Positions 1 through 64,000 of a DNA stretch of 64,000 nt are shown here, in pieces. This DNA comes from a virus (Duplodnaviria; Caudoviricetes). The stretch spans positions 1-64,000 of IMG/VR virus record IMGVR_UViG_3300028888_000085; one strand, written 5' to 3'. How positions within the stretch are numbered: the stretch's first letter is position 1; each line of letters opens with the position of its first letter. The notes beneath the pieces were generated by a model. That model searched no databases and had not been told where the DNA came from. It saw only the letters and a program-made list of their open reading frames with translations. The position numbers and the translations under genes are program-made.

Positions 1-1
1 C

Positions 2-1474
2 ACGGATGATGGTCTTTACTTTGACATTTGGGCATTTCGGTATCTGCTTGAAGAACTCGGTTTTGTCTCAGGAGTGAACGGGAAGATTCCTGAGTTTATG
101 TCTTCCTCTGATTACACACCGATTTCAATACAGGAAGCGTTGCAGTTTATCCCTCCGCAACGTAGGGATGGAGAAAGCGATATTGATTATTCTGAGCGTT
201 ATGACCAGGCTTATACTTCGTGGAATGCATTAAGACGGCGGGTTTCGTATCCTTTACGTTATCAGCTTTCTGAGGGGTATCTTTACGGACTCATGGAAAT
301 GGGTTATGGCAGTGCTCCGTTCGCTCGTGATGATATTGGATGGTATAAAGGGACAGACTCTGGGATTACGCAAGCAGCAATGGATGTGTTTCATAATCCT
401 GTGTATAGAGGTCGGGAAGACCTGCAAGGTAAAAACCTTTTCTACAATGCGGAGAATCCAAACCCTTACGATTTGACGGATACTGTTGGTGCTCTTTCGC
501 AGAGTTCCGGTGATTTGTCGGAACCTATTGACGACCATAGTTCAACACTGACTGGCGATTTGTATGGCGAAATTGATTTGCCTTCGTTGCCTGACATGTA
601 CAGGTACGCTGATATTTACGTCGGTCTGGGTGTTGAGGTTCAAATGACTTTTTGGATGGTGGCGGGAACTATGATACCGAATGTTTTTATTTCAACAAAG
701 GTTGAGGCATCAAATAATGCTTTCTACGCTGGCGATTTTAACATCCGTGCCAATATGGATATTAAGCGGCTTCCGCTTACAGTTGAAGACATAAGCATCC
801 GAAATCGGATTAAAGTGCCAGTTCGCATCGGTGCTGAATTTTCTACGCAGTACACATTGCCTGATGTTTACCTGAATGCCGATTGTGGAACGTATGACCT
901 TGAACATGTCTCACAGCAGATTGACCAAGGTGTGGAGAACGGTGCCTATGTCGTTGCAGAACAGGTAATGGATTTGAACAGTGACGAACTGATGGAGCAT
1001 GACAGCTCGTCCACGGCTTCAATGGCAGTGAGTTATCGGAGTGGATTGACATTCAAAGAGATGGGAATCACGAGTCCTGGTCAGGATGCCATGTATGGAT
1101 TGTCTGCATCCGGCATAAAGGACATTCTTTACGTCCATGTTATTCCGGATGCTTCTTTTACCCATGAGCAGATTGAACGTCTTACGGAAGACCAGATTAA
1201 CTTGCTTCACAAGTCTTCAGTTGTCGGCAATATCATTGATGTGACGAATGAGTATGATTCAGACAGACCGAACTTGGTTGTTCGTGTTTCGTTTGACATG
1301 ACGGAGCAGACAGGCGTGTTCAATATTTCATCGCTTGTTCTGTATGCATCCCGTATGGATAACAATGCGGTTATTCCGTTTGCTGTTGTGTCTGTTGGTG
1401 ATGAGCAGGTTGTTTCTGTTGATACCCGTTTGATGAGAGAGCTTATGCTTACATTGAGACTGAATAACATATAG
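2..1474 (+). CDS. 5'-truncated putative structural (baseplate-region) protein
   Basis: Frame is open from position 2, so the gene starts before the window. Acidic; lies directly upstream of the tail fibre genes. Confidence 0.5.
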   Translation, partial: TDDGLYFDIWAFRYLLEELGFVSGVNGKIPEFMSSSDYTPISIQEALQFIPPQRRDGESDIDYSERYDQAYTSWNALRRRVSYPLRYQLSEGYLYGLMEMGYGSAPFARDDIGWYKGTDSGITQAAMDVFHNPVYRGREDLQGKNLFYNAENPNPYDLTDTVGALSQSSGDLSEPIDDHSSTLTGDLYGEIDLPSLPDMYRYADIYVGLGVEVQMTFWMVAGTMIPNVFISTKVEASNNAFYAGDFNIRANMDIKRLPLTVEDISIRNRIKVPVRIGAEFSTQYTLPDVYLNADCGTYDLEHVSQQIDQGVENGAYVVAEQVMDLNSDELMEHDSSSTASMAVSYRSGLTFKEMGITSPGQDAMYGLSASGIKDILYVHVIPDASFTHEQIERLTEDQINLLHKSSVVGNIIDVTNEYDSDRPNLVVRVSFDMTEQTGVFNISSLVLYASRMDNNAVIPFAVVSVGDEQVVSVDTRLMRELMLTLRLNNI

Positions 1475-1567
1475 ATTTTCCTCAGCCGTTCGCTCAAACC
1501 AATCAAAATATAAAGTGTTTGTGTTACAGCATACTTGTGCTGTACGTAATTTCAAATGGAGGATGTT

Positions 1568-4500
1568 ATGGCATTTGATCGTCAAAACATAACGAATCAG
1601 GGATTTTATCTCCTGAAGAAAGTGAAGGACGGATGCTCCCTCTCATTCACGTCCATGTTCGTTGAACAGGATACCGTTGCACCCAGTCAGATGCCTAACG
1701 GTGGTGGTTTGACCTATGAACAGGCCGTCAGTGATTCGGACAGATTCCGTCAGGGTGTAATGTGGTCTGTAACGCCGATAAAATCTTATATCGGTGACAA
1801 TGGAAATCTGTCTGTTCGTGCTATCGGCAAGTTCAACACAGACGTTGAATCTGAACTGATTGTTCGCACAGCTTATCTGTTCGCTTCTGTTGTCGATGCA
1901 CATGGTGATGTCGTTATTGAAGACGGAAGACCCTTAGAGAATGTTCTGTTTGCTGTTGCAAGTAACAATAACACATCAGTTTTGCAAGGTGACGGTAAGA
2001 ACTCGTTGTATGTTACGTTTTCCGTCGTTCTTACAAATGGGTTCTCATCGATTGTCGGTATTGAAAATGGCGTTGCAACCTTGCAGGACTTGGAAAGCAT
2101 TCAGGCAGGTGCAAACATTCAGAAGCTGACGATTAAGTTTGACGAAAACACGAAAGACTTGCAGCTGTTTGATGCTGACGGAAACCTTATCGACCAGGCA
2201 AACCTTGGAGCTGTTGGTGGAAACGATGATGCCGTAACCGTTCATAATCCACAGTACGTTTTTGGTGAAAAGATTTGGGTTGACCCGTCTGCCGTGCAGC
2301 GTCCGTGCAGAACTGTTTATGTCGTAAAGGAAAGCGATGACACCACGCATTATGTTTTTGTATCCGGGCTTGATGCTGTCATTGAAGAGCTTGCATCTAC
2401 TGATGAAGCAGCAATGGAGCAGTACAAAGCAAACGTAAAAGCATTTGAAATTACAGCACAGGATGGAAAGATTATTCTCACGCAGCTGGACAAGACGTTC
2501 GATGAGTGCAGGGAAATCGCATCGGGTTCCATTGTCAGAAAACCAAAGATTGCAGATTTCTTTGTAATCAGTGACGACAGAGACCCTGAGACTGTTGAAA
2601 ACATTGGTCAGGATAAGGTACGCCTTGCTGAAGGACTTACTGATGAACTCGCCGCAATTCTGTGGCAGGGATACAGTCGTATTATCTCCACTGACCCGAA
2701 CATTCCATTTGAACTCACAAGACAGTATGCCATTTTCCCAAATACAATCAGCATCGAAGAAATCAATGCGTTGATTCCTACAGTTGCCATTGACCCTTCG
2801 GATTTCAAAGCGGTTTACACGAATGGTGAGTGTGAGGCGTTAAAACTAAAATACAACGCTCTTGGTGATAAGGAAGTTGACGGCATCCAGTTGCAGAATG
2901 CTTCCCGTATGACTCTCTTACGTGTTCTCAAAGGTATTTATGAACAGCAAGTCTCTGTAGCACGTAATGCTTATTTAAAAGCTGATGAAGCCTGGGACAG
3001 TTCTTTCTACGTTGACAGCGCACGACGCATGACTTTCGTTTCCAATGAAGGTCTTACGCTTGCCAATGAGAGTCAGTTCTATAACATCGGTGTAGAGAAA
3101 GAATCAGGTGACGAGGGAGAAAAGCAAAAACTCGCCTTGTCCCGAAAGGTCTTTTGGAGTGATAATGGTGTTCAGAAAAGTGCCATATTGCCGTTTGCTT
3201 TCGTTGGTGACAGTGGAATGCTCGGCGGTGCACCTTTATTCACTGTACGTATTCTTACTGCAGCACACTATACGCATGGTACAAAGAACTGGCTGCTTAA
3301 TGCCATTCAGTGTTCGGATGGGTTCAAGGCTGAACTTTGCGGTCAGTTGAAAAACAACATCACGAATCCTTCAAGTGCGTCTATGGATGCACACCTGTTT
3401 GTTTCTTGTGCGGACAATCTCAAACTGAGAACTTTCTCCTCTGTTGTTGTCGAGATTGATGGTTATACCGGCGTGAACCATTCACCTGTTTCACAGCATA
3501 AAACGCTTGGCTGTATTGTTCCTTTCGATGTTGAAAAGAAACATAATCCTCACACTGGGAGTTTCGGATGCGACATCGACCTCACCTTGCCGTTAAACAG
3601 CTGGGTACAGACCGATGCACAGGAAACACCGTTGCAGCCTGATATTATCACCGTCAAGGCTTATATCTGTGATGCAAGACCAATGGAAGTTCCGGAGATT
3701 TCCACCGATGACAGAACTCCTATGGTGTTTGTACCATTTAACCTGAATGGTATAACTGTTCGAGATACGGTTCTTTATGGTGCTGTCTTCTCTGATGGTA
3801 CTGCTGAGGATGCGCTGCCTGTTGTCCTTCCTGAAGGTGTTCGCATTGTTGTTGATGGTAGAAGTGCGGATTCGTTTAATGACTACTGGTGGTACCGAGT
3901 TATTGCGGTAGATGAGAACGGTAATCTTGTTGACCTTGACGGAAATCCGACGGACACGCCTGTACATGCTTATACATGGTCACAGAATATTCGTGAGTTT
4001 ACACATGAAATCGGTGACTACGATGAGTTTAAGAAGTACGCACGCATACCTGCAGGGGCACAGCTCTATACATGGAATGATGATTCTGATGATGTCAAGT
4101 ACGGCTCTCCGCTTACGTCTTCATCTGATGTGATTATCGCGATTCACACGCAAAATGGATGGTATGGTATTACCGATAACACACAGGAAAGCGGGTACAT
4201 TTTTGTTAAAGAGGACGAACCTGGTCTTATTCTTGACAGTTTGATGGAAACCTTTGAGAACAAAGAACATGACATGCGTCTTATGAATGTTCCTGTACAC
4301 TGCTGCATGAATCCGCTTTATGAGGATGCGCATTTCGCTTTGTTTGATGGTGCACTTGCTTTCCCGTACACCAATGACACTAATAACGAACAAAGCACTT
4401 CTGGTCTTCTCAAGGATTCGTTTGATGACAGCTTGAGCGCGTTTTATGTCTGTCCTGATCTTCCGTGGCCTGCTTATAATTCGTTAAACAGGTACTACAT

Positions 4501-5512
4501 TGCTCGTCGTGATGCGGTTGATCTTATTGATGATTCAGATCATTCGTCATACACTCGCGTGAAACCATTCACGGTTAGTGATGAACTTGTTCTTCGTTTG
4601 CCGAAATCTGTTCAGTATAACAGATGGTCGAGACTTCTTATGGAACGTCCAGACTTGATCGATAAGTATTATGAGACTGATGACAAGATTGGTATCGGTT
4701 TCACGCTTAAAGATTCCGTCCGTGAAATTTATTCTCATCTGTCTGATTATGATGGCAGTATTTTTTGGTGTACAAAAGCATTGATGACCATTACACCTTC
4801 GGTTCTCGAACCTTACGAAGACACTACAATCACGCCGATGGATCGTTTCGCAACTGGAAACTCTGTTGTGAACAAGTACGAACGTCCGTTGAGTGATGAA
4901 GAACCGTTCGCCACGATTGACTTGTCTGAGATTCCATATCTACGAGTGAGTGGCACAACTGCGAATGGGTTTGCACGTATCGACGCACTTCCTGAGTATT
5001 ATCTCCGGTTGTCCGATATTACGTTGTCTCTTGTCGATACTCCTGCGGAGGACGAAACCTATACAATCACAGCGTCTGAGTTGAATCCTGTTACTTACTA
5101 TCAAGGTGTTATGCCGGACAGCAAACTTGTTTCCCCTGTTACAGTTACCGAGGGTACGTTCACATGTCATGTGATTAAAGGTAAGTCTGTGTTGACGGCA
5201 CAGTATAGTTCTTCGGACGATGCTGAACCCATACAGTGTTACTTGCCAAGCACTCTGGTTGCGATTCGTCTGACAGATGAAGACATAACACGTATTCGTC
5301 AAGATATTGCCAATGCACGTGATGATTTCAGTATTGAACTTGTCGATGGAAATATCATGTTACCACAAGCGGTACAGGCAATGGATGTCGATGATTTGTC
5401 AATAACTGTTTTAGACAGGACTGCACAGGTAAGTCTCATCGGTCAGTCGTCTGATGATGCGGAACAAAATAACACTATTAACCCCGCCCCTGTCAGTGGC
5501 GAAGGTAACTAA
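1568..5512 (+). CDS. Large tail fibre / receptor-binding protein
   Basis: GGAGG precedes ATG 1568. N-terminus (ITNQGFYLLKK...LSF) resembles tail-collar fibre N-domains. Shares the block FDxxxxDxxLxDxDGxxxDQANL with 11078-13366. C-terminal half has SH3-like segments. Confidence 0.6.
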   Translation: MAFDRQNITNQGFYLLKKVKDGCSLSFTSMFVEQDTVAPSQMPNGGGLTYEQAVSDSDRFRQGVMWSVTPIKSYIGDNGNLSVRAIGKFNTDVESELIVRTAYLFASVVDAHGDVVIEDGRPLENVLFAVASNNNTSVLQGDGKNSLYVTFSVVLTNGFSSIVGIENGVATLQDLESIQAGANIQKLTIKFDENTKDLQLFDADGNLIDQANLGAVGGNDDAVTVHNPQYVFGEKIWVDPSAVQRPCRTVYVVKESDDTTHYVFVSGLDAVIEELASTDEAAMEQYKANVKAFEITAQDGKIILTQLDKTFDECREIASGSIVRKPKIADFFVISDDRDPETVENIGQDKVRLAEGLTDELAAILWQGYSRIISTDPNIPFELTRQYAIFPNTISIEEINALIPTVAIDPSDFKAVYTNGECEALKLKYNALGDKEVDGIQLQNASRMTLLRVLKGIYEQQVSVARNAYLKADEAWDSSFYVDSARRMTFVSNEGLTLANESQFYNIGVEKESGDEGEKQKLALSRKVFWSDNGVQKSAILPFAFVGDSGMLGGAPLFTVRILTAAHYTHGTKNWLLNAIQCSDGFKAELCGQLKNNITNPSSASMDAHLFVSCADNLKLRTFSSVVVEIDGYTGVNHSPVSQHKTLGCIVPFDVEKKHNPHTGSFGCDIDLTLPLNSWVQTDAQETPLQPDIITVKAYICDARPMEVPEISTDDRTPMVFVPFNLNGITVRDTVLYGAVFSDGTAEDALPVVLPEGVRIVVDGRSADSFNDYWWYRVIAVDENGNLVDLDGNPTDTPVHAYTWSQNIREFTHEIGDYDEFKKYARIPAGAQLYTWNDDSDDVKYGSPLTSSSDVIIAIHTQNGWYGITDNTQESGYIFVKEDEPGLILDSLMETFENKEHDMRLMNVPVHCCMNPLYEDAHFALFDGALAFPYTNDTNNEQSTSGLLKDSFDDSLSAFYVCPDLPWPAYNSLNRYYIARRDAVDLIDDSDHSSYTRVKPFTVSDELVLRLPKSVQYNRWSRLLMERPDLIDKYYETDDKIGIGFTLKDSVREIYSHLSDYDGSIFWCTKALMTITPSVLEPYEDTTITPMDRFATGNSVVNKYERPLSDEEPFATIDLSEIPYLRVSGTTANGFARIDALPEYYLRLSDITLSLVDTPAEDETYTITASELNPVTYYQGVMPDSKLVSPVTVTEGTFTCHVIKGKSVLTAQYSSSDDAEPIQCYLPSTLVAIRLTDEDITRIRQDIANARDDFSIELVDGNIMLPQAVQAMDVDDLSITVLDRTAQVSLIGQSSDDAEQNNTINPAPVSGEGN

Positions 5513-5547
5513 TGGTTTAGGTCTCATTTGAAAAGGAGCATAAAGAT

Positions 5548-8500
5548 ATGAGTACGATTTTCTTTATTGGTCAAAATCCTGCCACTGGCAATCAGACACT
5601 GTATAGCGTTACAGCAGGAACCCTCGGTTCCATCATGGATTCTTTCAATCCGGACAAAGACATTGTTGAGCAGATTTGGCAGAAGCGTTATGTGTTTCTT
5701 AATGCAACCTACTTTGACAGCATGAAAGAACACGCTCGTGAATTGACGGATAGTTCTGTTGTTCCTCGTGGTACTGCCGACAAGTCCGTTGTGAAGTGCA
5801 GAAACCTTAAAACGGATGATGTGAAAGTTCGTTTCCTTCGTAACAGTATTTCGCAGTACAAACGTGAAAGTGACATCAGTCTGCTTCTCAAGATTGAAGA
5901 GTGTGAACATGAATTTACATTGCTTACACAGGCTGAACCAATACAGCTTAGACCAGATGCACGTCACATTCAGGAACTGTTCAAGATTGACGGTGACATT
6001 AACATTTACAAAGCCAGTGATGTCGTTTCAACCTCTACTGGTGGAAACATTATTGCCTGGCGTGTAGGGTCGTATAACGGACACAGCATCATTACTCTTG
6101 AGAACTCGCCGGATGCACAGAAATACGTTCTTGTAAGCGAGGACGTGATTGTCGGTGTTGCCAATGCAGTTCCTTCCGAGTTCGATGCAAATGCAGTTTC
6201 CGTCAATGCACAGTTGACGGTCGGCGATGTTCAGAAAGACTGTCTTGTCCGCGACAATGAAAATGTCCACGAACCTCTCGGTGCTCACACGACACATGAA
6301 GTTTTGCGTCAGTGGAAAACTTATTTTGAACTGTCGTTGTCGAACGATTCCGGTACGGTCGTCGTAAACATTGACGGATGTCATGTCGATTACAATGTTT
6401 ATGCAGCAAAACCGTTACAGTACATCGAACTTACGCAGCGTGTTGAAATCGAAGGTTCGCTTTCGTCTATCGGTTCTCGCTGGAAAGTCGAGTCTATGGA
6501 TGAAAACGGAATCGTTCCAGAGATCAACATCTTTACGCCCGACGTGAAAGAAACGATTACGAACTACGATTCGTTTATTTTCGTTAATGACAATCCTTGC
6601 ATTGCATTGCAGGATACGACGGTTACGGTTACGCAGTCCGTTATGCTTCGTCCGTCATACAGTCTTGAGAACAATGAAGGTCGTAGTTTCGGAAAACTTC
6701 CGGTTGGTTCCGTTCATACCGCTGATATGGTTGTTTACGATAAGAGTGGTCGTGCATGGTTCCACATTACGTCCGATGAACCGATTGAACTGGAACAGTC
6801 CGAGGGTATCTTTACGCGACGTGGTTGGGTCAACGGCAAAGCATCTGACGGCAATTACATCTTTTCTGAGATTGAGCCTACGGTCGTTGATGACCATAAC
6901 GTTCGTGTAAAAGAATGCACTTATATTACTGTTAAACAGGATTTGGGGCCGGTCGAAGGTAGTCCGCTTGTCGGCAATGCTTACGTAATGGTTGAATCCC
7001 TTCAAGCTGTAACAGCAGAAGACGGTGAACCTCACGATCTTTCCTATGGCGATAAGGTGCAGCTCGTTCGTTTGTTCACGAACAAATTCCAGTTCATGCA
7101 CAATGGTGTTATGTGCGAACTTCCAGAGGCTTCTCTTGATGTGGATGTTCGTCGTGAAGTTACGGGCATATTTGAGCCGTTTGTTGCTGACGATAATATG
7201 TTATCGTTCGACGGCGATTATCTTTGCGTGATTCGTGGTGAAGAACTTCATAACATTATCGCATTTGTTGAGGATGACTACATCGATAGTACAGATGACG
7301 TGATCTTCAGAGAAACCTTATATGGCGACTCTCATGTGTTCAAGATTCTCGGTGATGGCATTCATGGTTCTTACCGTTACGTCAAATTGCTTGAAGGTGA
7401 TGAAGAAGAGGGTTCAACGTACATCGCGAAGTATAGCGAAATCCTTATTCCAACTCGTTACGAACTGGCAGAGGGCGATAGACTCAAGAACTTCACGCCG
7501 AACGATATTTCTCTGAAACGCACACCTTTTCACGGTGCTTCTGAATCAGAGTTCGTCCCGGCAGGTACAACTCTTGACCTTTCAAGTGCTTTCGGTGTAA
7601 CGCTCAATACTAACTGGGGTATCGGCGTTGATGACAACAAATATACCGATGCTCCGTTATACGAAGAAATTCACGATCCTAATTTTGATAATGCTAGAGA
7701 AGTGTTCTTCTTTGGAAATACCGTAAATCTTTCCCCCGTTGCTTTTTATGACAATGATGGTGTTGAAACAGGATGGGTTTCCAACGATTCTCTTGTGTTT
7801 AACATTAGATCAGACGGACATATTTTGTCGAATTTGACTGCAATAAATTATGCTAGAATTTGTACCGCAGGTGATCCTCAGAATATTGTATTTGGTGATG
7901 CCATTAGTGATCAGTATCCAGACCGTATTCTGATCCATGATTCTTTTAACGGTTATTACCTTGCAGATGCAAATGCGAAAATTCATTCCTATAATCTTCA
8001 GTCTGAGTATCAAGATTCCTACATGATGCTTGGGTCTGTTGATGTGTTGGACTTTAACAATCATCGTGAAGAGTCTTGCACTAATGGTTGTGTTGTTACT
8101 GTCACTGGTGGTTTCCAAAATGTCGAACGTAGTGAGAATTTTGATCCATGGTTTGCTGACATCAACTGTCTTCATGTCCCTGGAATTGATGAATTCAGAA
8201 TGGCTGATAAATCCAAATTCGTTGATTCGTTAGGTTTCGAGGACACTAATTGTTTTGTTTTGATCCATAAATATGCCGATCTTACTGAAAGTGAATTTGG
8301 TAATTACATCACAGAACAAGAACTTGGAGACAATTCGTTTGAGGTTTCCATTGATCCTTGTTCTGGTACTGACAGCTATACAGTTTCTAAGTATTTCTAC
8401 TGTGGAATGTCAGCTTCCGGAACAGATTGCATTTTACCAGTTTCGACCTATGAAACAAAACAAGTCATGGCCGGTCTGGTTGCCAATATGGTCAGAAAGA

Positions 8501-10911
8501 TTCGTGTAGATGCTGATAATGAGGTGTTTTACATTTCTGATGACGGCTATGCATATCCTGCAAGTATTCTGTCTGCCATAGGACAGGTCACGACGATTAC
8601 GCGTTTCGATTCGCCCAAGAACGTTTGGGTGACGAAAGATTCCACGGTTGTTAGTACGCACATGAATCCGTCTATCACAAGCGATGCTCCATCGAACATT
8701 ATGATTCGTCAGGCGCGTTCATTGTCCGGTATCGCCGAAGTTGCAGAACAAGAGCGTGATCCTCATGGATTCTTCCTCAAGTTGTTAGGCAGTAGTTCGC
8801 AGAATCTTCAAGGTTCAGACACAATCTTACTGGCTGAGATCAATGGTGAAGAAGTCTATATCGACATTGTTGAAGACGGCGATGACATTTACGTTGTTGA
8901 AGTCACTGATGAAAATCTCAAGACGGTATTTGTCGGTAATGCCGATGAGACGACGACCGTTGCGGGCATTGATTCTACGGATGGCGAAATTGCCGAAAGT
9001 GATGCGTTTGACTATTACACAGCAGTGCTTCATGCCGGTGACATCGTTACTTTCACGAAATCGTTTATGGGTGTGAATGAAAAGGTTTACCTGTTTGTAA
9101 AGGAAGGCAATGGAGTGATTCATTCCGCCAAGGCTTCACGTCTTGCAAGTGACTTTATTGACATTCAGGATATGGGTCAGGATGCACCGCAGTATTACTT
9201 CAAAGACCGTTCTTCTGTTCTTGCTCCAATGACTTATCAGTTGAATGGCGAGAATATCAGTGAGGCAGAACTCAACTCTGTTGACAAACGTGCCATCATG
9301 CTTGCAAATGTAAACAATCCTTACATGGTTTACATCGCACCTGGTGTCGCAACAGATGCGTACAGAAGCGCACGTGTTTCCTTACATCAGCCTCTTGTGC
9401 TGAATAATGACGGTACAGTCGATGTTACTGCTTACATGTACCTGATTCCGAATGGTCGCATGATTCCGAAATATTCCGCTTCTTATAATGGCTTGCTGTA
9501 TTACGGGTTTGAACTTGGTGTTACGACAAATACTGAGGTAATTGGTGAGGTCATTGTGTGGGCAGCACCTATCAGTCTTGACCAAGTAATACCTGCTACC
9601 ATGGAAGATTGTGATTTGCAGGTGTTCCCGAGAGTAGTGTTCAGTCTGTACTCGGATTATTCTCTTTCGTCTTCACGTACTGATTACGCAGTCGGTGTGA
9701 TTGAAGGTCACGAAAGTATTGACAGTTTCCAAGAGTTCCATTTGGATAAGTCCGTAACTCAGAATGGTAATGTCACGTTTTATCGGATTTCTCAGGATTC
9801 CGGCATTTTCTCAGGCAAATACATCCCGTCCGATATGGTTCATTATGTGATTGAGGATGTTACTGAAAACCTTCAGCTGTTCCATAAGAAAGACCCTCAA
9901 TTCAACATCGTTTCACCTATTAGTTTAGGCACTTTGCCTGTTATTGCTCATAGTCTGTACATGACTCCGACACGTAAATTTACCGCGAACATGAATGCAA
10001 ATGGAGTACATACTTTGTATGAGGTAACGGTTACATTGTCTGGTAACGATGGTGTTCCTTCCGTTCATAAGGCGTGGATTTACGATACAGATTGTTATAT
10101 CGTTCAAGTCCCGTCCGAAGCTGAGTCTATCAATGATGAAACCGTTACGGTTCATGCAAATGCAAATGCGTACTTGTGGGATGCTGCAGATGCACCTGTG
10201 ATGCATGTGTTTGCTGAAGAGCAGACATTTAATGATTTCAGTGTTGTGAGCGATGAAAACGGCGACCGTTATATCTGCGTAGAAATGGCACGCAGTGAAC
10301 TGAACAACGCTGATTCTCATATCACAGTTGACGACCCGATGACGCCTGATGTTAATGAGAGTACGGAAGCACTTCGTGTGTTTATCCCTGCTTCGGATGT
10401 TACCAGAAACACACAGGGTTCTGGTAATACGTTCCTCGATGTGGCTGACTTTGATGTCTATATCGGTACGCAGCAGGCGTCCATCCCACTGTCAAAGGCG
10501 GACGGAAGCGGCGAATCTTTAAGCAGTGAGGAGGAATCCGCACTTCTTGAATACCTTGATTCCCGTCAGAATGTTGCACACATTGATGCGGCGTATGTTG
10601 ATGAGAACGACCGTGTGGTCATGTACAGAATCTCCTCTGAGTCTTCACCTGTTGAACATTATGCCTGCATAAATATTCAAGAACTTGGTGAAGACTGGAT
10701 TATGAACCGGACAGTTGTTCCTTTGACAGGACAGGATGCCGTTGTCGTTGACTCGCAAGAGGATGAAGGCGACTCTGTAGGTGAGATTCTTACCGTTCTT
10801 TGGAAGTTTACTACAACAGAGGAAGACGCAGAGTTCTTCGATTGTGGAGTAGCTGTTCCGGTGGATGACGAACACGGTTCTGAAGAGATAGTCAGGATTG
10901 TCGAGGTGTAG
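5548..10911 (+). CDS. Very large acidic virion protein with degenerate SH3b-like repeats (putative adhesin/fibre)
   Basis: 1787 aa. Segments such as VMLRPSYS...GKLPVGS...AWFHI and ISLKRTP...VPAGTTL resemble SH3b domains. Located between two fibre genes. Confidence 0.45.
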   Translation: MSTIFFIGQNPATGNQTLYSVTAGTLGSIMDSFNPDKDIVEQIWQKRYVFLNATYFDSMKEHARELTDSSVVPRGTADKSVVKCRNLKTDDVKVRFLRNSISQYKRESDISLLLKIEECEHEFTLLTQAEPIQLRPDARHIQELFKIDGDINIYKASDVVSTSTGGNIIAWRVGSYNGHSIITLENSPDAQKYVLVSEDVIVGVANAVPSEFDANAVSVNAQLTVGDVQKDCLVRDNENVHEPLGAHTTHEVLRQWKTYFELSLSNDSGTVVVNIDGCHVDYNVYAAKPLQYIELTQRVEIEGSLSSIGSRWKVESMDENGIVPEINIFTPDVKETITNYDSFIFVNDNPCIALQDTTVTVTQSVMLRPSYSLENNEGRSFGKLPVGSVHTADMVVYDKSGRAWFHITSDEPIELEQSEGIFTRRGWVNGKASDGNYIFSEIEPTVVDDHNVRVKECTYITVKQDLGPVEGSPLVGNAYVMVESLQAVTAEDGEPHDLSYGDKVQLVRLFTNKFQFMHNGVMCELPEASLDVDVRREVTGIFEPFVADDNMLSFDGDYLCVIRGEELHNIIAFVEDDYIDSTDDVIFRETLYGDSHVFKILGDGIHGSYRYVKLLEGDEEEGSTYIAKYSEILIPTRYELAEGDRLKNFTPNDISLKRTPFHGASESEFVPAGTTLDLSSAFGVTLNTNWGIGVDDNKYTDAPLYEEIHDPNFDNAREVFFFGNTVNLSPVAFYDNDGVETGWVSNDSLVFNIRSDGHILSNLTAINYARICTAGDPQNIVFGDAISDQYPDRILIHDSFNGYYLADANAKIHSYNLQSEYQDSYMMLGSVDVLDFNNHREESCTNGCVVTVTGGFQNVERSENFDPWFADINCLHVPGIDEFRMADKSKFVDSLGFEDTNCFVLIHKYADLTESEFGNYITEQELGDNSFEVSIDPCSGTDSYTVSKYFYCGMSASGTDCILPVSTYETKQVMAGLVANMVRKIRVDADNEVFYISDDGYAYPASILSAIGQVTTITRFDSPKNVWVTKDSTVVSTHMNPSITSDAPSNIMIRQARSLSGIAEVAEQERDPHGFFLKLLGSSSQNLQGSDTILLAEINGEEVYIDIVEDGDDIYVVEVTDENLKTVFVGNADETTTVAGIDSTDGEIAESDAFDYYTAVLHAGDIVTFTKSFMGVNEKVYLFVKEGNGVIHSAKASRLASDFIDIQDMGQDAPQYYFKDRSSVLAPMTYQLNGENISEAELNSVDKRAIMLANVNNPYMVYIAPGVATDAYRSARVSLHQPLVLNNDGTVDVTAYMYLIPNGRMIPKYSASYNGLLYYGFELGVTTNTEVIGEVIVWAAPISLDQVIPATMEDCDLQVFPRVVFSLYSDYSLSSSRTDYAVGVIEGHESIDSFQEFHLDKSVTQNGNVTFYRISQDSGIFSGKYIPSDMVHYVIEDVTENLQLFHKKDPQFNIVSPISLGTLPVIAHSLYMTPTRKFTANMNANGVHTLYEVTVTLSGNDGVPSVHKAWIYDTDCYIVQVPSEAESINDETVTVHANANAYLWDAADAPVMHVFAEEQTFNDFSVVSDENGDRYICVEMARSELNNADSHITVDDPMTPDVNESTEALRVFIPASDVTRNTQGSGNTFLDVADFDVYIGTQQASIPLSKADGSGESLSSEEESALLEYLDSRQNVAHIDAAYVDENDRVVMYRISSESSPVEHYACINIQELGEDWIMNRTVVPLTGQDAVVVDSQEDEGDSVGEILTVLWKFTTTEEDAEFFDCGVAVPVDDEHGSEEIVRIVEV

Positions 10912-10940
10912 AATTTTATCTAATACTGTTAAGCAGTTCT

Positions 10941-10972
10941 AAAGCGAGAGCGCCTGAAAACGCTCTCGCTTT
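10941..10972 (+). terminator. Intrinsic terminator-like hairpin
   Basis: AAAGCGAGAGCG-loop-CGCTCTCGCTTT after the 1787-aa gene. Confidence 0.7.
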
Positions 10973-11077
10973 GCATTGTTTTCTTTACGTTTTCTTTACG
11001 TTTAACGTGAAATTGCCTCGTTTCCTCACGTTTGAAAATATCAAAATTAGCATCCAAGGGGCAAAGGAGAATGTATT

Positions 11078-13366
11078 ATGGGTAAGAATCTGTACTCTGA
11101 TTTCGCTGTTCTGACTGCTGCCGGTCGCACTGCTGACTTTACGCAAGTAGCCGAAAGTCTTCGTATTATCCCGTTGTTCGACGAGATTAGTCTTGTTGAT
11201 GCCATGAAAGGTTTAAAAGACACTGAAATGGGTATTCCTTATTACAGTGGTTTTGACGGTGACCCTGGTATGTATGTACCTTTGAATGCTGCTGGTGCGG
11301 ATGTTAGCAATGTCACTATCCAGCATGATTCTGATGGGTATGTTCGCTTTGTAGGAAAATTGCAGGTTCCAAATGTGGAAGTAGACCCTGAGCAAAACCC
11401 TGATCCTGTTGTTATTTCCACTGTTGCAAAGGGGTTTGCGCTTGTTGACCTCTCAAGAGCTGATTCATCGCCTGAGCAGGGTCATATCTACGGTGAGATC
11501 GGCGGCAAGTCGAAGGATGTGGATGTTCTTGCAGTTGCTTCCATTGACCGTGGTTATGACATGGGGAACGAATGCTACGTTTCCTTTACCATCACGACCG
11601 TGAACAATTACAAGAGCGTTACGTTTAATCCTAACGCTTTTGCCACAATGGAAGACCTTACTGAAATCAACGGTCTCGATGGACTTCATATCGCTTTCGA
11701 TACCAAATCTGGCGACATTAAGCTCTTGGATAAAGACGGCAAAGTTCTGGATCAGGCGAATCTTCACATGGATGCCGACACCATCATTGCTGAAGGTGAA
11801 GAGGGTTACAAGTATGTAAAGACCGACCGTGACCAGGATATCCATTCCGTCAAGGCTTTCATGCCTGATGGTATGTCTGCTTTTGAGGATGTCGAAGCTC
11901 AGGACTATGAAATGGTCTCTGCTGCACTGCTTTTGGATTTGAGTGAACAGGATGCTGCTGTTACTGCCGCACAGGAAGCACTTGACACGGCAGATGGTGA
12001 ACTTGCTGCTGCACAAGAAGCACTTGACACTGCACAGGCTAATGTCGATGCTGATGACGGAAGCGACCCTGAGCATTCTTCACAGCTTGCACAAGCACTT
12101 GCTGATGCACAAGAAGCACTTGCCACTGCACATGGTAATCTTGAATCCGCACAGTCTGATGTTGAAGAAGCAAAAGAAGCTGTTGAGGATGCAAAACAGG
12201 CTGCACGTAATGGCGATTTCTCTGATGTTTTTGCTATTCGTGTCCTCGTTGACAATGAACCGACTGATTATTTCATCGGCGGTGGATACAATAATAGCAA
12301 GATTGGTGCTTCTGGTGTTGATTTCCTTACAGACGAAGCTCCTGGCGACACTCCTGAACTTACGCCGGTTTATTCCCCTGCCGCTTTCGTGTGGACAGTC
12401 GGCAAGGATGTCGGTGGTGAACCTGATGTTGACCTTACATTTGCACAGCAGATGAATGCCAATGCACAGGCGCTTGGATTCCATATTGGCGATGACATCC
12501 CTCTCGGAACGAATCTACCCGCTCTCGTTGCTAAGATGTCAGAAGGTGATTTCGATGCCGAAGCCTACATGCATGACATCATCGAGATGAATGATGAAGA
12601 GTACACTGTTGACGAACTTGTTGACGAACAGCGCAATCTCGCCAAAGCGGAACTCGTTGCATGGAATGCACAGCATCCTTCCCTTGCTCTTAATGAACTG
12701 GAAGGTACACGCGTTGGTAAAGACGGTGTTGATATCCGCAATGGTAATATCCGTATTGGTAATGGTAAACGGTCTGCTTTCCCGTATCAGTATGACATTG
12801 CTACGAATATCGGCGATACTGAACACACCAACGGTCTTCAGATTGGCGTCATTGATTCGTCTTATGGTGGTGGCAATAGCGGTACACCTCGTAATATCGT
12901 CACGATCAATAAAGACGATTACATCTCTGGTGCACCGATTTGCATGGTTCTTGCGCAGTTCTATATTAACCGTATCCAACAAGCTGATCTGCCTGACCTT
13001 GTGACCCCCGGTGTTGCTGTCAAACGTAAAACAGCGAACTTTAGTGTTAGCGTTCCAGATGAGCTTGCCGCTGGTATGTTTGAACTTACGATTAACGATA
13101 CCCGTCCAGACGTTGAACAGTCTATGGGCACGTTCGGTTTGGAGCGTATCATTGAGATCGTTCCTGTTTACACGCCGGGTGCTGATACATCCGAAGCTGT
13201 TCCCGCTCTCCAACCCATTCATGCTATTGGAAGATTCCAGGGTTCCGGCAGCAGAAGCCTTACCGTTCAGTGTTCACAGGTTCTTGACTGGGCGAACTCA
13301 CTCGGTATCGACGGAACAGGCAATGGTGATCAACCTTCTCTGTTCTTGATCGTCAAGGTTTACTAA
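11078..13366 (+). CDS. Tail fibre-like protein with internal coiled coil
   Basis: N-terminal domain paralogous to 1568-5512. Fibre-like motif VKTDRDQDIHSVKAF. Heptad AAQEALDTA repeats at about 11960-12200. Confidence 0.6.
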   Translation: MGKNLYSDFAVLTAAGRTADFTQVAESLRIIPLFDEISLVDAMKGLKDTEMGIPYYSGFDGDPGMYVPLNAAGADVSNVTIQHDSDGYVRFVGKLQVPNVEVDPEQNPDPVVISTVAKGFALVDLSRADSSPEQGHIYGEIGGKSKDVDVLAVASIDRGYDMGNECYVSFTITTVNNYKSVTFNPNAFATMEDLTEINGLDGLHIAFDTKSGDIKLLDKDGKVLDQANLHMDADTIIAEGEEGYKYVKTDRDQDIHSVKAFMPDGMSAFEDVEAQDYEMVSAALLLDLSEQDAAVTAAQEALDTADGELAAAQEALDTAQANVDADDGSDPEHSSQLAQALADAQEALATAHGNLESAQSDVEEAKEAVEDAKQAARNGDFSDVFAIRVLVDNEPTDYFIGGGYNNSKIGASGVDFLTDEAPGDTPELTPVYSPAAFVWTVGKDVGGEPDVDLTFAQQMNANAQALGFHIGDDIPLGTNLPALVAKMSEGDFDAEAYMHDIIEMNDEEYTVDELVDEQRNLAKAELVAWNAQHPSLALNELEGTRVGKDGVDIRNGNIRIGNGKRSAFPYQYDIATNIGDTEHTNGLQIGVIDSSYGGGNSGTPRNIVTINKDDYISGAPICMVLAQFYINRIQQADLPDLVTPGVAVKRKTANFSVSVPDELAAGMFELTINDTRPDVEQSMGTFGLERIIEIVPVYTPGADTSEAVPALQPIHAIGRFQGSGSRSLTVQCSQVLDWANSLGIDGTGNGDQPSLFLIVKVY

Positions 13367-13400
13367 TTAAATCACACCCTGTTAAATCAGGGTGAAAATG

Positions 13401-13445
13401 AAAATCGCGTAGAACACGCCTAATTTGCGTTCTACGCGATTTTTT
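13401..13445. terminator. Bidirectional terminator between convergent blocks
   Basis: AAAATCGCGTAGAAC...GTTCTACGCGATTTTT inverted repeat. Confidence 0.75.
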
Positions 13446-13502
13446 GTTTTAGGTATGTACTTACTAGGGTAATAATGTAACTTTTTAGTACAGGGCAAAT
13501 TT
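13421..13502 (-). repeat. Dispersed ~90-bp intergenic element, copy A
   Basis: Reverse complement reads AAATTTGCCCTGTACTAAAAAGTTAC...AGTAC...AAAACAAAAAATCG...GCAAATTA, matching the copies at 37608 and 49831. Confidence 0.9.
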
Positions 13503-13578
13503 GGTCTTGTTCTGAGACAGAATGTTCAACGGTATTCAGTCTTCTGGTTTGAGTTTAGGCTTTTTCAAAAATGATACA

Positions 13579-13770
13579 TCAAGTTCCATACTTGTTCTCC
13601 TTCGCTGCTTTTTCCACAGCTTCGATGTAGAAGATTACCTGCTGCAACTTTCTCAAAACAAAGTCAGGCACAACTGCATTACGACCAGAGTATTCAGGTG
13701 GGCGTAATCGATGATAAATATCCGTAAGTGTTTCAGTAATGTCATGTAGTTCATTCATGTTCATGTCCAA
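13579..13770 (-). CDS. Hypothetical protein
   Basis: Last ORF of a tightly packed minus-strand block. Confidence 0.6.
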   Translation of the reverse strand: MDMNMNELHDITETLTDIYHRLRPPEYSGRNAVVPDFVLRKLQQVIFYIEAVEKAAKENKYGT

Positions 13771-13772
13771 CT

Positions 13773-14447
13773 CTATTCATTATCGTCTTCGTCAAAGTCA
13801 TCGTCCAACTGCTTATAGTAGTCATCTGCCTTTGCCTTTAGAATGGATTTGACACGTTTCTTAATCCCAGGCAACAAACACTTAGCATCACGAACACTGT
13901 CAGGATACTTGTCGAGAATTTCAATAAACGTCTGAACGGCATCCAACCAATCCCATGTCACATTGTCTGGAATGTTGTTGAGGTTCGACTGCTCATCTAT
14001 TGGGTGAAACCGATAACCATCGCATGGCAGCGTGAAGTCTCTTATGCGTTCTTTAACAGTAAAGACCTTATGAATGTGTTCGTTTAACTTGTCTGCCACT
14101 TCTTCTGAAAGCAAATAGTCTGCTTCGTTTCCATTGTGAGCTGACTCCAATTCATCACCGAGCGTGAAGGTTCTGTTGAGCAAATGAGCTTTGACTTGTT
14201 CTGCAACAGCCTTTTCCAGTCGCTTGCAGAACAGCTCGTTGTCTCTAACCGGCGAATAAAGTACAGAGTCACCATTCGTTTCCGGTTCTGTGTTGTCACG
14301 TTCTTGAACAATCCGACCGTCTGTGTTCCATGCAAAGCCATTTCCCCATACGAGAAACAACTGATGGTATGCAACGGTTGCGTTACGGATAGAACACGGT
14401 GCGTTAAGCATCATGTCTAATACTGTGTCATAAGCTGTCTTTACCAT
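13773..14447 (-). CDS. Hypothetical protein
   Basis: 224-aa ORF in the minus-strand block. Confidence 0.75.
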   Translation of the reverse strand: MVKTAYDTVLDMMLNAPCSIRNATVAYHQLFLVWGNGFAWNTDGRIVQERDNTEPETNGDSVLYSPVRDNELFCKRLEKAVAEQVKAHLLNRTFTLGDELESAHNGNEADYLLSEEVADKLNEHIHKVFTVKERIRDFTLPCDGYRFHPIDEQSNLNNIPDNVTWDWLDAVQTFIEILDKYPDSVRDAKCLLPGIKKRVKSILKAKADDYYKQLDDDFDEDDNE

Positions 14448-14452
14448 AGCAA

Positions 14453-14662
14453 TTATTCGTCATCCCAATTCTCTGATTCTGCTTCTGAATCAACGTCAAA
14501 CAAAGTAATATTCACATACGGTTTCAAGTCGGTAATCTCTTTAATCGTCATGTTCACCATATCGCATCGAAACACACGATGTGATATTGGTGCATACGAC
14601 TTCCGTGTTTCCGATTCGTAATACTTGATGATGTTCCTAGCCGCCTTTTCTGTGCTGTACAC
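14453..14662 (-). CDS. Hypothetical protein
   Basis: Short ORF that tiles the block. Confidence 0.5.
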   Translation of the reverse strand: MYSTEKAARNIIKYYESETRKSYAPISHRVFRCDMVNMTIKEITDLKPYVNITLFDVDSEAESENWDDE

Positions 14663-14673
14663 GCGCCGAAACG

Positions 14674-14883
14674 TTAGATGACGCGTTCACGAACATTCGT
14701 CATCAAGACATCCGTGACATAATAAAGCGTTTCGGTCAATCCTGTTTTGCCGTCTAATGCTTGCATCATATTTGCGGAATATGCACTTGCCGCTTCTTCG
14801 TCGTTTCCTGCAAGCATACCCTCGATGAAATACAATCGACGCAATGCAGCTCTGACATTTGTTATATCGTGTCCGTTAATCAT
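14674..14883 (-). CDS. Hypothetical protein
   Basis: Short ORF with an upstream GAAGGTG RBS-like sequence. Confidence 0.65.
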   Translation of the reverse strand: MINGHDITNVRAALRRLYFIEGMLAGNDEEAASAYSANMMQALDGKTGLTETLYYVTDVLMTNVRERVI

Positions 14884-14906
14884 TAGTTCACCTTCTAATC
14901 AGTTAT

Positions 14907-14941
14907 AAGCCCACCGTCTTTAAAGGCGGTGGGTAGTTGAC
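14907..14941 (-). mobile_element. Isolated IS200/IS605 (IscB/HEARO-type) end hairpin remnant
   Basis: Minus strand reads GTCAACTACCCACCGCCTTTAAAGACGGTGGGCTT, the typical GTCAACTACCC..GCCT-AAA-GGC..GGGCTT end. No transposon body follows. Confidence 0.65.
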
Positions 14942-14951
14942 ATTGTTTTGT

Positions 14952-16337
14952 TCATTCAAATACTACGTTTAATGTAACGCCCGGTTCACCGAACTCGAAA
15001 CTTTGTTCTGTCTGTGGATTCTTTCGATTCCTGCGTAAAGCGTAAAATGGTGTTTTGTTTGGTTCGCCTTTACGTTCTGTTTTACAAGGCTTTATTTCCT
15101 TGAGGAATGCAGCAGAAAAGTCCGTTGGTTCGCTCAGTTTTAATGCAGAGAAGTTTTTCATACGAAGTACACGTCCGTCGTCCATGCACAGGTAAACTCT
15201 ATCCTCTGTGCATTTAAATTGTCCTGACAGGTCACATGCGTCTTGATGTTTCGAGTATGTCATTGCTTCGAGGTCAAACACATACCAGAGAGATGGAGTG
15301 AATCCAACGAACAGGTATGGGTGTCCGTCCTGCCACATGTGTTTTACGACAGGTTGTTTTTTGCAGTCCACATCCGTTAAAGATGCTTTGACAAAGAAGT
15401 GGTTTGTTTTCGTATGTGTTACGAACAATCTGCCGGTTCTCGCTCCAGAATTAAGCATATACACCGTCATGTTTTCCTGCTCGGCAACCGGAATCATTTC
15501 CTGATGCGTGACCACATCGTCTTCTTTACCGGGTGATGTCAGGTACATGGACTTTATAGGGTTATTGCTTTCTTCACACTCCTTTACTTCGTCATACGCA
15601 TCGTAATCAGGTACCCACCGATTGCTTTTTTGTTTGCACCGTACAAAGTGTTTTGGCTCATCTGACATGAACACTTCTGAACCACGTATGATGTGAGGAA
15701 GGATGCAGTTCTTGTCATACGTGTATTCAAGATTGTTGCATACTGTCATCGTCTTCAGATGAATGGTATTGAAAAATTCATTGTTGTCTTTGCATTCACG
15801 GTATGGAACACACAGATATGTCTGGTTACCTCGCAGGAGGAAAGGTTCAGGCGCTTCACAACGTGGCATTGTTAATTGGATGCTTATGTCGAAACATTCC
15901 ATGTCAACATCATCGGAAGGGTCGTCGATTCTCTCCCCGTCCGTAAGTGCAAATGTGTTGATGTTATTGAAGAAGCAACGACGTGTCAGGTATGGCTTGA
16001 ACAAGTTCAAGTATTCCTGTGTGTCTTCCACTTCATGCATCCATACGGTGTAATACGTATTGTCCGGTGACTTCTTGTAACACAGCCGCAGACCGAACTC
16101 CTGCATAGCCGTTCCTAAAGCGTCAAGACCGTTCTTCAGCGAACGAAGTTCATAGGCTTCCGCTACTGCGTCAAGGTATTCATCTTTCAATGCTTCACAT
16201 GGGTTTAGTTTACGCAGAATGTCGAGAACCTCAGTGACATAGGTTGACGGGTACACCGGAAATGTTTTGACGTTCAATGTCATGTACAGTTCATTCCATG
16301 TCAAGAGTTCGTCACGTTTGTCTTCAAAGCTACTCAT
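14952..16337 (-). CDS. Hypothetical protein
   Basis: 461-aa ORF with an AAGGAG RBS. Confidence 0.8.
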   Translation of the reverse strand: MSSFEDKRDELLTWNELYMTLNVKTFPVYPSTYVTEVLDILRKLNPCEALKDEYLDAVAEAYELRSLKNGLDALGTAMQEFGLRLCYKKSPDNTYYTVWMHEVEDTQEYLNLFKPYLTRRCFFNNINTFALTDGERIDDPSDDVDMECFDISIQLTMPRCEAPEPFLLRGNQTYLCVPYRECKDNNEFFNTIHLKTMTVCNNLEYTYDKNCILPHIIRGSEVFMSDEPKHFVRCKQKSNRWVPDYDAYDEVKECEESNNPIKSMYLTSPGKEDDVVTHQEMIPVAEQENMTVYMLNSGARTGRLFVTHTKTNHFFVKASLTDVDCKKQPVVKHMWQDGHPYLFVGFTPSLWYVFDLEAMTYSKHQDACDLSGQFKCTEDRVYLCMDDGRVLRMKNFSALKLSEPTDFSAAFLKEIKPCKTERKGEPNKTPFYALRRNRKNPQTEQSFEFGEPGVTLNVVFE

Positions 16338-16517
16338 AGCACGCTCCTTTTGTGTCTATCACGTCATTGTGATGATTGTTCGGATGTTTGCGTCATTGCA
16401 TTCATCCCGTTTAAGAATATACCATCACACTTCATCTGTAACTGGTAACAGCACCATGTCTGCAATCAAACCTAATGTCTTACTCTGTTTGTTTTATGGA
16501 GAGCGGTGAGGTTTCAA

Positions 16518-17543
16518 ATGCTTATCAGAAAACAAAATTCAACACGAAATAAACGAAACGAATCTGACGATACACAGCAGCCAAATCCACCTAAACGTGG
16601 ACGTACAAAAAATCGTATCGACCGGGAAAACTGGAAATCTGATGCGTTTCTTATTGAGCAGTTCCATGACATTGATGACCTTTATTTCGATGGGTATTTC
16701 AGACTTAACGGCTGGAAAGATGAATGGGTAAAGTATGACCGTATCGGTCTTGGTACGCTCGGATGTTTCAGCTACCTTCCTGTGTTTTCAGCGATGACCA
16801 GCCTTCGTGAAAATGGATGGGTAAATCAGAGTATCGGTTTCGTTTCAACAGGAATCTCAATCGGCAAAGATACTGTGTTCAACTCACTGCATGATTTACG
16901 TGACACATTGGCACACGAAATGTGTCATGCACTGACATTCATGCAGTACACCGACTTGCGTGAAATGCTCACAAGTAATCGTGAGGGTGGTCATGGTAAA
17001 CGATGGCGTGATAATGCCGACATCGTAAACCAGAAAAGCGTTGGAATTGACGACCTGAGTATTAAACGATTTGCAGACAACGAAAAAGCCATGTTCACTG
17101 TGTTTCAAACCGCACGCATGTCTGCTGAGTTTTGCTATTATTACATTGATGCTGATGAAAGCATGACGACCCTTAGGTTCTTCAGGACAAACAAACCTCA
17201 GGTTGGATTTGAGGATGCCTGGGATTTCATGCATGACGACCCAAAAGCAAAAGTCCAGTCGAAACTTCTTCTGGTTAAAGCATCTGACGCTTTTATCTCC
17301 GCCGCCGTTGGCTCAGGTTATGAAGACTTTATGGAGACTTTAAAAAATAAGTCTGTAGCCGGTAAATTCGTTTCAACTGCTGACCCATTTACAAGCGGTC
17401 AGTATGGAGCGTCAAAGGGTGTAAAACGTCTTTTGGACTTGTGCAGGAATGAGGACATGTCGTACATTCTTGACGGTAAAGTTGTCGAGCCTATCCAGAT
17501 ACTTGAAGAGTGGACGATTGAGCAGCTTCGTGATGAAGACTGA
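16518..17543 (+). CDS. SprT-like HExxH zinc metalloprotease with basic NES leader (putative head cargo)
   Basis: TLAHEMCH followed by GGHGKRW, the SprT pattern. Leader MLIRKQNSTRNKRNES. Confidence 0.75.
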   Translation: MLIRKQNSTRNKRNESDDTQQPNPPKRGRTKNRIDRENWKSDAFLIEQFHDIDDLYFDGYFRLNGWKDEWVKYDRIGLGTLGCFSYLPVFSAMTSLRENGWVNQSIGFVSTGISIGKDTVFNSLHDLRDTLAHEMCHALTFMQYTDLREMLTSNREGGHGKRWRDNADIVNQKSVGIDDLSIKRFADNEKAMFTVFQTARMSAEFCYYYIDADESMTTLRFFRTNKPQVGFEDAWDFMHDDPKAKVQSKLLLVKASDAFISAAVGSGYEDFMETLKNKSVAGKFVSTADPFTSGQYGASKGVKRLLDLCRNEDMSYILDGKVVEPIQILEEWTIEQLRDED

Positions 17544-17593
17544 TTCAGACTTTGTTAAAACAGTGTAAGACGTAAGCATGAAAGAGCAGTGTT

Positions 17594-18724
17594 ATGGCAG
17601 ATGTAGGCATTTTTCAGCGTTCAGAATATTCTTTCCGTGGCGGCACGTTCACATCGGATATGGGTGGTGCACGTGGTGTACTAACAGGTGTTGCGTTGTC
17701 CCTTATTGACCATGGATGGAATCTTGTCGGTACTTGGGATGAATCACTGGCGGTTCTGTCTGAGATTGCCTATATTCTGCTTGTGCATGACTCTGGTTTG
17801 AAAGCGTGCTTTGCAATGAATGTATCTGCTGTCCCTGAGTCGTTTATGACTTTCTGTCTTCCTGCATCGGTCGGCAAGGATGAGTGCGGGCAGACTCATC
17901 CAGGTCAGTATGCCGGTGGTCTTATGTGTTCTGTTGTGCCTCCGACGAGTTCAGAAAAGTTCGAGTTCATACGTGACGATGATGGCAAGGTGACCGGACT
18001 CAAAAAGCCGTTTCAAAGTACTCCGTTTGTCGGCACTGTCGGCGCACGTAATCGAATGGTAAAGTCTTTCTTAGACATTAACCGAACTGACGAATATTAT
18101 TCTTACATCGTTGTTTCTGATGGTTACACGGTATATGGGTTTTCACATAAGATGTCCGATGAAGAACATTTACGTGGATTCGCATGTGGTTCGCTTATGG
18201 GAGAACTTCTTTATCCAGACAGAGATACATCGTATTGTTCTAGGTATCTTGCTGTACGTCTCAGCCTGGATGCTGATGAGAATTATCCGCCCATTGACGA
18301 TTGCGGCATAGGTTCTGATGAGGACTTTGCTTTTCCGCTGCATACCAAACCCGGTGTTGCTTATGCAGCGTGCATGAATGCAAACAATAACATGAGTGTT
18401 TGGGTTCCTTGTCATTTGCATATTGATTCACATTATCTGAGTTTAAAGACGTATATCCCTGCTGTTTTAGGTAAAGACAGATTTGCCCGTATTGCTGTGT
18501 TCGCAGGGTATTCAGAGGAAGAGGCAGACCCTTACACATACAGAATTATGTGGGGCGATACGTTAAAGGGTTACCTTGATACAAAACGATTTGTGATGAC
18601 GACGCCAAATCACAGACCTGTCGGTACATGGTACAACAATAACAGTATGGTTCATGTCGGCGGCGGACTGCTTATCGGGTACACACAGGGCGGACCGTTG
18701 TTACCTGTCCGTTCAGAGGATTAA
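17594..18724 (+). CDS. Hypothetical (possibly virion) protein
   Basis: 376-aa ORF co-oriented with late genes. Confidence 0.7.
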   Translation: MADVGIFQRSEYSFRGGTFTSDMGGARGVLTGVALSLIDHGWNLVGTWDESLAVLSEIAYILLVHDSGLKACFAMNVSAVPESFMTFCLPASVGKDECGQTHPGQYAGGLMCSVVPPTSSEKFEFIRDDDGKVTGLKKPFQSTPFVGTVGARNRMVKSFLDINRTDEYYSYIVVSDGYTVYGFSHKMSDEEHLRGFACGSLMGELLYPDRDTSYCSRYLAVRLSLDADENYPPIDDCGIGSDEDFAFPLHTKPGVAYAACMNANNNMSVWVPCHLHIDSHYLSLKTYIPAVLGKDRFARIAVFAGYSEEEADPYTYRIMWGDTLKGYLDTKRFVMTTPNHRPVGTWYNNNSMVHVGGGLLIGYTQGGPLLPVRSED

Positions 18725-18795
18725 AAGCTCTTGTATATCGAACTTATCAGGCTTATCAGGCTTATGTCTCTTACCTTTTTTGGAGTTGTCGTGTT

Positions 18796-20514
18796 ATGAT
18801 AAGATTAAACAAATATAATCGTGTAAACAAACGGTACGAAAGCCATATCGGTACATACTGGATGACTGCAAAGGCAATCGCAACTGTGCTTCTGCGAGAT
18901 GGATGGGATGTGTTTTATCCCTCACGTCAGACGTTGGAACAGGTGTCGAAAGGTACGCAGGAAGATATTTCAAGCGTCTTGGGCAGCCATTTCACGTTTG
19001 TCTTTATGCGTTTGCAGCCGGACGGTAACATTCCACTGTATCCAACTCTGATTGTGCTGTCTGACAATCCGAACTCGACTCGTGAAGATGCGATGGAGCT
19101 TTTGGCTTCGCACATTGATGTAACAGCCGAAGACATTGAAATCGTGTGCTCGAACTTCTTTAAAGACGATGACGATGCCCGCATGTCAGACATCTTTGAT
19201 GAAATTCGTGTCGATGTAACGCCAGGAACAGGTCGCAATGACGAAACGGTTGATGTTCGTGAGTTCACCATTGCAGATAATGGAACTGTTAGAGAGTTGT
19301 CCATCTCTGCCATGCTTGAAGCTCTTGGAGCAAATGACAATGCGGATTATGACATCGTGTTTTCCAAACTGAAAATTACGTCTCCTGGACTCGTTCCTTT
19401 TAACTGGCAAGACCCAAAAGTAAATGCTCTGACAAAGAAGTTGCCCAAGTTTGGTCTGACTTCTGACGGCACTGTCACTGTGTCTCGGGAAATGTCATTA
19501 AAGGATATGATTTCTGTAATCACATTGCAGTTACGTGAATGGTGTCATCCACGTAATCATGCTGAAAATATGTGGTCTCGCCTGTGGGAATCTGTTGCTG
19601 TCGATTACATGTGTGAGCGTCCTGATGAGAATCTTGATTTCAATCCAATGACACGTGACGATTATGGTATGACTGACGATGAAATTGACTACGATTCGTT
19701 GTACGATGCCGTCACTGGAGAATCAAAACGTCGAACAGCCAAGCGTAGATTTGAAAAATATTCGCTTGTGTTCGGAAAGAACGAACTTCGCAAACTTCGT
19801 CCTGCTCTGAAAACCCGTGCGAATGAACGTATCATGGATACCAATTCAACCGTAAGCGACATTAAACAGGTGATGCTCGATTTCTTGAACTCAAGCGTCA
19901 TTATGAATGACTTCTTTGGGTTCAAAATTCCGTTTAACATGTGTGCAAAGGTTGATATCGAAACCAAGTCACATAACTATATCCTGTTTGGTTCGTATGC
20001 TTACACAAACGGGCACAGCGATGAAGAAATCCTGTGCATCCGTGTAAGCGTTCACGGCAATCATGTGTCTTTGTTCGATGTCTATGAGGACTATCAGATT
20101 GTTGAAGATACTCAGTCTCCTGCATCGAATTTGAGAGACTATTTGAACGGTAAAAAGTCATTGCTTGATAAGGGCAAGAAAGAGTCCAGAAATGTTCGTT
20201 CTTACAGAAGAAAGTACGAATCTTACTGTATTGCATACGATGAACTCATGCCAGCTCTCGTTGATTCGTTTAAACGAAATAAACGGCAGCATGGTGTAAA
20301 TTCCTCGTACACATGCTCCTACAAGATGTTGACAGACCATCGTGGTATCTTGACGATACGCAATTACTTGAAATTCGAGATTGATATTTGGGACCGTGTT
20401 GAGGTTCGGTATGCTGATACTCATCAGATGATGGGAATTTATGACATGGATGACTTTAACAGTGTTTCCGAACTTGCTGACAGTATCGTCATCGACATTT
20501 TCCGTACCATGTAA
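18796..20514 (+). CDS. Putative head-packaged polyprotein
   Basis: Leader ends NKRYES. Internal linkers GESKRRTAKRRFE and KGKKESRNVRSYRRKYES. Confidence 0.6.
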   Translation: MIRLNKYNRVNKRYESHIGTYWMTAKAIATVLLRDGWDVFYPSRQTLEQVSKGTQEDISSVLGSHFTFVFMRLQPDGNIPLYPTLIVLSDNPNSTREDAMELLASHIDVTAEDIEIVCSNFFKDDDDARMSDIFDEIRVDVTPGTGRNDETVDVREFTIADNGTVRELSISAMLEALGANDNADYDIVFSKLKITSPGLVPFNWQDPKVNALTKKLPKFGLTSDGTVTVSREMSLKDMISVITLQLREWCHPRNHAENMWSRLWESVAVDYMCERPDENLDFNPMTRDDYGMTDDEIDYDSLYDAVTGESKRRTAKRRFEKYSLVFGKNELRKLRPALKTRANERIMDTNSTVSDIKQVMLDFLNSSVIMNDFFGFKIPFNMCAKVDIETKSHNYILFGSYAYTNGHSDEEILCIRVSVHGNHVSLFDVYEDYQIVEDTQSPASNLRDYLNGKKSLLDKGKKESRNVRSYRRKYESYCIAYDELMPALVDSFKRNKRQHGVNSSYTCSYKMLTDHRGILTIRNYLKFEIDIWDRVEVRYADTHQMMGIYDMDDFNSVSELADSIVIDIFRTM

Positions 20515-20528
20515 TTAGGAGGTTTCTT

Positions 20529-21692
20529 ATGACTCTTTTTAAGCGTAACCGCTTCAAACGAATTAACGAACGTAATAAACGTGTTCTTAAAAACGAATCC
20601 ATTGCGGATGATACACACAATCTGTGGTATTCATTCGCAGAAGAGCTCGAAAAAGGAATGGAAGAGCAAGGTGTCTATGTCGATATCTGGCTCAACGATA
20701 TGGGTTTTATGGAAGTGACCGAAGTCAATGAAGGCACGACCTGTGTCATATACGCCAAAACTTATCAGGATGGCGGTTTCATGTCACAGCAGCTTATGAT
20801 TGAGCGAGAGGACGGCAGCTTCCTTCCTGGTGAGAAGTTCGACACTGGTGAAATGCCTGATGCAGACCTGGTTGTTCCTGAACTTCAATGGCTTGAACCT
20901 CAGTATGCTGATGAATGCAATCGCGGCAAACGACGTACACGCCGTGAGTCTGTACGTACCGATTATGATGGTGGGTTTACTGACACAATGAAAGCAGTCG
21001 ATGCGATGCTTACCAAATATTACGATGACGGTCAGGTCGAAATTACGGTTACCGATAATGGAACCGCTATTGTTACCGTGTTTCCTAAATCAGGTGAAGA
21101 CGAAAGCATCACAATTCAGCTTGATTATGCTAACGATAAAGCCACTTTGAAGGACGATAAAGGCAACAAAAAGACCGTCAGTGTAGATGTGGACAAGCCT
21201 GAGTTCGACAAACTGGGTGACGGTATTATCGGCCTTGTTGATGCACAGCTCGGTAAAGGCAAAAAAGAGTCACGAAGAATGCGTCGTAATGAAGCAAGCA
21301 TGGCTGACATTGCTGATGATAAGGCTGCACAGCGTTATGCAGAGGTTGACCCGAAACATTGTTCCAAAGATGAATTTATGTCTCGTCTTAAAGTTGGTGA
21401 CTTGTTTGTTGGTCATCGTTGGGGTACGACATCTTATTTCAAAGTGACTGGTTTCCGTGGCGGACGTGTCGTTCTTTCGTCTATCGGGAAAACCGCATCA
21501 GGAAAACTTGTGCCTGGTGTAAGTGAACCATTGTTTGCACCAGACCCCACTAAAGCAGGAAGTGAAAAAGGTGCACATGCACAGCCAATCAAGAGTTACA
21601 GTGGCTGTGAACTTACCAGTCGTGAATGGTCCTTCGACATGTGGGATGGAAAGTGGAATTTCCATGACATTAACGGTGCTTTGGGTTTCTAG
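20529..21692 (+). CDS. Putative head-packaged polyprotein (3 modules)
   Basis: Leader ends KRVLKNES. Linkers ECNRGKRRTRRES and KGKKESRRMRRNEAS. Confidence 0.6.
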   Translation: MTLFKRNRFKRINERNKRVLKNESIADDTHNLWYSFAEELEKGMEEQGVYVDIWLNDMGFMEVTEVNEGTTCVIYAKTYQDGGFMSQQLMIEREDGSFLPGEKFDTGEMPDADLVVPELQWLEPQYADECNRGKRRTRRESVRTDYDGGFTDTMKAVDAMLTKYYDDGQVEITVTDNGTAIVTVFPKSGEDESITIQLDYANDKATLKDDKGNKKTVSVDVDKPEFDKLGDGIIGLVDAQLGKGKKESRRMRRNEASMADIADDKAAQRYAEVDPKHCSKDEFMSRLKVGDLFVGHRWGTTSYFKVTGFRGGRVVLSSIGKTASGKLVPGVSEPLFAPDPTKAGSEKGAHAQPIKSYSGCELTSREWSFDMWDGKWNFHDINGALGF

Positions 21693-21717
21693 TACGAGAT
21701 ACCATTATAGTTTGCTT

Positions 21718-21759
21718 AAAAACAAAGCCACCTCGTAAATCCGAGGTGGCTTTGTTTTT
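21718..21759. terminator. Bidirectional intrinsic terminator; ends the CRISPR-omegaRNA transcript on the minus strand
   Basis: AAAAACAAAGCCACCTCG-TAAATC-CGAGGTGGCTTTGTTTTT. Confidence 0.85.
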
Positions 21760-21772
21760 GACAGGCATTCCT

Positions 21773-21957
21773 GTAAGCCATCGGCATGAGAGCCGATGTA
21801 ATGCGTATTATCATTTACGATAACACGGCTTCCCCTTGACAAGGCATCAACTGAATTGGATGAACTGGGGAGGTATTCAAGCGTTTCATTAAAGTTGATG
21901 CGTAGCTCCGAAGAACTAAGTCTGTTCCCATCAGTGTGACATTTGGGACCTTTAGAG
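21773..21957 (-). ncRNA. omegaRNA/HEARO-like scaffold with anti-repeat, fused to the terminal CRISPR repeat (locus 1)
   Basis: Minus strand: anti-repeat AAATGTCACACTGATGGGAAC (21924-21944), CAGACTTAG, C-UUCG-G hairpin, CTACG, GCATCAAC/GTTGATGC stem, TCCCC...GGGGA pseudoknot, GGCTTAC. Collinear with 59514-59707. Confidence 0.8.
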
Positions 21958-22191
21958 GTATCACACCCGTTATAAATGCCATACCTACGAGACTCTTGCA
22001 TAACAAAACTTTTCTTGTAAAAAGTATCATACTCGTAATAAATGACATACCTCTGAGACCGCCTGTTGCTTGCTACGGTGGCGAGGTGCGTATAACACCC
22101 GTAATAAATGACATACCTCTGAGACCATGAGTCCACGTAAGCGACATTGACATTCGTATAACACCCGTAATAAATGTCACACCTCTAAGAC
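21958..22191 (-). CRISPR. Mini CRISPR array: four 36-bp repeats, three 30-bp spacers
   Basis: Repeats at 21958-21993, 22024-22059, 22090-22125, 22156-22191 (exact 66-bp period). Minus-strand consensus GTCTCAGAGGTATGTCATTTATTACGGGTGTTATAC. Spacers are unrelated to each other. Confidence 0.92.
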
Positions 22192-23289
22192 AGCATCATG
22201 TAGCGGGAAGAAGTTAGGTATTGGTTTTTTTCCAAGTTCTATTGCTACGGCCCCATCACGGAGTAAATCAAGGCATCGTGCATACCCTGTTTTGTATGTG
22301 AAGTCTTTTGGGTATCCGTAAGGTCGTAGTGAATGCATGAAGTTGTGCAGAGCTGCACAGTCAACTTCGTTGTTTCCTTTTCCTTCATTCGGAAAGATTC
22401 CGCCATCAATCAACGATACACGGATGTCCCAACCATAATCTGCGTTTCGTGTATGCTTGTTGTATCGTGTGATGTGGACGTGTGGCGGAATTTCTTTATT
22501 CTCATGTGACATGCACACATAGAGTTCATACGTATAATCTCCCGATATATCGAGATTCCCAACCAAAGCACGTCCACATCCTGCTCCGATTTCGCATTGC
22601 GGTAAGTGTTTTTCGATGGTTGTTCTGTATGTGGCATCGAAATCTGAAAGAACTTTGTACACCTCGTTACGCTCTCGTGAAACCAAGTCACATGTTTGAC
22701 AGAACATTTTCGTGATGGCAGCCCATAACGGTTGCTGTTTATCCTCTTTCGTTGCATTCGTTATACGAAGAATTTCCGCATCTTCTTGCTGTGATACACA
22801 GTTGAGTGAATGTACGTATTTCAGGATTTTTCTGGTGCTTTCCGCGTTTTTTCTGTGTGCCGAAATACAAAGTAATATCAGACGAACAAGCCATTCCGAA
22901 GCGGCGTTTTCTTTGATGAAATCCAGACTTTTAGCAGGGATACAATGGAACAGTTCGTCATAGAGTGCATACACGTCAAAGAGTTCCATTATGGCCTGTG
23001 GAGTACGTGGTTTTTCGCTATCGTTGTACCGTGCGTAAGACTCGTTAAATAGCCGGTCAAGAAATGGTTTTAGCTTGTCTTTCGTATAGACGTGTACGGT
23101 TTTGTCGTCAAAGTCGATTCCGAACTCACGGCATACCTCGTTAGACAATTTGAGTCTTTGCCATTCGTCCGGGTATTTCGTTGTCGGATGTGTAAAGTGT
23201 TCTGCTATGTCCATCGAAAGAATGTACGTAGTGTCGTTTAACAGTACCCCTCGGATACCTCTAATTCTGAATGGAATTTGTTTACTCAT
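22177..23289 (-). CDS. Hypothetical protein with a C-terminal DUF4160-like motif
   Basis: AAGGA RBS before MSKQIPF. Motif HENKEIPPHVHI. Stop codon lies inside the first CRISPR repeat. Confidence 0.6.
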   Translation of the reverse strand: MSKQIPFRIRGIRGVLLNDTTYILSMDIAEHFTHPTTKYPDEWQRLKLSNEVCREFGIDFDDKTVHVYTKDKLKPFLDRLFNESYARYNDSEKPRTPQAIMELFDVYALYDELFHCIPAKSLDFIKENAASEWLVRLILLCISAHRKNAESTRKILKYVHSLNCVSQQEDAEILRITNATKEDKQQPLWAAITKMFCQTCDLVSRERNEVYKVLSDFDATYRTTIEKHLPQCEIGAGCGRALVGNLDISGDYTYELYVCMSHENKEIPPHVHITRYNKHTRNADYGWDIRVSLIDGGIFPNEGKGNNEVDCAALHNFMHSLRPYGYPKDFTYKTGYARCLDLLRDGAVAIELGKKPIPNFFPLHDAVLEV

Positions 23290-23305
23290 GGTTTGTTCCT
23301 TATGT

Positions 23306-23812
23306 TTATTGTTCCCACTGGAAGTTAAAAGTAGTTGTCGGTCTTGTGTACGATTCGTATCCTGCCCATTTCGCATCACGGAATATGTGGTTATAAACCG
23401 AGGGGCCGAATCGACCGTAAGGGTCTGAGTAGGAAGCCCCTTGTTCCGTTTTGTTCACGAATTGAAGTTCCTGCACTGTCTGTCTGAAATACGGTTTTCC
23501 AGTCTCAACATCACGTACTACCACGTCCATTCTTGCTTTGTTGTCGTGTTTCAGGGTTTCGGTGAACATCCTTAATGCCGCTGTCCAGTTTTCCGATGTG
23601 AAAATGACCGTCATGTGGACCATTTCGACAACTTCATAGACCATGAAACACGGCTCGTTTCCGTGTCGCTTTTTTACTTCTTCAAGATACGTTTTACTGT
23701 CCGGGCAGGACTCGGCAAATGCTTTTTCTTTTTCGAGCATTTGCTTCATTCTCTCTCGCAGTTCTGAAAGAGATTCTTCTGTTTCAGGTTGATTCGTTTG
23801 TTTTCGTTTCAT
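23306..23812 (-). CDS. Hypothetical protein
   Basis: AAGGAG RBS; tiles the operon. Confidence 0.75.
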   Translation of the reverse strand: MKRKQTNQPETEESLSELRERMKQMLEKEKAFAESCPDSKTYLEEVKKRHGNEPCFMVYEVVEMVHMTVIFTSENWTAALRMFTETLKHDNKARMDVVVRDVETGKPYFRQTVQELQFVNKTEQGASYSDPYGRFGPSVYNHIFRDAKWAGYESYTRPTTTFNFQWEQ

Positions 23813-23832
23813 TTACGTTTTCTCCTTTTACC

Positions 23833-24291
23833 CTACCTGTCTCCATAGTTCTCGTATAATGGCAGTATGTGTGCTTCATCGTATGCAAGCTCAGCGTGGA
23901 ATCTGGGTACATTCTCTTCAAGCCATTTACATGCTTCTTCCTTTGTGGTTATGTCCGGAAATTCCATGTCAAGGTAGTCGCAGATTGTTTGGATGTACCT
24001 TCCTTGCTTGTAGGTCATCGGTTCGTCATCGTGCATCCTGCCTTTGACTTTTGTTGCGAATGGAAAGTTAAACTCAAATTTGTCTTTTATGTCTATCATG
24101 CTTGCCTCCATGTCTGTTAAGAAAGCGACTCTACTGTAACATGGGTGTGCATCTGTTCGTCGTATCAGCACCACGTTTTTATGTCTGTATTTACGTATTC
24201 TTTTTCTATCGAATAAGAATGTGCCTAAAATCGTACCGGTTTCTGGCTGTTTTCGTTTAGTTGGGGTTATCTTATGATTCATTTGCATCAC
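23833..24291 (-). CDS. Hypothetical protein
   Basis: 152-aa ORF with a TxKQxxYI...TKEEA motif. Confidence 0.7.
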   Translation of the reverse strand: MMQMNHKITPTKRKQPETGTILGTFLFDRKRIRKYRHKNVVLIRRTDAHPCYSRVAFLTDMEASMIDIKDKFEFNFPFATKVKGRMHDDEPMTYKQGRYIQTICDYLDMEFPDITTKEEACKWLEENVPRFHAELAYDEAHILPLYENYGDR

Positions 24292-24462
24292 GGTTCATGC
24301 TTGAAAGAAAATCCAGAAACTGCTTTGCATGAATGCAGATTATCAAGACGCAGCCATGCTTTACCGAAATGTACGGTATAAGTAACACTTTTTAATATCT
24401 AATGTTATGGAGACTTATGCGCAAGCATATTTATGCCATTTTCTTTTGTTATGGAGAAGACC

Positions 24463-25995
24463 ATGCCTGAACAGACACTTACGACGAAACGTCTTGTCAC
24501 GGAATCGCTCGTGAGCGAGATGCGGCGTGTTGACGAGAAAGGTTCTGGTGGTAAACCTTCAAATGCCTTGTGCATTGTGGAAGGCCCGTGCATGGAGTTC
24601 GGGAAGGTCAACCAGAACAACCGCATCTACTCACGAAAGCTGATTGAGGACAGGATAATCAATTATCCGCCGGTCAAAGAGGCCATTAAGAATAAGTGTA
24701 TGCTTGGCGAGGGTGGACATCCAGAAACACGTGTTGACATCGCATACCCTGAGGTTGCTTTGTCTGTGGAACGTATCTGGATTCCTGAGAACAGCGACCA
24801 TCTTGTTTTTGGCAGATTCGCTATTCTTGACACGCCGGTAGGACGTATTCTGAAAACGCTTATTGATTACGGCAGCAAAATCGGTATTTCCGCACGTGCT
24901 CTTGCTGAAAGTAAAATGGAAGGAAACACTGAGGTGATGTCGGAAACTGAGTACGACTTAATCACGTTCGATGCAGTTCCAGACCCTGGGTTTAAGTGCG
25001 CACATCTTGAAAAGGTGCAGGAAAACAAATCGCTTGAGTCTATGACGACAAACGAGCTGCGAAGTAATGTGGCTGCCCTGTCTGCATTAAAGATTCCTGC
25101 CTTTGAAAGCCGTATGCGTGATATGGCACAGGAACTTGAAAAACGCACAGATGATGCCGTTAATTCTGTTATCCGTAAGAGTAATGGTGTGAACGCACTT
25201 ACTCTGAACCGAAAGGATGAAACCAACCGTAACCCGAAAAAACTCAGTATTGAAGCTATTATGTCTTCGTCTGATAAAAGTACGGATGATTACGGTTCAT
25301 GTAAAGCCTTCGAGTCTGTATCGCACGAGTTTGCACAGGAAACAGACGGTATGCGTATAGCCCGTATGGAGCAGGATATTGATGCTTATCGTGAAACCAT
25401 TGAGACGCTCACTGAAAAGGTTGAAACTTTACAGGCAAATGAAGCGTTCTTGAAGCGTAGTAACGAAAGTTTGCGTTCCGGTATTGAGAAGGACATTTAT
25501 CAGGCACGTTACCTCGAACAGTATTCAGAGCTTGCATGTAAAGCCGAATCGCTGGCACGTAAACTTGACTCTCTCTACAAGCGTTCACAGTGTATCGTCA
25601 AACGTGTAAATGAGTCTTCTTTACAGAAAGTTTCCGTTAAGAAAACGGAGGAAGCTGTCGAATCTGTTTCGACGGGTAAGATTAGACGTACCCGTTTTGA
25701 CCATAAACAGATGAAGACGGAAGCTGTAAACAATAAAAAACAAAGTCATCGTGTGCCCGTAAGTGACCTTATGTCTGATGAAGGTAAAGGTTGTATTCAA
25801 GAGACAACACAGCGTCTATCGAAACGATACAGGATAGACGCTGACCGACTTACGGAGCTTGCGGATAACAATGCAGTAACTAAAGGAAACGGCAAGTCTT
25901 ACGAAAGACGTGTTCGCAGTATATCTAACTTTGAGCGTGATGTTCACGAAATAGCCCCTGCCCGAGGGGTGTTCCTTACCGGTAAAGGGAAATGA
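24463..25995 (+). CDS. Prohead core protease (T4 gp21-like) fused to a coiled-coil scaffold-like region
   Basis: NQNNRIYS, LGEGGHPE, LDTPVGRIL, GISARA and ITFDAVPDPG match gp21-family motifs. About 300 aa of helical C-terminal extension. Confidence 0.9.
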   Translation: MPEQTLTTKRLVTESLVSEMRRVDEKGSGGKPSNALCIVEGPCMEFGKVNQNNRIYSRKLIEDRIINYPPVKEAIKNKCMLGEGGHPETRVDIAYPEVALSVERIWIPENSDHLVFGRFAILDTPVGRILKTLIDYGSKIGISARALAESKMEGNTEVMSETEYDLITFDAVPDPGFKCAHLEKVQENKSLESMTTNELRSNVAALSALKIPAFESRMRDMAQELEKRTDDAVNSVIRKSNGVNALTLNRKDETNRNPKKLSIEAIMSSSDKSTDDYGSCKAFESVSHEFAQETDGMRIARMEQDIDAYRETIETLTEKVETLQANEAFLKRSNESLRSGIEKDIYQARYLEQYSELACKAESLARKLDSLYKRSQCIVKRVNESSLQKVSVKKTEEAVESVSTGKIRRTRFDHKQMKTEAVNNKKQSHRVPVSDLMSDEGKGCIQETTQRLSKRYRIDADRLTELADNNAVTKGNGKSYERRVRSISNFERDVHEIAPARGVFLTGKGK

Positions 25996-26008
25996 AAGGA
26001 GAGTTTTT

Positions 26009-27466
26009 ATGGCAGTTTTGACTAAAGAAGATCGTAACATTCTCAAACGCAATTATGAATCCTACGTTAAGAAGGTCACTGATGTTCGTGGTAAACTTAC
26101 CCCGGCACAGGAAGACACCCTTCTTTTGACCTTCAACAACGCCGCCCGCGTTCTTGAAGAGGGTCAGAAACGTGTGAACGAAGGAATCATCCGCAGCGGT
26201 ATTTCGCAGCCGTCCGGAATTTCTTGGTTCCCCGAACACATGATTAACATGATTGCCAAGATGAGTGCTTCATCGATTATTGAAGACCTTATTTGGGTGC
26301 AGCCCATCGACAGTCCTCAGGGTCAGATTACTTTCTGGGAAATGACCTATGGTGACAGCCGTGGTGACAATCTCCAGGGCAATGTGATGATTAACGACAT
26401 GGGTGTTTCCATCAATCACACAAGCCGCAACCGTTTTGCTTCTGGTCGCATCTGTGGTGAACCCGCTACGCTCAAGAGCGGAAAAGTCGAATTGCATGTT
26501 GCACACATGCCGATGCTCATTGATGCAGACAACCAGATTATCTTCACGGATGCAGGTGATTCGAGCAAACGTTATGCACTTCGCAAAACCGGCACGAGCA
26601 CATGGGAACTTCGTGCTCTGGATGCTCAGGGTTATCCTATCGGCAGTGACCTTCTCAAGGCCAACACCATCGAAGTTAATCCGGACAGCGGTCTTGTGAT
26701 GTTCGAGTCCACGAATGAGGCTTTTGCCGCACTCTCCAGTGTGTTCGTTGATTACACTCAGGATTTGGGTTCTGCTCCTTCTCTGGCGGGTCGCCCTGTG
26801 TTCCGTATGAGAAACGAACCGATTCATGCTCTTCCGCACAAACTGCGTGTTGAGTATTCGTTCGATGCAGGTTACATGTATCAGAACAGTTTCGGTATTG
26901 ACCTTCAGAAGACCCTTATCGACAACTGCACGATGGAAATGAAACAGGAGCGTGACAATGAGGTTATTGACAACCTTCTGCGTCAGGCAGGAAACCATGT
27001 GATGTGGGACAGAACGAATACCAATTACATTTCACAGCGTGAACATGATGAGAGCTTCTGCGGACATCTTCAGGCTTGCTCCAATAAGATTTACCAGAAG
27101 AGCTACAAATTCCGTGGTAACTGGGCGGTTGTCGGTATTGAAGGTCTCAACGTTCTTATGAACATTGGTCGTCCTCGTTTCGAGCCGAACTATGTTGAGA
27201 ATCCTAACGGTCCATACGTTGCAGGTGTTCTTGACAATTCACTCAAGGTCATTTGTTCACCTTATATTCGTGAAAACGAGTACTTAGTAGGGCACAAAAG
27301 TATATTAGAGAACAGTTGTGCACTGCTCGCAGATTACCTCCCAATCATGCATACGGACTGGTTGACTAGAAATACGTTCACTGTTGAGTCTGGATTCATC
27401 AGCATGTGGGCTTATAAGATGCTCCGTCCTGAACTCCTCGTTCGTGGTGAAATCAAGGGTTATTAG
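26009..27466 (+). CDS. Major capsid protein (T4 gp23-like)
   Basis: DLIWVQPIDSPQGQITF and KLRVEYSFD...FGIDLQ...EMKQERDNEVI parallel gp23 motifs. Follows the protease; strong terminator downstream. Confidence 0.9.
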   Translation: MAVLTKEDRNILKRNYESYVKKVTDVRGKLTPAQEDTLLLTFNNAARVLEEGQKRVNEGIIRSGISQPSGISWFPEHMINMIAKMSASSIIEDLIWVQPIDSPQGQITFWEMTYGDSRGDNLQGNVMINDMGVSINHTSRNRFASGRICGEPATLKSGKVELHVAHMPMLIDADNQIIFTDAGDSSKRYALRKTGTSTWELRALDAQGYPIGSDLLKANTIEVNPDSGLVMFESTNEAFAALSSVFVDYTQDLGSAPSLAGRPVFRMRNEPIHALPHKLRVEYSFDAGYMYQNSFGIDLQKTLIDNCTMEMKQERDNEVIDNLLRQAGNHVMWDRTNTNYISQREHDESFCGHLQACSNKIYQKSYKFRGNWAVVGIEGLNVLMNIGRPRFEPNYVENPNGPYVAGVLDNSLKVICSPYIRENEYLVGHKSILENSCALLADYLPIMHTDWLTRNTFTVESGFISMWAYKMLRPELLVRGEIKGY

Positions 27467-27487
27467 TTCAGTAACTTTTGTTCAGTG

Positions 27488-27527
27488 AAAAGAAAAGACG
27501 CTCCCTTTCGAGCGTCTTTTCTTTTTT
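27488..27527 (+). terminator. Intrinsic terminator after the capsid gene
   Basis: AAAAGAAAAGACGCTC-CCTTTC-GAGCGTCTTTTCTTTT. Confidence 0.85.
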
Positions 27528-27658
27528 ATTTTCAACGCTTTTCAGTATTTTGTTCACGTTTTACTTTAATTTTTCTGTGAATAATCTTCTTTATCGAAGT
27601 ATCATATCCATGTAAAGTCTTTTGTAGCAATGGGTTTTGCTCTTGGTGGAGAGATTAG

Positions 27659-29512
27659 ATGCCGACAGTGACCAAGAAAATCGTAGGTGAAGTATTTGGA
27701 GACCTTACCATCATAGGTGAGAATCGTGAGCAGCGTGCATTAAGGGCAGTATGTCGATGTGTATGTGGAAATGAGTATCTGGTGCAGTACAACCGTCTTG
27801 TAAAGGGCGGAATAACCTGTTGTATGGAATGTAAGAAGAAAGCGTCCAAGATTTCTGAGCGTGATAGACGTGATGAGAGGAACCGACTTTACAAGGAAGC
27901 TGATACAATACAGCCTTCAAAAGGCGATGTGTTCTGGAACTTTACGGTTGTTCGTCCCATTGATGACCCAACGACTGGTGGTCGGTGCAGATACGTGTTT
28001 CGGTGTCGGTGCGGTAATTGCCGTATTGAACATCTGAACTCTGTTGTGTCCGGCAGGATAAAGTCATGTGGATGTCTTAAACGCAACCAGTTTAGTGATG
28101 ATGTGAATGCTTCTGATGTACCTGCCGGAAGTACAAGTCATACGCTTGTCTTTACAGGGGAGACGAAATCAGAGGGTTATGGTGATGATGCTTTGCGCTT
28201 TTATCGCTGCACATGTTCTCTCTGTGGTATGTCTTCATGGTACTCAAAAAGGCTTTTTAAGCAGGGGTGTGCTAAATGTGATTGTGAACGACTCCAAGAA
28301 CGCAGAAGACACTTTATTGAAGTCCTAAAGAAGTACCGTGTCAGGAAGTACCCAAAATATAACCGTGAAGAACTTGTAAAGGGTATGCGTTATGGAAATC
28401 TTACCGTCATAAAGAGAACGGAAAATCCACCCAAGAATGAATCGTCCTTATGGTATGACTGCATGTGTGACTGTGGAAACACTGTATCTGTGAGTAAGAA
28501 ATCACTTCTTAATGGTATGGTGCGTTCGTGCGGATGCCTTTCTACGGATAATTTCGATGAACCTGGTGAATCCACTGACTTGGTTGTAAGACCAGAAGGA
28601 GTTCCGGCTCTATGCATTGCACATAAACAACGTACATCCATAACGCTGTCCTCTTATGGTGTTAAGTTCAATGAAACAGCAGGGATGCGTTTGCATTCTC
28701 TTATGTCTTCATCTGTAAACAGAATTAAGTTTCCTGTAGCCGATTATCCCTCATACGGTACTGTTTCATCTGGTGAAGACGTAACGATGAAATCCGTTAT
28801 TCGGTGTTTTTCTCCGACATTTTACTCTCTGCTGTATGAGCGTGCTTCATCTGATTCGTCTGATGGTCAGTATGACTTCAAGGTGATGGATTATATAAAG
28901 ACGAACGAGGAGTTTCTTTCCAGGATAGATTACAGTCCGTTTGTTGAGCATCTTATGCCGTGCGATTACAAAGATGAGCTGTTTATGTACGTTGAATGTG
29001 TGTGTGCATACCTGTGCTTACGGTTCGATGCACGTCTTTTGCTTTCACGTAAAGTTCGTTGCAAGCCTCCTGTGCTTACCCTGCGTGTGTTCCCAACGGT
29101 ATCCAACTTTCGATTTACGGACAGATTATTCCATGATTTCCTGACCTGGTTTTGTTCGTCATTCGTTCGTAAAACCACGTCTGAAGATTCATATCGGTTT
29201 GTTGTCGAATTGACGATGCCTGAGGTATGGTTTTCAGATGTTACATGTATGCATCCTTCTGAGCGTAAAGCGGCTATCCGCAAATATCCTGTATGGCTTA
29301 GAAATGACTGCATTGTTCGTGAACGTGTGTTTTCACATGTGGGATTTTCCCTTCGTTCCTTGCTTGCCCTTATGTACCCTGAAGTGCACGAGTTTTATGT
29401 ACGGACATCTCCGGCATGTGAGGTGTGCCTTCGCATGATGAGCAGACTTGGCTTTGTCGTATCTGATGAAATTCCTTGTGCTTCTTTTACGTATGAATAT
29501 CAAACTCGCTAA
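27659..29512 (+). CDS. Cys-rich protein with repeated CxCxCG...SCGC modules (homing-endonuclease-associated DNA-binding type)
   Basis: Three to four repeats of FG/YG-xLT...CxCxCGN...G..SCGC. No obvious HNH catalytic core. Confidence 0.6.
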   Translation: MPTVTKKIVGEVFGDLTIIGENREQRALRAVCRCVCGNEYLVQYNRLVKGGITCCMECKKKASKISERDRRDERNRLYKEADTIQPSKGDVFWNFTVVRPIDDPTTGGRCRYVFRCRCGNCRIEHLNSVVSGRIKSCGCLKRNQFSDDVNASDVPAGSTSHTLVFTGETKSEGYGDDALRFYRCTCSLCGMSSWYSKRLFKQGCAKCDCERLQERRRHFIEVLKKYRVRKYPKYNREELVKGMRYGNLTVIKRTENPPKNESSLWYDCMCDCGNTVSVSKKSLLNGMVRSCGCLSTDNFDEPGESTDLVVRPEGVPALCIAHKQRTSITLSSYGVKFNETAGMRLHSLMSSSVNRIKFPVADYPSYGTVSSGEDVTMKSVIRCFSPTFYSLLYERASSDSSDGQYDFKVMDYIKTNEEFLSRIDYSPFVEHLMPCDYKDELFMYVECVCAYLCLRFDARLLLSRKVRCKPPVLTLRVFPTVSNFRFTDRLFHDFLTWFCSSFVRKTTSEDSYRFVVELTMPEVWFSDVTCMHPSERKAAIRKYPVWLRNDCIVRERVFSHVGFSLRSLLALMYPEVHEFYVRTSPACEVCLRMMSRLGFVVSDEIPCASFTYEYQTR

Positions 29513-29538
29513 CGTTTTCCTGCTTTGTGGAGGTTTTT

Positions 29539-31140
29539 ATGCGTAGTGTTTCTTTAATCACTTGGAATCCTGAGGAAGAGTATTATGAAATGAGTGTCAA
29601 ACACTTAAAAGTGGGTGACGACACTGGTAACATATCGTTGTCAAAGGAAGTGCTTCAAAATGTAGCTTGTTTTGAAATTAGCAAGGCAGAAGCATACTCA
29701 GACGACCCAGCATACAAGCTCCGTATGCTTGGTGGTAACTTTGAAACTGGTGAACACGGACGCATTCATGTCTCGAATCCGACTTTTTTTGCAGGTGGTT
29801 TGAAAGCAAATTCTTTTGGTGTGCAGGGAAGTATGCAGTGTATTGGAGAATCACGATTTTTCTCCAAAGCGACTTTCGGAAGAGCTGAGTTTACTCAGAT
29901 TACTATCGGTCAGTATACATTGAATGAAGAGACTCTTGGAGGTCTTCTTGAAGGAACGGGTGGCTCTTCTGTTGACATGAGCCGTTTCGTATCGACGCAT
30001 TCTCAAAATGACGAAACCGTAGGCGACTATCAGGAGATTCTTGGAGACAAGTGTTTTAAAAACCGTATCCTGGTCGGCGGCAGTATTATGCCATTAGACG
30101 ATGGTTACTGGCACGCTATCGGTGCTAAGACATACCCCTTTGACAGTGTTTTTTCGACTTCCGTTAGAACTTCGGAGATTTGGTCTCTTCCTGAGGATTC
30201 TTTTAAGAGCACGGTTCATTGTCATCTTGTTCCAAAACACTATTTGAACCCGGATACTTCTGAAAGTGTTCTGATGAACCTTGGTGAGGAAGGTGACCGA
30301 TGGAATACCGTTTATGCGTTTAATGTTCATACGCAGTCTGTACTTGCATCTGATGTGACGACAAGCACAGCCTCTGTTCGCAATATCACCGTTTCTGAAT
30401 CTCTCAAGATAGGTGATGCATTGCTGACGGAAGAGTCGATTGGTGAGCTTGCGATTTTTGACCCGAGCAAGATACTTTCGATGGAAGACGTGTTAAATGA
30501 GTCAGAGCAAACGATTGAGTATGTTGTCAAGCCTTTGTCTGGAGACTTTGATGAACAAGGTTGTATTCGTTTTGACCATAAAGTTATGATGAATAAAAAT
30601 CTTACCGTAAACGGTACGTTTTATCTGTCGGATTTGGCACTTACTAAGTCTTACTTTGAGAATGTCACTTCAAGATTAAGCAGCTCTGAAACGAACATCA
30701 GCCAGCTCAGCACAGACCTTACTGATGTTCGTTTCAGAGTCGGTACATTGCGGGTACAGGGTTACACAGGCACATCTGATGAAGTGCATTCGTTAAACTT
30801 CAAGTTCGACAATAATGATTTCAGGTGTATTACTCCTGAAGGTCTTCCGGTCGAGCTTGCAACCTTCTATGACAGTGTGGCTCAACTTGGTGGAGAACTC
30901 CCATATCCTGTTGGTGCCCTCGGGCTGTTCCATGTTTTCAATCAGATTGGCACATTGGGTGTTGGGTATTCTGTTACACTTCCTAACAGTAACTTTACTG
31001 TCAGAGCCATTGCTTTAGGTTTGCAGGATTCAGTTGTAAAAGCCTCATCCGGTGGTGCCTTGATTACAGAAGGTACATGGCATTTGCTTACAGTGTGTCT
31101 TGAGGGTGAAAGTGTTGCACTTATGATACGTGTCTCGTAA
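29539..31140 (+). CDS. Tail fibre-like protein
   Basis: Fibre-like motifs QEILGDKCF and LGEEGDRWNTVYA; short coiled coil. Confidence 0.5.
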   Translation: MRSVSLITWNPEEEYYEMSVKHLKVGDDTGNISLSKEVLQNVACFEISKAEAYSDDPAYKLRMLGGNFETGEHGRIHVSNPTFFAGGLKANSFGVQGSMQCIGESRFFSKATFGRAEFTQITIGQYTLNEETLGGLLEGTGGSSVDMSRFVSTHSQNDETVGDYQEILGDKCFKNRILVGGSIMPLDDGYWHAIGAKTYPFDSVFSTSVRTSEIWSLPEDSFKSTVHCHLVPKHYLNPDTSESVLMNLGEEGDRWNTVYAFNVHTQSVLASDVTTSTASVRNITVSESLKIGDALLTEESIGELAIFDPSKILSMEDVLNESEQTIEYVVKPLSGDFDEQGCIRFDHKVMMNKNLTVNGTFYLSDLALTKSYFENVTSRLSSSETNISQLSTDLTDVRFRVGTLRVQGYTGTSDEVHSLNFKFDNNDFRCITPEGLPVELATFYDSVAQLGGELPYPVGALGLFHVFNQIGTLGVGYSVTLPNSNFTVRAIALGLQDSVVKASSGGALITEGTWHLLTVCLEGESVALMIRVS

Positions 31141-31196
31141 TCTGTATCTAACATATAGTTATGGTTTTGCCTTTGTAGGAAGATTTGTAGAGGGGT

Positions 31197-31706
31197 ATGG
31201 TTATGGTAAAAGCAGAGGTTAAGAATTTACGACGTGTTAAGACCGGCGTGTGGGTTGGCGGAAAACGGTATATTTTCCCAGCAGGGATTCAGGTCAGAAT
31301 GAACCTTACGGATGAGATGCTTCGTGAGCTTCAACGCAACAATGCGTTCTCTGTAAAGGTTATTTCCATCCTTTCGGATAATGGAAATGCAGTACGTAAA
31401 CCTGTAGAGAACGACACAATACCTAACGAAACACCGATTGCTACTGTCGAACCCGTTTCGTCAGAAGAACCTCAGGGCGTTGAAGAAACTACGGATACGG
31501 TAGAACAGGTTTCTTCTGACGAAACATCCGCTATGGATGCAAATATCGTTGAAGTTAATGAAGCACTAGAAGAGGCATCGGAAGCTCCTAAGAAAGAGAT
31601 TTTTACTATGAAAAAAGACGAACTCGCTGCGTATCTTTCGTCAAAAGGTATCGACCCTGATGGTATGAGCCGAAAAGAAATGCTCAAAGCCGCAAAGAAT
31701 CTTTAA
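31197..31706 (+). CDS. Hypothetical protein with a C-terminal HeH/Rho-N-like domain
   Basis: MKKDELAAYLSSKGID...SRKEML after an acidic linker. Confidence 0.55.
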   Translation: MVMVKAEVKNLRRVKTGVWVGGKRYIFPAGIQVRMNLTDEMLRELQRNNAFSVKVISILSDNGNAVRKPVENDTIPNETPIATVEPVSSEEPQGVEETTDTVEQVSSDETSAMDANIVEVNEALEEASEAPKKEIFTMKKDELAAYLSSKGIDPDGMSRKEMLKAAKNL

Positions 31707-31723
31707 TCGTTTGGAGTCACGTT

Positions 31724-32146
31724 ATGTCACGCAAGGAAGATTCTGTTGTAAGTAAGATACTGGACATGCTGGATGTTGATGCAGATGAGCAGCCGTATGT
31801 TATTGCTTGTCGTAACGATGTATGCCTTTCGCCATCCATGTTTGACGAATGGTTATGCGACTGTTTCAATGATGCCGTTTCAGATACGGTTCGTGCTTTG
31901 AGTGTAGCAAATGCTGATGCACATCTGAGGTCATGCATCCTGTCCGGTGAGGGTGATGATGAGGTGTACGGAGTAACGGCGTATCTGTTTGAGGACGATG
32001 AATCTTTGGAAGAATTCGTTTCCGATTACGGTACGTGCGACAATGTAACCATCATTACCGAGCTTGAAGAGCGTTGCGATTATGTGACGACAACCATGTT
32101 CGAGTTGGTCTGCAATGAACGTGAAGTTCACAAACTCTTGAAATAA
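31724..32146 (+). CDS. Acidic hypothetical protein
   Basis: GGAG RBS; 140 aa. Confidence 0.7.
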   Translation: MSRKEDSVVSKILDMLDVDADEQPYVIACRNDVCLSPSMFDEWLCDCFNDAVSDTVRALSVANADAHLRSCILSGEGDDEVYGVTAYLFEDDESLEEFVSDYGTCDNVTIITELEERCDYVTTTMFELVCNEREVHKLLK

Positions 32147-32158
32147 GGAGGTACGTGT

Positions 32159-33466
32159 ATGATACGAAGTAAAAAACGTCGTTATGAATCATTGAACAAT
32201 GACGATAAACGGAAAGCAGTAGCGAAGTTTTTTGGCATTAACCCATCTGAAATCGAAGTTGCTTCTGTGACTGGGTATGACGGCCCTGTGACACAGGCGA
32301 TAATTGGTGAGAATGAGTTCTGGATTCTTTCAGAGGATGAAGCCTATCGTGAAGCAACAGAATCGTTTTTAAACACAGGGTTTCGTGGTGCAGATATAGA
32401 ACGCGATTCTTATCTGAACATGGCTGCGCGTAATTGTCCGTTCGACCTTGATGCTGTTGCTGAGTATTACTGTGATTATATGAACGATGTAGACGATGAA
32501 GGCGACGAGCGTTCGTATGACGAGATTCGTGAAGACGAATATGCACTTGAACAGTGGGCTGAGGACACGTTTTCCATTGAAGACCTTTGGGATAATGATT
32601 TGATCGACAAAGAACAGTTCTGTAGCAATATCTGGGATATGGACGGTATTGGTATGGAACTCGACATGGAGCAGCGTACTGAAAGCACTGTTTTCAATGG
32701 TGAGACTCTTTACATTGTTTTGCGTGATGGTGAGTGGCCGGATGTCGCGAATGAAAGCAAGCGTCCTGCTGTCAAGGCAAGAAAGCGTCGTGTTGAAACC
32801 AAAACCCGCAAGGTGTGTTCAATTCCATGTATTCTGAAATCCAACAGACGGAGACATTTCGAGGATGCTACGGACGAACTTTCCGATGCCGTTGATGTTA
32901 TTGAAGGCAAGGACTCGTTTATTGCACGTGCTTTCAAATTTGAGGTTCGTCCGGCAAACAGCAATGGCATGATAAAGAATGGAAAGTTTGTCGGAAAGCT
33001 GTCTGCAAATCTGACGATGCGTTATGAAGGGGCTGAATGTTCTGTCTCCATTACAGATACCAAAGCGGAAATGACCGTCGATGAAATGCCGGATGTGACC
33101 ACTTCACTGTATGCCGTGACCGTACAGCTTCCGACAAATCGCCGTGATGTTCAAATTGAGCGTGAAGGTGATGGTTACGTTATTCACATTGCTGCCGATT
33201 GTAATGTGGACTGCCCTGAGACAATGAAATCGTTTAGTTCCCTTTGTTACTGTCATTTCACGTTCCATGTCACGAACAAACGAACTGTCGGTAAGATGTC
33301 TGCATGGATTCTTGAGGGTGTCGATGACAGGATGAAGAAACGTGGTAGTCGTAGAGGCCGTTCATCGCTTGCAGGTCTTGTTGATTTGGATATGTTCTCT
33401 GATGGAACTTCCTACGATGACATTGACTATGCCTTAAATTCAGGTGATTTCTCTTCGCTGTTTTAA
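32159..33466 (+). CDS. Putative head-packaged polyprotein (2 modules, the first highly acidic)
   Basis: Leader MIRSKKRRYES. Linker NESKRPAVKARKRRVE...SNRRRHFE. Confidence 0.6.
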   Translation: MIRSKKRRYESLNNDDKRKAVAKFFGINPSEIEVASVTGYDGPVTQAIIGENEFWILSEDEAYREATESFLNTGFRGADIERDSYLNMAARNCPFDLDAVAEYYCDYMNDVDDEGDERSYDEIREDEYALEQWAEDTFSIEDLWDNDLIDKEQFCSNIWDMDGIGMELDMEQRTESTVFNGETLYIVLRDGEWPDVANESKRPAVKARKRRVETKTRKVCSIPCILKSNRRRHFEDATDELSDAVDVIEGKDSFIARAFKFEVRPANSNGMIKNGKFVGKLSANLTMRYEGAECSVSITDTKAEMTVDEMPDVTTSLYAVTVQLPTNRRDVQIEREGDGYVIHIAADCNVDCPETMKSFSSLCYCHFTFHVTNKRTVGKMSAWILEGVDDRMKKRGSRRGRSSLAGLVDLDMFSDGTSYDDIDYALNSGDFSSLF

Positions 33467-33496
33467 GTTTTTGTGATTGATTATTCTTGTTATGCT

Positions 33497-33527
33497 AAAG
33501 CCACCATGCTTCATTTATGGTGGCTTT
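33497..33527 (+). terminator. Terminator-like hairpin
   Basis: AAAGCCACCAT...ATGGTGGCTTT. Confidence 0.65.
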
Positions 33528-33580
33528 GTTGTATCAAAAAACAAGGATACGTATGTTAGTTCCTTTCCGGGAGAGTACAA

Positions 33581-34267
33581 ATGCTTTTAGACCGTGCAAG
33601 ATGGGTGAACGAAATCAAGACACGTTTAGGGTATCCCGTCGTGAACATCGAGATAAGCGATGACGTAATAAGTCAACAATGCGATATTGCCATACGAAAA
33701 GTCGCACCTTATCTCAATTCAGTTGATGTGTTCACGGTAGGGTCTTCCACTGTTAAATTTACCGATAAACTTGTCTATGCTGTTTTGCGTGTGCATTCGC
33801 CGTCAGGTACGTATGCACAATCAAATTATCAGGCGACAACGGACATCATTCAGATGAATATGTACTATGGCAGCCTTGGTAACAGTACGGCGTTCTCGAA
33901 TGGTCTTCAGCAGTCTTTACTTGCACAGACGTTATACAACAACCTTGAGGAAACCGTTGACGACATCGGGTTTCGTTTGGCAGGCGACACGCTTTACATT
34001 GATGGTCAGAAACCGCCTTATACGGTAGAGGCAATCACCGAAAAAAGCGTAGAGAACATGCCAGAAAACTATGTCAACTGGTGTTTTGAGTATTCTCTTG
34101 CGTTGACCAAACTGATACTCGGTCGTATCTATTCAAAAGTGACCATTCAGGGTTCGCCGGTCACACTGTCTTCGTCTGATCTTTTGAGTGAGGGTAACAG
34201 TGCAATAAACGAGCTGGAACAGAAGCTCGGCACCGTGTCACACAGCTTGTTTTACTGCATGAGGTAG
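33581..34267 (+). CDS. Neck protein (T4 gp13-like)
   Basis: RLGYPVVNIEISDD and WCFEYSLALTKLILG...LLSEG parallel the two ends of gp13. Confidence 0.8.
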   Translation: MLLDRARWVNEIKTRLGYPVVNIEISDDVISQQCDIAIRKVAPYLNSVDVFTVGSSTVKFTDKLVYAVLRVHSPSGTYAQSNYQATTDIIQMNMYYGSLGNSTAFSNGLQQSLLAQTLYNNLEETVDDIGFRLAGDTLYIDGQKPPYTVEAITEKSVENMPENYVNWCFEYSLALTKLILGRIYSKVTIQGSPVTLSSSDLLSEGNSAINELEQKLGTVSHSLFYCMR

Positions 34268-34270
34268 CGT

Positions 34271-37200
34271 ATGAAATTTAAAGAGTTCCTTGACTTTATT
34301 TACCGTGAGTTAAACGCACGCAAAATGGATTACTTCATGGACTGTGAGTATCAGTTCATCGTCTGTGAGGGAGAATCCAGTCGTGTAATTAAAAAACTCT
34401 CTCTGTCTCAAAGAGACTTTAACGCTCAGGACAAGGCATACAAGTCCTTTTTGAAATCCTTGGAAAAGACCGTTCGAGATGCACTCAATACGGGTATGTG
34501 GTCTGTGACGATGCGTGTTGCTATTGCGGACACGTTTAACGGTCGTGGCGGAAACTTAGGTTTCCTTGAGATGCAGAGTCCAAGAATGGCAGACTGGAAG
34601 GTCAGTGATTCGACAAAGAATTTCATTACGAAAGCATTGAACCAGATTGATGGCGGACGTGGAAGACGTGAGTGTGTCGTTAAAACGTTACGTGGCAAGA
34701 CTTTGAACAGAACACGTAATCGTAAAGTTGAACGTACTGCGTATAATTCTGATGACATGATGCGTGCATCGTACAACCTTGTTGACCAGATTAAGTCGTA
34801 TGCAAGAAAGCATCAGGGAATCAAGTTCTATCAGTGCAAGCCACGTGACATGGTGAAAGTCTATGATTACGAGCAGTCAAAGTATGTATGGATTGACTGT
34901 GTAGGGTTGGATTCGTCACATTACGGCGACCAACCTGTATTTTCAGACAGCCGTACAGGCATTGATTACACAAGGGATGATTTTAACCCTGCTGATGTGG
35001 TGAGACTGTGTGCAACATTCTCATCCATGCTTAGTGTCGGTGAAGGTCGAAACACGAAGTCCAGGACACGTTATCTGCATAAGACGTTAGAAGGTTTTAA
35101 CGATGGCGATGTTGAAGAAATTTACGATACGGACGCAAATGGTAATCAGACGTTAGTTGACCGTCGTGTTTATGGTATCAGCATCATGCCTGACCCAAAA
35201 GGAAACATCCCTCTCATTGAAGAGATTAAGAGCTATGTTCGATTCCTGAAAACAGGACAAGTTCCGCGTAAAAGTAATCTTGAACCATCATCCACATCGA
35301 AGCAGCGTCTCGCCGCATTGAAAGCTCAGTATGGTGATGACTGGAAATCGCATGTAAACAGTACGGATGTTGCACAGCCAAAGGATTCTGATTCGCTTAT
35401 CGTTACTGACTTCTCGAACAAGCGTGTTGCAATGGGTAATCTCAAGAAGCTGATGATTGCCGCTGTTAAGAACAATGTCATTTCTCAGGAAGAGCTTCTT
35501 GAGATTTTGCACCCTCTGAATGATAACGATACTGCGGATTCGGTTCGTATGTCGATTCTTCGTGATAATCCGGAATTGGCGGATATTCTGCCGGTTGTGT
35601 TTGGTGACATCGACACGAAAGAACTTGAGCATGGCGTAGGCTCGCACGCTCATGGAATGGACTTTGATGACCTCTTGGATGACCCTTCCAAACACGATGC
35701 GGCTGCACGTATTACCGGTGATTCTCCGAAAGACCCGGAAACAGGAAAACGTGCAAGAACAGGCGGACCTGGAAAGCGTCTTGATTGGGAACAATCTTCT
35801 TACCGTGCAATCGCTGAACAAGAAGCGAATGCATACATTTCAATGCTTACGGATGTAACCGGCGGCAAAGGCTCAACTAAGGTTGTTGGTCGTGAAGAAG
35901 CTCTGAACAAACAGGATGCGACTGACATGATTATTGCCATTCAGTCTGACTTCCAAGGCAAGGGTTCAAAAGCAACGGGACGCAATTTTGCTGATGCCTG
36001 GATGGGTGACCCGTCACGTGAGGATTACGGCTTTGATACTGAACATGCTGTTTATGGTGGTATCTCTGTGTCGTTCGGTGGTTTTGCCCGGCGTGAACCT
36101 GAGATAGGCAAGAGCGGTAAACCGTTACGTGGCGGAAAGGTAAGTTACAATGTCAGTGGTCGTGGTGCTAATGCACCTGACTGGAGTTGTTCATTAAGCA
36201 TTAAAATTGCTGCTCCGTATGTCGGCAGTCTTGATGACCCACAGGCAGAGCATGACCTCATTCCGTTCTGTGTCTCTGTAAGTCTTGGACAGATGAATGG
36301 TGTTCAGAGTGTTGGTCGTAAGAAACTCGAAGAGCATATTGACCGTGTGTTCTCAGGTCTGGTCAAAACCCGTGGTCGTGCTTATGGATGTTCCCTCGTG
36401 GATAACGTGTATAATGCGACTGCTATGTGCCGTGAAGTCGATGCCGACAAACAAGTGGAAGGGCTGAAATTCCTTACCCGTTGTGCATGTGCTGCCTTCG
36501 GTGAGTGTATTGACCTTGTTGATGGAATCGACATTGACGATTCTGCAAGCATTCGTAATATGGTTAATGTGAACGTGTTCGAGAGCCGCACACGTAAATC
36601 TTTACGTAACAGTAACAGTAAAAGACGTAATGAAGCTATGGTATACAGCAGAGATGAGGATTACCCAATTCAGGAGTTGATTGAATGGGTAAACATGAAT
36701 GGAGTCCCTTCCATTGAGTCAGAAATAACTGCTTCTGATGTACGTGATTTCAGAGAGCTTTGCGCAGATGGGTGGGTAAAGTTGAATGACAATTACATTC
36801 AGCAGCTTCTTCGTGACATGAGCTATATTAAGAAGCATACCACATCTCGCCGTCAGTTCCTTACTCCATCGGAGAAAAAAGAACTGCGTGATGATATGGA
36901 AGAGTTGTTCGATGCCTTTGAGCGGTTTGACGATTCCATTGTGGATGACCCCGTTGCCATCTTTATCCGTGATAATGCGAACCGTGGCGGAAATGGAAGT
37001 GAGATGCCTTACTACCTTGAGTCGAGTATTCGCAACTGCCGTAACTGGGTTCAGGATAACAAGAAAGATAATGAAGAACTGTCGTTCTATGCGACAGATA
37101 TTCTTGACTGTCTTGACCAGATTGAGGATTCTTTTAATGAAAAACATTATTCCTGCGATGCTTCTCGCTTAGGGTATGGCGATGCTTCTTTTGAGATTAA

Positions 37201-37528
37201 AGATGATTCGTCACTTCCAAAGTATTTGGACATTCTCAAAGGTCGTGGAAAAGTGTCGATGCAGGACTTTGAAGAGATGTATGAAGAAGTTGAGCGTATA
37301 GACGGTACTGTCGAGGCTATGTTTGATTTAGACCTTGAGCAGATAGATTCACTTGAGGAATCTTTATCCATTGATTCTGACCTTGAAGGTCTGTTCAAAG
37401 ATTTGCGTGATTTATGGCTAAAGGTGATTGATGCCATAGATGGATTCCCCGGACATCTTCAAAACAATTTAAGATTCTCGTGGGAAAGCGTTAATCGAAA
37501 CAGCATAAGACGTAAGATGAATATCTAA
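34271..37528 (+). CDS. Large putative head-packaged polyprotein (4 or more modules)
   Basis: Starts MKFKEF. Linkers GRRE...RNRKVE, GEGRNTKSR...KTLE and FESRTRKSLRNSNSKRRNE. Tail WESVNRNSIRRKMNI. Confidence 0.6.
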   Translation: MKFKEFLDFIYRELNARKMDYFMDCEYQFIVCEGESSRVIKKLSLSQRDFNAQDKAYKSFLKSLEKTVRDALNTGMWSVTMRVAIADTFNGRGGNLGFLEMQSPRMADWKVSDSTKNFITKALNQIDGGRGRRECVVKTLRGKTLNRTRNRKVERTAYNSDDMMRASYNLVDQIKSYARKHQGIKFYQCKPRDMVKVYDYEQSKYVWIDCVGLDSSHYGDQPVFSDSRTGIDYTRDDFNPADVVRLCATFSSMLSVGEGRNTKSRTRYLHKTLEGFNDGDVEEIYDTDANGNQTLVDRRVYGISIMPDPKGNIPLIEEIKSYVRFLKTGQVPRKSNLEPSSTSKQRLAALKAQYGDDWKSHVNSTDVAQPKDSDSLIVTDFSNKRVAMGNLKKLMIAAVKNNVISQEELLEILHPLNDNDTADSVRMSILRDNPELADILPVVFGDIDTKELEHGVGSHAHGMDFDDLLDDPSKHDAAARITGDSPKDPETGKRARTGGPGKRLDWEQSSYRAIAEQEANAYISMLTDVTGGKGSTKVVGREEALNKQDATDMIIAIQSDFQGKGSKATGRNFADAWMGDPSREDYGFDTEHAVYGGISVSFGGFARREPEIGKSGKPLRGGKVSYNVSGRGANAPDWSCSLSIKIAAPYVGSLDDPQAEHDLIPFCVSVSLGQMNGVQSVGRKKLEEHIDRVFSGLVKTRGRAYGCSLVDNVYNATAMCREVDADKQVEGLKFLTRCACAAFGECIDLVDGIDIDDSASIRNMVNVNVFESRTRKSLRNSNSKRRNEAMVYSRDEDYPIQELIEWVNMNGVPSIESEITASDVRDFRELCADGWVKLNDNYIQQLLRDMSYIKKHTTSRRQFLTPSEKKELRDDMEELFDAFERFDDSIVDDPVAIFIRDNANRGGNGSEMPYYLESSIRNCRNWVQDNKKDNEELSFYATDILDCLDQIEDSFNEKHYSCDASRLGYGDASFEIKDDSSLPKYLDILKGRGKVSMQDFEEMYEEVERIDGTVEAMFDLDLEQIDSLEESLSIDSDLEGLFKDLRDLWLKVIDAIDGFPGHLQNNLRFSWESVNRNSIRRKMNI

Positions 37529-37607
37529 TCTGTGTGCAGTCCTCTTGCGTGTTTGAAGAAAAATCCCTGTGTTCTCCGTCATAGGGATTTTTCTTTATAT
37601 GGTACTC

Positions 37608-37706
37608 AAATTTGCCCTGTACTAAAAAGTTACGTCCTTATCCTGGTGAGTACACACATAAAACAAAAATGCGTCAGAACGCAAATTAGACCCATTTACG
37701 GATGTG
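37608..37706 (+). repeat. Dispersed ~90-bp intergenic element, copy B
   Basis: AAATTTGCCCTGTACTAAAAAGTTACG...GAGTACAC...AAAACAAAAAT...GCAAATTAGACCC. Confidence 0.9.
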
Positions 37707-37724
37707 TTTGTTCAGGAGGTAAAA

Positions 37725-38453
37725 ATGGCACGTAAAATCGTTGATATCCGTGATTACGATATGGGGTTGCTTCGTCGGTTTCAGTTCTTCTATCCAAACA
37801 CGGTATGGGTGAATCGTGCGAGCATTTCCATCGCTGAAATCAGGGACAATAAGATTTACGAGGGGCAGGATATTTCATTTCCAGTCCTGATTCTTCGTAG
37901 AACCCAATGTCCTGTGATTTATAAAGACAACAATACGTATTCGCAGTTAAAGACAGGTGACCGAAGAACGAACATGATGTCTCCTGAGCAGATAGCCGAG
38001 CATGGATATCCTGATGACCTTACCATTGTGAACAGTTCGTATGAGCTGAAATATGACCTTGAGATTATCGCTCTTGACCGGGATAACTTTGATGAACTTG
38101 TCGTTGAGGCACAGGAAAACCTTATACGTTTTCCATATCTTACGTTCGATGCTGATGATGCTATCGTTGATGGTATGAGTGTGCATTTGCTTTTTGATGG
38201 TATACAGGATAATTCCGATTTGGACAATTTCGATGAGCACACACCATTTTATCGTGCGACCTTGTCATTGACGTTGCGTGCCTGGATATTCCGTAAATAT
38301 CGCAGGTATCAGGTTGACGACATGGGTATTCACATGAAAGTTAAAGATACGGACAAATCAAAAGGTATTGTGACAGAGCTTGAGGTTCACGCACCACGTG
38401 AGGAATTTGTACCACAAGGAGGAATCGATGTTAAAACGGGTCTTAAAAAATAG
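37725..38453 (+). CDS. Tail terminator/completion protein (T4 gp15-like)
   Basis: AGGAGG RBS. YELKYDLEIIALDRDNFDELV and RATLSLTLRAWIF resemble gp15-type folds. Confidence 0.55.
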   Translation: MARKIVDIRDYDMGLLRRFQFFYPNTVWVNRASISIAEIRDNKIYEGQDISFPVLILRRTQCPVIYKDNNTYSQLKTGDRRTNMMSPEQIAEHGYPDDLTIVNSSYELKYDLEIIALDRDNFDELVVEAQENLIRFPYLTFDADDAIVDGMSVHLLFDGIQDNSDLDNFDEHTPFYRATLSLTLRAWIFRKYRRYQVDDMGIHMKVKDTDKSKGIVTELEVHAPREEFVPQGGIDVKTGLKK

Positions 38454-39636
38454 AGTTTTTTGTAATGAATCAGAAGCGCAAGATGCCAAGTGGCGTCTTG
38501 ATGTGGCACAGGACATCTGTCAGGCATTGAACATCGTTGACCATTTCTCTGATGGCGACAAGTGGGAAGTTATTCCACATGAATCTGACGGGTATGTTAC
38601 TGTAAGGAACACTTCGGATGACGACTATATGGACGGGTTGTTCTGTGAAGTCGAAATCGACAATGTTTGGGCGAAATGTTTTGCAGCCCCAAACAGAGAT
38701 GGCGGTGATTACGTTCTTATCGGTAAGGTTCGGTGGATGGCACGTGACCTTCTGGACAAGGTTACGGCTCTTGTTGGTTGCGGTGCTGAATGTTCCATTG
38801 AATCAAGGAAACGTAAAAGAAATGAATCTGACTATGATGAAGATGAGTATGAAGATGAGGAAATGTCCGATGAGGATATTGAGGCATGGATTTCTGACCT
38901 GTATGATGTGACAGTGGATGCATCACAGGAAGGTAAGATTTTCGTCCTTAAGGTAAGGCTGGATGCTCGTAAGATGCTCAAGGTTGAACTGTACAGGGAT
39001 TCTTCCGGTCCTGGTACTTCCACATGGTATGCCCATTTCACGACTCCGAGATATGTTTATTCAAAAGAGTTTCATCTGAATGCAGAAGACGAAAGAGCTT
39101 ATGCTGTAGAGCTTGCCATGAAGTTTGCGGACAGTAAAGATTGGTTCGCAGAAGACTTTGAAGATGACGTTGAAGACTATGATGAACAGCGTAATTTAGG
39201 CAATCATCGTTTCCGTAAGGAAGCAAGATATGGTCGTAACCGTGTACGTAAATTTGAGAGTGCTGTTTATTCACAGAAATATGCAGACAGGGCAAAAGAA
39301 CTGGATGGTCTTAAAGGACAGGAACTTTTTGATGCACTCAAACCCGGAGATATTCTTCAAGGAATTTGGGGTTACAACAGAACGATTACAGACTACTTTA
39401 TCGTGAAACGAAAGACCGCAAAGCGCGTTATTGTTCATCAGATTGAACGAAAGAATGGTGACCAACCGAACGATTCCTGGGGCGGTTGGTCTGTATGCCC
39501 TGTACTTCCACCGAAAGAGATGGAACGTGAAAAAGACCGCCAGGGAACTCCTGATGGTGATGCAATCAAATTGGCGGACTACCCAAAATACCTTCGCATT
39601 TACAAAGGCGATTACGGTTGGGAGAATATGGATTAG
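38428..39636 (+). CDS. Putative head-packaged polyprotein (3 modules)
   Basis: AAGGAGG RBS. Leader MLKRVLKNRVFCNES. Linkers ESRKRKRNES and RFRKEARYGRNRVRKFES. Confidence 0.6.
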   Translation: MLKRVLKNRVFCNESEAQDAKWRLDVAQDICQALNIVDHFSDGDKWEVIPHESDGYVTVRNTSDDDYMDGLFCEVEIDNVWAKCFAAPNRDGGDYVLIGKVRWMARDLLDKVTALVGCGAECSIESRKRKRNESDYDEDEYEDEEMSDEDIEAWISDLYDVTVDASQEGKIFVLKVRLDARKMLKVELYRDSSGPGTSTWYAHFTTPRYVYSKEFHLNAEDERAYAVELAMKFADSKDWFAEDFEDDVEDYDEQRNLGNHRFRKEARYGRNRVRKFESAVYSQKYADRAKELDGLKGQELFDALKPGDILQGIWGYNRTITDYFIVKRKTAKRVIVHQIERKNGDQPNDSWGGWSVCPVLPPKEMEREKDRQGTPDGDAIKLADYPKYLRIYKGDYGWENMD

Positions 39637-39722
39637 TTCTGTCTTGTATCTAACTTAAAGAATCTATGGTGCACAATAGTCAAATCATGTGCACCTTTTG
39701 CACATGATTTGGAGATTTCATT

Positions 39723-40115
39723 ATGTACAGAAACGATAAACTTGAAATTGCTTCACAGGATTTCGTTAAGTCATTGACTAAGACACGGGCGATGGAAGAC
39801 AGTCAACCTGCTGACCGTGTTTCTCTGGGTTTCGATGCTGTACTCGCACAGCTTCAGGAACTGGTTTCGACTCTGTCTGACCGTGTTGCACGTGGAGAAG
39901 CCGTAATTGACCGTGTTGAAGAGGCATTGTCCAATATCGGTATCGACTTGGATGAAGCAGAGGCAGAAGCTGAGAATGCCGAAGACGAAGACAGTGAAAA
40001 CGCTTCTGATGAGGAAACAGGCGGTGAGGGTGGTGAAGAACCATCACCTGAAGAAGGCGAAGAACCTGCACCAGAGGAAGGTGAAGAAGAGCCTGAAAAC
40101 AACAACTTTGATTAA
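39723..40115 (+). CDS. Small very acidic protein (possible prohead core component)
   Basis: Helical N-terminus with a Glu-rich tail. Confidence 0.5.
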   Translation: MYRNDKLEIASQDFVKSLTKTRAMEDSQPADRVSLGFDAVLAQLQELVSTLSDRVARGEAVIDRVEEALSNIGIDLDEAEAEAENAEDEDSENASDEETGGEGGEEPSPEEGEEPAPEEGEEEPENNNFD

Positions 40116-40128
40116 CAGGAGATACGGT

Positions 40129-41232
40129 ATGCTTCGTACAGACAAACGAAACTTATTGCTTCGTAAGGAAGCATTAGGTGTCAAGTCAACAAATGTTCCT
40201 GATGTTCAGAATTTCAAGCATCTGGTGAAGCTCGCATGGAAGTTCCGTGATAAATCAGTTCAGGAGTTTTCTGACTGGTTGGAAAATAATCTCGTTGGTT
40301 TCGATGCTTATGATTATATGTATGCCATGGCTGCTTTCGGATGCCTTAACGACCAAAAACGTGTCGATGTGTGGGATGCTTTGTTCGCAGTTGTGGAACA
40401 ATTATTCGGAAAGTCTTCACCGGAATATAAGTTTGCCCTTGAAACGTATTATACGGATGCTTCGCCATGTTCCAGCCGTAAAGACGTAATACAGCACTGT
40501 CTTTACGTGTACTGGCATGACACACCTGTTGCTGTTGCCATAAGGAAAATGTGCAAAGACTCAAGCTCTTACAGAGGTCAACTCACTTATGACGATGCTT
40601 ACCCTGTTATTGCAGTATGTCGAGATACTAAAGTGAAAGGCAATGGTAATCTCTATTCCAGTTATGCTTCTGATATGGAAAAATGGTTTGAAGAGATGTT
40701 TGGTCAGAAGCAAGAGAGTCATTGTATTACACGTAAGCGTTCTACCGAGGCATCCATTCGGTTTGGAAGTGATTTGTGGCAGCAGACTGAACATATCGTG
40801 AACAAGGCCGTCCGGGATGTCATGTTTTCACATCCTCTTTGTAAGGATAGCCGTTTCAAGGTCACGGACATTGAAATTTATGCAGATGACGAACATTGGG
40901 TTGAAGGAAGCGGCGGAACGGTCGATTTTTGTGTTCAGTTTTTCAAGTCTGATTTGTTTGCTGTTGACATGGAAGTCTCGTTCTGTCCAAAAGGCGTTAT
41001 CGACGGTGAATTTCGTTGTGATTACGAAGTGATTTTGAACGATGATTCAAAAGTTCGTGTGCGTCCATACAGAGTCGAAAAGGACTTCACTGTTGACTAT
41101 AAACCAACACAGAGTTCTGCTTTTACGTACCTTTCCAATTACTTGTATGACAGCCTGAAAGAGATGATGTTTGAAGCTCTTGAGCATTTGGCTGAGGGAC
41201 TCGAAATGAAAGGCATTTTGATGAACCGTTAA
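40129..41232 (+). CDS. Putative head-packaged polyprotein (2 modules)
   Basis: AGGAG RBS. Leader MLRTDKRNLLLRKEA. Linker QESHCITRKRSTEAS. Confidence 0.55.
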   Translation: MLRTDKRNLLLRKEALGVKSTNVPDVQNFKHLVKLAWKFRDKSVQEFSDWLENNLVGFDAYDYMYAMAAFGCLNDQKRVDVWDALFAVVEQLFGKSSPEYKFALETYYTDASPCSSRKDVIQHCLYVYWHDTPVAVAIRKMCKDSSSYRGQLTYDDAYPVIAVCRDTKVKGNGNLYSSYASDMEKWFEEMFGQKQESHCITRKRSTEASIRFGSDLWQQTEHIVNKAVRDVMFSHPLCKDSRFKVTDIEIYADDEHWVEGSGGTVDFCVQFFKSDLFAVDMEVSFCPKGVIDGEFRCDYEVILNDDSKVRVRPYRVEKDFTVDYKPTQSSAFTYLSNYLYDSLKEMMFEALEHLAEGLEMKGILMNR

Positions 41233-41278
41233 TCTGTTGGATTTGGTTCATAAGTTCTATTTGAACCCCTAGGAAGTG

Positions 41279-41306
41279 AAAAGGCACTCAAATGAGTGCC
41301 TTTTTT
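41279..41306. terminator. Bidirectional terminator
   Basis: AAAAGGCACTCA-AA-TGAGTGCCTTTT between convergent genes. Confidence 0.8.
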
Positions 41307-41309
41307 GTA

Positions 41310-42419
41310 TCATGTGTTGAGGTATTGCTTGACCAAGCTGTCAATTTCTTCATCGGATGCTATCACGCTTTTTATTGCATCAAAGACCTCTTCAAATTCA
41401 TTACGTTTCAGAGCTGTTTTGACGGCATTCTTGAGCATTCTGTACGGGTAGGATAACAGACAGTTGTATTTCGTTTCGTTGTCTCTTATGAAGGTGTAGG
41501 TTTTCACATACCGTAAAATGTCATTGAGTTTTTCTTCGGTGTCTTGTGGTACAAGTAAATTCAAAGGCTTCGGGCGGTTTGACTTCCACGAACGCATTAT
41601 TGCGTTGAACATACTGTCTGCTTCGTAAAATCGTATGTTCAGTGACCTTGACATCTCGTCACGAACACTGTGATTTACCTGTGTTGTTATCACGCTTTTT
41701 ATCATCGTGAACAGCCGTGAATTATCGCTGATTCCTTTTAAGAAAAACAGACGGTTGACAGAAGGAAGACGCATGAACTCCGGTACGGTGAAAAACACAT
41801 CATCCTCAACGTGGTCTTTTATATCAGTGTGTTTCTCTGTCACTGAACTTTCCATGCAGTTCTGGGCTTCGAGTGTTTTGGTCACATCATACTCCTGATG
41901 TGGAGTGGTCTGTTTGAGTGACTGTTTGAGTGATGTGAAGTCATCGTTCATATTTTTAAGGCTTGTCTCCAACGTCTCTGTTTTCTTTTTAATGCTTTCG
42001 TACTCAGTTTTCATCGACTCTACAATGTAGGGGAACTCTTTAAGCGTAATGTCTTTACTTGTCTTTTCTTTTAGGTACAGCTCGCAGAGTTTCTTGGTCA
42101 CGAATGCGATGAATCTGTTTGCAACTGTTGGTGCGTATTCTATCATAAGCATGATGGAAACAGACAGGTTGTACATCGTATCTTGCATTCCGTACCGTAC
42201 ACACTTGTCATCGTCAAGCACTCCGCTTGTCATTATGCGGTTGGCCTTAACGAATGCAACCGTCGCATTACACAGGTCGCTTATCTGTTCGGATGTGAGC
42301 CATACAGTGCAGTTTTCAAGGTCAAAATTTTCACGTGGTATGTCGATGTTTATCTGCTTGTCGCCATATACCGTGTCAAATGTGATGAGTTCGCTTGTTT
42401 CAAAATTTTTCTTTTTCAT
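41310..42419 (-). CDS. RhuM-like DNA-binding/antirepressor-type protein
   Basis: TVWLTSEQISDL...YNLSVSI...ANRFIAFVTKKLCELY parallels the RhuM family N-domain; coiled coil follows. Confidence 0.55.
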   Translation of the reverse strand: MKKKNFETSELITFDTVYGDKQINIDIPRENFDLENCTVWLTSEQISDLCNATVAFVKANRIMTSGVLDDDKCVRYGMQDTMYNLSVSIMLMIEYAPTVANRFIAFVTKKLCELYLKEKTSKDITLKEFPYIVESMKTEYESIKKKTETLETSLKNMNDDFTSLKQSLKQTTPHQEYDVTKTLEAQNCMESSVTEKHTDIKDHVEDDVFFTVPEFMRLPSVNRLFFLKGISDNSRLFTMIKSVITTQVNHSVRDEMSRSLNIRFYEADSMFNAIMRSWKSNRPKPLNLLVPQDTEEKLNDILRYVKTYTFIRDNETKYNCLLSYPYRMLKNAVKTALKRNEFEEVFDAIKSVIASDEEIDSLVKQYLNT

Positions 42420-42545
42420 ACCTTTACCCTCTACCTATGAGTTACATGTGAGTAACAAAAAGACCAAAAAATCTTGGTCTTGTCTCTTAGTTCTATCATA
42501 CTCATGTGTGTCTTTTGTTTCACAGCACCATAAGTTGAGCGTGCC

Positions 42546-42866
42546 ATGAGATTTGCAGTCAGGAATCCATACGACAACGGTTATGCCGGTGTTCTTGTTC
42601 AACGTGTTCTGGCACAGGGTCTTCTGTGTTTTATGCAGCTGTCAAAAATGGAACTTCGTAAATCAAAATTAAGGGAGTGTGACAGTGTTTTGCGCAGCAT
42701 TGCGTATGACGAGGTACGGCATGAGTTTTACTTCAAGCAGGACATTCGATTCAGACAGATGTATTACAACGACACCGTGCCGGTGCTGCGGTCGTGGGTA
42801 TCGTCATTTTTGCAGTATATAACGGTTTCGCCTTTGGTTGGAAATCTCAGGAGGTTTGGGTTATGA
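42546..42866 (+). CDS. Hypothetical protein
   Basis: 106 aa; its stop overlaps the next start (ATGA). Confidence 0.55.
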   Translation: MRFAVRNPYDNGYAGVLVQRVLAQGLLCFMQLSKMELRKSKLRECDSVLRSIAYDEVRHEFYFKQDIRFRQMYYNDTVPVLRSWVSSFLQYITVSPLVGNLRRFGL

Positions 42867-43450
42867 TTAAGAGCAGTAAAGACAGTCAGAAGAAAACACG
42901 TTACGAGCATCTTTCGTCCACAAAGAAAGGTTGTGTAAAGAAACTTCGTTGTGAGGGTGCTAATGAAAACAAGCGTACTACGTATGGATGCATCAATCCA
43001 GAGGACGCTGAGTATTGCGACGTACTTTATCAGGTAGGTATTTGGCCTGGTGCTGGGTATTTTCTTGATACGATGCTCGTATGGGGCGGAAAGTCCATCG
43101 AAGAAGTTCTCGAAACCGCTGTCGGGTGGTGTGAAGATAACGCTCCACACTTGCTTGTTTCCGATGAGGACGTTTACGATATTCAGGGTGATTATGTCCG
43201 TGATGCTATTCTTGACGACCCTGAAAAATTCGGCTTTACACCTGAAGATGTTGAAAGCGTCAAAGACATGAGCATGGATGAAATCTGTAACCGTATTGGC
43301 GGTGATGATGTTTGGTACGATTTGTGTGATGAAGCACTTGAGGCATACGACATTCTGTACGTTGACCCACAGCTTTACGTTCGTGGAGAAAATCTCCGTA
43401 TCGAAGAGGTTGACCCTGCTGACTATCCTGATGACGGTGTTCGTCCTTAG
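42863..43450 (+). CDS. Acidic protein with basic leader (putative head cargo)
   Basis: AGGAGG RBS. MIKSSKDSQKKTRYE...KKLRCEG followed by an acidic body. Confidence 0.6.
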   Translation: MIKSSKDSQKKTRYEHLSSTKKGCVKKLRCEGANENKRTTYGCINPEDAEYCDVLYQVGIWPGAGYFLDTMLVWGGKSIEEVLETAVGWCEDNAPHLLVSDEDVYDIQGDYVRDAILDDPEKFGFTPEDVESVKDMSMDEICNRIGGDDVWYDLCDEALEAYDILYVDPQLYVRGENLRIEEVDPADYPDDGVRP

Positions 43451-43543
43451 TATGAAATAACGTTTATCTTTGAAACGATGACAAAAAGTCCGCATGGGAT
43501 TCTTCCTTTACGGACTTTTTTTATTTTGAACTTTGGTGGCACG

Positions 43544-43726
43544 ATGAAATACTGTATCGAACTGAAACGTGTTAGTGATTCTGAATGGCGTCAGTATAAG
43601 ACGTATGATTCATGCATTGTTGCTCATTTCAATGCATTTAGGGGTCGTGTCTGGACAAACTTTTTGCTCTGTCTTCGTGGTGTAGACCAACGCATAGAAA
43701 CACGTGTTGTACCTGTTTACGAATGA
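43544..43726 (+). CDS. Small hypothetical protein
   Basis: 60-aa ORF after a terminator-like hairpin. Confidence 0.45.
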   Translation: MKYCIELKRVSDSEWRQYKTYDSCIVAHFNAFRGRVWTNFLLCLRGVDQRIETRVVPVYE

Positions 43727-43923
43727 CTCCTGGCACGCGTCATAAAGTCTTTTGTTTCTTTTGTTTCATAAACATAAGCATCCACCGTGTGACATTTATT
43801 ATCAAAGTTTGGTGCTGACATTTACGTGCCGTATGTGCATTTAAGGTCTTCACCTGTTGTGCGCACATCGGTGCTGACCCGCACGGGCACGATTTTACGT
43901 TGTACAACGAAAAGGAGATGCTT

Positions 43924-46884
43924 ATGAAACCTACAACGACGAGAGAGGCGGCTTACGTCCAGACATATATCAAGGACAATTCGCTTATTAAGAACGCACC
44001 TGATTTCGCCGGACTGTTCGCATGTGTCACGCCGTGGGGACCGAAGCCCAAGGCAGACTCGGATGAAATTGTTTACGAACCTGTGTTTATTCAAGATACA
44101 GATACGCTTGACCGTGTGTTTGGCGACCCACGTATTGACCCTGAAAAGTATCGTGACCTCTATGCAGTTCGTGAAATTGTACGTACCGGGTTCTCTGTTT
44201 ACATCAGCAAAGTACCATCTGGTGACCCTGCTGAGTTTCTTTGTCTGTTGAATGATGCGTCAAAGAAAGACACTTCCACAGAGATAATGCGTACAGACGA
44301 AGACGGTGTGCTTCTTATTGACGGTCATACGAAACTTTCAGATATAACGAATGGAAATGGTATTCCTGTGCTTGGTTTTGAGACTGCTTTCGGTACGATT
44401 GATGAGGTCGCCAAGAAAGAACTTGATTCAACCAATACCATTTCGATGCGTCGAATGGGTGCTTTTGGTAACAACATTGCTGTAAAGGTTTCCCGTGAAT
44501 CCACTATGCAGGATGGCGTCGAAACAGGAAGCATCTATACCGTACATGTCGGTGAAAAGGTTTCTGATGGTTACAAAGAGGTTGAAAATCTTGCTTCAAG
44601 TGGTGATACAGTTGCGAACGCTTTCGATTCAAATACGGTAGTGTCTGGTTCTTTTGACAAGAGTGATGAAGAGCTTTTGACTGCTATGTCTGACTGGACT
44701 GCCCTTGAGGGTGGTGTCGGTAACTATCATGGTATCTGGAAAATCGGAGACTTGGCGAAACTTCGCAATCTCTATGGAATTGATGACAGTTCACCTGCGT
44801 ATGAGATTATTACGTACTGGTTCAATTCGGCTGGATGTGGTGAGTTTATTTTCGTACCGTTCCCGGCGTCCGAACCTGATATCGACATTGCAGATGCTTT
44901 CGGGAAACTCTCCGCTATGGGAGCTTCAAAGAAATCCATTATTGCCATCGACACAACCGATACTGACTGGTATTCGCAGACAGAGGTTAAGAATGCCATT
45001 GAAGACAATGATTATGTCGTGATTCTGTCGAGAGTCGCTACTGGGTCAGATACTCCGGGTGCTCTTGCACCTGTCGATATGTTTGCAACATACCCGTCAA
45101 GCGTTAAGATGGCTTCAACAAATACGAAGTTCGGGATGAACATTGCACTGGCTTGCGCAGTCAACCAAAAACGTAATCCTGTTGATGTTTCTGTAAAAAC
45201 AGATGACATGCTTGGTCGTTTTCTCCCTGGTATCGTGCCATGCACGCTTTCAGGTGTTGAAGTACTGTACGATGCTACGAAATATGAAGATGCGAAGACA
45301 AACAATCTGATTACGTTTGCACCGACTGGTTCTGGTGAAACACGTCTTTATGTTGCTAACAGCCCTGTGTCGTGTACATACATGGTTGAGGGAATTGATT
45401 ACAAGGTCGAGACCGTTATGGTTGACGGCGAAATCAAGACAAAAGTCACATTCCAGAAGCAGAAGAATTCTGAAGGTGATGAAATCCCTTACACAGATGG
45501 TCTTGAGGTTTCTGTTGAACATACGGCTGCGACAAAACCTTATGCTGATGTTGTTTCGAGCATCACCGATGAACTCTATTTGATGACAGCATTGATACAG
45601 CTCAAACCGAAATCTTTGGGTCTGTATGCAATGGATGTACGTCTGTATTCTCATTACGATGCAGCGAATCCTGACCAGAACGTGATTGTTTCCACACGTG
45701 TTTCCCTGGCTGAGGGGTTATCCAATGGTGCTTTCATGGAGTCTTTGAACTCTGTGTTGGGCAGCTATCTGTCGTTTAATCTTATGGAACCCTATGAGGC
45801 AGAAGGTACGGATGTTGTGGAGACTTTACGTGCTGTCGTTAAAAGCGGCCATACTTGTGGAGACCCAATCATTCTGTCACAGGGGAAAATGTCGTTCAGT
45901 GTCGGTGATTATCAGCGTGCTTTTGAAGAGTTCAAGAATCCTGCATATAACGGATGCTTTATTTCCGAGCTGTCGGCGATGGTTACCGATGCTGATGGAA
46001 ACATTGTCCATCTCCCTGAAACAACGGATGAGTCTCCAAGACGTGTGTTACATTACTACCTCAAACAGATTGCTGCTGACCGTAAGGATTTGACATGCGT
46101 CTTTACAACGCCTTATGGTCTGTCGTTGGATGATGCGTGCAACTGGGTAAACAGCCTTGACCGTTATTCAGACCTGTGGGAATACGGTGTGTCAGAACCT
46201 GTGACTTATGTCGAGCAGAGTTTTTACTGTGAGATGTACTGGGATTGGGTTCGTGTGACCTGTCAGAAACTGAATAACGGTGTCATTTCAAAGACTGTAC
46301 GTGTTGACATGTCGCCATGTTATCTCGTTATCATGCGTGGTCTTGCTTCATATCGTACACGAGGTACCTTCTATCCGGTTGCCGGTGAGCAGGGCGGTAA
46401 ACTTCCAGATGGTGTTGCCGTTATTCGTAACCCATCGACAAAGACAGAACGAAACAAACTTATCAATCATCGAATCAATCCGATTTTCGATTTGGGCGTA
46501 CTTGGTGTTCAAATTTACGGCAATGAAACCTTGAATTACAAGTACACAGATTTGAGTGCCGCCCACATCGCACGAACTCTTGTGTATATTCACCAACAGG
46601 TTGACCGTTACACGAACACACTTACTTTCTCGCTCAATGATCGCTCGCTCTGGCAGAAATGGAAACAGTATGTTTCGTCCAACATTCTTGACCCGATTTA
46701 TGCTCTTGGCGGTCTTGCACAGTATTCTGTTGCAATGGGTTTTGACACGACATCGCCTGAACTTATCGCACAGCGTAAGATTAACGGTGTGATTCATTTA
46801 CAGTTCGTTCCTGATGCTGAAATCTTTACTGTTGATTTCATCGTGGATTCGTCAGCAAATACAGTTGAATCTGGAGCAATCTAA
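43924..46884 (+). CDS. Contractile tail sheath protein
   Basis: N-terminal TPWGP...VFGDP. C-terminal ERNKLINHRINPI, IYGNETL, HIARTL, FSLNDRSLW, GGLAQYSV and PDAEIF are sheath hallmarks. Confidence 0.9.
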   Translation: MKPTTTREAAYVQTYIKDNSLIKNAPDFAGLFACVTPWGPKPKADSDEIVYEPVFIQDTDTLDRVFGDPRIDPEKYRDLYAVREIVRTGFSVYISKVPSGDPAEFLCLLNDASKKDTSTEIMRTDEDGVLLIDGHTKLSDITNGNGIPVLGFETAFGTIDEVAKKELDSTNTISMRRMGAFGNNIAVKVSRESTMQDGVETGSIYTVHVGEKVSDGYKEVENLASSGDTVANAFDSNTVVSGSFDKSDEELLTAMSDWTALEGGVGNYHGIWKIGDLAKLRNLYGIDDSSPAYEIITYWFNSAGCGEFIFVPFPASEPDIDIADAFGKLSAMGASKKSIIAIDTTDTDWYSQTEVKNAIEDNDYVVILSRVATGSDTPGALAPVDMFATYPSSVKMASTNTKFGMNIALACAVNQKRNPVDVSVKTDDMLGRFLPGIVPCTLSGVEVLYDATKYEDAKTNNLITFAPTGSGETRLYVANSPVSCTYMVEGIDYKVETVMVDGEIKTKVTFQKQKNSEGDEIPYTDGLEVSVEHTAATKPYADVVSSITDELYLMTALIQLKPKSLGLYAMDVRLYSHYDAANPDQNVIVSTRVSLAEGLSNGAFMESLNSVLGSYLSFNLMEPYEAEGTDVVETLRAVVKSGHTCGDPIILSQGKMSFSVGDYQRAFEEFKNPAYNGCFISELSAMVTDADGNIVHLPETTDESPRRVLHYYLKQIAADRKDLTCVFTTPYGLSLDDACNWVNSLDRYSDLWEYGVSEPVTYVEQSFYCEMYWDWVRVTCQKLNNGVISKTVRVDMSPCYLVIMRGLASYRTRGTFYPVAGEQGGKLPDGVAVIRNPSTKTERNKLINHRINPIFDLGVLGVQIYGNETLNYKYTDLSAAHIARTLVYIHQQVDRYTNTLTFSLNDRSLWQKWKQYVSSNILDPIYALGGLAQYSVAMGFDTTSPELIAQRKINGVIHLQFVPDAEIFTVDFIVDSSANTVESGAI

Positions 46885-47018
46885 ATCCTTAGACACATCC
46901 TGTACGGCTATCGAAACAGACAGTAAATTCTATAATCTGTTTACTCGCCGTACAGGACGTTTACAGGGATTGTGAATTTGAAATTCTGCATAATTCATAC
47001 GATATAGGAGATAAACCC

Positions 47019-48164
47019 ATGCTTATTAAACGAGAGCATAAAAATAGTGTACAGCGTAATGTGCAGCGTATGTCGGTACGGCGTGATGAGAAGAATGAGA
47101 TTTCTGACTCTCTGATTGAAGCAGAAGACCGAAAAGAGTTCGACATCCTGTGCAAAACAATGGGTGCAACAGATGAAGACCTTGCTGTCGAAGCAAGAAC
47201 AAAGGACATCATTATCGGTCGTATCAGCAGTTCTCTTGAAATGAAGCGTTCGTTGATGTTTGATGTTATGAACACAACTGTTGATAAGGACAAGAAAGAA
47301 AAAGTCTTAACGTATCACATTAAAGTGTCGAAAGGCGACCTTGCTGATAGCTGCCTTAAATCCCTTGAGAAAGGTTGTTTAATTTGCATTGAGGGTGCTC
47401 TTACTGGAGACACAATGAAAGCGTCACGTATTTGCTTCCTCGGCAAACGAAAATCTGAATCGCTTCGCCTTATCAGCATGAAAATGAAGTCTGAGAAAGT
47501 GCATAAGGTTTCTTCTATCTGCAAAGCATCGGCAAATGAAGATGACCATCCGATTTACAAGGTGTCGTGTATTACTCGTGAGCATTCAGCGACACGTAAG
47601 AAGTACAGCGGTGAGTTTGACTCGCTTCAGGATGCCATGAAAGTTTGCGCACAGGCTTACAATGCAGGAGTTGATGTCTGTGTCGAATGCGGTGACCAAC
47701 CTTTCGCAAAGATTTACACCAAAACGAAAGAGTTTGAAGACTTTACGGATGATTCAAGTGCCACGAGTGCTTTTCGTGAAGCTATGATGTGGTCGAAGTC
47801 GCCTGAAAGACGAAAGAAAGATGAAGAAGAAATCAGCACCCAGGTTCCTGATGTGAACTCTCTTGCGGAAATGATTCCTGACAATTCGGTTATTCCTGAT
47901 GGTGATGAGATTCATTTCTCTGAATCTGATGGTAAAAGCGAATGTGATACGGACAAAGATGCCAAGAAAGAAACTGCATCGGATGTCAACCCTGACATCC
48001 TGTCGCAGGAATCGAATAACGAAGACCCGAACGACATTCGCATTTATGCTAAGAATCATCAGATGACTGTTATGACTGAAGCTCATGTAAACGGTGTCAA
48101 ACTTACACGCATGTGCCCTGGTGTTTCAGGTAAGTTTAACGGACGCAACCGTCTGAAACAGTAA
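47019..48164 (+). CDS. Modular protein with an SSB-like OB-fold domain and basic Glu-bounded linkers
   Basis: IIIGRI...GDLADSCLKSLEKGCLICIEGAL...ASRICFL matches the SSB pattern. Leader MLIKRE...RRDE; linker RKSES...KMKSE. Confidence 0.55.
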   Translation: MLIKREHKNSVQRNVQRMSVRRDEKNEISDSLIEAEDRKEFDILCKTMGATDEDLAVEARTKDIIIGRISSSLEMKRSLMFDVMNTTVDKDKKEKVLTYHIKVSKGDLADSCLKSLEKGCLICIEGALTGDTMKASRICFLGKRKSESLRLISMKMKSEKVHKVSSICKASANEDDHPIYKVSCITREHSATRKKYSGEFDSLQDAMKVCAQAYNAGVDVCVECGDQPFAKIYTKTKEFEDFTDDSSATSAFREAMMWSKSPERRKKDEEEISTQVPDVNSLAEMIPDNSVIPDGDEIHFSESDGKSECDTDKDAKKETASDVNPDILSQESNNEDPNDIRIYAKNHQMTVMTEAHVNGVKLTRMCPGVSGKFNGRNRLKQ

Positions 48165-48181
48165 TTAGTAGGAGGCTTATC

Positions 48182-48778
48182 ATGGCTGACAATGTAAAAT
48201 TATCGCAGTATTACGGTGCGTCTCATTTCTCAAACAGTGTCAACTGGGAACCTCAACGTGACGCACACTGGGAACTTAAAATCGACCTTCCGACAACACA
48301 GTTCCCTGATAAAATTAACAGTGCCCGTCGTTCTTTCACGAATGTCGATGAGGAAGTTATCCGACTTGCTGTTCAGTCCGTAGGTCTTCCTCAGCTTGGT
48401 GTTACACCCTCACCTGTACGTCGTGGTAATGACCAGGTGTTCTTTGCCACGAACCCGCAGATGGGAGGTAACTTCAACATCACGTGTATTGATGCCATTG
48501 GTTACGATGTTCAGAATCTTCTTCTTGACTGGTTCCGTTTGATTTACAACTTTGACGGAAACCGACTGATGGGTCTTGCAGTGAATTACAAAACAACGGC
48601 TACGTTGTTTGTGTTTGCACCAGATGCTTCTGTTATCCGTGCATGGGAAGTTTACGGTCTGTTCCCAACCTCGTTGCAGATTCCACAGATGGGTACGCAG
48701 GGCGGTTTCACGACAATCAATGCAAGTTTTTCATGTGACCGTCTTGAACGTGTGTCCATTGCCACGTCTAACTCGTAA
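48182..48778 (+). CDS. Tail tube protein (T4 gp19-like)
   Basis: RRGNDQVFFA, ITCIDA...LLDWF, YKTTATL...WEVYGLFPTSL; located near the sheath. Confidence 0.85.
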   Translation: MADNVKLSQYYGASHFSNSVNWEPQRDAHWELKIDLPTTQFPDKINSARRSFTNVDEEVIRLAVQSVGLPQLGVTPSPVRRGNDQVFFATNPQMGGNFNITCIDAIGYDVQNLLLDWFRLIYNFDGNRLMGLAVNYKTTATLFVFAPDASVIRAWEVYGLFPTSLQIPQMGTQGGFTTINASFSCDRLERVSIATSNS

Positions 48779-48797
48779 TGTGATGGAGGACAGGTTT

Positions 48798-49739
48798 ATG
48801 GCTACTCTCTATAAGGAAACAAACCTGCTTCACTCTGATGAAGCACTTACGGATGTTTATGGTCGTGAAATCAAGCGTTCATTTTCATTGCCAAAGTACG
48901 AAAGTTTTGACCATGGTGACCGTGATGCTGATGCAGAAATTATGCAGGAATCACTGACCGTAAACAAGCCGACTGAAATCTTTGAGGATGAAGAATCACG
49001 TGAGGCTCTCGAAAACGTCATTGACGGTATTCTTACTCAGAATGGGTGTGGTAATGATGCGACACTCGATATTGTTCATCATACAGACGGTTCTGAAACA
49101 TGGAATCTCAAAGCGTATGCAGATACTCTCACGTCTTCGTCTGATGGGACTGAGGATGACAGACCTGCAATGGTGATTTCGGTTGATGTGGATAACGGCG
49201 GAATCATTACGCACATCGAAGGTCAAGACGGTATTTCTGCTGTTATTAACAGTCGTATCGATTCTCAGAGCTTCTTGGATTTCGTGCGTTCACAGGTTTC
49301 AGAATATATGGAACTCGTTGGTCACATTGAAAGTGAGGTTCAGGGTGATGCTGTCGATTTGGGTGTTGGCGTTACAGCACTGACAACTAATCTGCGTGAG
49401 ACTTCTCAAAATATAGCACGTGCGATTGATTCTTCTGTGCAGAGCGTATGTGCTGATTACATTATTGATTTGACAAGGGTGTATAGCTCATCCCTGTCAG
49501 AGACTTCGCTTGTTTCTTATACTGGAAATTACGCTGATAAAGACCGAATGCCGCATAAATTGACTGTGGACGTTGTACCTTACAACAATGCTCTGGCGAT
49601 GGTTATTACCTCTGATGGTACTGCCGTTAAAACAGCTGAAGACATTAAGGACGCTTCTGCATTTGTTGACTGGGTCCGTGACTCTGCTTCGTATCGAATG
49701 AACGAAGGACGTAAACTTGTGTTGCGTTCTGTTCGATAA
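48798..49739 (+). CDS. Hypothetical acidic protein with basic C-terminal tail
   Basis: GGAGG RBS. Ends RMNEGRKLVLRSVR. Confidence 0.65.
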   Translation: MATLYKETNLLHSDEALTDVYGREIKRSFSLPKYESFDHGDRDADAEIMQESLTVNKPTEIFEDEESREALENVIDGILTQNGCGNDATLDIVHHTDGSETWNLKAYADTLTSSSDGTEDDRPAMVISVDVDNGGIITHIEGQDGISAVINSRIDSQSFLDFVRSQVSEYMELVGHIESEVQGDAVDLGVGVTALTTNLRETSQNIARAIDSSVQSVCADYIIDLTRVYSSSLSETSLVSYTGNYADKDRMPHKLTVDVVPYNNALAMVITSDGTAVKTAEDIKDASAFVDWVRDSASYRMNEGRKLVLRSVR

Positions 49740-49830
49740 TGCTTGATGCGTTTCAGAGTACGGTTCGGTTTCGTCAAGGGGATTTTCCAGTCAGGTTAAT
49801 CCCCTTTTCTTTTTCGTTCATGTACCCACC

Positions 49831-49931
49831 AAATTTGCCCTGTACTAAAAAGTTACGACCTTACCCTAGTGAGTACACGTCTAAAACAAAAAATCGAGTA
49901 CAGAGCAAATTAGACCCCTTTACGGACGTGT
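49831..49931 (+). repeat. Dispersed ~90-bp intergenic element, copy C
   Basis: AAATTTGCCCTGTACTAAAAAGTTACG...GAGTACAC...AAAACAAAAAATCG...GCAAATTAGACCC. Confidence 0.9.
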
Positions 49932-49968
49932 TCAATTTTTACATTGAGTTCTTTGGAGATTTTATACC

Positions 49969-52900
49969 ATGCCGACAGTGACTTCTTCGACAGTGAATGC
50001 AGTGACACAGACAAATGCCGTGATGGTAACAGACAACGATGTCCGTCAGGGCATTGATGCTTTAAACACACGTCTGCAGGAGATGCAGAAGAAGTCTGAC
50101 GAGAACATGGCCAAACTCTGGGGAAAGACCGCAGAGGCTTTGAATGGTGTTCTTCGCTCGATTAAAGAGACACAGAAAACGAATGACGCACTTGCGTCTG
50201 CGATGGGAGAACTTTCCAAACAGATAAGCAACAAGAACTCACAGCAATCTCAGCCTAGCACACAGACACCAAATCCCCAAACGGTACAACCTACAAGACC
50301 ATTACCATCTCAGAATGGTAACGATGCGTTACCTGCAATGGCGAACTCAGGCAGGGGAAATGGAAGTAACGGCAGTAAGTATGACCAGAGTCGAACCCCT
50401 GTTGGAACACAGGCAGAGAATTTCAAACAGGCATTGGACAATTCATTACGTATGCAGCGTAATGACCGTTCTGACCAAAATACTTCCGGTCTTGGAGCAA
50501 GAGCAGATAATAAAACAGGTCAGACATCACAGGAACAGGATGCTCTTGCCTTACAGCAGACTGCTGCCAGGAATGCAGTTATTGTCGAGGTTTTAAAGAA
50601 AATACAAGGTATTTTAACCAACAGTCTGTCCAAGTTTGAGCAGTTCAATGATGAGATGCGGCGTAATTACCACATGTCACGGGATACTTCTATTGCCATT
50701 ATGGACAGTACGGTTGAAGCCCGTAATTCCGTTCGTGACAGTCTTGGTGTCCATATTTCGATGGAGGAATCTGTCAAGGCAATTAAAGAACAGGTGTTGA
50801 ACAATGGCGTCAATGCTGAACATTTGAATTCAACGACTAGGGATATGGTCATCGGTTTGAACAAGTTCGGTATGAAAGTTGACCAAAACACCTTGATGAC
50901 TCTTGATGCCATGGACATGGACAATGAGTCACAGAAACAGATAATGGACCAGTTTATGAAGATGTCCTCAGGCGATAACACGTATCGTGCTGATGTTTCA
51001 AAGATGAATGAGGACTTCAAGTATCTGGTTGCCCTGTCACGTCAACAGGGGATGAATAATGCAGAAACCTCAAAGCTAATGAAAGAGTATGGGGAAGCAG
51101 TTCAGCAGAACATGGCTTTGGGTATTTCTCAGCAGGAAGCACAAAAGGCAGCCATGGATGACATCCGAAAAGATATTCAGGGTATCGATATGCGTGGCAA
51201 AGACCAACTGTTTAAAGACCTGTACAACATAGGTTCTCATGCAGGTGCGTCTGTCAATGAAAATATGTCCATGGCTGAAATGGTGCGTGCAATACGTAAC
51301 GACATTGCAAATGGGAATACAGACGTTAAACGTGCGTTTGATGAACGTATTCAGCATGACATGCAGCAAGCAGGAATCACGGGTGACCAGAAAGCAATGG
51401 ATAACGTGATGAAGCTGGACCGCATCATCAATGGAAAAGAAGGCACCATGGTTACCGACACGGAACAAGCCAAAGAAGGTTTTGAGACTCCGATGTTGGA
51501 ACGGTGGAAAGATAATGTTGAGACATGGATAGGGTCGAAGTTTACAGGAGCTGTCGGCTCTATGTGGGGATTTAATGGTAAGGGTTCGACATCAGAAATA
51601 ATCACCAAAGGTTTCAATGCAGTCATTGCCATACTGAACGCACAGACTATCGGTAACTTTTTAAGTAACACAAAGATTGGCAACCTTATGAAAGGAAGCG
51701 CCGGAAAGTTCGGTAATCTTTTAAAGGGCGGCGTGACCAAACTCGGCAGCGGTCTGTTAAAAGTGGCTGGACCTCTCGCTATTATCGTTGGTTTGGTAAC
51801 AACGATTGTGGAGTTGGTCAAAGGAATAAAAGAGTCGAACGAGACAGAAGCAGACAGAAAGGCAAAACAGGAAGAGCTTGACCGTGTTACAAAGGAACTT
51901 AAAGATAATCGTCAACGAGCTTCGATGGCTCAAGTCGAGGGAGACGCTTCGTCACAAAAAGTCTATGGAAACCGTGCCGCCTCTCTTGCTACACAACAGC
52001 AACAGATTGCAGGTGAATTGATTGAAGCACGCTATCAGGAAAATGTCGCTAAGTACGGCACTGTCGGAACAGCCGTTGGTGCAGTTGGTGGTGGTGTTGC
52101 AGCAGGAATTGCATCTGGCGGAAACCCTGTTGCCATCGGTGCAGGAATAACAGGCGGTGCACTCGCAGGTAAAGCCGGTGGTGGTGCTCTGGCAGGAGCG
52201 TTGTCTGACAAGAATACAGCTTCAACACGTGCTGATGTTATTGCGGCAGCCAATGCAGGTCAGGTGTATTACAATTCAAACGGAAACATTATTGACAAGG
52301 ACACAGTAACACATGTCGGAGAGGGCGGAAATGTAGAGGTCATTTTACCTGCGAACAATCCTGAACGTGTTAAATACCTTGCAGGTGAGATGTCAAAACG
52401 TGCAGATGTGTCCGAAGAGGTTCGTGATTCATTCAATTCGATGGCAGATAGTTTGTCTTCAAATGAAAGAAAAGTTTCGACCGACGAAACTAACGGAGAG
52501 CTTTCTGATGGGGCAAAGTCTGTGATTGAACGTCTGCTTAGGTTCGCTTCATCGAATGCGGGTAAGAAATATGAATTACATGGAAAAAAAGACCCTCGTG
52601 ACGGTCACGTGTGGGACGGATTTGTCTGTAATCAGTTAGTGTCCAATGCTTTTAAATCCATTGGCCGGAATGATTTGTTCAGTCGGTTTTCTTATGGCGT
52701 CTCGTCCATTGTGTTTGGTTACGATGTCAAAGAAAAGCGTGACAAAAAAGGAAATGTAACGCGTCCTGCAGGACATGTGAAAGGATTGCTTGAGGATGAT
52801 GACTGGGTGAGCGTCGGGTATGACGACATCAAACCAGGTATGATTGTCTTTACCGGCGTCAAGGAGAAACCCGGTCATGTCGGAATTGCATCCGGTGATG

Positions 52901-53736
52901 GGAAATACTGGAATGCCTCCGGCAGTGCGGGGGATTACAGCACACCTGAAGTGTTTCTTTCCACAAGAACCAAAAACACCGGCGTTGTGAACAACCAAAT
53001 TCCAAGAAAGAACTTTAAGTATGCAGGATACTTTAAATCGCTCTATGGAAACTATGCAAAAGCGTTGGACTTTGTTCCGAGCGGCGTTGCCAGTGAGACA
53101 GATTCCATCGGTGACGAAATCGTCACTTCACAGCTTCCGCCTGTTAAGTCTTCTCCTGTAGTGTCCTCTGGTGGAAGTAACGAAAGTGGGTTAAATTCGT
53201 TGGGTTTGTTCGACATGATATCCTCGTTCGATATGTTGGAAAACAAATACAGGCATCAAAGTCGAAATGGTGTCTTAAAGGATGCTCTTGTCCGTGGTAT
53301 TTTAAACAGCAAAGCGGGTTCATTGTTTACGAATCCAATGATGAGAAAATTGCTTGGTAAAAACTTTGTCGATGTTACGCAGGATGGTGAAATTGCAACT
53401 TTGAATCCGTTACGAACATTCCGTGTAAGAGACGGAATGCCTACAGCATTCGGTTCTCTTGAAGAGGGATTTGAGGATTACATCAAATCCATAGAACATA
53501 ATTACGCATCGTTAAAGGAATTGACTGCACGGCAGCAGTTGAATTATCTGATGGAACAATCCATTATTAACAAGAATGAGGCTGAGTCTATTGCCGTTAC
53601 TGAATCCATGCAGGAACTTGCACGGGAAGTAAAGGAATTGACCAAGGAAGTTAAAGAACAAAACCGAACAAGCCGTACAAATGAATTACGAAATGCAGCT
53701 CTGCCTTTACGACCGGCGGTCGGTTTTGGAGTTTAG
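49969..53736 (+). CDS. Tape measure-like protein with NlpC/P60 peptidoglycan hydrolase domain
   Basis: Long helical region with Gly/Ala-rich hydrophobic segments. GFVCNQLV...KPGMIVF...GHVGIASGDG shows the NlpC/P60 Cys-His pattern. Confidence 0.75.
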   Translation: MPTVTSSTVNAVTQTNAVMVTDNDVRQGIDALNTRLQEMQKKSDENMAKLWGKTAEALNGVLRSIKETQKTNDALASAMGELSKQISNKNSQQSQPSTQTPNPQTVQPTRPLPSQNGNDALPAMANSGRGNGSNGSKYDQSRTPVGTQAENFKQALDNSLRMQRNDRSDQNTSGLGARADNKTGQTSQEQDALALQQTAARNAVIVEVLKKIQGILTNSLSKFEQFNDEMRRNYHMSRDTSIAIMDSTVEARNSVRDSLGVHISMEESVKAIKEQVLNNGVNAEHLNSTTRDMVIGLNKFGMKVDQNTLMTLDAMDMDNESQKQIMDQFMKMSSGDNTYRADVSKMNEDFKYLVALSRQQGMNNAETSKLMKEYGEAVQQNMALGISQQEAQKAAMDDIRKDIQGIDMRGKDQLFKDLYNIGSHAGASVNENMSMAEMVRAIRNDIANGNTDVKRAFDERIQHDMQQAGITGDQKAMDNVMKLDRIINGKEGTMVTDTEQAKEGFETPMLERWKDNVETWIGSKFTGAVGSMWGFNGKGSTSEIITKGFNAVIAILNAQTIGNFLSNTKIGNLMKGSAGKFGNLLKGGVTKLGSGLLKVAGPLAIIVGLVTTIVELVKGIKESNETEADRKAKQEELDRVTKELKDNRQRASMAQVEGDASSQKVYGNRAASLATQQQQIAGELIEARYQENVAKYGTVGTAVGAVGGGVAAGIASGGNPVAIGAGITGGALAGKAGGGALAGALSDKNTASTRADVIAAANAGQVYYNSNGNIIDKDTVTHVGEGGNVEVILPANNPERVKYLAGEMSKRADVSEEVRDSFNSMADSLSSNERKVSTDETNGELSDGAKSVIERLLRFASSNAGKKYELHGKKDPRDGHVWDGFVCNQLVSNAFKSIGRNDLFSRFSYGVSSIVFGYDVKEKRDKKGNVTRPAGHVKGLLEDDDWVSVGYDDIKPGMIVFTGVKEKPGHVGIASGDGKYWNASGSAGDYSTPEVFLSTRTKNTGVVNNQIPRKNFKYAGYFKSLYGNYAKALDFVPSGVASETDSIGDEIVTSQLPPVKSSPVVSSGGSNESGLNSLGLFDMISSFDMLENKYRHQSRNGVLKDALVRGILNSKAGSLFTNPMMRKLLGKNFVDVTQDGEIATLNPLRTFRVRDGMPTAFGSLEEGFEDYIKSIEHNYASLKELTARQQLNYLMEQSIINKNEAESIAVTESMQELAREVKELTKEVKEQNRTSRTNELRNAALPLRPAVGFGV

Positions 53737-53893
53737 TTCTTGGAACATTTCGTAGTCGTCATCAAAAATTTTTGTGGTTTGTACAAGGGTAATTGTCCAG
53801 TAGCCTGTTTTCTAACAAATCTTAACTTTTTTTAACTTTTACACTTGATTTCCTTTGCAATGTGACTATACTCCATACTCAAGGAGGCGGCTT

Positions 53894-55534
53894 ATGCCGA
53901 TAGTCTTATGTACGTACCTAGTCGTAAGGCTTGCCTTGAGTTGGGAGTTCATGCAAACACACTGCGGAGATGGGCAGATGAAGGAAAAATTCGATACATC
54001 AGGACAGCCGGGGGTAAACGCCTCTATGACTGTTCAAGCATCGAACAAAGCAGTAGTACGAAAAAGAACTACTGCTACTGCCGCGTCTCATCGTCAAAGC
54101 AAAAGGACGACCTCGAAAGGCAAGTCAGTTTCATGTCAGAAAGATACCCAGACCACACCATTCTCAAAGATGTTGGGTCTGGTCTCAATTTCAAAAGAAA
54201 ACAACTTCTCTTCTTGCTTGAAGAATGTGCAATGGGAAGGGTTGGAGAAGTTGTCGTTGCCTACCGAGACAGACTTTGCAGATTTGGATTTGAACTGCTT
54301 GAATGGTTCTTCTCTCAAAACTCTGTCAAACTCATGGTTCTCGAACAACAAGAATTATCGCCTCAACAGGAGCTTGTTGCAGACCTCATCTCAGTTATCA
54401 CGGACTTTTCAAGTAGAGTTCACGGACTCAGAAAATACCGTACAGCGGTCAAGGAAGATACGAGTTTACCCAACGCAGGAACAGAAGAAGATTCTGAGTA
54501 ACTGGTTTGGTGCTTCGAGATTCGCTTATAACAAGACCGTTGAATTTCTTAAACAGCCAGACACAAAAGCTCAATGGAAGTCTGTCAAGACGAACTTGTT
54601 GCATGAAATGCCTGAATGGGCAAAAGAAGTTCCGTACCAAATTAAGTCTGTTGCGATACGTGACTGCTGTCAGGCAGTGTCGAATGCTAAAAAGAAATTC
54701 AAACAGACGGGCAAGTTTCAGGAAGTGAAATTCCGTTCAAAGAAACGAGGTGATAACAACCTGTTCATTCCACAAAGTGCTGTTTCAGAGAATGGTGTGT
54801 ACCACACTATTCTTGGTAAACTGAAAACGGCAGAGCCTTTGTGGAAACCTGTACATGACTGCCGTGTGGTTTTACAGAACGGACGTTATTTCGTCATAAT
54901 ACCTATTGATGTTGCGGTTAAAAGACCTGAGAACCAAAGGCTTTCTGCCTGTGCATTGGACTGTGGTGTTAGGACGTTCCAGACTGTTTTCTCAAAAGAG
55001 CTGATTTTGAAAGTCGGTGAGCATGATTTTCAACGAATCTTCCGATATTGCTATGCTTTGGACAAGTTGATTTCTCGTAAGAAAAAAGAGCGAAGCAATA
55101 AGTTTAATAAAGCAATGCAGAGAATCCGTTGGAGAGTTCGTGACCTCATTGACGAAATCCACAACAAACTCGCTATTGCACTGTGTCGAATGTTTGAGGT
55201 TATTTATATCCCGACATTCGAGACGCATGACATGGTTTCAAAATTGAAACACAAAACATCCAGAGCAATGCTTGGATGGGCACATTATCGTTTCAAGATG
55301 AAGCTCAAAGCAAAAGCAGAAGAGTATTCCTGCAAAGTGGTTGATTGTACAGAACAGTACACGTCAAAGACTTGTGGAAATTGTGGATTGGAGAATCAAA
55401 TAGGTGGAAACGAAGTCTGGACGTGCAAGCATTGTGGTTGTATGCATGACAGAGATATAAACGGAGCAAGAAATATCCTGCTAAAGCAGATATTTCTTGC
55501 GATGAGAGATTCCTCCACGTCTTGTTTGGCGTGA
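53894..55534 (+). CDS. tnpB: TnpB RNA-guided nuclease, pro-Fanzor type (start uncertain)
   Basis: KIRVYPT HTH, RuvC-I ALDCG, IYIPTF, TEQYTSKTCGNCG zinc finger, DRDINGARNI. Confidence 0.9.
   Translation: MPIVLCTYLVVRLALSWEFMQTHCGDGQMKEKFDTSGQPGVNASMTVQASNKAVVRKRTTATAASHRQSKRTTSKGKSVSCQKDTQTTPFSKMLGLVSISKENNFSSCLKNVQWEGLEKLSLPTETDFADLDLNCLNGSSLKTLSNSWFSNNKNYRLNRSLLQTSSQLSRTFQVEFTDSENTVQRSRKIRVYPTQEQKKILSNWFGASRFAYNKTVEFLKQPDTKAQWKSVKTNLLHEMPEWAKEVPYQIKSVAIRDCCQAVSNAKKKFKQTGKFQEVKFRSKKRGDNNLFIPQSAVSENGVYHTILGKLKTAEPLWKPVHDCRVVLQNGRYFVIIPIDVAVKRPENQRLSACALDCGVRTFQTVFSKELILKVGEHDFQRIFRYCYALDKLISRKKKERSNKFNKAMQRIRWRVRDLIDEIHNKLAIALCRMFEVIYIPTFETHDMVSKLKHKTSRAMLGWAHYRFKMKLKAKAEEYSCKVVDCTEQYTSKTCGNCGLENQIGGNEVWTCKHCGCMHDRDINGARNILLKQIFLAMRDSSTSCLA
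53908..54501 (+). CDS. tnpA: IS607 serine recombinase transposase
   Basis: MerR-like HTH (LGVHANTLRRWADEGKI...TAGGKRLY), catalytic YCRVSS, DVGSGLNFKRK, YRDRLCRFG. Confidence 0.95.
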   Translation: MYVPSRKACLELGVHANTLRRWADEGKIRYIRTAGGKRLYDCSSIEQSSSTKKNYCYCRVSSSKQKDDLERQVSFMSERYPDHTILKDVGSGLNFKRKQLLFLLEECAMGRVGEVVVAYRDRLCRFGFELLEWFFSQNSVKLMVLEQQELSPQQELVADLISVITDFSSRVHGLRKYRTAVKEDTSLPNAGTEEDSE

Positions 55535-55564
55535 TTTAATAGTAGCTATTGGTAACAATGGCGA

Positions 55565-57553
55565 ATGAAAATGGATCGGAGTGCCGTTATGAGCATTGGT
55601 ATTAGCATGAAAGCATTGAAAAAGATTCTTTTTGTCCAGAGTCTTGAACAGGAAGCTCGCCTTGGAACTTCCAATGTCGTTCCTTCCGCAGAGTCTTTTG
55701 CAGACGACATCAAAGACTTTGAACTGGCAAGTGGAGATGGTACGGCAACAAAGCACCTTCGTGTTGGTCGTGTTTGTCCGGGTAATGCAGAGGTAATGAT
55801 TCTTCCGTATCTGAAAGAGACTTTTGGCGATGATACCGTAAGTCTCGGTCACAAAATAGATGTGATGTCAAAGTTTAGCTACACGGATAAGAATGGAAAG
55901 GTTTATTATCGTGTTCGACTTGACACCACACAGGTGAAGAAACTTGATGGCGATGCACATGGACGCAATTTCCTGGAACGCTCTCCTGTATCGAAATGGG
56001 TATGGACAAGCAGCTTGCTTCCTGTTCCGTCAGAAGAAGTGGTCGAGAGTCAGGACATTGTGCATGACCCGCATACTCAGTACGTGGTCAAGAGCGGTCA
56101 TGTTTTGGTTCTTCATCCAACACTGGATTCCGAAATCGGTGAAACTCATACATTGATTGAAGGCACTCGATGTGCGGTTTCAAAAGAGAAAAAGAATCCT
56201 GAGTTGCTCGGTGACTCACCGTTGTTCTGTACCGTTATGGTCGATGGTGTGGAATACAATGTCGAAGGAAGACTCTTTGACGATGCAACTGAAATCGTCC
56301 GTATCGGTCTTGCTCTGGCAATCCTTACAGATGAAGACACTGGCGAAAAGAGCATTCTTCCTGTCAACCTTCGCAGCTCGTTTATGGATAATGGCGTTAA
56401 GAAATACATCTGTCAGTATCCTGTTGATGCCAATGGCGAGCCGACTCTTGCAGGGTACAACAAGATTGGCACACCAGAGGTTCAAATCGCAACTCTGGTT
56501 GTTCCTGAAAGCGACCTTGCGATGCCTGTTGCTGACTTTGAGGCTGATGATTCGGATAAACCTCGTGGTCTTGTTATGGGCGATTCCGACCTCAATGAAG
56601 ATGGTGAAATCGGAGACCTCGCTATTCGTCTCAAAGCATTCGGTCATGGTGATGATGTCTATTACGAGTGCCTGTCTTACAATGAAGACAGAGACGGAAA
56701 CCTCATTATCGTTCCTGAACGTCCTGCGGACAATGAAGACTTCATTGATGGTGCTTACTTCGTCAAGGCAAGCGACATTCTTTCTTCGCATGAGATTATT
56801 GACTGGCTTGGTGGCGACAAACGTGCAGAGGGTATCGGACTTGGAACTGCAGAAGAGCAGGCTGCCGCATTCAACGCATCTCTCGAACATGGTGGCTTGA
56901 AGAAATACTATGAGAAATATCCTGAAGAGGATATTTGGGATACCGTAAATAATGCACCTGGTAACTGGAACAATGTTGGCTGCACCTTTACGTCTTATGA
57001 CATGGACGGAAACAAACTTGCCGATGGTAAAGCCGCCAAGGTTTGGGAAGATGGTAATGGTACAGACACGTTCATCAAAGTACGTGTTGTCGAAAACAGT
57101 GTTGCTGAATGGATTGGTCGTACCTTCTATGTCCAGGGCGATGCGACGGTAGGCGATACCATGTATGAGCTGTTTGCAGATAAGGACCTCACAGAACCTG
57201 TAAATGTCAAAGTCCAGATTCACGAGAAAGTTCTTGTGAATGCTGAACATAATATCCTTGGTGCTATCTATGCCGGTGGCGCACAGTATCCGTGGATTGT
57301 TTTGAATTTCGATGAGGATGTCAATGCACGTGTACAGCTCACGTACAAAAATCCTGAGAATGATGAGTCAGTCACAGTGTCCCCGTGGGGAGATAAGGTG
57401 TTCCATAAAGGGTTTGGATGTTCTTCACTTCCGCGTGAGTTTAGTGGCATAATCACGGCCACGAACTATCGTTCAGATATCAAGGATGGTTCTATCATCA
57501 CACCGAGCAACTTCGTTCCTGAGAACCTTACGGTCGAACTTCTTAGAGATTAG
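55565..57553 (+). CDS. Large acidic hypothetical (likely virion) protein; start uncertain
   Basis: 662-aa ORF with composition similar to the fibre proteins. Confidence 0.65.
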   Translation: MKMDRSAVMSIGISMKALKKILFVQSLEQEARLGTSNVVPSAESFADDIKDFELASGDGTATKHLRVGRVCPGNAEVMILPYLKETFGDDTVSLGHKIDVMSKFSYTDKNGKVYYRVRLDTTQVKKLDGDAHGRNFLERSPVSKWVWTSSLLPVPSEEVVESQDIVHDPHTQYVVKSGHVLVLHPTLDSEIGETHTLIEGTRCAVSKEKKNPELLGDSPLFCTVMVDGVEYNVEGRLFDDATEIVRIGLALAILTDEDTGEKSILPVNLRSSFMDNGVKKYICQYPVDANGEPTLAGYNKIGTPEVQIATLVVPESDLAMPVADFEADDSDKPRGLVMGDSDLNEDGEIGDLAIRLKAFGHGDDVYYECLSYNEDRDGNLIIVPERPADNEDFIDGAYFVKASDILSSHEIIDWLGGDKRAEGIGLGTAEEQAAAFNASLEHGGLKKYYEKYPEEDIWDTVNNAPGNWNNVGCTFTSYDMDGNKLADGKAAKVWEDGNGTDTFIKVRVVENSVAEWIGRTFYVQGDATVGDTMYELFADKDLTEPVNVKVQIHEKVLVNAEHNILGAIYAGGAQYPWIVLNFDEDVNARVQLTYKNPENDESVTVSPWGDKVFHKGFGCSSLPREFSGIITATNYRSDIKDGSIITPSNFVPENLTVELLRD

Positions 57554-57669
57554 TTCTCTATGTTAGTTTGTTGACACATCTGAAAGAGCTCATGGACATT
57601 GTTCTGTGAGCTCTTTTTCTATATTATCAAAACAGTTGTACTCACAGGGGCATAATAGGATTTATCGTT

Positions 57670-58125
57670 ATGAAGACAGATTTTAATTATGCGAACTTGC
57701 GTTCCCCTGTTGTATGGCTTCTTTTTTTATGGCAGTTGCCACAAGTACTTGCCGCATTGTTTGTTCTCATCGTGCTTCACGATATAGAACCTTGGAAAAA
57801 CAAACATACAGGCATGACTGTTTGGTGCATCAAGCATAAGTGGCTTACGTGTTGGTCATTGGGGCCTTTCATTTTCACATACAAAGATGCACAAGAGGAC
57901 ACGTGCCGACATGAGTCTGGTCACAGTGTTCAGTCTTTGTTTTTGGGTCCTCTTTATTTGTTTGTGGTAGCGATTCCATCAGTCATTCTCTACTGGAGAA
58001 GACGTAAAGGGAATTACAGCATAATCTGGTACTACTGTCATTTCCCGGAGAACTGGGCTAATACGTTGGGCGGTGTTTCCATTGCGACCGAAGAACATGG
58101 CAGCATCAGCCGAACGCAAATTTGA
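57670..58125 (+). CDS. Membrane protein with HExxH motif
   Basis: WQLPQ, two hydrophobic segments, RHESGHSVQS, ENWAN. Confidence 0.7.
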   Translation: MKTDFNYANLRSPVVWLLFLWQLPQVLAALFVLIVLHDIEPWKNKHTGMTVWCIKHKWLTCWSLGPFIFTYKDAQEDTCRHESGHSVQSLFLGPLYLFVVAIPSVILYWRRRKGNYSIIWYYCHFPENWANTLGGVSIATEEHGSISRTQI

Positions 58126-58171
58126 AGGTTTCGACCATGATGAGCGAGGTGTTCATGTCAACCGGAAGTCT

Positions 58172-58927
58172 TTACGATTCCGGTTGTTTTGTCAAGATGC
58201 TTCTAATCCGTTTCTTTGCGACCTCAAAGTAATGTTCATCTTTTTCGATGCCTATGAAATCCCTGTCCAGGTTTACGCAGGCGATGCCGGTTGTTCCGCT
58301 TCCCATACAGTTGTCAAGAACGGCCATACCTTCTTGTGTGTACGTCTTAATCAGGTATTCACAGAGAGCAACCGGTTTCTGTGTCGGATGAAGTTGGTCC
58401 TGTCGCCGCCATTTCTGCTGAAATCTGAGTATCGTCGTTGGATAACGAAATCCATCATTTGTGCTTTCAACCTCACGGCGATTGAATCCGATTCCATGAT
58501 TGTTTACATCACATTCGCTTATCTTATGTGTTCGATGGTATGGTTCGCCTGATTCCATGATGGGATAATACTGCGTCCGTTTACCGTTCAAACTGAATAC
58601 GCTTATCGTCTCATGCTTGCAGACTGGGCGGTACTTAGCCGTGAACGCAGACCCGGATTTCGATTTCTCCCATACCCAGTCATATTTGAACTCTTTCAGA
58701 TTGGACATTCTCAATGCACTGCTGAATGGTTCAGCACCAAACAGGCATATTGCACAATTAGGCTTTATGATGCGGCGATATTGCGTCCACAATGCATCGA
58801 ACGGAATAGGAGTGTCCCATTTGCATGAGGTTGTTCCGTAAGGCAGGTCGCACAGAATCATGTCGATTGAACGGTCTGGAATCTGCTTCATTATGTTCAG
58901 ACAATCGCCGTTAAAAAGCTGCATCAT
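58172..58927 (-). CDS. Orphan N4-cytosine/N6-adenine DNA methyltransferase (beta class)
   Basis: GDCL, DLPYG (motif IV), HPTQKP, LDNCMGSGTTG (motif I). Confidence 0.93.
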   Translation of the reverse strand: MMQLFNGDCLNIMKQIPDRSIDMILCDLPYGTTSCKWDTPIPFDALWTQYRRIIKPNCAICLFGAEPFSSALRMSNLKEFKYDWVWEKSKSGSAFTAKYRPVCKHETISVFSLNGKRTQYYPIMESGEPYHRTHKISECDVNNHGIGFNRREVESTNDGFRYPTTILRFQQKWRRQDQLHPTQKPVALCEYLIKTYTQEGMAVLDNCMGSGTTGIACVNLDRDFIGIEKDEHYFEVAKKRIRSILTKQPES

Positions 58928-59032
58928 ATTTTCCTTAGTCAGTCGTGGTGCTGTGAAAGTTTCATCCAGTCTATGGTGCTATAACACTTACGCACTATTA
59001 TGGTGATAGTGCATTGAGTAAGGAGAGAGGAA

Positions 59033-59392
59033 ATGAGGACTTTGGAGAGAATTGAAACAGCAGTTTTAATGGAGGACTTTGATGGTGGGAATCTGTGTGA
59101 TGCGATTGATTTACGTACCGACGTTTTTGTTTCTCGGTGTGGTTCTGAAGTTACGTTACAGTTTGAAATCACACAGGGCAACCTTGTTGATTTGGCAGAC
59201 AAGATTCAGAACATTTCACGTCCGTGTAAATGCGAGAACTGTGAAAAAGCGTGCATGAATCCGAAACGTTGTCGGTTTTACTTCTCTGATAGATTTATTG
59301 AATGTTATGTGTCACATGTAATATGCGAGTTTTCAGAGAATGGTGAGTGTGCTTCGTTCACAATAACAGGAATAGTAGGACTTACTTTATGA
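59033..59392 (+). CDS. Hypothetical protein
   Basis: AAGGAG/GAGG RBS; Cys cluster. Confidence 0.65.
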   Translation: MRTLERIETAVLMEDFDGGNLCDAIDLRTDVFVSRCGSEVTLQFEITQGNLVDLADKIQNISRPCKCENCEKACMNPKRCRFYFSDRFIECYVSHVICEFSENGECASFTITGIVGLTL

Positions 59393-59477
59393 AAGAATAT
59401 GACATTCAAGTGCCTTGCATGATGTACGACAACATAACCTATTGGAGAGTGTAGGATGTCTCTTGAGCAATTCAAAT

Positions 59478-59513
59478 GTCTCAGAGGTATGGCATTTATT
59501 ATGGGTGTAATAC
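59478..59513 (+). CRISPR. Solitary CRISPR repeat (same family as 21958-22191)
   Basis: GTCTCAGAGGTATGGCATTTATTATGGGTGTAATAC; 33/36 identical to the repeat at 22090-22125. Confidence 0.85.
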
Positions 59514-59707
59514 CTCTAAATCACCCGTAACGAATGCCATGCTAATGAGAACAGACTAAGTTCTTTATTGAACTACGCATCAACTTTAAGAAACGTTTGA
59601 ATGCCTCCCCAGTTCATTCAATTCTGTTGATGCCTTGTCGAGGGGAAGTCGTATCGCCCTTACGGGAGGTACGCACTACACCAACTTTCATGTTGGTGGC
59701 TTATAGC
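59478..59707 (+). ncRNA. Natural single-guide-like RNA: repeat, loop, anti-repeat, omegaRNA/HEARO-like scaffold (locus 2)
   Basis: Anti-repeat 59522-59552 pairs with about 30 nt of the repeat. CAGACTAAG, CTACG, GCATCAAC/GTTGATGC, TCCCC/GGGGA, TTGTCGAGGGGAA, CACCAAC/GTTGGTG, GGCTTATAGC. Confidence 0.8.
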
Positions 59708-59869
59708 GAAAATTAGCAACATGATAACCTAAAAAGCCAGGCACTTTCTGAACAAATTTGGTGTGCGAACAGTTGTCGTTGAGGTTACAAAGGAAATCAC
59801 GGTGAAGAAAACTATCTGTGTCCATAACAGGTATGAACCAAATAATGACGTTGATAATGGAGAGTGACA

Positions 59870-60469
59870 ATGGAAATCACATGGCATGACGGTAAACAGA
59901 CACCAAACGACGAAACCGGCAGCTACATTATTCTGACGAATAAGGGCAACATCGCCGAGGCAGAATGGAGAAACAATCATTGGTATCAGTATCGTTGGAG
60001 TTCGCAGTATGAACCACATGAGGTAAAAGCATGGTGTCGTCTGGACGATGTAAAAGAGACGTATACTCCAGCTAATGTACGATACAGCAGGCAGACTGTG
60101 TTTTGTGTTAAATTTGAAAAAGACGGGTTGGACAATTCGGTTATTTACGATGTGTCTTCCGTACAAGGAACTGGTCAAACTTTCAAATCATACGGTCACA
60201 CGTTCAGTTTTGTGAAGTTCAAAGCTATCTGTGAGCATGATTCTCAGTTGGAGAAGTGGTTTTATGATTACCACGACAAACCTAAGGACAACGTAGGAAC
60301 GGCACGTTTATTTGCAATCAATGGAGAAACCGGCGAAACCGTTCGGACGTATAATTTACAGGACGTGTACCCCGCAAACTGTAAGAGGTTCGATTGTTGC
60401 GATGGTGAGTATTTATCAGTCGAGTTCAATGGTTTGTTTCCGCATGACATGGTAACTGAATCCGTATGA
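59870..60469 (+). CDS. Hypothetical protein
   Basis: GGAG RBS; Trp-rich N-terminal domain. Confidence 0.7.
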   Translation: MEITWHDGKQTPNDETGSYIILTNKGNIAEAEWRNNHWYQYRWSSQYEPHEVKAWCRLDDVKETYTPANVRYSRQTVFCVKFEKDGLDNSVIYDVSSVQGTGQTFKSYGHTFSFVKFKAICEHDSQLEKWFYDYHDKPKDNVGTARLFAINGETGETVRTYNLQDVYPANCKRFDCCDGEYLSVEFNGLFPHDMVTESV

Positions 60470-60560
60470 GCTTTGTCGTGGTGCTGTGCATCATCTGAGC
60501 AGTTAAACGTGCTATACATGTGTTTGTCGTTAGGTCGTTTCGTCATAAGGAGACAAACAC

Positions 60561-60941
60561 ATGGCTACATTCACAAGCAAAAAAGAAATTGTCACGAAAC
60601 TCAAAACACAAATTTCCGAGAAGGATGAAACTGCGATTCATGCACTGTTATTCGTTTATGCGTATCAGGAAGCATCGGAGCAGGACAATTCTGTTACGTC
60701 GTTTAATAATGGCGTAGGATTTAATAAGCATGATGCAGAGTTCTGTACCAGTCTTGTGAACCAATATAACGAACGCGGTTCGTTTTCACGCAAGCAGCTT
60801 GAATGCATCAAGCGTGTGATGCAGAAGTATGCCGGTCAAATCGTCGAAATAAAACTTGGAAATGGCGACATAGTGAAGAATGGTCGTGTTTACACATGGA
60901 CTGCAAATGGAGTAAACTATGAGACAGCTATCCCCGCTTGA
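60561..60941 (+). CDS. Phage hypothetical protein
   Basis: TAAGGAG RBS. Motif NGVGFNKHDA...SRKQ. Confidence 0.75.
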   Translation: MATFTSKKEIVTKLKTQISEKDETAIHALLFVYAYQEASEQDNSVTSFNNGVGFNKHDAEFCTSLVNQYNERGSFSRKQLECIKRVMQKYAGQIVEIKLGNGDIVKNGRVYTWTANGVNYETAIPA

Positions 60942-61476
60942 ATACAGACGTTTTATCGTATGGACGTTTCCGACAGTCATCGACATGCTTTCCGTTCTTG
61001 ATAACCGATGGGTTGCTGTTGAACATGACACTTATTCTGAACGCATTACATCGAGAGTGGAGAAACGTAAAGGCAAGGACGTGACGTGTTATGGCGTAAA
61101 ACCGTTAGACAAACGTGTATTTCTCGAAGCAATCGACAAGGACGGTTTTATTCCGTTCATCGGTCATCTCATTCAAACGTTATATGAGCTTACGCCAGAA
61201 AATACAGATTCAACTGAACTGTATAGTGATGCACATGAAGCGATTTCGGCTCTTCCTGATGCACCTGATTTGCCAGAATCAAGCGACCCAGATGAAATTT
61301 CTCGATGCATAAGTGCTATGCGTTATGTCCTCGGCATGGGGTTTGGCAATCTTGAAAAGTTCAACAAGATTTGCGTTTACCTTGCAAAGGTTTCGATTGA
61401 GATGCTTTTTTGGTATCTTTACCCTTCACAGACGCTTTCTTATGGCAAAGTTGTCGATAACGATGAATCACACTGA
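60919..61476 (+). CDS. Hypothetical protein
   Basis: 185-aa ORF overlapping the upstream gene. Confidence 0.6.
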   Translation: MRQLSPLEYRRFIVWTFPTVIDMLSVLDNRWVAVEHDTYSERITSRVEKRKGKDVTCYGVKPLDKRVFLEAIDKDGFIPFIGHLIQTLYELTPENTDSTELYSDAHEAISALPDAPDLPESSDPDEISRCISAMRYVLGMGFGNLEKFNKICVYLAKVSIEMLFWYLYPSQTLSYGKVVDNDESH

Positions 61477-61493
61477 CAGATTAAAGGATAACA

Positions 61494-61982
61494 ATGATGC
61501 TTATTAAGAAACAAAGGGCATACAGAAGCAGACGACGTGCTTTTGAGATGGCACTGGACAAAGCAAAGTTTCAGGCTGTTGTGTCAGATCATTCCGAACA
61601 AGTGTTGCAGAGCTGGTGTCTGATGGAATATTGCCGTTGTTATCGTCACGATCTCGCAGACACCTATGAGCATTGGCGTACAGAGCTTGAGACACAGCTC
61701 AACACCATTGCACGAAAACTCGTAAAGGGCGACAAGCTCAAATGGACGAAACAGGTGATGATTGACGAGGAAGAGTTTGATCGTGTAGAGAATGTGTTTA
61801 ATGCTTGTCGCGTCAAATTCAGACATGAAAACAGAGATGGCTTAGGAATTACAGACAAGGAACAGCATACGGTTTGCATTCATTGTGCTGATGAAATATA
61901 CGACATCATAGAGTGCATGGCATCACAAGACATCACCATTTACACTGACAGGCGGTTTCCACCTATGGAAACACTTGCATAA
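61494..61982 (+). CDS. Hypothetical protein with basic leader (putative head cargo)
   Basis: Leader MMLIKKQRAYRSRRRAFE then MAL. Confidence 0.6.
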   Translation: MMLIKKQRAYRSRRRAFEMALDKAKFQAVVSDHSEQVLQSWCLMEYCRCYRHDLADTYEHWRTELETQLNTIARKLVKGDKLKWTKQVMIDEEEFDRVENVFNACRVKFRHENRDGLGITDKEQHTVCIHCADEIYDIIECMASQDITIYTDRRFPPMETLA

Positions 61983-62122
61983 CCAATCAACAAAACCGAA
62001 ATTAGGATTAAAGCAATGAGTATGCAGAAATTTAAGTCACAGTGTACACAGTTTATGACTTTGCGTACACTGTGGGAGTGTTCGTTGTGAAGACAATTAT
62101 AGAGACATGTGAGAGGTGAACC

Positions 62123-62749
62123 ATGGGATTAGACGCATATTTCTATATAAAACCCAGATTTCCGAAAGCATCAGAACCGGTCACACCTGAATTGTTGACA
62201 GAAACTTTAAAGAGCTCTGGTGTTAGATACGAACTTGAACGTCTTAAAGTGTGGGCTGAGAAGAATGAAGTTGAGTTCGAGCACGCTCTGTGCAATGCTC
62301 TGTCTCAGTTTAATGCTTCATGTGACGCTACAGAGACGTTCGGTTCGGAAGCTCTTTACTTTCGCAAGTTCCATTTCCTTTTGGAGTTCTTTGGGTACGA
62401 TGACGATTATTATGCAAAAGATATGGTCATCACCAGAGCCAAATGTGAGGAACTTTTCGACCGTGCTAAAAAATGCCTGAATGATGTAGAGAATTACCTA
62501 AAGAAGCAGAAAAGCTGTGTTCTTGGGTATGATGATTTCGGCGTTTTGATTTCATACACGGTGACCGCAAACGAAAAAACAAAAAATCGTATTCATGGTA
62601 TGGTCAACCAAATAACAAACAAAGCATTTCCTTGCAGGTGTTCGGACTCATATTTCGACCATGTGTCGGAACTGCTCACAGGAATACGTTCCATACTGAG
62701 AGATATTGACTGGGATACGGAATGCGTTGTGTTCAATGCAGACTGGTGA
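62123..62749 (+). CDS. Phage hypothetical protein (MGLD-start type)
   Basis: MGLDAYFY...YFRKFH...ADW; GAGG RBS. Confidence 0.7.
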   Translation: MGLDAYFYIKPRFPKASEPVTPELLTETLKSSGVRYELERLKVWAEKNEVEFEHALCNALSQFNASCDATETFGSEALYFRKFHFLLEFFGYDDDYYAKDMVITRAKCEELFDRAKKCLNDVENYLKKQKSCVLGYDDFGVLISYTVTANEKTKNRIHGMVNQITNKAFPCRCSDSYFDHVSELLTGIRSILRDIDWDTECVVFNADW

Positions 62750-62769
62750 TTACAGGACAAGGAACCAAC

Positions 62770-64000
62770 ATGACAAAGAAAAAAACTGACTTTAGAGATA
62801 CGTGGGTTTACACGGGTTATTCCTTAAAACCAGAGCAGTTGGCTGCGTTGGACAAGCTGAGAAAGATGAAGTCTGCCGTCATTGCCCTTGCTTGTGGGAT
62901 GGGTAAAACTTTGGTTTCTTTGCATTATGCAATGGAGCTTTGTGAACGAGGCGTCGATGGGTACAAAGCTCCTGTTCGGTGTATCTTTGCAGTGCCGAAA
63001 GCCGCTTCCATTGCGTATGAACGTGAGTGCGTTACAAAGTTAGGCAAGCCGTATCTTTTGCTTACGGTAAAAAACAAAGATGCCACATGGGAACAGGTTA
63101 TGAACCATGAAATCATAATCGTGGAACACACCTATCTGAAACAGATTGTTCCGGCTTTGTTACGAATTACCGAAACCTTCCCTACGTACCTGTTTATCGA
63201 CGAAGCACACTGCCTTCAGAACGACAAAAGCGAACTGTCAAAGTCGTTATGGTCTGTACGTCAGAAATGTCTTGGTGTGTATTGCCTCACCGGTACTCCG
63301 CTCGTAAACAGCATTGAGGGACTTTACAATCTGTACCACTTCACGTTTCCTCGTGTGTTCACTTCATGGTTCGCATTTCGTGACCGTTATTGTGTGACAA
63401 AAGACCGTGAGATTTACATGCGTAAAAAGGGTCAGGCGTTCAATCCGTATCAGCAAAAACGCATCATCAAGGAAATCATCGGCTACCAGAATATGGAAGA
63501 GCTGAACAAGTACATCGACATGCTAACGATAAAAGGCGCAAAGCATTATGATGTCGAATATTCATTCCTGAAAACCACATTGGATGACGAACTTACGGAT
63601 GCCTATGTGAGTGCTGCACAGGGTCTCCTGGTGACCAAGGATGAAAAGGACTGGGGAGCAAGACTTCACGATTTGCAGCGTGTCGTTGATGGAAATCCGA
63701 TAACGGATGAGGAAGGAAATACGGTATCGCTCCAGGAAGGTTTCGTCTCAAACAAATTCCGACTGATGGCAGATACGTTAAAGTCGGTTATGGACCGAAA
63801 CGAAGCGTGTTTGATTTATGTTGAGTATTTGGAAACTGTTGATCTTGTACGTTCATATATTGAACAACATAAGGATGAATTTGGTGTCAATAGAGTGCAT
63901 ATTCTTTCCGGAGAAATTCCAGAAAAGACGCGTGCAGAGATTGAGGTCATCATGCAGCCGCGTGATGTCGTCATTATGACTTCGTCTGGAACAGCCTCGC
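62770..64000 (+). CDS. SNF2-family helicase, 3'-truncated (absent from the ORF track)
   Basis: Manual translation from ATG 62770 gives LKPEQ, CGMGKT (Walker A), FIDEAH (Walker B) and LTGTPLVN. Confidence 0.9.
   Translation, partial: MTKKKTDFRDTWVYTGYSLKPEQLAALDKLRKMKSAVIALACGMGKTLVSLHYAMELCERGVDGYKAPVRCIFAVPKAASIAYERECVTKLGKPYLLLTVKNKDATWEQVMNHEIIIVEHTYLKQIVPALLRITETFPTYLFIDEAHCLQNDKSELSKSLWSVRQKCLGVYCLTGTPLVNSIEGLYNLYHFTFPRVFTSWFAFRDRYCVTKDREIYMRKKGQAFNPYQQKRIIKEIIGYQNMEELNKYIDMLTIKGAKHYDVEYSFLKTTLDDELTDAYVSAAQGLLVTKDEKDWGARLHDLQRVVDGNPITDEEGNTVSLQEGFVSNKFRLMADTLKSVMDRNEACLIYVEYLETVDLVRSYIEQHKDEFGVNRVHILSGEIPEKTRAEIEVIMQPRDVVIMTSSGTAS

Follow-up and report, generated by a model that had tools for sequence, protein, structure and literature searches.

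Basic, Glu-ended peptides lead and join the modules of candidate head-internal proteins in an uncultured giant phage with a T4-type head

The window analysed here is a stretch of 64,000 nucleotides (positions 1 to 64,000 of IMG/VR record IMGVR_UViG_3300028888_000085) and forms part of a 98.6-kb fragment that is estimated to be 38% complete. Its source is a giant, uncultured phage with a T4-type head. No member of the T4 portal family is encoded on the 98.6-kb fragment; the portal and much of the genome lie outside it. Megablast with the DNA of the protease and capsid genes matched none of 50,697 phage records, and the nearest cultured phages are ~25% identical at the protein level. Near the T4-type capsid genes, about nine genes encode small, mostly acidic modules that are led, joined or followed by short basic peptides ending in Glu. 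All features described below are on the + strand, and a slash marks the position of a predicted cut.

The prohead protease gene (24433..25995) encodes a member of the S77 (T4 gp21) family that is extended by ~295 amino acids at its C-terminus. The assignment is based on Pfam PF03420 (47.7 bits, cut-off 27), PHROG 207 (E 1.3e-37), and a match to the T4 gp21 structure 5JBL (E 5.6e-4), where the query His and Ser face two Ala in the crystallised chain. Like an S77 enzyme it is encoded with head genes, and it is not assigned to S80, for which its score (PF20034, 29 bits) is below that for S77. Translation probably begins at Met11 (24463), a codon with a Shine-Dalgarno sequence of its own. Predicted cut sites are LVTE24/S, AFE225/S (at the end of the protease domain), AFE294/S, SNE345/S, KAE372/S, VNE394/S and AVE410/S; E24-S25 and F224-E225-S226-R227 are invariant among five relatives. 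This invariance at LVTE/S and AFE/SR has a parallel in the T4 and SPN3US proteases, for which an N-terminal LIE-9 motif and autocleavage at the C-terminus have been described (PMC9026906, PMC5694885). The adjoining gene (26009..27466) encodes a major capsid protein of gp23 type, which matches Pfam PF07068 from residue 76 (87 bits, above the cut-off). Sequence and conservation predict maturation at VNE58/G (codon 26180-26182), as E58 is invariant in 15 homologues with identities down to 34%, where the site usually reads N-E-[GSNAD].

Leaders of 10-24 amino acids end in E/S or E/A in six ORFs and in E/H, E/K or E/M in three more, and a Shine-Dalgarno sequence lies 6-10 nt 5′ of the ATG in every leader ORF. 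The leaders have a charge of +3 to +7 and a pI of 10-12, and the modules a pI of 4.1-5.4. A short (10-20 aa) Glu-ended N-terminal propeptide followed by a small residue, as in S77 substrates, is thus found here, with the Glu conserved in homologues. At some of the sites listed below the residue after Glu is K, H, M or D. A role as secretion signal was rejected because the leaders lack a hydrophobic core.

The first of these ORFs (16518..17543) consists of a leader (16518-16562, RNKRNE15/S) and an acidic protein of 326 amino acids that includes a SprT-like Zn-protease domain (HEMCH; Pfam PF10263, 35.7 bits, cut-off 25.6). The gene is kept at the same position in relatives L002, L005 and L008, and the L008 orthologue begins MINRIYES. 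The ORF at 18796..20514 has a leader (18796-18840, NKRYE15/S), a large module, a linker (20185-20220, KKE463/S...RKYE475/S) and a 97-aa C-terminal module, D. Its orthologues keep the leader end as ..E/SH, and in relative P0032 module D is placed after a different module. The linker is a recombination breakpoint relative to L005, with DNA identity dropping there from ~95% to ~55%. A three-module polyprotein follows (20529..21692), in which a leader (20529-20597, LKNE23/S) precedes modules A, B and C, with linkers between A and B (20913-20948, RTRRE140/S) and between B and C (21270-21293, KKE247/S RRMRRNE255/A).

Downstream of the capsid gene, the ORF at 32159..33466 contains a leader (32159-32188, KRRYE10/S), an acidic module with a net charge of -37, a basic linker of 36 amino acids (32756-32863, ANE199/S ... 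RRHFE235/D) and a 200-aa module. The 1085-aa protein encoded at 34271..37528 is without an N-terminal leader; judged from its sequence, an internal linker (36584-36634, VFE771/S RTRKSLRNSNSKRRNE788/A), one of five double-site linkers, is followed by an acidic C-terminal module of 297 amino acids. A second three-module polyprotein (38428..39636) comprises a leader (38428-38469, FCNE14/S) and modules M1, M2 and M3, with linkers between M1 and M2 (38803-38826, SIE125/S RKRKRNE133/S) and between M2 and M3 (39223-39258, FRKE265/A ... RKFE277/S).

Four further ORFs are candidates. Sequence and a Shine-Dalgarno site are the basis for the first two: 40129..41232, with a leader (40129-40170, LLRKE14/A) and a possible weak linker (40717-40749, KQE196/S ... 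STE207/A), for which a search for relatives found none, and the weak candidate 42863..43450, where a leader (42863-42907, KTRYE15/H) precedes a very acidic protein of 180 amino acids (pI 4.1). Another weak candidate lies between the sheath and tube genes (47019..48164) and has a basic leader (47019-47090, VRRDE24/K). A homologue on a 227.6-kb IMG/VR contig, 50% identical, keeps a basic leader ending RRHLE/K; the internal KSE147/S is absent from it. The ORF at 61494..61982, outside the head/tail module, is a doubtful member recognised by its basic N-terminus ending RRAFE18/M, and no homologue evidence was found for it. All peptides quoted in a preliminary description of this DNA (nine leaders, the internal linkers, capsid E17 and E58, and protease E24) are at the ORFs named, and the fibre-like, neck, sheath and tube N-termini are without the signal, as that description had said. 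The weak entries of its member list are 42863, 47019 and 61494 (H, K and M after Glu) and the capsid KRNYES (NYE17/S), which is not conserved and reads KRNYNS in a 76%-identical homologue. It had also proposed roughly 20 released products; 19 can be counted, a figure that takes in weak sites. To call these modules effectors is a guess, and the sole functional hint is the SprT-like module.

The basic Glu-ended pattern is enriched above chance. The motif [KR]x0-1[NYF]E[SA], which was defined after the data were seen, occurs 29 times versus 7.8 expected from residue shuffles (z 7.3, ~fourfold), a null that is lenient where basic residues cluster; the matches concentrate in ORFs at 16.5-39.6 kb. 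N-terminal basic-E-[SAG] sites are present in 10 of 99 ORFs (2.3 expected, P ~1e-4), and there are five double-site basic linkers against 0.93 expected (at least five in 0 of 500 shuffles). At such sites Glu and Asp stand at 20:6 in head and cargo ORFs versus 16:12 elsewhere, Asp being the commoner residue, and at 69:9 in homologues (P 1.5e-15, the sequences not being independent). Tripeptides such as NES are weakly enriched genome-wide (16 versus 7.6, rank 113), and the signal resides in the basic context and not in the tripeptide. A simple tripeptide code was dropped because neither NES nor YES stands out in an unbiased test of tripeptide enrichment. By hand count, P3 is Lys or Arg at 14 of 25 predicted sites, the rest being V, A, N, S, C or H. 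The sites do not follow the T4 cleavage logo with Leu or Ile at P3 ([LIV]xE[SAG] is not enriched), nor do they have the small P3 of phiKZ-like sites ([SAG]xE is not enriched, z -0.6).

Comparison with relatives revealed that, in three cargo families, the same modules occur in many combinations, with the joints always at basic linkers. Homology blocks end at leaders or linkers, and a linker that is internal in one phage stands in another as the leader at the N-terminus or the tail at the C-terminus. For example, modules A, B and C of the 20529 ORF are found in relatives as separate genes or as X-A-B-C, A-C, X-B-D, X-A and B-D. The second module of the 32159 ORF follows any of three other N-terminal partners in relatives, and in P0048 comes straight after a leader; block ends in this family fall at residues 172-245. 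Homologues of the 38428 ORF have the arrangements M1-M3, M1 alone, leader-M3, M4-M3, M1-M4-M3 and M1-M5-M4. The DNA of two KGKKES linkers differs at synonymous sites and the peptide is kept; the constraint on the linkers acts at the peptide level. Leaders diverge yet stay basic and Glu-ended, down to lineages of 43% identity and in a cultured Bacillus phage. That phage, vB_BceM-HSE3, has leaders with MYES, IVES and INES, and its gp066 is among the proteins with a leader. Among the cargo ORFs of the window, BLASTP (E 0.01) found no paralogy; in pairwise comparison, there is a weak match between module C of the 20529 ORF and M3 of the 38428 ORF (E 8e-4) and a marginal one between modules A and B (E 0.041). 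For the genes 5′ of the protease in relatives, no homologue was found within this genome.

In two AlphaFold2 models, the leaders and linkers appear as low-confidence segments between folded modules. For the 20529 ORF, pLDDT is below 50 at residues 1-29, 126-148 and 244-282; for the 38428 ORF it is ~80 in M1 and 85-95 in M3, and below 50 in the linkers (127-146 and 233-275). The models are weak (mean pLDDT 52.6 and 66.3, from shallow alignments), and low confidence is not proof of disorder. A Foldseek search of the PDB with the 38428 model found nothing at E 0.001 or better, and an ESM Atlas search gave no usable match. Wide VIA-align matches (the T4 MotA C-terminal domain, PsiB, the TraI translocation-signal domain and AcrIIA11) were left unused, since the best Z of 7.7 is within the tool's stated noise. 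Pfam and PHROGs returned nothing for the cargo modules beyond the SprT-like domain and one PHROG of unknown function. Several points of the preliminary description are borne out by these comparisons: an S77 protease gene adjoins a gp23-type capsid gene; the Glu closing a leader or maturation site is a conserved residue (capsid E58 is invariant in alignment A1, and leader residue E23 of the 20529 ORF is one of five invariant columns in homologue alignment A2); leaders and internal linkers take each other's place in relatives; and linkers do not fall inside the predicted domains.

It is likely that these peptides are propeptides of the T4 style, cut by the head protease, in which a basic, position-independent tag links exchangeable proteins of the head interior, most of them acidic; cleavage, targeting, virion residence and injection are inferred from sequence. 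Precursors, some of them two- or three-module polyproteins, would be built into the prohead core, where the S77 protease would cut after Glu and before a small residue. Removal of the leaders and linkers (double-site linkers yielding an excised basic peptide of 8-36 residues) would free the modules to remain in the head as internal proteins able to exit with the DNA. The basic stretch seems dispensable for recognition by the protease, because the capsid and protease sites are without it, and so is probably a loading or packing signal that would be effective anywhere in the chain. The idea that an acidic scaffold, formed by the protease's C-terminal extension, simply attracts the basic tags is unsupported here, because the extension is not acidic (net charge ~+8, the sum of per-segment charges); that of the Bacillus phage HSE3 protease is acidic. 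Portability of the tag would let recombination at the DNA encoding it shuffle modules between genes.

The basic peptides might instead be uncut, flexible and perhaps DNA-binding linkers or tails of multidomain virion proteins that move as whole chains. Polyvalent proteins are a precedent, being multidomain, encoded among virion genes, often equipped with a zincin/MPTase domain, and in some cases transferred without processing (PMC5512222); the window encodes a SprT-like domain, and Lys/Arg-rich segments would bind DNA. This explanation is improbable, as it does not account for why the tag always ends in Glu and not Asp, for the recurrence of the E-small pattern where the capsid protein is predicted to mature and where the protease domain ends, or for tags at the extreme N-terminus, where there is nothing to link. 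Iyer et al. proposed that polyvalent proteins are processed by MPTase domains, either ahead of delivery or following it (PMC5512222). Another enzyme might likewise cut the linkers here, be it a host protease or the SprT-like metalloprotease of the 16518 ORF, active inside the head or once injected. The conserved position of the SprT-like gene in L002, L005 and L008 is consistent with such a role. P1 Glu specificity, however, is a hallmark of S77/S80 proteases and not of SprT-type enzymes, and the same type of site is found in the capsid protein and the protease itself, leaving cutting by another enzyme very improbable.

That the tags have no protein role, and are DNA-level recombination scars, cassette junctions or a chance pattern in proteins rich in Lys/Arg and Glu, would fit the coincidence of breakpoints with linkers, the post hoc definition of the motif and the slight enrichment of single tripeptides. 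We give this possibility the least weight: linker DNA varies synonymously with the peptide retained, the diverged leaders keep their basic character and terminal Glu across the same lineages and the cultured Bacillus phage, and both the enrichment and the Glu/Asp asymmetry exceed chance.

Cleavage of tagged cargo by the head protease most likely makes this system, by analogy, kin of a known phage strategy, that of the T4 capsid-targeting sequence (CTS) and the propeptides of jumbo phages, with the basic, position-independent tag as the new element. The proteases of T4, phiKZ, 201phi2-1 and SPN3US all cut after Glu with few other determinants; in T4, proteins are loaded into the head by propeptides of 10-20 aa, and processing is blocked if Asp occupies the final residue of the CTS (residue 10, where cleavage takes place) (PMC9026906, PMC5694885). 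As with the T4 internal proteins (IPI, IPII, IPIII, Alt, gp67, gp68), the phage has a protease of the same family (gp21, MEROPS S77), a gp23-type capsid, and short N-terminal Glu-ended propeptides, here known from their sequence, on unrelated proteins. T4 likewise has propeptides at either end (Alt, gp21) and cargo sets that vary between relatives (PMC9026906). In contrast, P3 in T4 is Leu or Ile and the CTS is not basic, whereas P3 of the cargo tags is mostly Lys or Arg and that of the capsid and protease sites is variable; T4 cargo is single-chain and in several cases basic, whereas here the modules are acidic, many in polyproteins with internal tags that are predicted to be doubly cut. The phiKZ-like phages (phiKZ gp175, 201phi2-1, SPN3US gp245; S80) are likewise giant phages whose heads contain many proteins trimmed after Glu, as predicted here, and have several redundant sites per propeptide and a protease that cuts its own C-terminus (PMC5694885, PMC10052503, PMC9026906), like the sites predicted in the window. 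They differ in their motif (S/A/G-x-E or A-x-E, the window's protease scoring best as S77) and in propeptides that often exceed 100 aa and, in SPN3US, are all N-terminal except the protease's own; the cited papers describe no shuffled-module polyproteins for them (PMC5694885, PMC10052503, PMC9026906). Polyvalent proteins (Iyer, Burroughs, Anand, de Souza, Aravind 2017) share the strings of unrelated modules among virion genes, for which packaging and delivery together with the DNA are predicted, and the zincin (SprT-like/MPTase) domain that is frequent there (PMC5512222). They are, however, large chains of recognisable enzymatic domains without a defined joint, with processing proposed to be by their own MPTase, whereas the present modules are small and unannotated, with a defined Glu-ended basic joint and the SprT-like domain alone behind its leader. 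Virion context and multi-module chains are seen here too, but a known domain in one module only, the single-domain SprT-like protein.

More tentatively, and with considerable doubt, the loading tag, working at N-terminal, internal or C-terminal positions, may act by charge: basic tags and acidic modules would condense into the prohead core, and the excised basic peptides would stay as DNA counter-ions, like the adenovirus Mu and pVII peptides. The acidic modules would be expelled together with the DNA, and some of them may be DNA mimics blocking host defences. If this charge-based reading is true, the system would be a portable two-part load and release code for any phage-head protein, and one polyprotein would deliver effectors at fixed ratios.

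No phage product reaches a new host earlier than the proteins carried in the head, among which T4 has an anti-restriction protein and an enzyme rewiring the host RNA polymerase. The T4 capsid-targeting sequence has already been used to package foreign proteins into capsids, a purpose that a position-independent load and release tag would suit. If the proposed processing of tagged cargo by the head protease is true, it would provide a sequence rule for spotting head cargo in metagenomic phages and explain the rapid turnover of cargo genes between relatives. Giant phages of a large uncultured lineage from gut and rumen would then use tagged cargo, with a first-strike protein set built from swappable modules joined by one simple tag.

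The window covers positions 1 to 64,000 of an IMG/VR virus record of 98.6 kb. CheckV rates this record 38% complete, implying a genome of roughly 260 kb. Contigs carrying relatives of the major capsid protein are 179, 252 and 314 kb in length. The closest cultured phages are Bacillus vB_BceM-HSE3 and Listeria LIS04, with a capsid identity of only ~25%. Structural genes include a prohead protease of the T4 gp21 family (24433-25995, plus strand; Pfam S77, 47.7 bits, with a weaker S80 match; PHROG 207; structural match to 5JBL), a gp23-type major capsid protein (26009-27466, plus strand; Pfam, 87 bits), a neck/adaptor-like gene (33581-34267), the sheath (43900-46884) and the tube (48182-48778).

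The preliminary description proposed that excisable basic peptides bounded by Glu target cargo to the prohead, where the head protease frees the modules. The key new evidence for reading these Lys/Arg-rich, Glu-terminated peptides as tags (leaders if N-terminal, linkers if between modules) is comparative. The 20529 ORF has the architecture leader-A-linker-B-linker-C, and its family in related phages includes X-A-B-C, A'-C, X-B-D, X-A-tail, X-B-tail and B-D', D being the module that ends the window's 18796 ORF. The 179-kb relative encodes A and B+D' in two different genes, both of which carry a leader. The second module of the 32159 family follows three different partners, and directly follows a leader in the related protein P0048. 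Combinations in the 38428 family include M1-M3, leader-M3, M4-M3 and M1 alone with a basic tail, as well as M1-M4-M3, M1-M5-M4 and M4-M6-M3. In each of the four ORFs with partial homologues, BLAST blocks end at linkers, and DNA identity between the 18796 ORF and a near-identical relative falls from ~95% to ~55% exactly at the start of the linker. The module combinations and block ends thus indicate that the tag, which is found N-terminally, inside chains and C-terminally, occupies positions that are interchangeable in evolution. The two KGKKES linkers differ in DNA at synonymous positions, so constraint acts on the peptide.

The preliminary description would be refuted by linkers inside folded domains, and two AlphaFold2 models, both weak, do not show this. 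For the 20529 product (mean pLDDT 52.6), confidence is low at residues 1-29, 126-148 and 244-282, corresponding to the leader and both linkers, and low-confidence segments lie between two modules of identical topology (helix, five-strand, helix). For the 38428 product (mean 66.3), M1 scores ~80, M3 85-95 and the linkers < 50. Leaders and linkers carry net charges of +3 to +12, and the modules are acidic (pI 4.1-5.4). Modules A and B (20598-21272) share their predicted topology with marginal sequence similarity (E 0.041), and M2 of the 38428 product is predicted as helix, four strands, helix. The cargo modules may include repeated duplicates of one small fold.

All peptides quoted in the preliminary description were found in the sequence, and a Shine-Dalgarno precedes the ATG of every leader ORF. 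As members of the family, 42863, 47019, 61494, the internal site of 40129 and the capsid KRNYES are weak. A context motif defined post hoc, [KR]x0-1[NYF]E[SA], occurs 29 times versus 7.8 in shuffles (z 7.3), with sites clustered within ORFs at 16.5-39.6 kb. Basic-E-[SAG] is present at the N-terminus of 10 of 99 ORFs (2.3 expected), and linkers with a site at each end number five (0.93 expected), all in head-module ORFs. Strong enrichment of plain tripeptides was not seen. Asp in place of Glu provides a built-in control for these counts: at tag sites of the head and cargo ORFs Glu outnumbers Asp 20:6, even though Asp is the commoner residue overall. The ratio elsewhere is 16:12, and cargo homologues give 69:9. 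Asp is no substitute for Glu at head and cargo tag sites. Leaders in a capsid lineage of 43% identity read MVKLRRVNE|A and MLKLKRVQE|A (the bar marking the predicted cut), and MYE|S and IVE|S occur in phage HSE3 together with a basic leader that terminates in INE|S. A homologue of 47019, on a 227.6-kb contig, lacks the internal site but retains a basic leader with E|K at its end.

Capsid residue E58 (VNE|G), 18 residues ahead of the start of the Pfam Gp23 match, is kept by all 15 homologues, the most distant of which has 34% identity; its usual context is N-E-[GSNAD], and T4 gp23 is matured at the corresponding place. The upstream capsid peptide KRNYES, also proposed as a tag, is present but is not conserved in homologues. 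Two protease sites are invariant across five relatives: LV[TS]E|S, close to the N-terminus, and AFE|SR, where the catalytic domain ends. They match the N-terminal LIE-9 motif and C-terminal processing of T4 gp21 and the C-terminal autocleavage of SPN3US gp245 (PMC9026906, PMC5694885). Since the capsid and protease sites are not basic, the enzyme seems to have few requirements beyond an exposed stretch in which Glu precedes a small residue; the same is reported for 201phi2-1 (PMC9026906). The protease probably begins downstream of its annotated start (24433-24465): a separate GGAGA Shine-Dalgarno precedes the third ATG (Met11, 24463), which agrees with N-termini in relatives. In the C-terminal 295 aa (25108-25995) there are six more xxE|S sites, and the tail is conserved and basic, ERRIRSISNFERDVH..GVFLTGKGK in relatives. 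This part could be scaffold-like and cut into small pieces. The HSE3 protease (10242-11921 of its sequence, L009) also has a long C-terminal coiled-coil extension, strongly acidic there, which suggests that a protease-scaffold fusion is common to this distant T4-like branch.

Immediately 3' of the capsid gene lies a 617-aa HNH endonuclease-like ORF (27659-29512, plus strand; PHROG 374, E 1.2e-27) that is likely a homing endonuclease; relatives have ORFs of similar length (583-831 aa) in the same place, and its N-terminal cysteine-rich pattern recurs in two of them. A transposase-like ORF (53855-55534, plus strand; PHROG 506, E 4.8e-53) is located within the tail module, and in the related sequence L004, IS605 OrfB/TnpB-type genes (7536-8768 and 11791-13101) flank the protease and capsid genes on both sides. 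The structural operon appears to be a recurrent target of mobile genes for RNA-guided nucleases. A minus-strand block (21705-24291) separates the cargo genes from the protease. Relatives have unrelated plus-strand genes there (450-, 460- and 378-aa products), to which nothing in this genome is homologous; by this comparison, the stretch upstream of the protease is hypervariable.

Among the products, only that of 16518 offers a functional hint, a SprT-like Zn-protease domain resembling MPTase domains of polyvalent proteins, which themselves are without a defined joint (PMC5512222). Unlike the window's tags, capsid-targeting sequences are described in the T4 literature consulted as N-terminal, not basic, and on single-chain internal proteins. 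SPN3US propeptides are N-terminal (PMC10052503), and a literature search for protease-delimited polyproteins in phage heads found no description. We infer cleavage, targeting, virion residence and injection of the cargo, and the data are best read as propeptide processing in the style of T4, with a distinct tag, basic and position-independent, that also joins modules into polyproteins.

Follow-up and report, generated by a model that had tools for sequence, protein, structure and literature searches.

A putative orphan IscB guide-RNA cassette in a large phage, and the distal repeat that best fits its shortened anti-repeat

When several repeats lie on one transcript, which of them does a single anti-repeat pair with, and which nuclease does the resulting guide serve? 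Locus 1 raises both questions: four repeats precede one short anti-repeat, and the best match to this anti-repeat is found in the repeat farthest from it. A sequence-only reading took the arrangement for tracrRNA-like long-range pairing of the Cas9 kind, in which one scaffold would select different guides by pairing with alternative repeats, a step from a fused omegaRNA towards a split crRNA/tracrRNA.

The window analysed here is the first 64 kb of a 98,607-bp IMG/VR virus record that is an estimated ~38% complete. Its T4-type prohead protease and its many large ORFs without Pfam domains point to a large phage.

Layout of the locus 1 cassette

The whole 98.6-kb record holds exactly six full scaffold copies (c1–c6), accompanied by 4, 1, 2, 6, 4 and 7 repeats, respectively (24 in total). 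On the sense strand, all six cassettes follow the same order, with an array, its last repeat, a loop beginning CUCUAAA, the anti-repeat and the scaffold. In c1, which is locus 1, the RNA-sense strand is the minus strand, an assignment fixed by the many G·U pairs of the structure. Along this strand, the end of an ORF, which also makes up S4, is followed by R4, S3, R3, S2, R2, S1, R1, the loop, a short anti-repeat, a scaffold of ~155 nt and a terminator. The four 36-nt repeats recur with a period of 66 nt and are bordered on their low-coordinate side by ~190 nt of non-coding sequence and then the terminator hairpin. They are 81–92% identical to the reference copy and differ from one another by 8–19%. 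The features of c1, and of locus 2 (c2) as a comparison cassette, are as follows.

21718–21759, both strands: bidirectional terminator hairpin with 18-bp arms (inverted repeat 100% complementary, A/T-run flanks)
21770–21925, minus: core of the putative IscB omegaRNA scaffold, comprising six helices 3′ of the anti-repeat (from family alignment and covariation)
21926–21944, minus: shortened anti-repeat that forms the 3′ strand of the first helix of the omegaRNA (from pairing to the repeats)
21944–21933, 21932–21931 and 21930–21926, minus: parts of the anti-repeat, namely the upper-stem strand, GA and the lower-stem UGGGA
21944–21949, minus: GUCCCA, perhaps the remnant of a repeat start, able to close the lower stem locally (UCCCA:UGGGA)
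21950–21957, minus: loop segment between R1 and the anti-repeat, beginning CUCUAAA as in all cassettes
21958–21993, minus: R1, the scaffold-adjacent repeat (12 Watson–Crick pairs, 4 G·U pairs and 1 A·C mismatch with the anti-repeat)
21994–22023, minus: spacer S1, AT-rich, the guide of the adjacent-repeat form
22024–22059, minus: R2 (two mismatches, −14.6 kcal/mol)
22060–22089, minus: spacer S2
22090–22125, minus: R3 (two mismatches, −17.1 kcal/mol)
22126–22155, minus: spacer S3
22156–22191, minus: R4, the distal repeat and perfect partner (14 Watson–Crick and 3 G·U pairs, −25.2 kcal/mol)
22192–22221, minus: S4, the 30 nt preceding R4, within the coding region of the upstream gene; would be the guide in the R4-paired form
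22177–23289, minus: phage gene without assigned function, running into R4 (370 aa from this start shared with homologues; longest ORF to 23379)
59478–59707, plus: locus 2 (c2), with one repeat, a full 30-nt anti-repeat and a scaffold
59448–59477, plus: flank-derived guide of c2

The terminator is predicted to end both the cassette RNA on the minus strand and a converging gene on the plus strand. The c1 anti-repeat lacks the ~11 nt that pair with repeat positions 21–31 in the other cassettes. The non-coding part of c2, on the opposite strand, is 79% identical to that of c1, with compensatory changes visible between the two. None of the spacers S1–S4 matches the record or related loci, and S4, S3 and S2 have no exact 20-mer in IMG/VR.

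No convincing internal promoter for a separate tracrRNA was found in c1, where array and anti-repeat follow one another without a break. Directly next to R4 lies a motif resembling a promoter box (22199–22190). Transcription starting from it would leave R4 out of the RNA, a possibility that was rejected as weak. This box (22190–22199, minus) has one mismatch to RTGGTGCTGT and lies 28–29 nt from a −10-like hexamer, compared with 24–25 nt in the clear cases at 58945 and ~96690 of the record; boxes with one mismatch are common.

The scaffold family adjoins IscB

Several observations bear on the identity of the effector. First, the scaffold behaves as a conserved structured RNA. In a covariation test, the named structure has 95.9% of its cells paired and both sides changed at 15 pairs, a result that is reached by 0 of 500 shuffles, with slid controls giving 32–42% (about 35%). 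The c1 scaffold aligns over its full length with the five other scaffolds of the record and with two from other phages. No Rfam family matches it, and HEARO (RF02033) is absent at gathering score in the window and at E ≤ 1 on c1 and c3–c6; around one-third of IscB loci are likewise without a HEARO match (PMC9755519).

Second, one member of the family adjoins a nuclease gene. The c5 scaffold lies directly upstream of, and on the same strand as, a 607-aa IscB ORF (record 82997–81174, L003:175–1998, minus strand, outside the window), with 26 nt between the scaffold end and the iscB ATG. This ORF carries RRXRR (8.4e-44) and HNH (2e-13) domains and a weak RuvC match. Thousands of IscB homologues were found, of which the nearest is a single 97%-identical twin (P0001) and the next are ordinary proteins of ~420 aa with 41–49% identity. 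The c1 scaffold is a full-length homologue of the c5 scaffold (nhmmer, 1.6e-70) and has no nuclease gene beside it. Because of this homology to a scaffold directly upstream of iscB, we assign the c1 scaffold to IscB: judged by its sequence, c1 is a putative orphan copy of an IscB omegaRNA, of the family linked to iscB through c5, with a CRISPR-like mini-array. A 400-aa ORF was also considered as effector, and was rejected as having no Pfam domains and two close homologues only.

In a different reading, c1 would be a Cas9-type tracrRNA with its mini-array, or a decoy made of repeats, and would exploit or block a type II CRISPR–Cas system of the host. The 36-nt repeats, the 30-nt spacers and the duplex of lower stem, bulge and upper stem do resemble type II-A. 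However, the 98.6-kb record (~38% complete) has no match to the Cas9 model TIGR01865, the large ORFs of the window are without Cas9 domains and the same scaffold family sits directly upstream of IscB; further, the repeats are not identical to one another. The 20-nt pattern of the repeat core occurs in 0 of 185,579 species genomes, bacterial or archaeal, and host repeat mimicry by a solitary phage repeat unit or an RNA anti-CRISPR decoy is rejected on this ground. No Cas1, RNase III or Y1 TnpA gene was found in the 98.6 kb. The proposal of a Cas9/tracrRNA-like effector is thus not borne out, and we consider any reading that depends on a host type II system highly improbable.

Scaffold and repeat-pattern scans of IMG/VR and JGI returned two related phages only, L005/G001 and L010, with all other hits being chance matches; among GenBank phages there is no DNA match to locus 1, and the IscBs found there are only distant. 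In the sister phage L010, c2 is missing at the syntenic site, and the alignment ends exactly at 59478, the first base of the c2 repeat. This precise break is evidence that cassettes move as repeat-plus-scaffold units. The comparison spans window positions 59388–59858 and L010:11166–11827, where c2 is either absent or replaced.

The distal repeat is the favoured partner in folding

The c1 anti-repeat contains the 11-mer AAATGTCACAC (21944–21934, minus strand). As the sequence-only reading had noticed, its perfect complement, GTGTGACATTT, is found on the minus strand only in R4 (22182–22172), and the core of the adjacent R1, GTATGGCATTT, meets AAATGTCACAC with one A·C mismatch and one G·U pair. 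The core of R2 and R3, GTATGTCATTT, has two mismatches in each case. A third copy of AAATGTCACAC, at 43787–43797, lies outside any scaffold and is a chance match. The duplex has the bipartite form that had been described for it, with a lower stem at repeat positions 2–6 (UCUUA with UGGGA, 21930–21926), a tandem G·A/A·G and a 12-bp upper stem at positions 9–20. It is also shorter in c1, where it involves repeat positions 2–20, than at locus 2 and in the other cassettes, where it involves positions 2–31.

Cofolding of each repeat with the scaffold favours R4 by ~6 kcal/mol. Against the c1 anti-repeat, RNAcofold and duplexfold give −25.2 kcal/mol for R4, −19.4 for R1, −17.1 for R3 and −14.6 for R2, in keeping with the pairs of the 17-bp core (14 Watson–Crick and 3 G·U with R4; 12 Watson–Crick, 4 G·U and 1 A·C with R1; two mismatches with R2 and R3). 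Full-length ensembles agree. In the partition function of the full c1 transcript, pairing of the anti-repeat core has a probability of 0.977 with R4 and of 0.0 with R1–R3, irrespective of whether 30, 150 or 400 nt of upstream sequence is included, and blocking R4 leaves the core without any repeat partner; like those of c3–c6, this ensemble is an equilibrium fold of a 500–650-nt RNA, fragile and context-sensitive, and blind to co-transcriptional order, to ribosomes on R4 and to protein binding. Exclusive pairing of the adjacent repeat is thus not what the equilibrium model predicts.

Co-transcriptionally, R1 emerges just ahead of the anti-repeat. In a modelled nascent c1 RNA, R4 is engaged elsewhere before the anti-repeat is made (unpaired probability 0.19). 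Ribosomes would also compete with pairing of R4, because its positions 1–15 are translated and hold the stop codon. A rival explanation of the distal match holds that only the scaffold-adjacent repeat pairs, in a local hairpin formed during transcription, and that the match to R4 has no present function: R4 would be the oldest repeat and the original partner, with R1–R3 as later arrivals from other cassettes. In c1, folding argues against this explanation. The isolated R1:anti-repeat hairpin is weak, at −20.1 kcal/mol compared with −32 to −39 kcal/mol in the other cassettes, and it is unpopulated in every ensemble, even with the other repeats blocked.

Other folds compete with the repeat:anti-repeat helix. 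Each repeat is partly self-complementary (positions 6–20 with 26–36), and in R1 this hairpin is extended by the loop CUCU (for example, window 21954–21988, minus). RNAalifold favoured the repeat self-hairpin over the repeat:anti-repeat helix, whereas single-sequence folds and pair counts favoured the helix; the self-hairpin is a competitor fold that, on these models, could keep unused repeats closed. For the c1 anti-repeat, the models offer a third competitor, a closed local form in which UCCCA:UGGGA makes five Watson–Crick pairs and the anti-repeat becomes a 13-nt loop, as in L005.

An orphan scaffold that belongs to this family but has no repeat upper stem is found at L005:1200–1382, in the 138-kb phage record G001 (IMGVR_UViG_3300028888_000061). 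Copies of a ~90-bp element lie on its flanks, and the element is also present at 13401–13503, 37606–37698 and 49802–49938 of the window. Neither repeats nor IscB were found in the 138 kb of G001.

The likeness of c1 to this scaffold (28/30 identical between c1 21949–21920 and L005:1200–1229) hints that the c1 scaffold descends from, or recombined with, a short-helix omegaRNA. It also feeds a further rival explanation, in which c1 is decaying or differently built: a short-helix type like L005, with the former anti-repeat as a loop and the array as a passenger or as served only in trans. Consistent with this, G001 still keeps the 11-mer although it has neither repeats nor IscB, the local stem of c1 consists of five perfect Watson–Crick pairs and the repeats of c1 have diverged from one another to the extent given above. 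By contrast, the closed hairpin is worth −5.6 kcal/mol, no better than shuffles, against −25.2 kcal/mol for R4; elsewhere in the c1 scaffold, all helices are retained and private changes are few; and the guide of the closed form would consist of repeat plus loop sequence, which makes no sense as a target. We regard a decaying or differently built c1 as quite unlikely.

Non-adjacent repeats in the other cassettes

In the equilibrium ensembles, with the same sensitivity to context, the anti-repeat is paired with R3 in c5 (0.92) and in c6 (0.89), is shared by R1–R4 in c4 and is paired with the adjacent repeat in c3. The choice of R3 in c6 is made although R1 and R2 form stronger isolated duplexes. 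Preference for the most distant repeat, as seen at locus 1, therefore fails as a rule: c6 favours the third of its seven repeats, and c3 the adjacent one.

Two features of the upstream units argue against the explanation in which only adjacent repeats ever pair. First, among the 18 upstream repeats, positions 1–20 are 92% conserved, compared with 73% for positions 21–36, and the conserved part is exactly the stretch that pairs in c1. Second, one upstream spacer in the array next to iscB, c5_S3, has a match in the sister phage at L010:13109–13134, with the 3′ 16 nt perfect and followed by GAAAAA. With their conserved 5′ parts and a flanked target, the upstream units do not, in general, have the appearance of dead relics. 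The flank guide of c2 also matches L010, at the empty site, and is followed there by GGAAAA.

In DelIscB, the guide is 16 nt long, and activity survives when much of the repeat/anti-repeat hairpin is removed and the stem is closed with a GAAA cap (PMC12660989). As the apex of the helix is dispensable, the rest of an array should be tolerated as a large loop. The conserved 5′ part of the repeats, the target of c5_S3 and the trimmable hairpin of DelIscB together make it probable that non-adjacent, upstream repeats are in use generally.

The two protospacers in L010 (13094–13134 and 11723–11759 (minus)) suggest GRAAAA as a candidate target-adjacent motif for the phage IscB, and that of c5_S3 covers the start codon of an L010 gene. 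Separately, c5 spacer S2 (L003:2306–2335, record 83334–83305) and L010:6593–6622 are near reverse complements (25/29). The latter is the scaffold-proximal spacer of a c3-like array in the sister phage, and from these sequences the two phages appear to aim at the same target on opposite strands, one via c5 S2 and the other via the L010 spacer.

Origin of the match to the distal repeat

We asked by permutation, with shuffled labels, whether upstream repeats fit the anti-repeat of their own cassette better than those of other cassettes. The own-cassette fit is not statistically compelling (p ~0.10), and the proper null is drift among repeat alleles, because the repeats are homologous. The anti-repeat allele of c1 is common to c6 and L005, and the repeat allele that fits it is confined to c1_R4 and c6_R3. 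The 11-mer can persist without a partner in cis, as L005 has no upper stem and G001 has no repeats.

Distal repeats are the most degenerate ones in c3, c4, c5 and c6, spacers are shortened in c4 and c6, and the syntenic arrays of c3 and L010 have their distal units in common and differ in the scaffold-proximal spacer. The distal end of an array thus looks old, and R4 may simply be the original partner of the c1 anti-repeat. Moreover, scaffold segments are mosaic among the cassettes, and the core allele of R1 is identical in five of the six regardless of the anti-repeat, which suggests exchange between cassettes. At the distal ends of the long arrays c4 (record 74571–74453) and c6 (96621–96529), where repeats are degenerate, spacers are shortened to 2, 9 and 21 nt, and each end looks, from its sequence, like a decayed old array end.

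R4 is also part of a gene. Its positions 1–12 code for the final four residues of the upstream ORF, and the TGA stop of this ORF occupies positions 13–15. Of the two bases that decide for R4, A15 is a base of the stop codon and may be kept for this reason rather than for pairing, and G12 is a synonymous third position. The upstream gene has two homologues (P0121 and P0122), one 95% and the other 88% identical, which stop at the corresponding position but differ in their final residues. The 95%-identical one ends in Asp-Met rather than Glu-Val, which excludes GG at repeat positions 9–10, and the 88%-identical one differs more. Because the homologous tail forbids this GG, strong constraint on R4 is argued against.

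The age of the distal units, the suggested exchange of R1 and of scaffold segments, the variable protein tail encoded by R4 and the permutation result all favour the explanation in which the distal match is a historical leftover and only the adjacent repeat pairs. Set against the weak, unpopulated adjacent hairpin of c1, the conserved first 20 nt of upstream repeats and the flanked target of an upstream spacer, they leave it, in our judgement, a possible but doubtful account of the locus as a whole. For the match itself, the sequences indicate that there is probably no special fit of the c1 anti-repeat to R4. The perfect complementarity is most likely an inherited pair of alleles, an old repeat and an old anti-repeat, and not a special adaptation. 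Taken alone, the match to the distal repeat offers a modest clue, and one that is statistically weak. It makes guide choice by alternative pairing plausible, and it could equally be an inherited leftover.

A model for guide choice

Our preferred reading is that c1 is an orphan IscB guide cassette with a first helix that can be completed by any repeat, R4 being favoured and its match inherited. As a joint explanation it is the best that we can offer, and we hold it with a little less than even confidence. Locus 1 would then provide, from the minus strand, guide RNA for the phage’s own IscB, and the guide would be the spacer immediately upstream of the repeat that provides the 5′ strand of the first helix. 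Loss of the part of the anti-repeat for repeat positions 21–31 would reduce the c1 helix to 5 bp, a tandem G·A and 12 bp; because this helix is short, two bases decide the partner, and R4 fits without mismatch.

The partner could come in cis, as any repeat of the same transcript with the remaining array as a large apical loop, or in trans, as a repeat on the transcript of another cassette. Upstream spacers would thereby become usable as guides. In c1, the anti-repeat would favour R4 and so present the flank-derived guide S4, and R1–R3 would more likely find their partners in the full-length anti-repeats of the five remaining cassettes, with which the repeats of c1 pair better than with their own (−33 to −41 kcal/mol; R2, −21 to −26 kcal/mol). 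We infer that the c1 pairings form in the cell and load IscB. A point against the preferred reading is that each transcript has one anti-repeat for up to seven repeats.

A more specific version places all of the choice in cis: a single IscB scaffold would sample several repeats of an unprocessed array, with alternative folds giving different guides and the short c1 anti-repeat biasing the outcome to the flank-derived one. We consider this specific version rather unlikely. The earlier idea that one scaffold obtains different guides from alternative repeats therefore survives in part. Folding favours R4 in c1 and non-adjacent partners in c5 and c6, with the role shared among R1–R4 in c4; the fit between the c1 anti-repeat and R4 need not be an adaptive one.

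Relation to known systems

CRISPR-associated IscB, exemplified by DelIscB, comprises the few IscB loci that bear arrays (Altae-Tran et al. 2021, as described in PMC12660989 and PMC11610941), and c1 belongs to it as a variant rather than as a separate type of system. As in these loci, the phage IscB has the RRXRR/RuvC/HNH arrangement (with a weak RuvC match here), the non-coding RNA upstream of the gene combines spacers and repeats with an anti-repeat that is joined to an omegaRNA-like scaffold, and the guide lies 5′ of the repeat; shortening of the repeat/anti-repeat hairpin, which is tolerated in DelIscB, is natural in c1. Unlike them, the system is encoded by a large phage, with one nuclease gene for six scaffolds, five of them orphan. 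The phage IscB has 607 aa compared with ~420 aa in its nearest homologues other than the twin, the repeats are heterogeneous and no HEARO match is found in Rfam. Further, the c1 anti-repeat is naturally shortened and has a non-adjacent repeat as its best partner.

The likeness to type II crRNA:tracrRNA extends to a bipartite helix with an internal loop, a spacer 5′ of the repeat, conservation of the first ~20 nt of the repeat and an anti-repeat that could, in principle, serve many repeats. In contrast to type II, a single transcript links the anti-repeat to the last repeat, the repeats are non-identical and the 98.6 kb contain no Cas9, cas1 or RNase III. Stand-alone omegaRNAs of OMEGA (IS200/IS605) systems offer a third comparison. 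There too, scaffolds occur without a nuclease gene and are possibly served by a nuclease encoded elsewhere (PMC11610941), and the guide of c2, like theirs, is the flank of an insertion site. Unlike stand-alone omegaRNAs, most of the phage copies carry mini-arrays, and the fragment has no Y1 TnpA.

CRISPR-associated IscB is seen as a possible intermediate between the transposon omegaRNA and the crRNA/tracrRNA of Cas9 (PMC12660989, PMC11610941), and whether and how its array RNA yields several guides is stated as a question (PMC12660989). The suggestion that locus 1 marks a step from a fused omegaRNA to a split crRNA/tracrRNA fits this view, with the correction that the effector is IscB and not Cas9. 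If alternative pairing in cis is true, the phage would hold a living intermediate on this path, and alternative pairing would answer how CRISPR-associated IscB employs its upstream spacers.

The phage holds natural variants side by side, from the single-guide c2, through c3–c6 with full anti-repeats and 2–7 repeats, to the shortened c1, in which the only stable partner of the anti-repeat in silico is a repeat 227 nt upstream. As variants of one scaffold, they make guide choice testable with one nuclease and few RNAs, and c1–c6 could show how much of the repeat:anti-repeat helix IscB needs.

Finally, the window contains an IS607-type element (53855–55534), in which a serine-recombinase TnpA (Resolvase, 3e-17; MerR HTH) overlaps a TnpB (Cas12f1-like TNB, 1.9e-20; HTH_OrfB_IS605; OrfB_IS605). 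With this TnpB, the phage carries a second kind of RNA-guided nuclease.

Follow-up and report, generated by a model that had tools for sequence, protein, structure and literature searches.

Here we show that a jumbo phage genome carries a solitary CRISPR-like repeat joined to an anti-repeat and a scaffold (cassette B, 59448-59706), and we argue that this unit is probably a newly born stand-alone guide gene of the phage's own CRISPR-associated IscB nuclease, which would cut the intact allele that sister phages carry at the same site. One 36-nt repeat, an anti-repeat and a pseudoknotted scaffold together form a one-piece guide RNA, which is confirmed at the level of structure. On the sequence evidence it is highly likely that this RNA serves as a functional guide in trans. 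The cassette probably arose through spacer homology and would have been homing since, but the complete cycle of birth and homing is put forward tentatively, as a possibility somewhat short of likely.

The window, that is, the whole stretch of DNA that was analysed, covers the initial 64 kb of a virus record of 98,607 bp (G000), whose genes include those for a head protease, a major capsid protein and a tail-sheath protein; the same three proteins are also encoded on a 237,074-bp contig. A second record of 138,361 bp (G001) has a 163-bp overlap with the start of G000 at 98.8%, the two summing to 236.8 kb, and we infer that it is the remainder of this jumbo phage or comes from a near-identical strain. 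DNA pieces from related phages are labelled L with a number, L004 being a 243-kb relative. Searches of viral and metagenome contigs with the IscB and capsid proteins found no close relative. The repeat pattern had no exact match in 185,579 species genomes or in viral collections, nor was any host identified by a matching repeat. Also dispersed through the genome is a second non-coding element, ~90-110 nt long and containing a hairpin; it lies at 13420-13505, 37607-37708 and 49821-49940 in the window and at 73665-73749 in G000, and G001 has at least six further copies. The major capsid gene is directly followed by a gene for a 617-aa Cys-rich protein (27659-29512), which was rejected as an IscB: it has PHROG HNH-family matches, but the protein consists of repeated Cys-rich motifs.

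Table 1. Parts and surroundings of cassette B, with cassette A, in window coordinates
Feature	Position	Strand	Remark
Promoter-like phage box with extended -10	58945..58987	+	Box also found before cassettes E and F and several genes
119-aa phage gene upstream of cassette B	59033..59392	+	Conserved in cassette-less relatives
21-codon remnant of 143-aa gene	59389..59454	+	Deletion common to L009 and L004
Guide position, genomic flank	59448..59477	+	Ends in first 7 codons (ATG 59456) of disrupted ~189-aa gene
Single 36-nt CRISPR-like repeat	59478..59513	+	Empty-allele homology stops exactly at its first base
8-nt loop	59514..59521	+	First 7 nt invariant in 10/10 full copies
Anti-repeat	59522..59556	+	Pairs with repeat: upper duplex and 4-bp lower stem
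OmegaRNA-type scaffold	59557..59706	+	Small hairpin, long stem 59577-59633, two terminal hairpins
Scaffold pseudoknot	59606-59610 with 59642-59646	+	
Tail common to cassette C	59707..59732	+	Empty-allele homology restarts at 59733, within 91-aa gene
Cassette A	21771..22191	-	Four repeats, three 30-nt spacers, anti-repeat, scaffold

The box at 58945 is the probable start of a transcript that would run through the 119-aa gene into cassette B (Table 1); a sigma-70 scan found no plus-strand site, and neither a promoter nor a terminator match of its own was detected. The deletion in the 143-aa gene is older than the cassette, since the cassette-less phages L009 and L004 share it. DNA methyltransferase genes adjoin both cassette B (window 58172-58927) and cassette E (G000 83548-85286).

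On the strand of cassette B the folding z-score is -6.7, and none of 200 shuffles folded equally well. Comparison of 11 copies, taken from this phage and from related ones, shows that 93.8% of cells are paired and that both sides have changed in 16 pairs; none of 500 shuffles reached this level, and slid controls gave 2-5 such pairs. These figures are counts and not probabilities, since the copies share ancestry and themselves served to derive the structure. A sequence-only reading of this DNA had described a solitary repeat, short loop, anti-repeat and scaffold, here located at 59478-59706, as collinear with a reverse-strand locus 1 (cassette A) and as maintained by selection on the RNA fold. 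This description is upheld by blastn (76% over 238 nt, E 1e-44) and by the double-changed pairs. The covariation that it read from its stem comparisons also stands, but the first of these, GTATGGC/GCCATGC against GTGTGAC/GTCACAC, did not compare like with like, since the letters quoted for locus 1 belong to the distal repeat (22156-22191) and in the repeat next to the anti-repeat they are the same as in cassette B. The pseudoknot, which had been called invariant, in fact covaries in a wider set (columns 137/171: C-G in 5, U-A in 4), an exchange that strengthens it. An Rfam search with the cassette RNA returned nothing at gathering level and nothing notable by E-value.

Cassette B is missing from five related phages (L008, L009, L013, L014 and L004). 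In each of these empty alleles the 30-nt guide position closes with the first 7 codons of a gene for 188-189 aa and is followed by the motif NRAA, and homology to the cassette-bearing phage breaks off and resumes at the same two points (Table 1); 673 bp of the closest empty allele (L009) are replaced by the cassette. The guide matches L008 at 30/30 and L014 at 29/30 positions, and L004 carries a mismatch two bases short of the 3' end. As judged from these alignments the guide is the phage's own flank and not an array spacer; no copy of it was found as an array spacer in ~190 kb of relatives' DNA and this phage's 237 kb. The tail matching that of cassette C points to a C-like donor. Empty-site alleles and a target for the guide, two leads of the sequence-only reading, were thus both found (the L008 target being perfect and motif-flanked), and the cassette-free alleles favour its suggestion of a non-autonomous mobile unit; what it missed is that the guide is the flank of the insertion site. 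The same variable region around site B harbours TnpB and DDE transposase insertions in relatives (L008:3094-5741; L009:1479-3119 and 8126-9400).

The cognate nuclease appears to be an intact 607-aa IscB encoded on the minus strand of G000 (81174-82997), directly behind cassette E. Although it is true, as had been noted from the sequence, that no effector ORF follows cassette B, the IscB gene lies 21.5 kb past the scaffold, outside the window, and had been missed. The protein scores 269 bits against NF040563 (cut-off 175), contains RRXRR and HNH domains, and has the PLMP, split RuvC and HNH of a CRISPR-associated IscB with catalytic residues D58, E213, H281, H400 and D403 intact. The array, anti-repeat and scaffold directly upstream of iscB that mark such systems are present in cassette E, and the pseudoknotted omega-type scaffold is present in the cassette B RNA as well; cassette B, ~81% identical to cassette E, is a detached copy. 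The 607-aa protein falls into a separate five-member cluster, the next relatives being plain IscBs of ~420 aa at ~45% identity, from which it differs by a 56-aa insert after the bridge helix, the position at which REC-like inserts are located (PMC13180657), and by ~60 aa more after RuvC-III. An AlphaFold model reached a mean pLDDT of 50, and a Cas9d model scored 20 bits against the nuclease (cut-off 375). The scaffold's 3' half can be aligned to the upstream region of one of the nearest plain IscBs, and arrays were found at 0 of 59 related IscB loci, with positive controls passed. Because the nearest relatives are plain IscBs and none of these loci has an array, an omegaRNA here seems to have recruited CRISPR repeats independently. 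Neither cas1 nor a Y1 transposase (TnpA) was found on G000 or G001. In all strains the iscB stop codon lies within a degenerate repeat (G000 81174-81188; L002:1174-1188), and in L032/L033 a further five-repeat array directly follows iscB (L032:11810-12131).

Six cassettes are dispersed over G000, at 22 kb (A, 4 repeats), 59 kb (B, 1), 64.6 kb (C, 2), 74.3 kb (D, 6), 83.2 kb (E, 4) and 96.2 kb (F, 7), and would share the one IscB by loading in trans; cassette B is the youngest of them. The coexistence of solitary and arrayed states in one genome, and a dispersed set of guides, had both been anticipated from the window and extend to the whole record. L046 lacks cassette A, whose first repeat provides the stop codon for the gene upstream; at the junction of the empty allele of cassette A, an older joint, the motif is missing. 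A collapsed seventh cassette in G001 (40892-41082; L036:1496-1680), with a copy of the second hairpin element directly after it, has its first five repeat bases joined straight to the anti-repeat, leaving a truncated copy with a short hairpin like that of a plain omegaRNA; this copy forms the end of the upstream gene. The 5' flank of cassette E (G000 83437-83466) looks like a ribosome site followed by a start and four codons, as if the cassette had landed in a gene start. The order of the amidase-to-iscB segment relative to the ligase gene varies among strains (L032 versus G000 78-92 kb; L047:19656-20675), and dispersed inverted cassettes could drive such segment inversions.

Growth of the arrays has a polarity. 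Repeats degrade with distance from the scaffold, and the E arrays of L003 and L032 differ only in one additional spacer that L003 has beside the scaffold; the newest spacer is therefore the scaffold-fused one, which is the polarity of type II-C arrays (PMC12080349). Read on the opposite strand, the loop after the last repeat resembles the type II-A leader-end motif (PMC5382924), and by this analogy the invariant loop is possibly an integration signal. The simplest source of new spacers would be host Cas1-Cas2 acting in trans. The phage's own promoter box recurs within D spacer 3, as would fit a sister-phage origin. E spacer 2 also lies within the D array of L003, and scaffolds appear mosaic across cassettes.

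Targets of the array spacers lie in sister phages. E spacer 1 matches L004 and L008, and matches to G001 come from D spacer 5 (5 mismatches), E spacer 2 (8) and a spacer in the C cassette of L004 (5). Variable spacers with targets and a common TAM, as in CRISPR-associated IscB systems, are thus present here, on few sites: NRAA follows 4 of 4 array-spacer targets (5-8 mismatches) against 5.2% of positions in the background and 1 of 41 best matches of shuffled spacers, the motif having been read post hoc from the same few sites and the 8-mismatch match of E spacer 2 lying, on its own, near the shuffled range. E spacer 2 (G000 83305-83334) and the L004 C spacer (L004:13833-13862) are approximately reverse complements directed at the same phage site (G001 77401-77431), as opposite-strand spacers each with NRAA on its own 3' side. 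In this phage (G000 and G001) the longest motif-flanked self-match of any of its own guides is 9 nt; in relatives such matches reach 30 nt for the cassette B guide and 16 nt for E spacer 1 (in L004), and an L004 spacer has 16 nt plus the motif in G001. Since OgeuIscB needs ~14 TAM-proximal matches, with an NNRR TAM (PMC9640706), these reciprocal 16-nt seeds suggest that this phage and its 243-kb relative are armed against each other. The L004 copy of cassette C (13797-14120) holds a guide directed at this phage, the L004 contig has no IscB of the 607-aa clade on record, and L004 may borrow the nuclease during co-infection. For most spacers the ~190 kb of DNA from relatives contained no target, and among the phage's own guides of at least 17 nt, 14 of 17 lack an identified one; searching GenBank phages with array F and plasmids with array D yielded chance-level matches only. 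An 18-nt match of C spacer 1 in L109, which has neither extension nor motif, was taken as chance.

The mechanism that we favour builds on the observed RNA structure, intact IscB, empty alleles, junctions, target matches, motif, absence of self-targets and array polarity, from which we infer expression, 5' trimming, trans loading, cleavage, the mode of birth and the Cas1-Cas2 source. Cassette B would be read through from the upstream phage box, and its transcript would fold, with 5' trimming, into a one-piece guide of flank guide, repeat:anti-repeat duplex and omegaRNA scaffold. This RNA would load in trans on the single IscB encoded at 81-83 kb of the contig, which would cut flank-matching DNA followed by NRAA, namely the intact allele of the disrupted gene in co-infecting sister phages; the phage's own copy would be safe because the repeat has replaced the TAM. 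As to its birth, an array guide may have cut a site in a sister phage, whereupon repair would have used the targeting spacer as homology and copied in the last repeat and scaffold, with the loss of 673 bp. Recombination between spacers and phage genomes has been reported (Varble 2019, as cited in 10.1101/2020.10.09.333658), and repair of this kind would place the repeat exactly at the protospacer end, remove the TAM and allow a ragged far end. The cassette would afterwards exclude or convert cassette-free relatives and could grow into an array as host Cas1-Cas2 adds scaffold-side spacers.

Because the flank of any insertion matches the empty allele, what speaks for a targeted birth is the junction motif, with its ~1-in-20 chance of occurring there anyway, and the deletion; the motif-less junction at the empty allele of cassette A, and the lack of a matching array spacer in the DNA of relatives and of this phage that was searched, speak against it. 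The foremost alternative, which we nevertheless regard as unlikely, accepts a working IscB guide and has the cassette arrive by chance ectopic recombination or non-autonomous transposition, with a coincidental junction motif and homing as a by-product. A motif found at 5% of positions, the cassette A junction, the movement of spacers between arrays (E spacer 2 in the L003 D array) and the mosaic look of the scaffolds are all compatible with such an arrival, but homology stops at the repeat's first base, precisely where a spacer would end, no Y1 transposase was found in either record, and the loss of 673 bp does not resemble the way in which IS200/605 elements insert, which is scarless (10.1101/2023.03.14.532601). 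The junction geometry, which is that of a spacer joined to a repeat after removal of the motif, would also result if a faulty Cas1-Cas2 reaction had joined a long phage DNA end to a repeat independently of spacer homology, and the leader-end resemblance of the invariant loop would suit it; this seems improbable, as the phage has no cas1, a second unexplained joint 673 bp away would be needed, and spacer-phage recombination is already on record. An inactive left-over copy is a shade less probable again: a left-over would explain why cassette B has neither promoter nor terminator match of its own, and a truncated copy does exist in G001, but the repeat of cassette B equals the family consensus, all its helices are intact and it lies in the sense orientation of a probable operon. 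Least probable is the RNA anti-CRISPR decoy that the sequence-only reading had also entertained, in which the RNA would sequester host Cas9 or IscB as solitary phage repeats do when acting as Racrs (PMC11656645), for an intact cognate IscB is encoded by the phage itself, behind a sister cassette, the RNA comprises more than a bare repeat, namely a complete covarying scaffold, the guide finds perfect targets flanked by the motif, and the search of species genomes found no exact match to the repeat pattern.

If birth through spacer homology is accepted, the cassettes may amount to a guide-only drive that dispenses with a transposase, an idea we hold as conceivable though not yet probable: a spacer-directed IscB break, mended by spacer homology, would plant a repeat and scaffold, and arrays would spread by their own targeting. 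As the flank becomes the new guide, the cassette would home into all empty alleles; it could then grow into an array and seed further cassettes, passing between omegaRNA and CRISPR states in either direction. If this is true, relatives that lack the nuclease could turn the shared IscB against its owner. More generally, the system suggests a natural role for CRISPR-IscB in conflict and homing among sister jumbo phages, and it yields a 607-aa IscB that has Cas9-like insertions, and for which a single guide is at hand and an NRAA TAM is predicted. The transition from the transposon omegaRNA with its flank guide to the CRISPR array is usually reconstructed from distant lineages; here a single living phage population offers the two states side by side, together with filled and empty alleles, natural targets and a TAM, and the transition becomes directly testable.

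CRISPR-associated IscB has been published, DelIscB being an example (described in PMC12660989, citing Altae-Tran et al. 2021). As in DelIscB, an array, a repeat/anti-repeat duplex and an omega-type scaffold occur in one ncRNA upstream of iscB; here, however, six dispersed cassettes, one of them flank-guided, serve one nuclease in a jumbo phage, the IscB has 607 aa against 457 aa, and the inferred TAM is NRAA against NAC. A literature search for jumbo-phage IscB arrays, of limited coverage and hence weak evidence, found no paper. The system is also distinct from type II CRISPR-Cas, with its cas9, cas1, cas2 and separate tracrRNA, in that cas1 is absent and the anti-repeat is fused to the array.

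Cassette B shares with the homing of IS200/IS605 IscB-omegaRNA elements (Meers et al., 10.1101/2023.03.14.532601) a flank-derived guide that targets a TAM-adjacent empty allele, and an orientation in the sense of the upstream gene. It differs from those elements in that no tnpA was found on the phage, its joint is not scarless (673 bp replaced), the unit contains no nuclease gene and a CRISPR repeat:anti-repeat takes the place of the 5' hairpin. In viruses, CRISPR mini-arrays (reviewed in PMC11656645) are likewise short, directed at related viruses, engaged in mutual targeting and free of adaptation genes, but they take a host effector and copy host repeats, whereas here the nuclease is the phage's own and each array is fused to a scaffold. 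The Cas12r-CRISPR of Thermus Lalka phages (10.64898/2026.04.20.719267) similarly pairs a compact phage nuclease with an array against mobile elements, but it is type V with spacers mostly against integrative elements, in contrast to the IscB and dispersed cassettes against sister phages seen here. Solitary repeat units or Racrs (PMC11656645) resemble cassette B in that one repeat stands alone in a phage genome; they are bare mimics of a host repeat and have no targeting guide, whereas the cassette B repeat forms one arm of a complete guide RNA, which has a real target and, in the phage's own IscB, a cognate nuclease. What this phage population appears to add to these systems is the combination of empty alleles, a flank-derived guide, a candidate TAM, freedom from self-targets and mutual targeting between sister phages.
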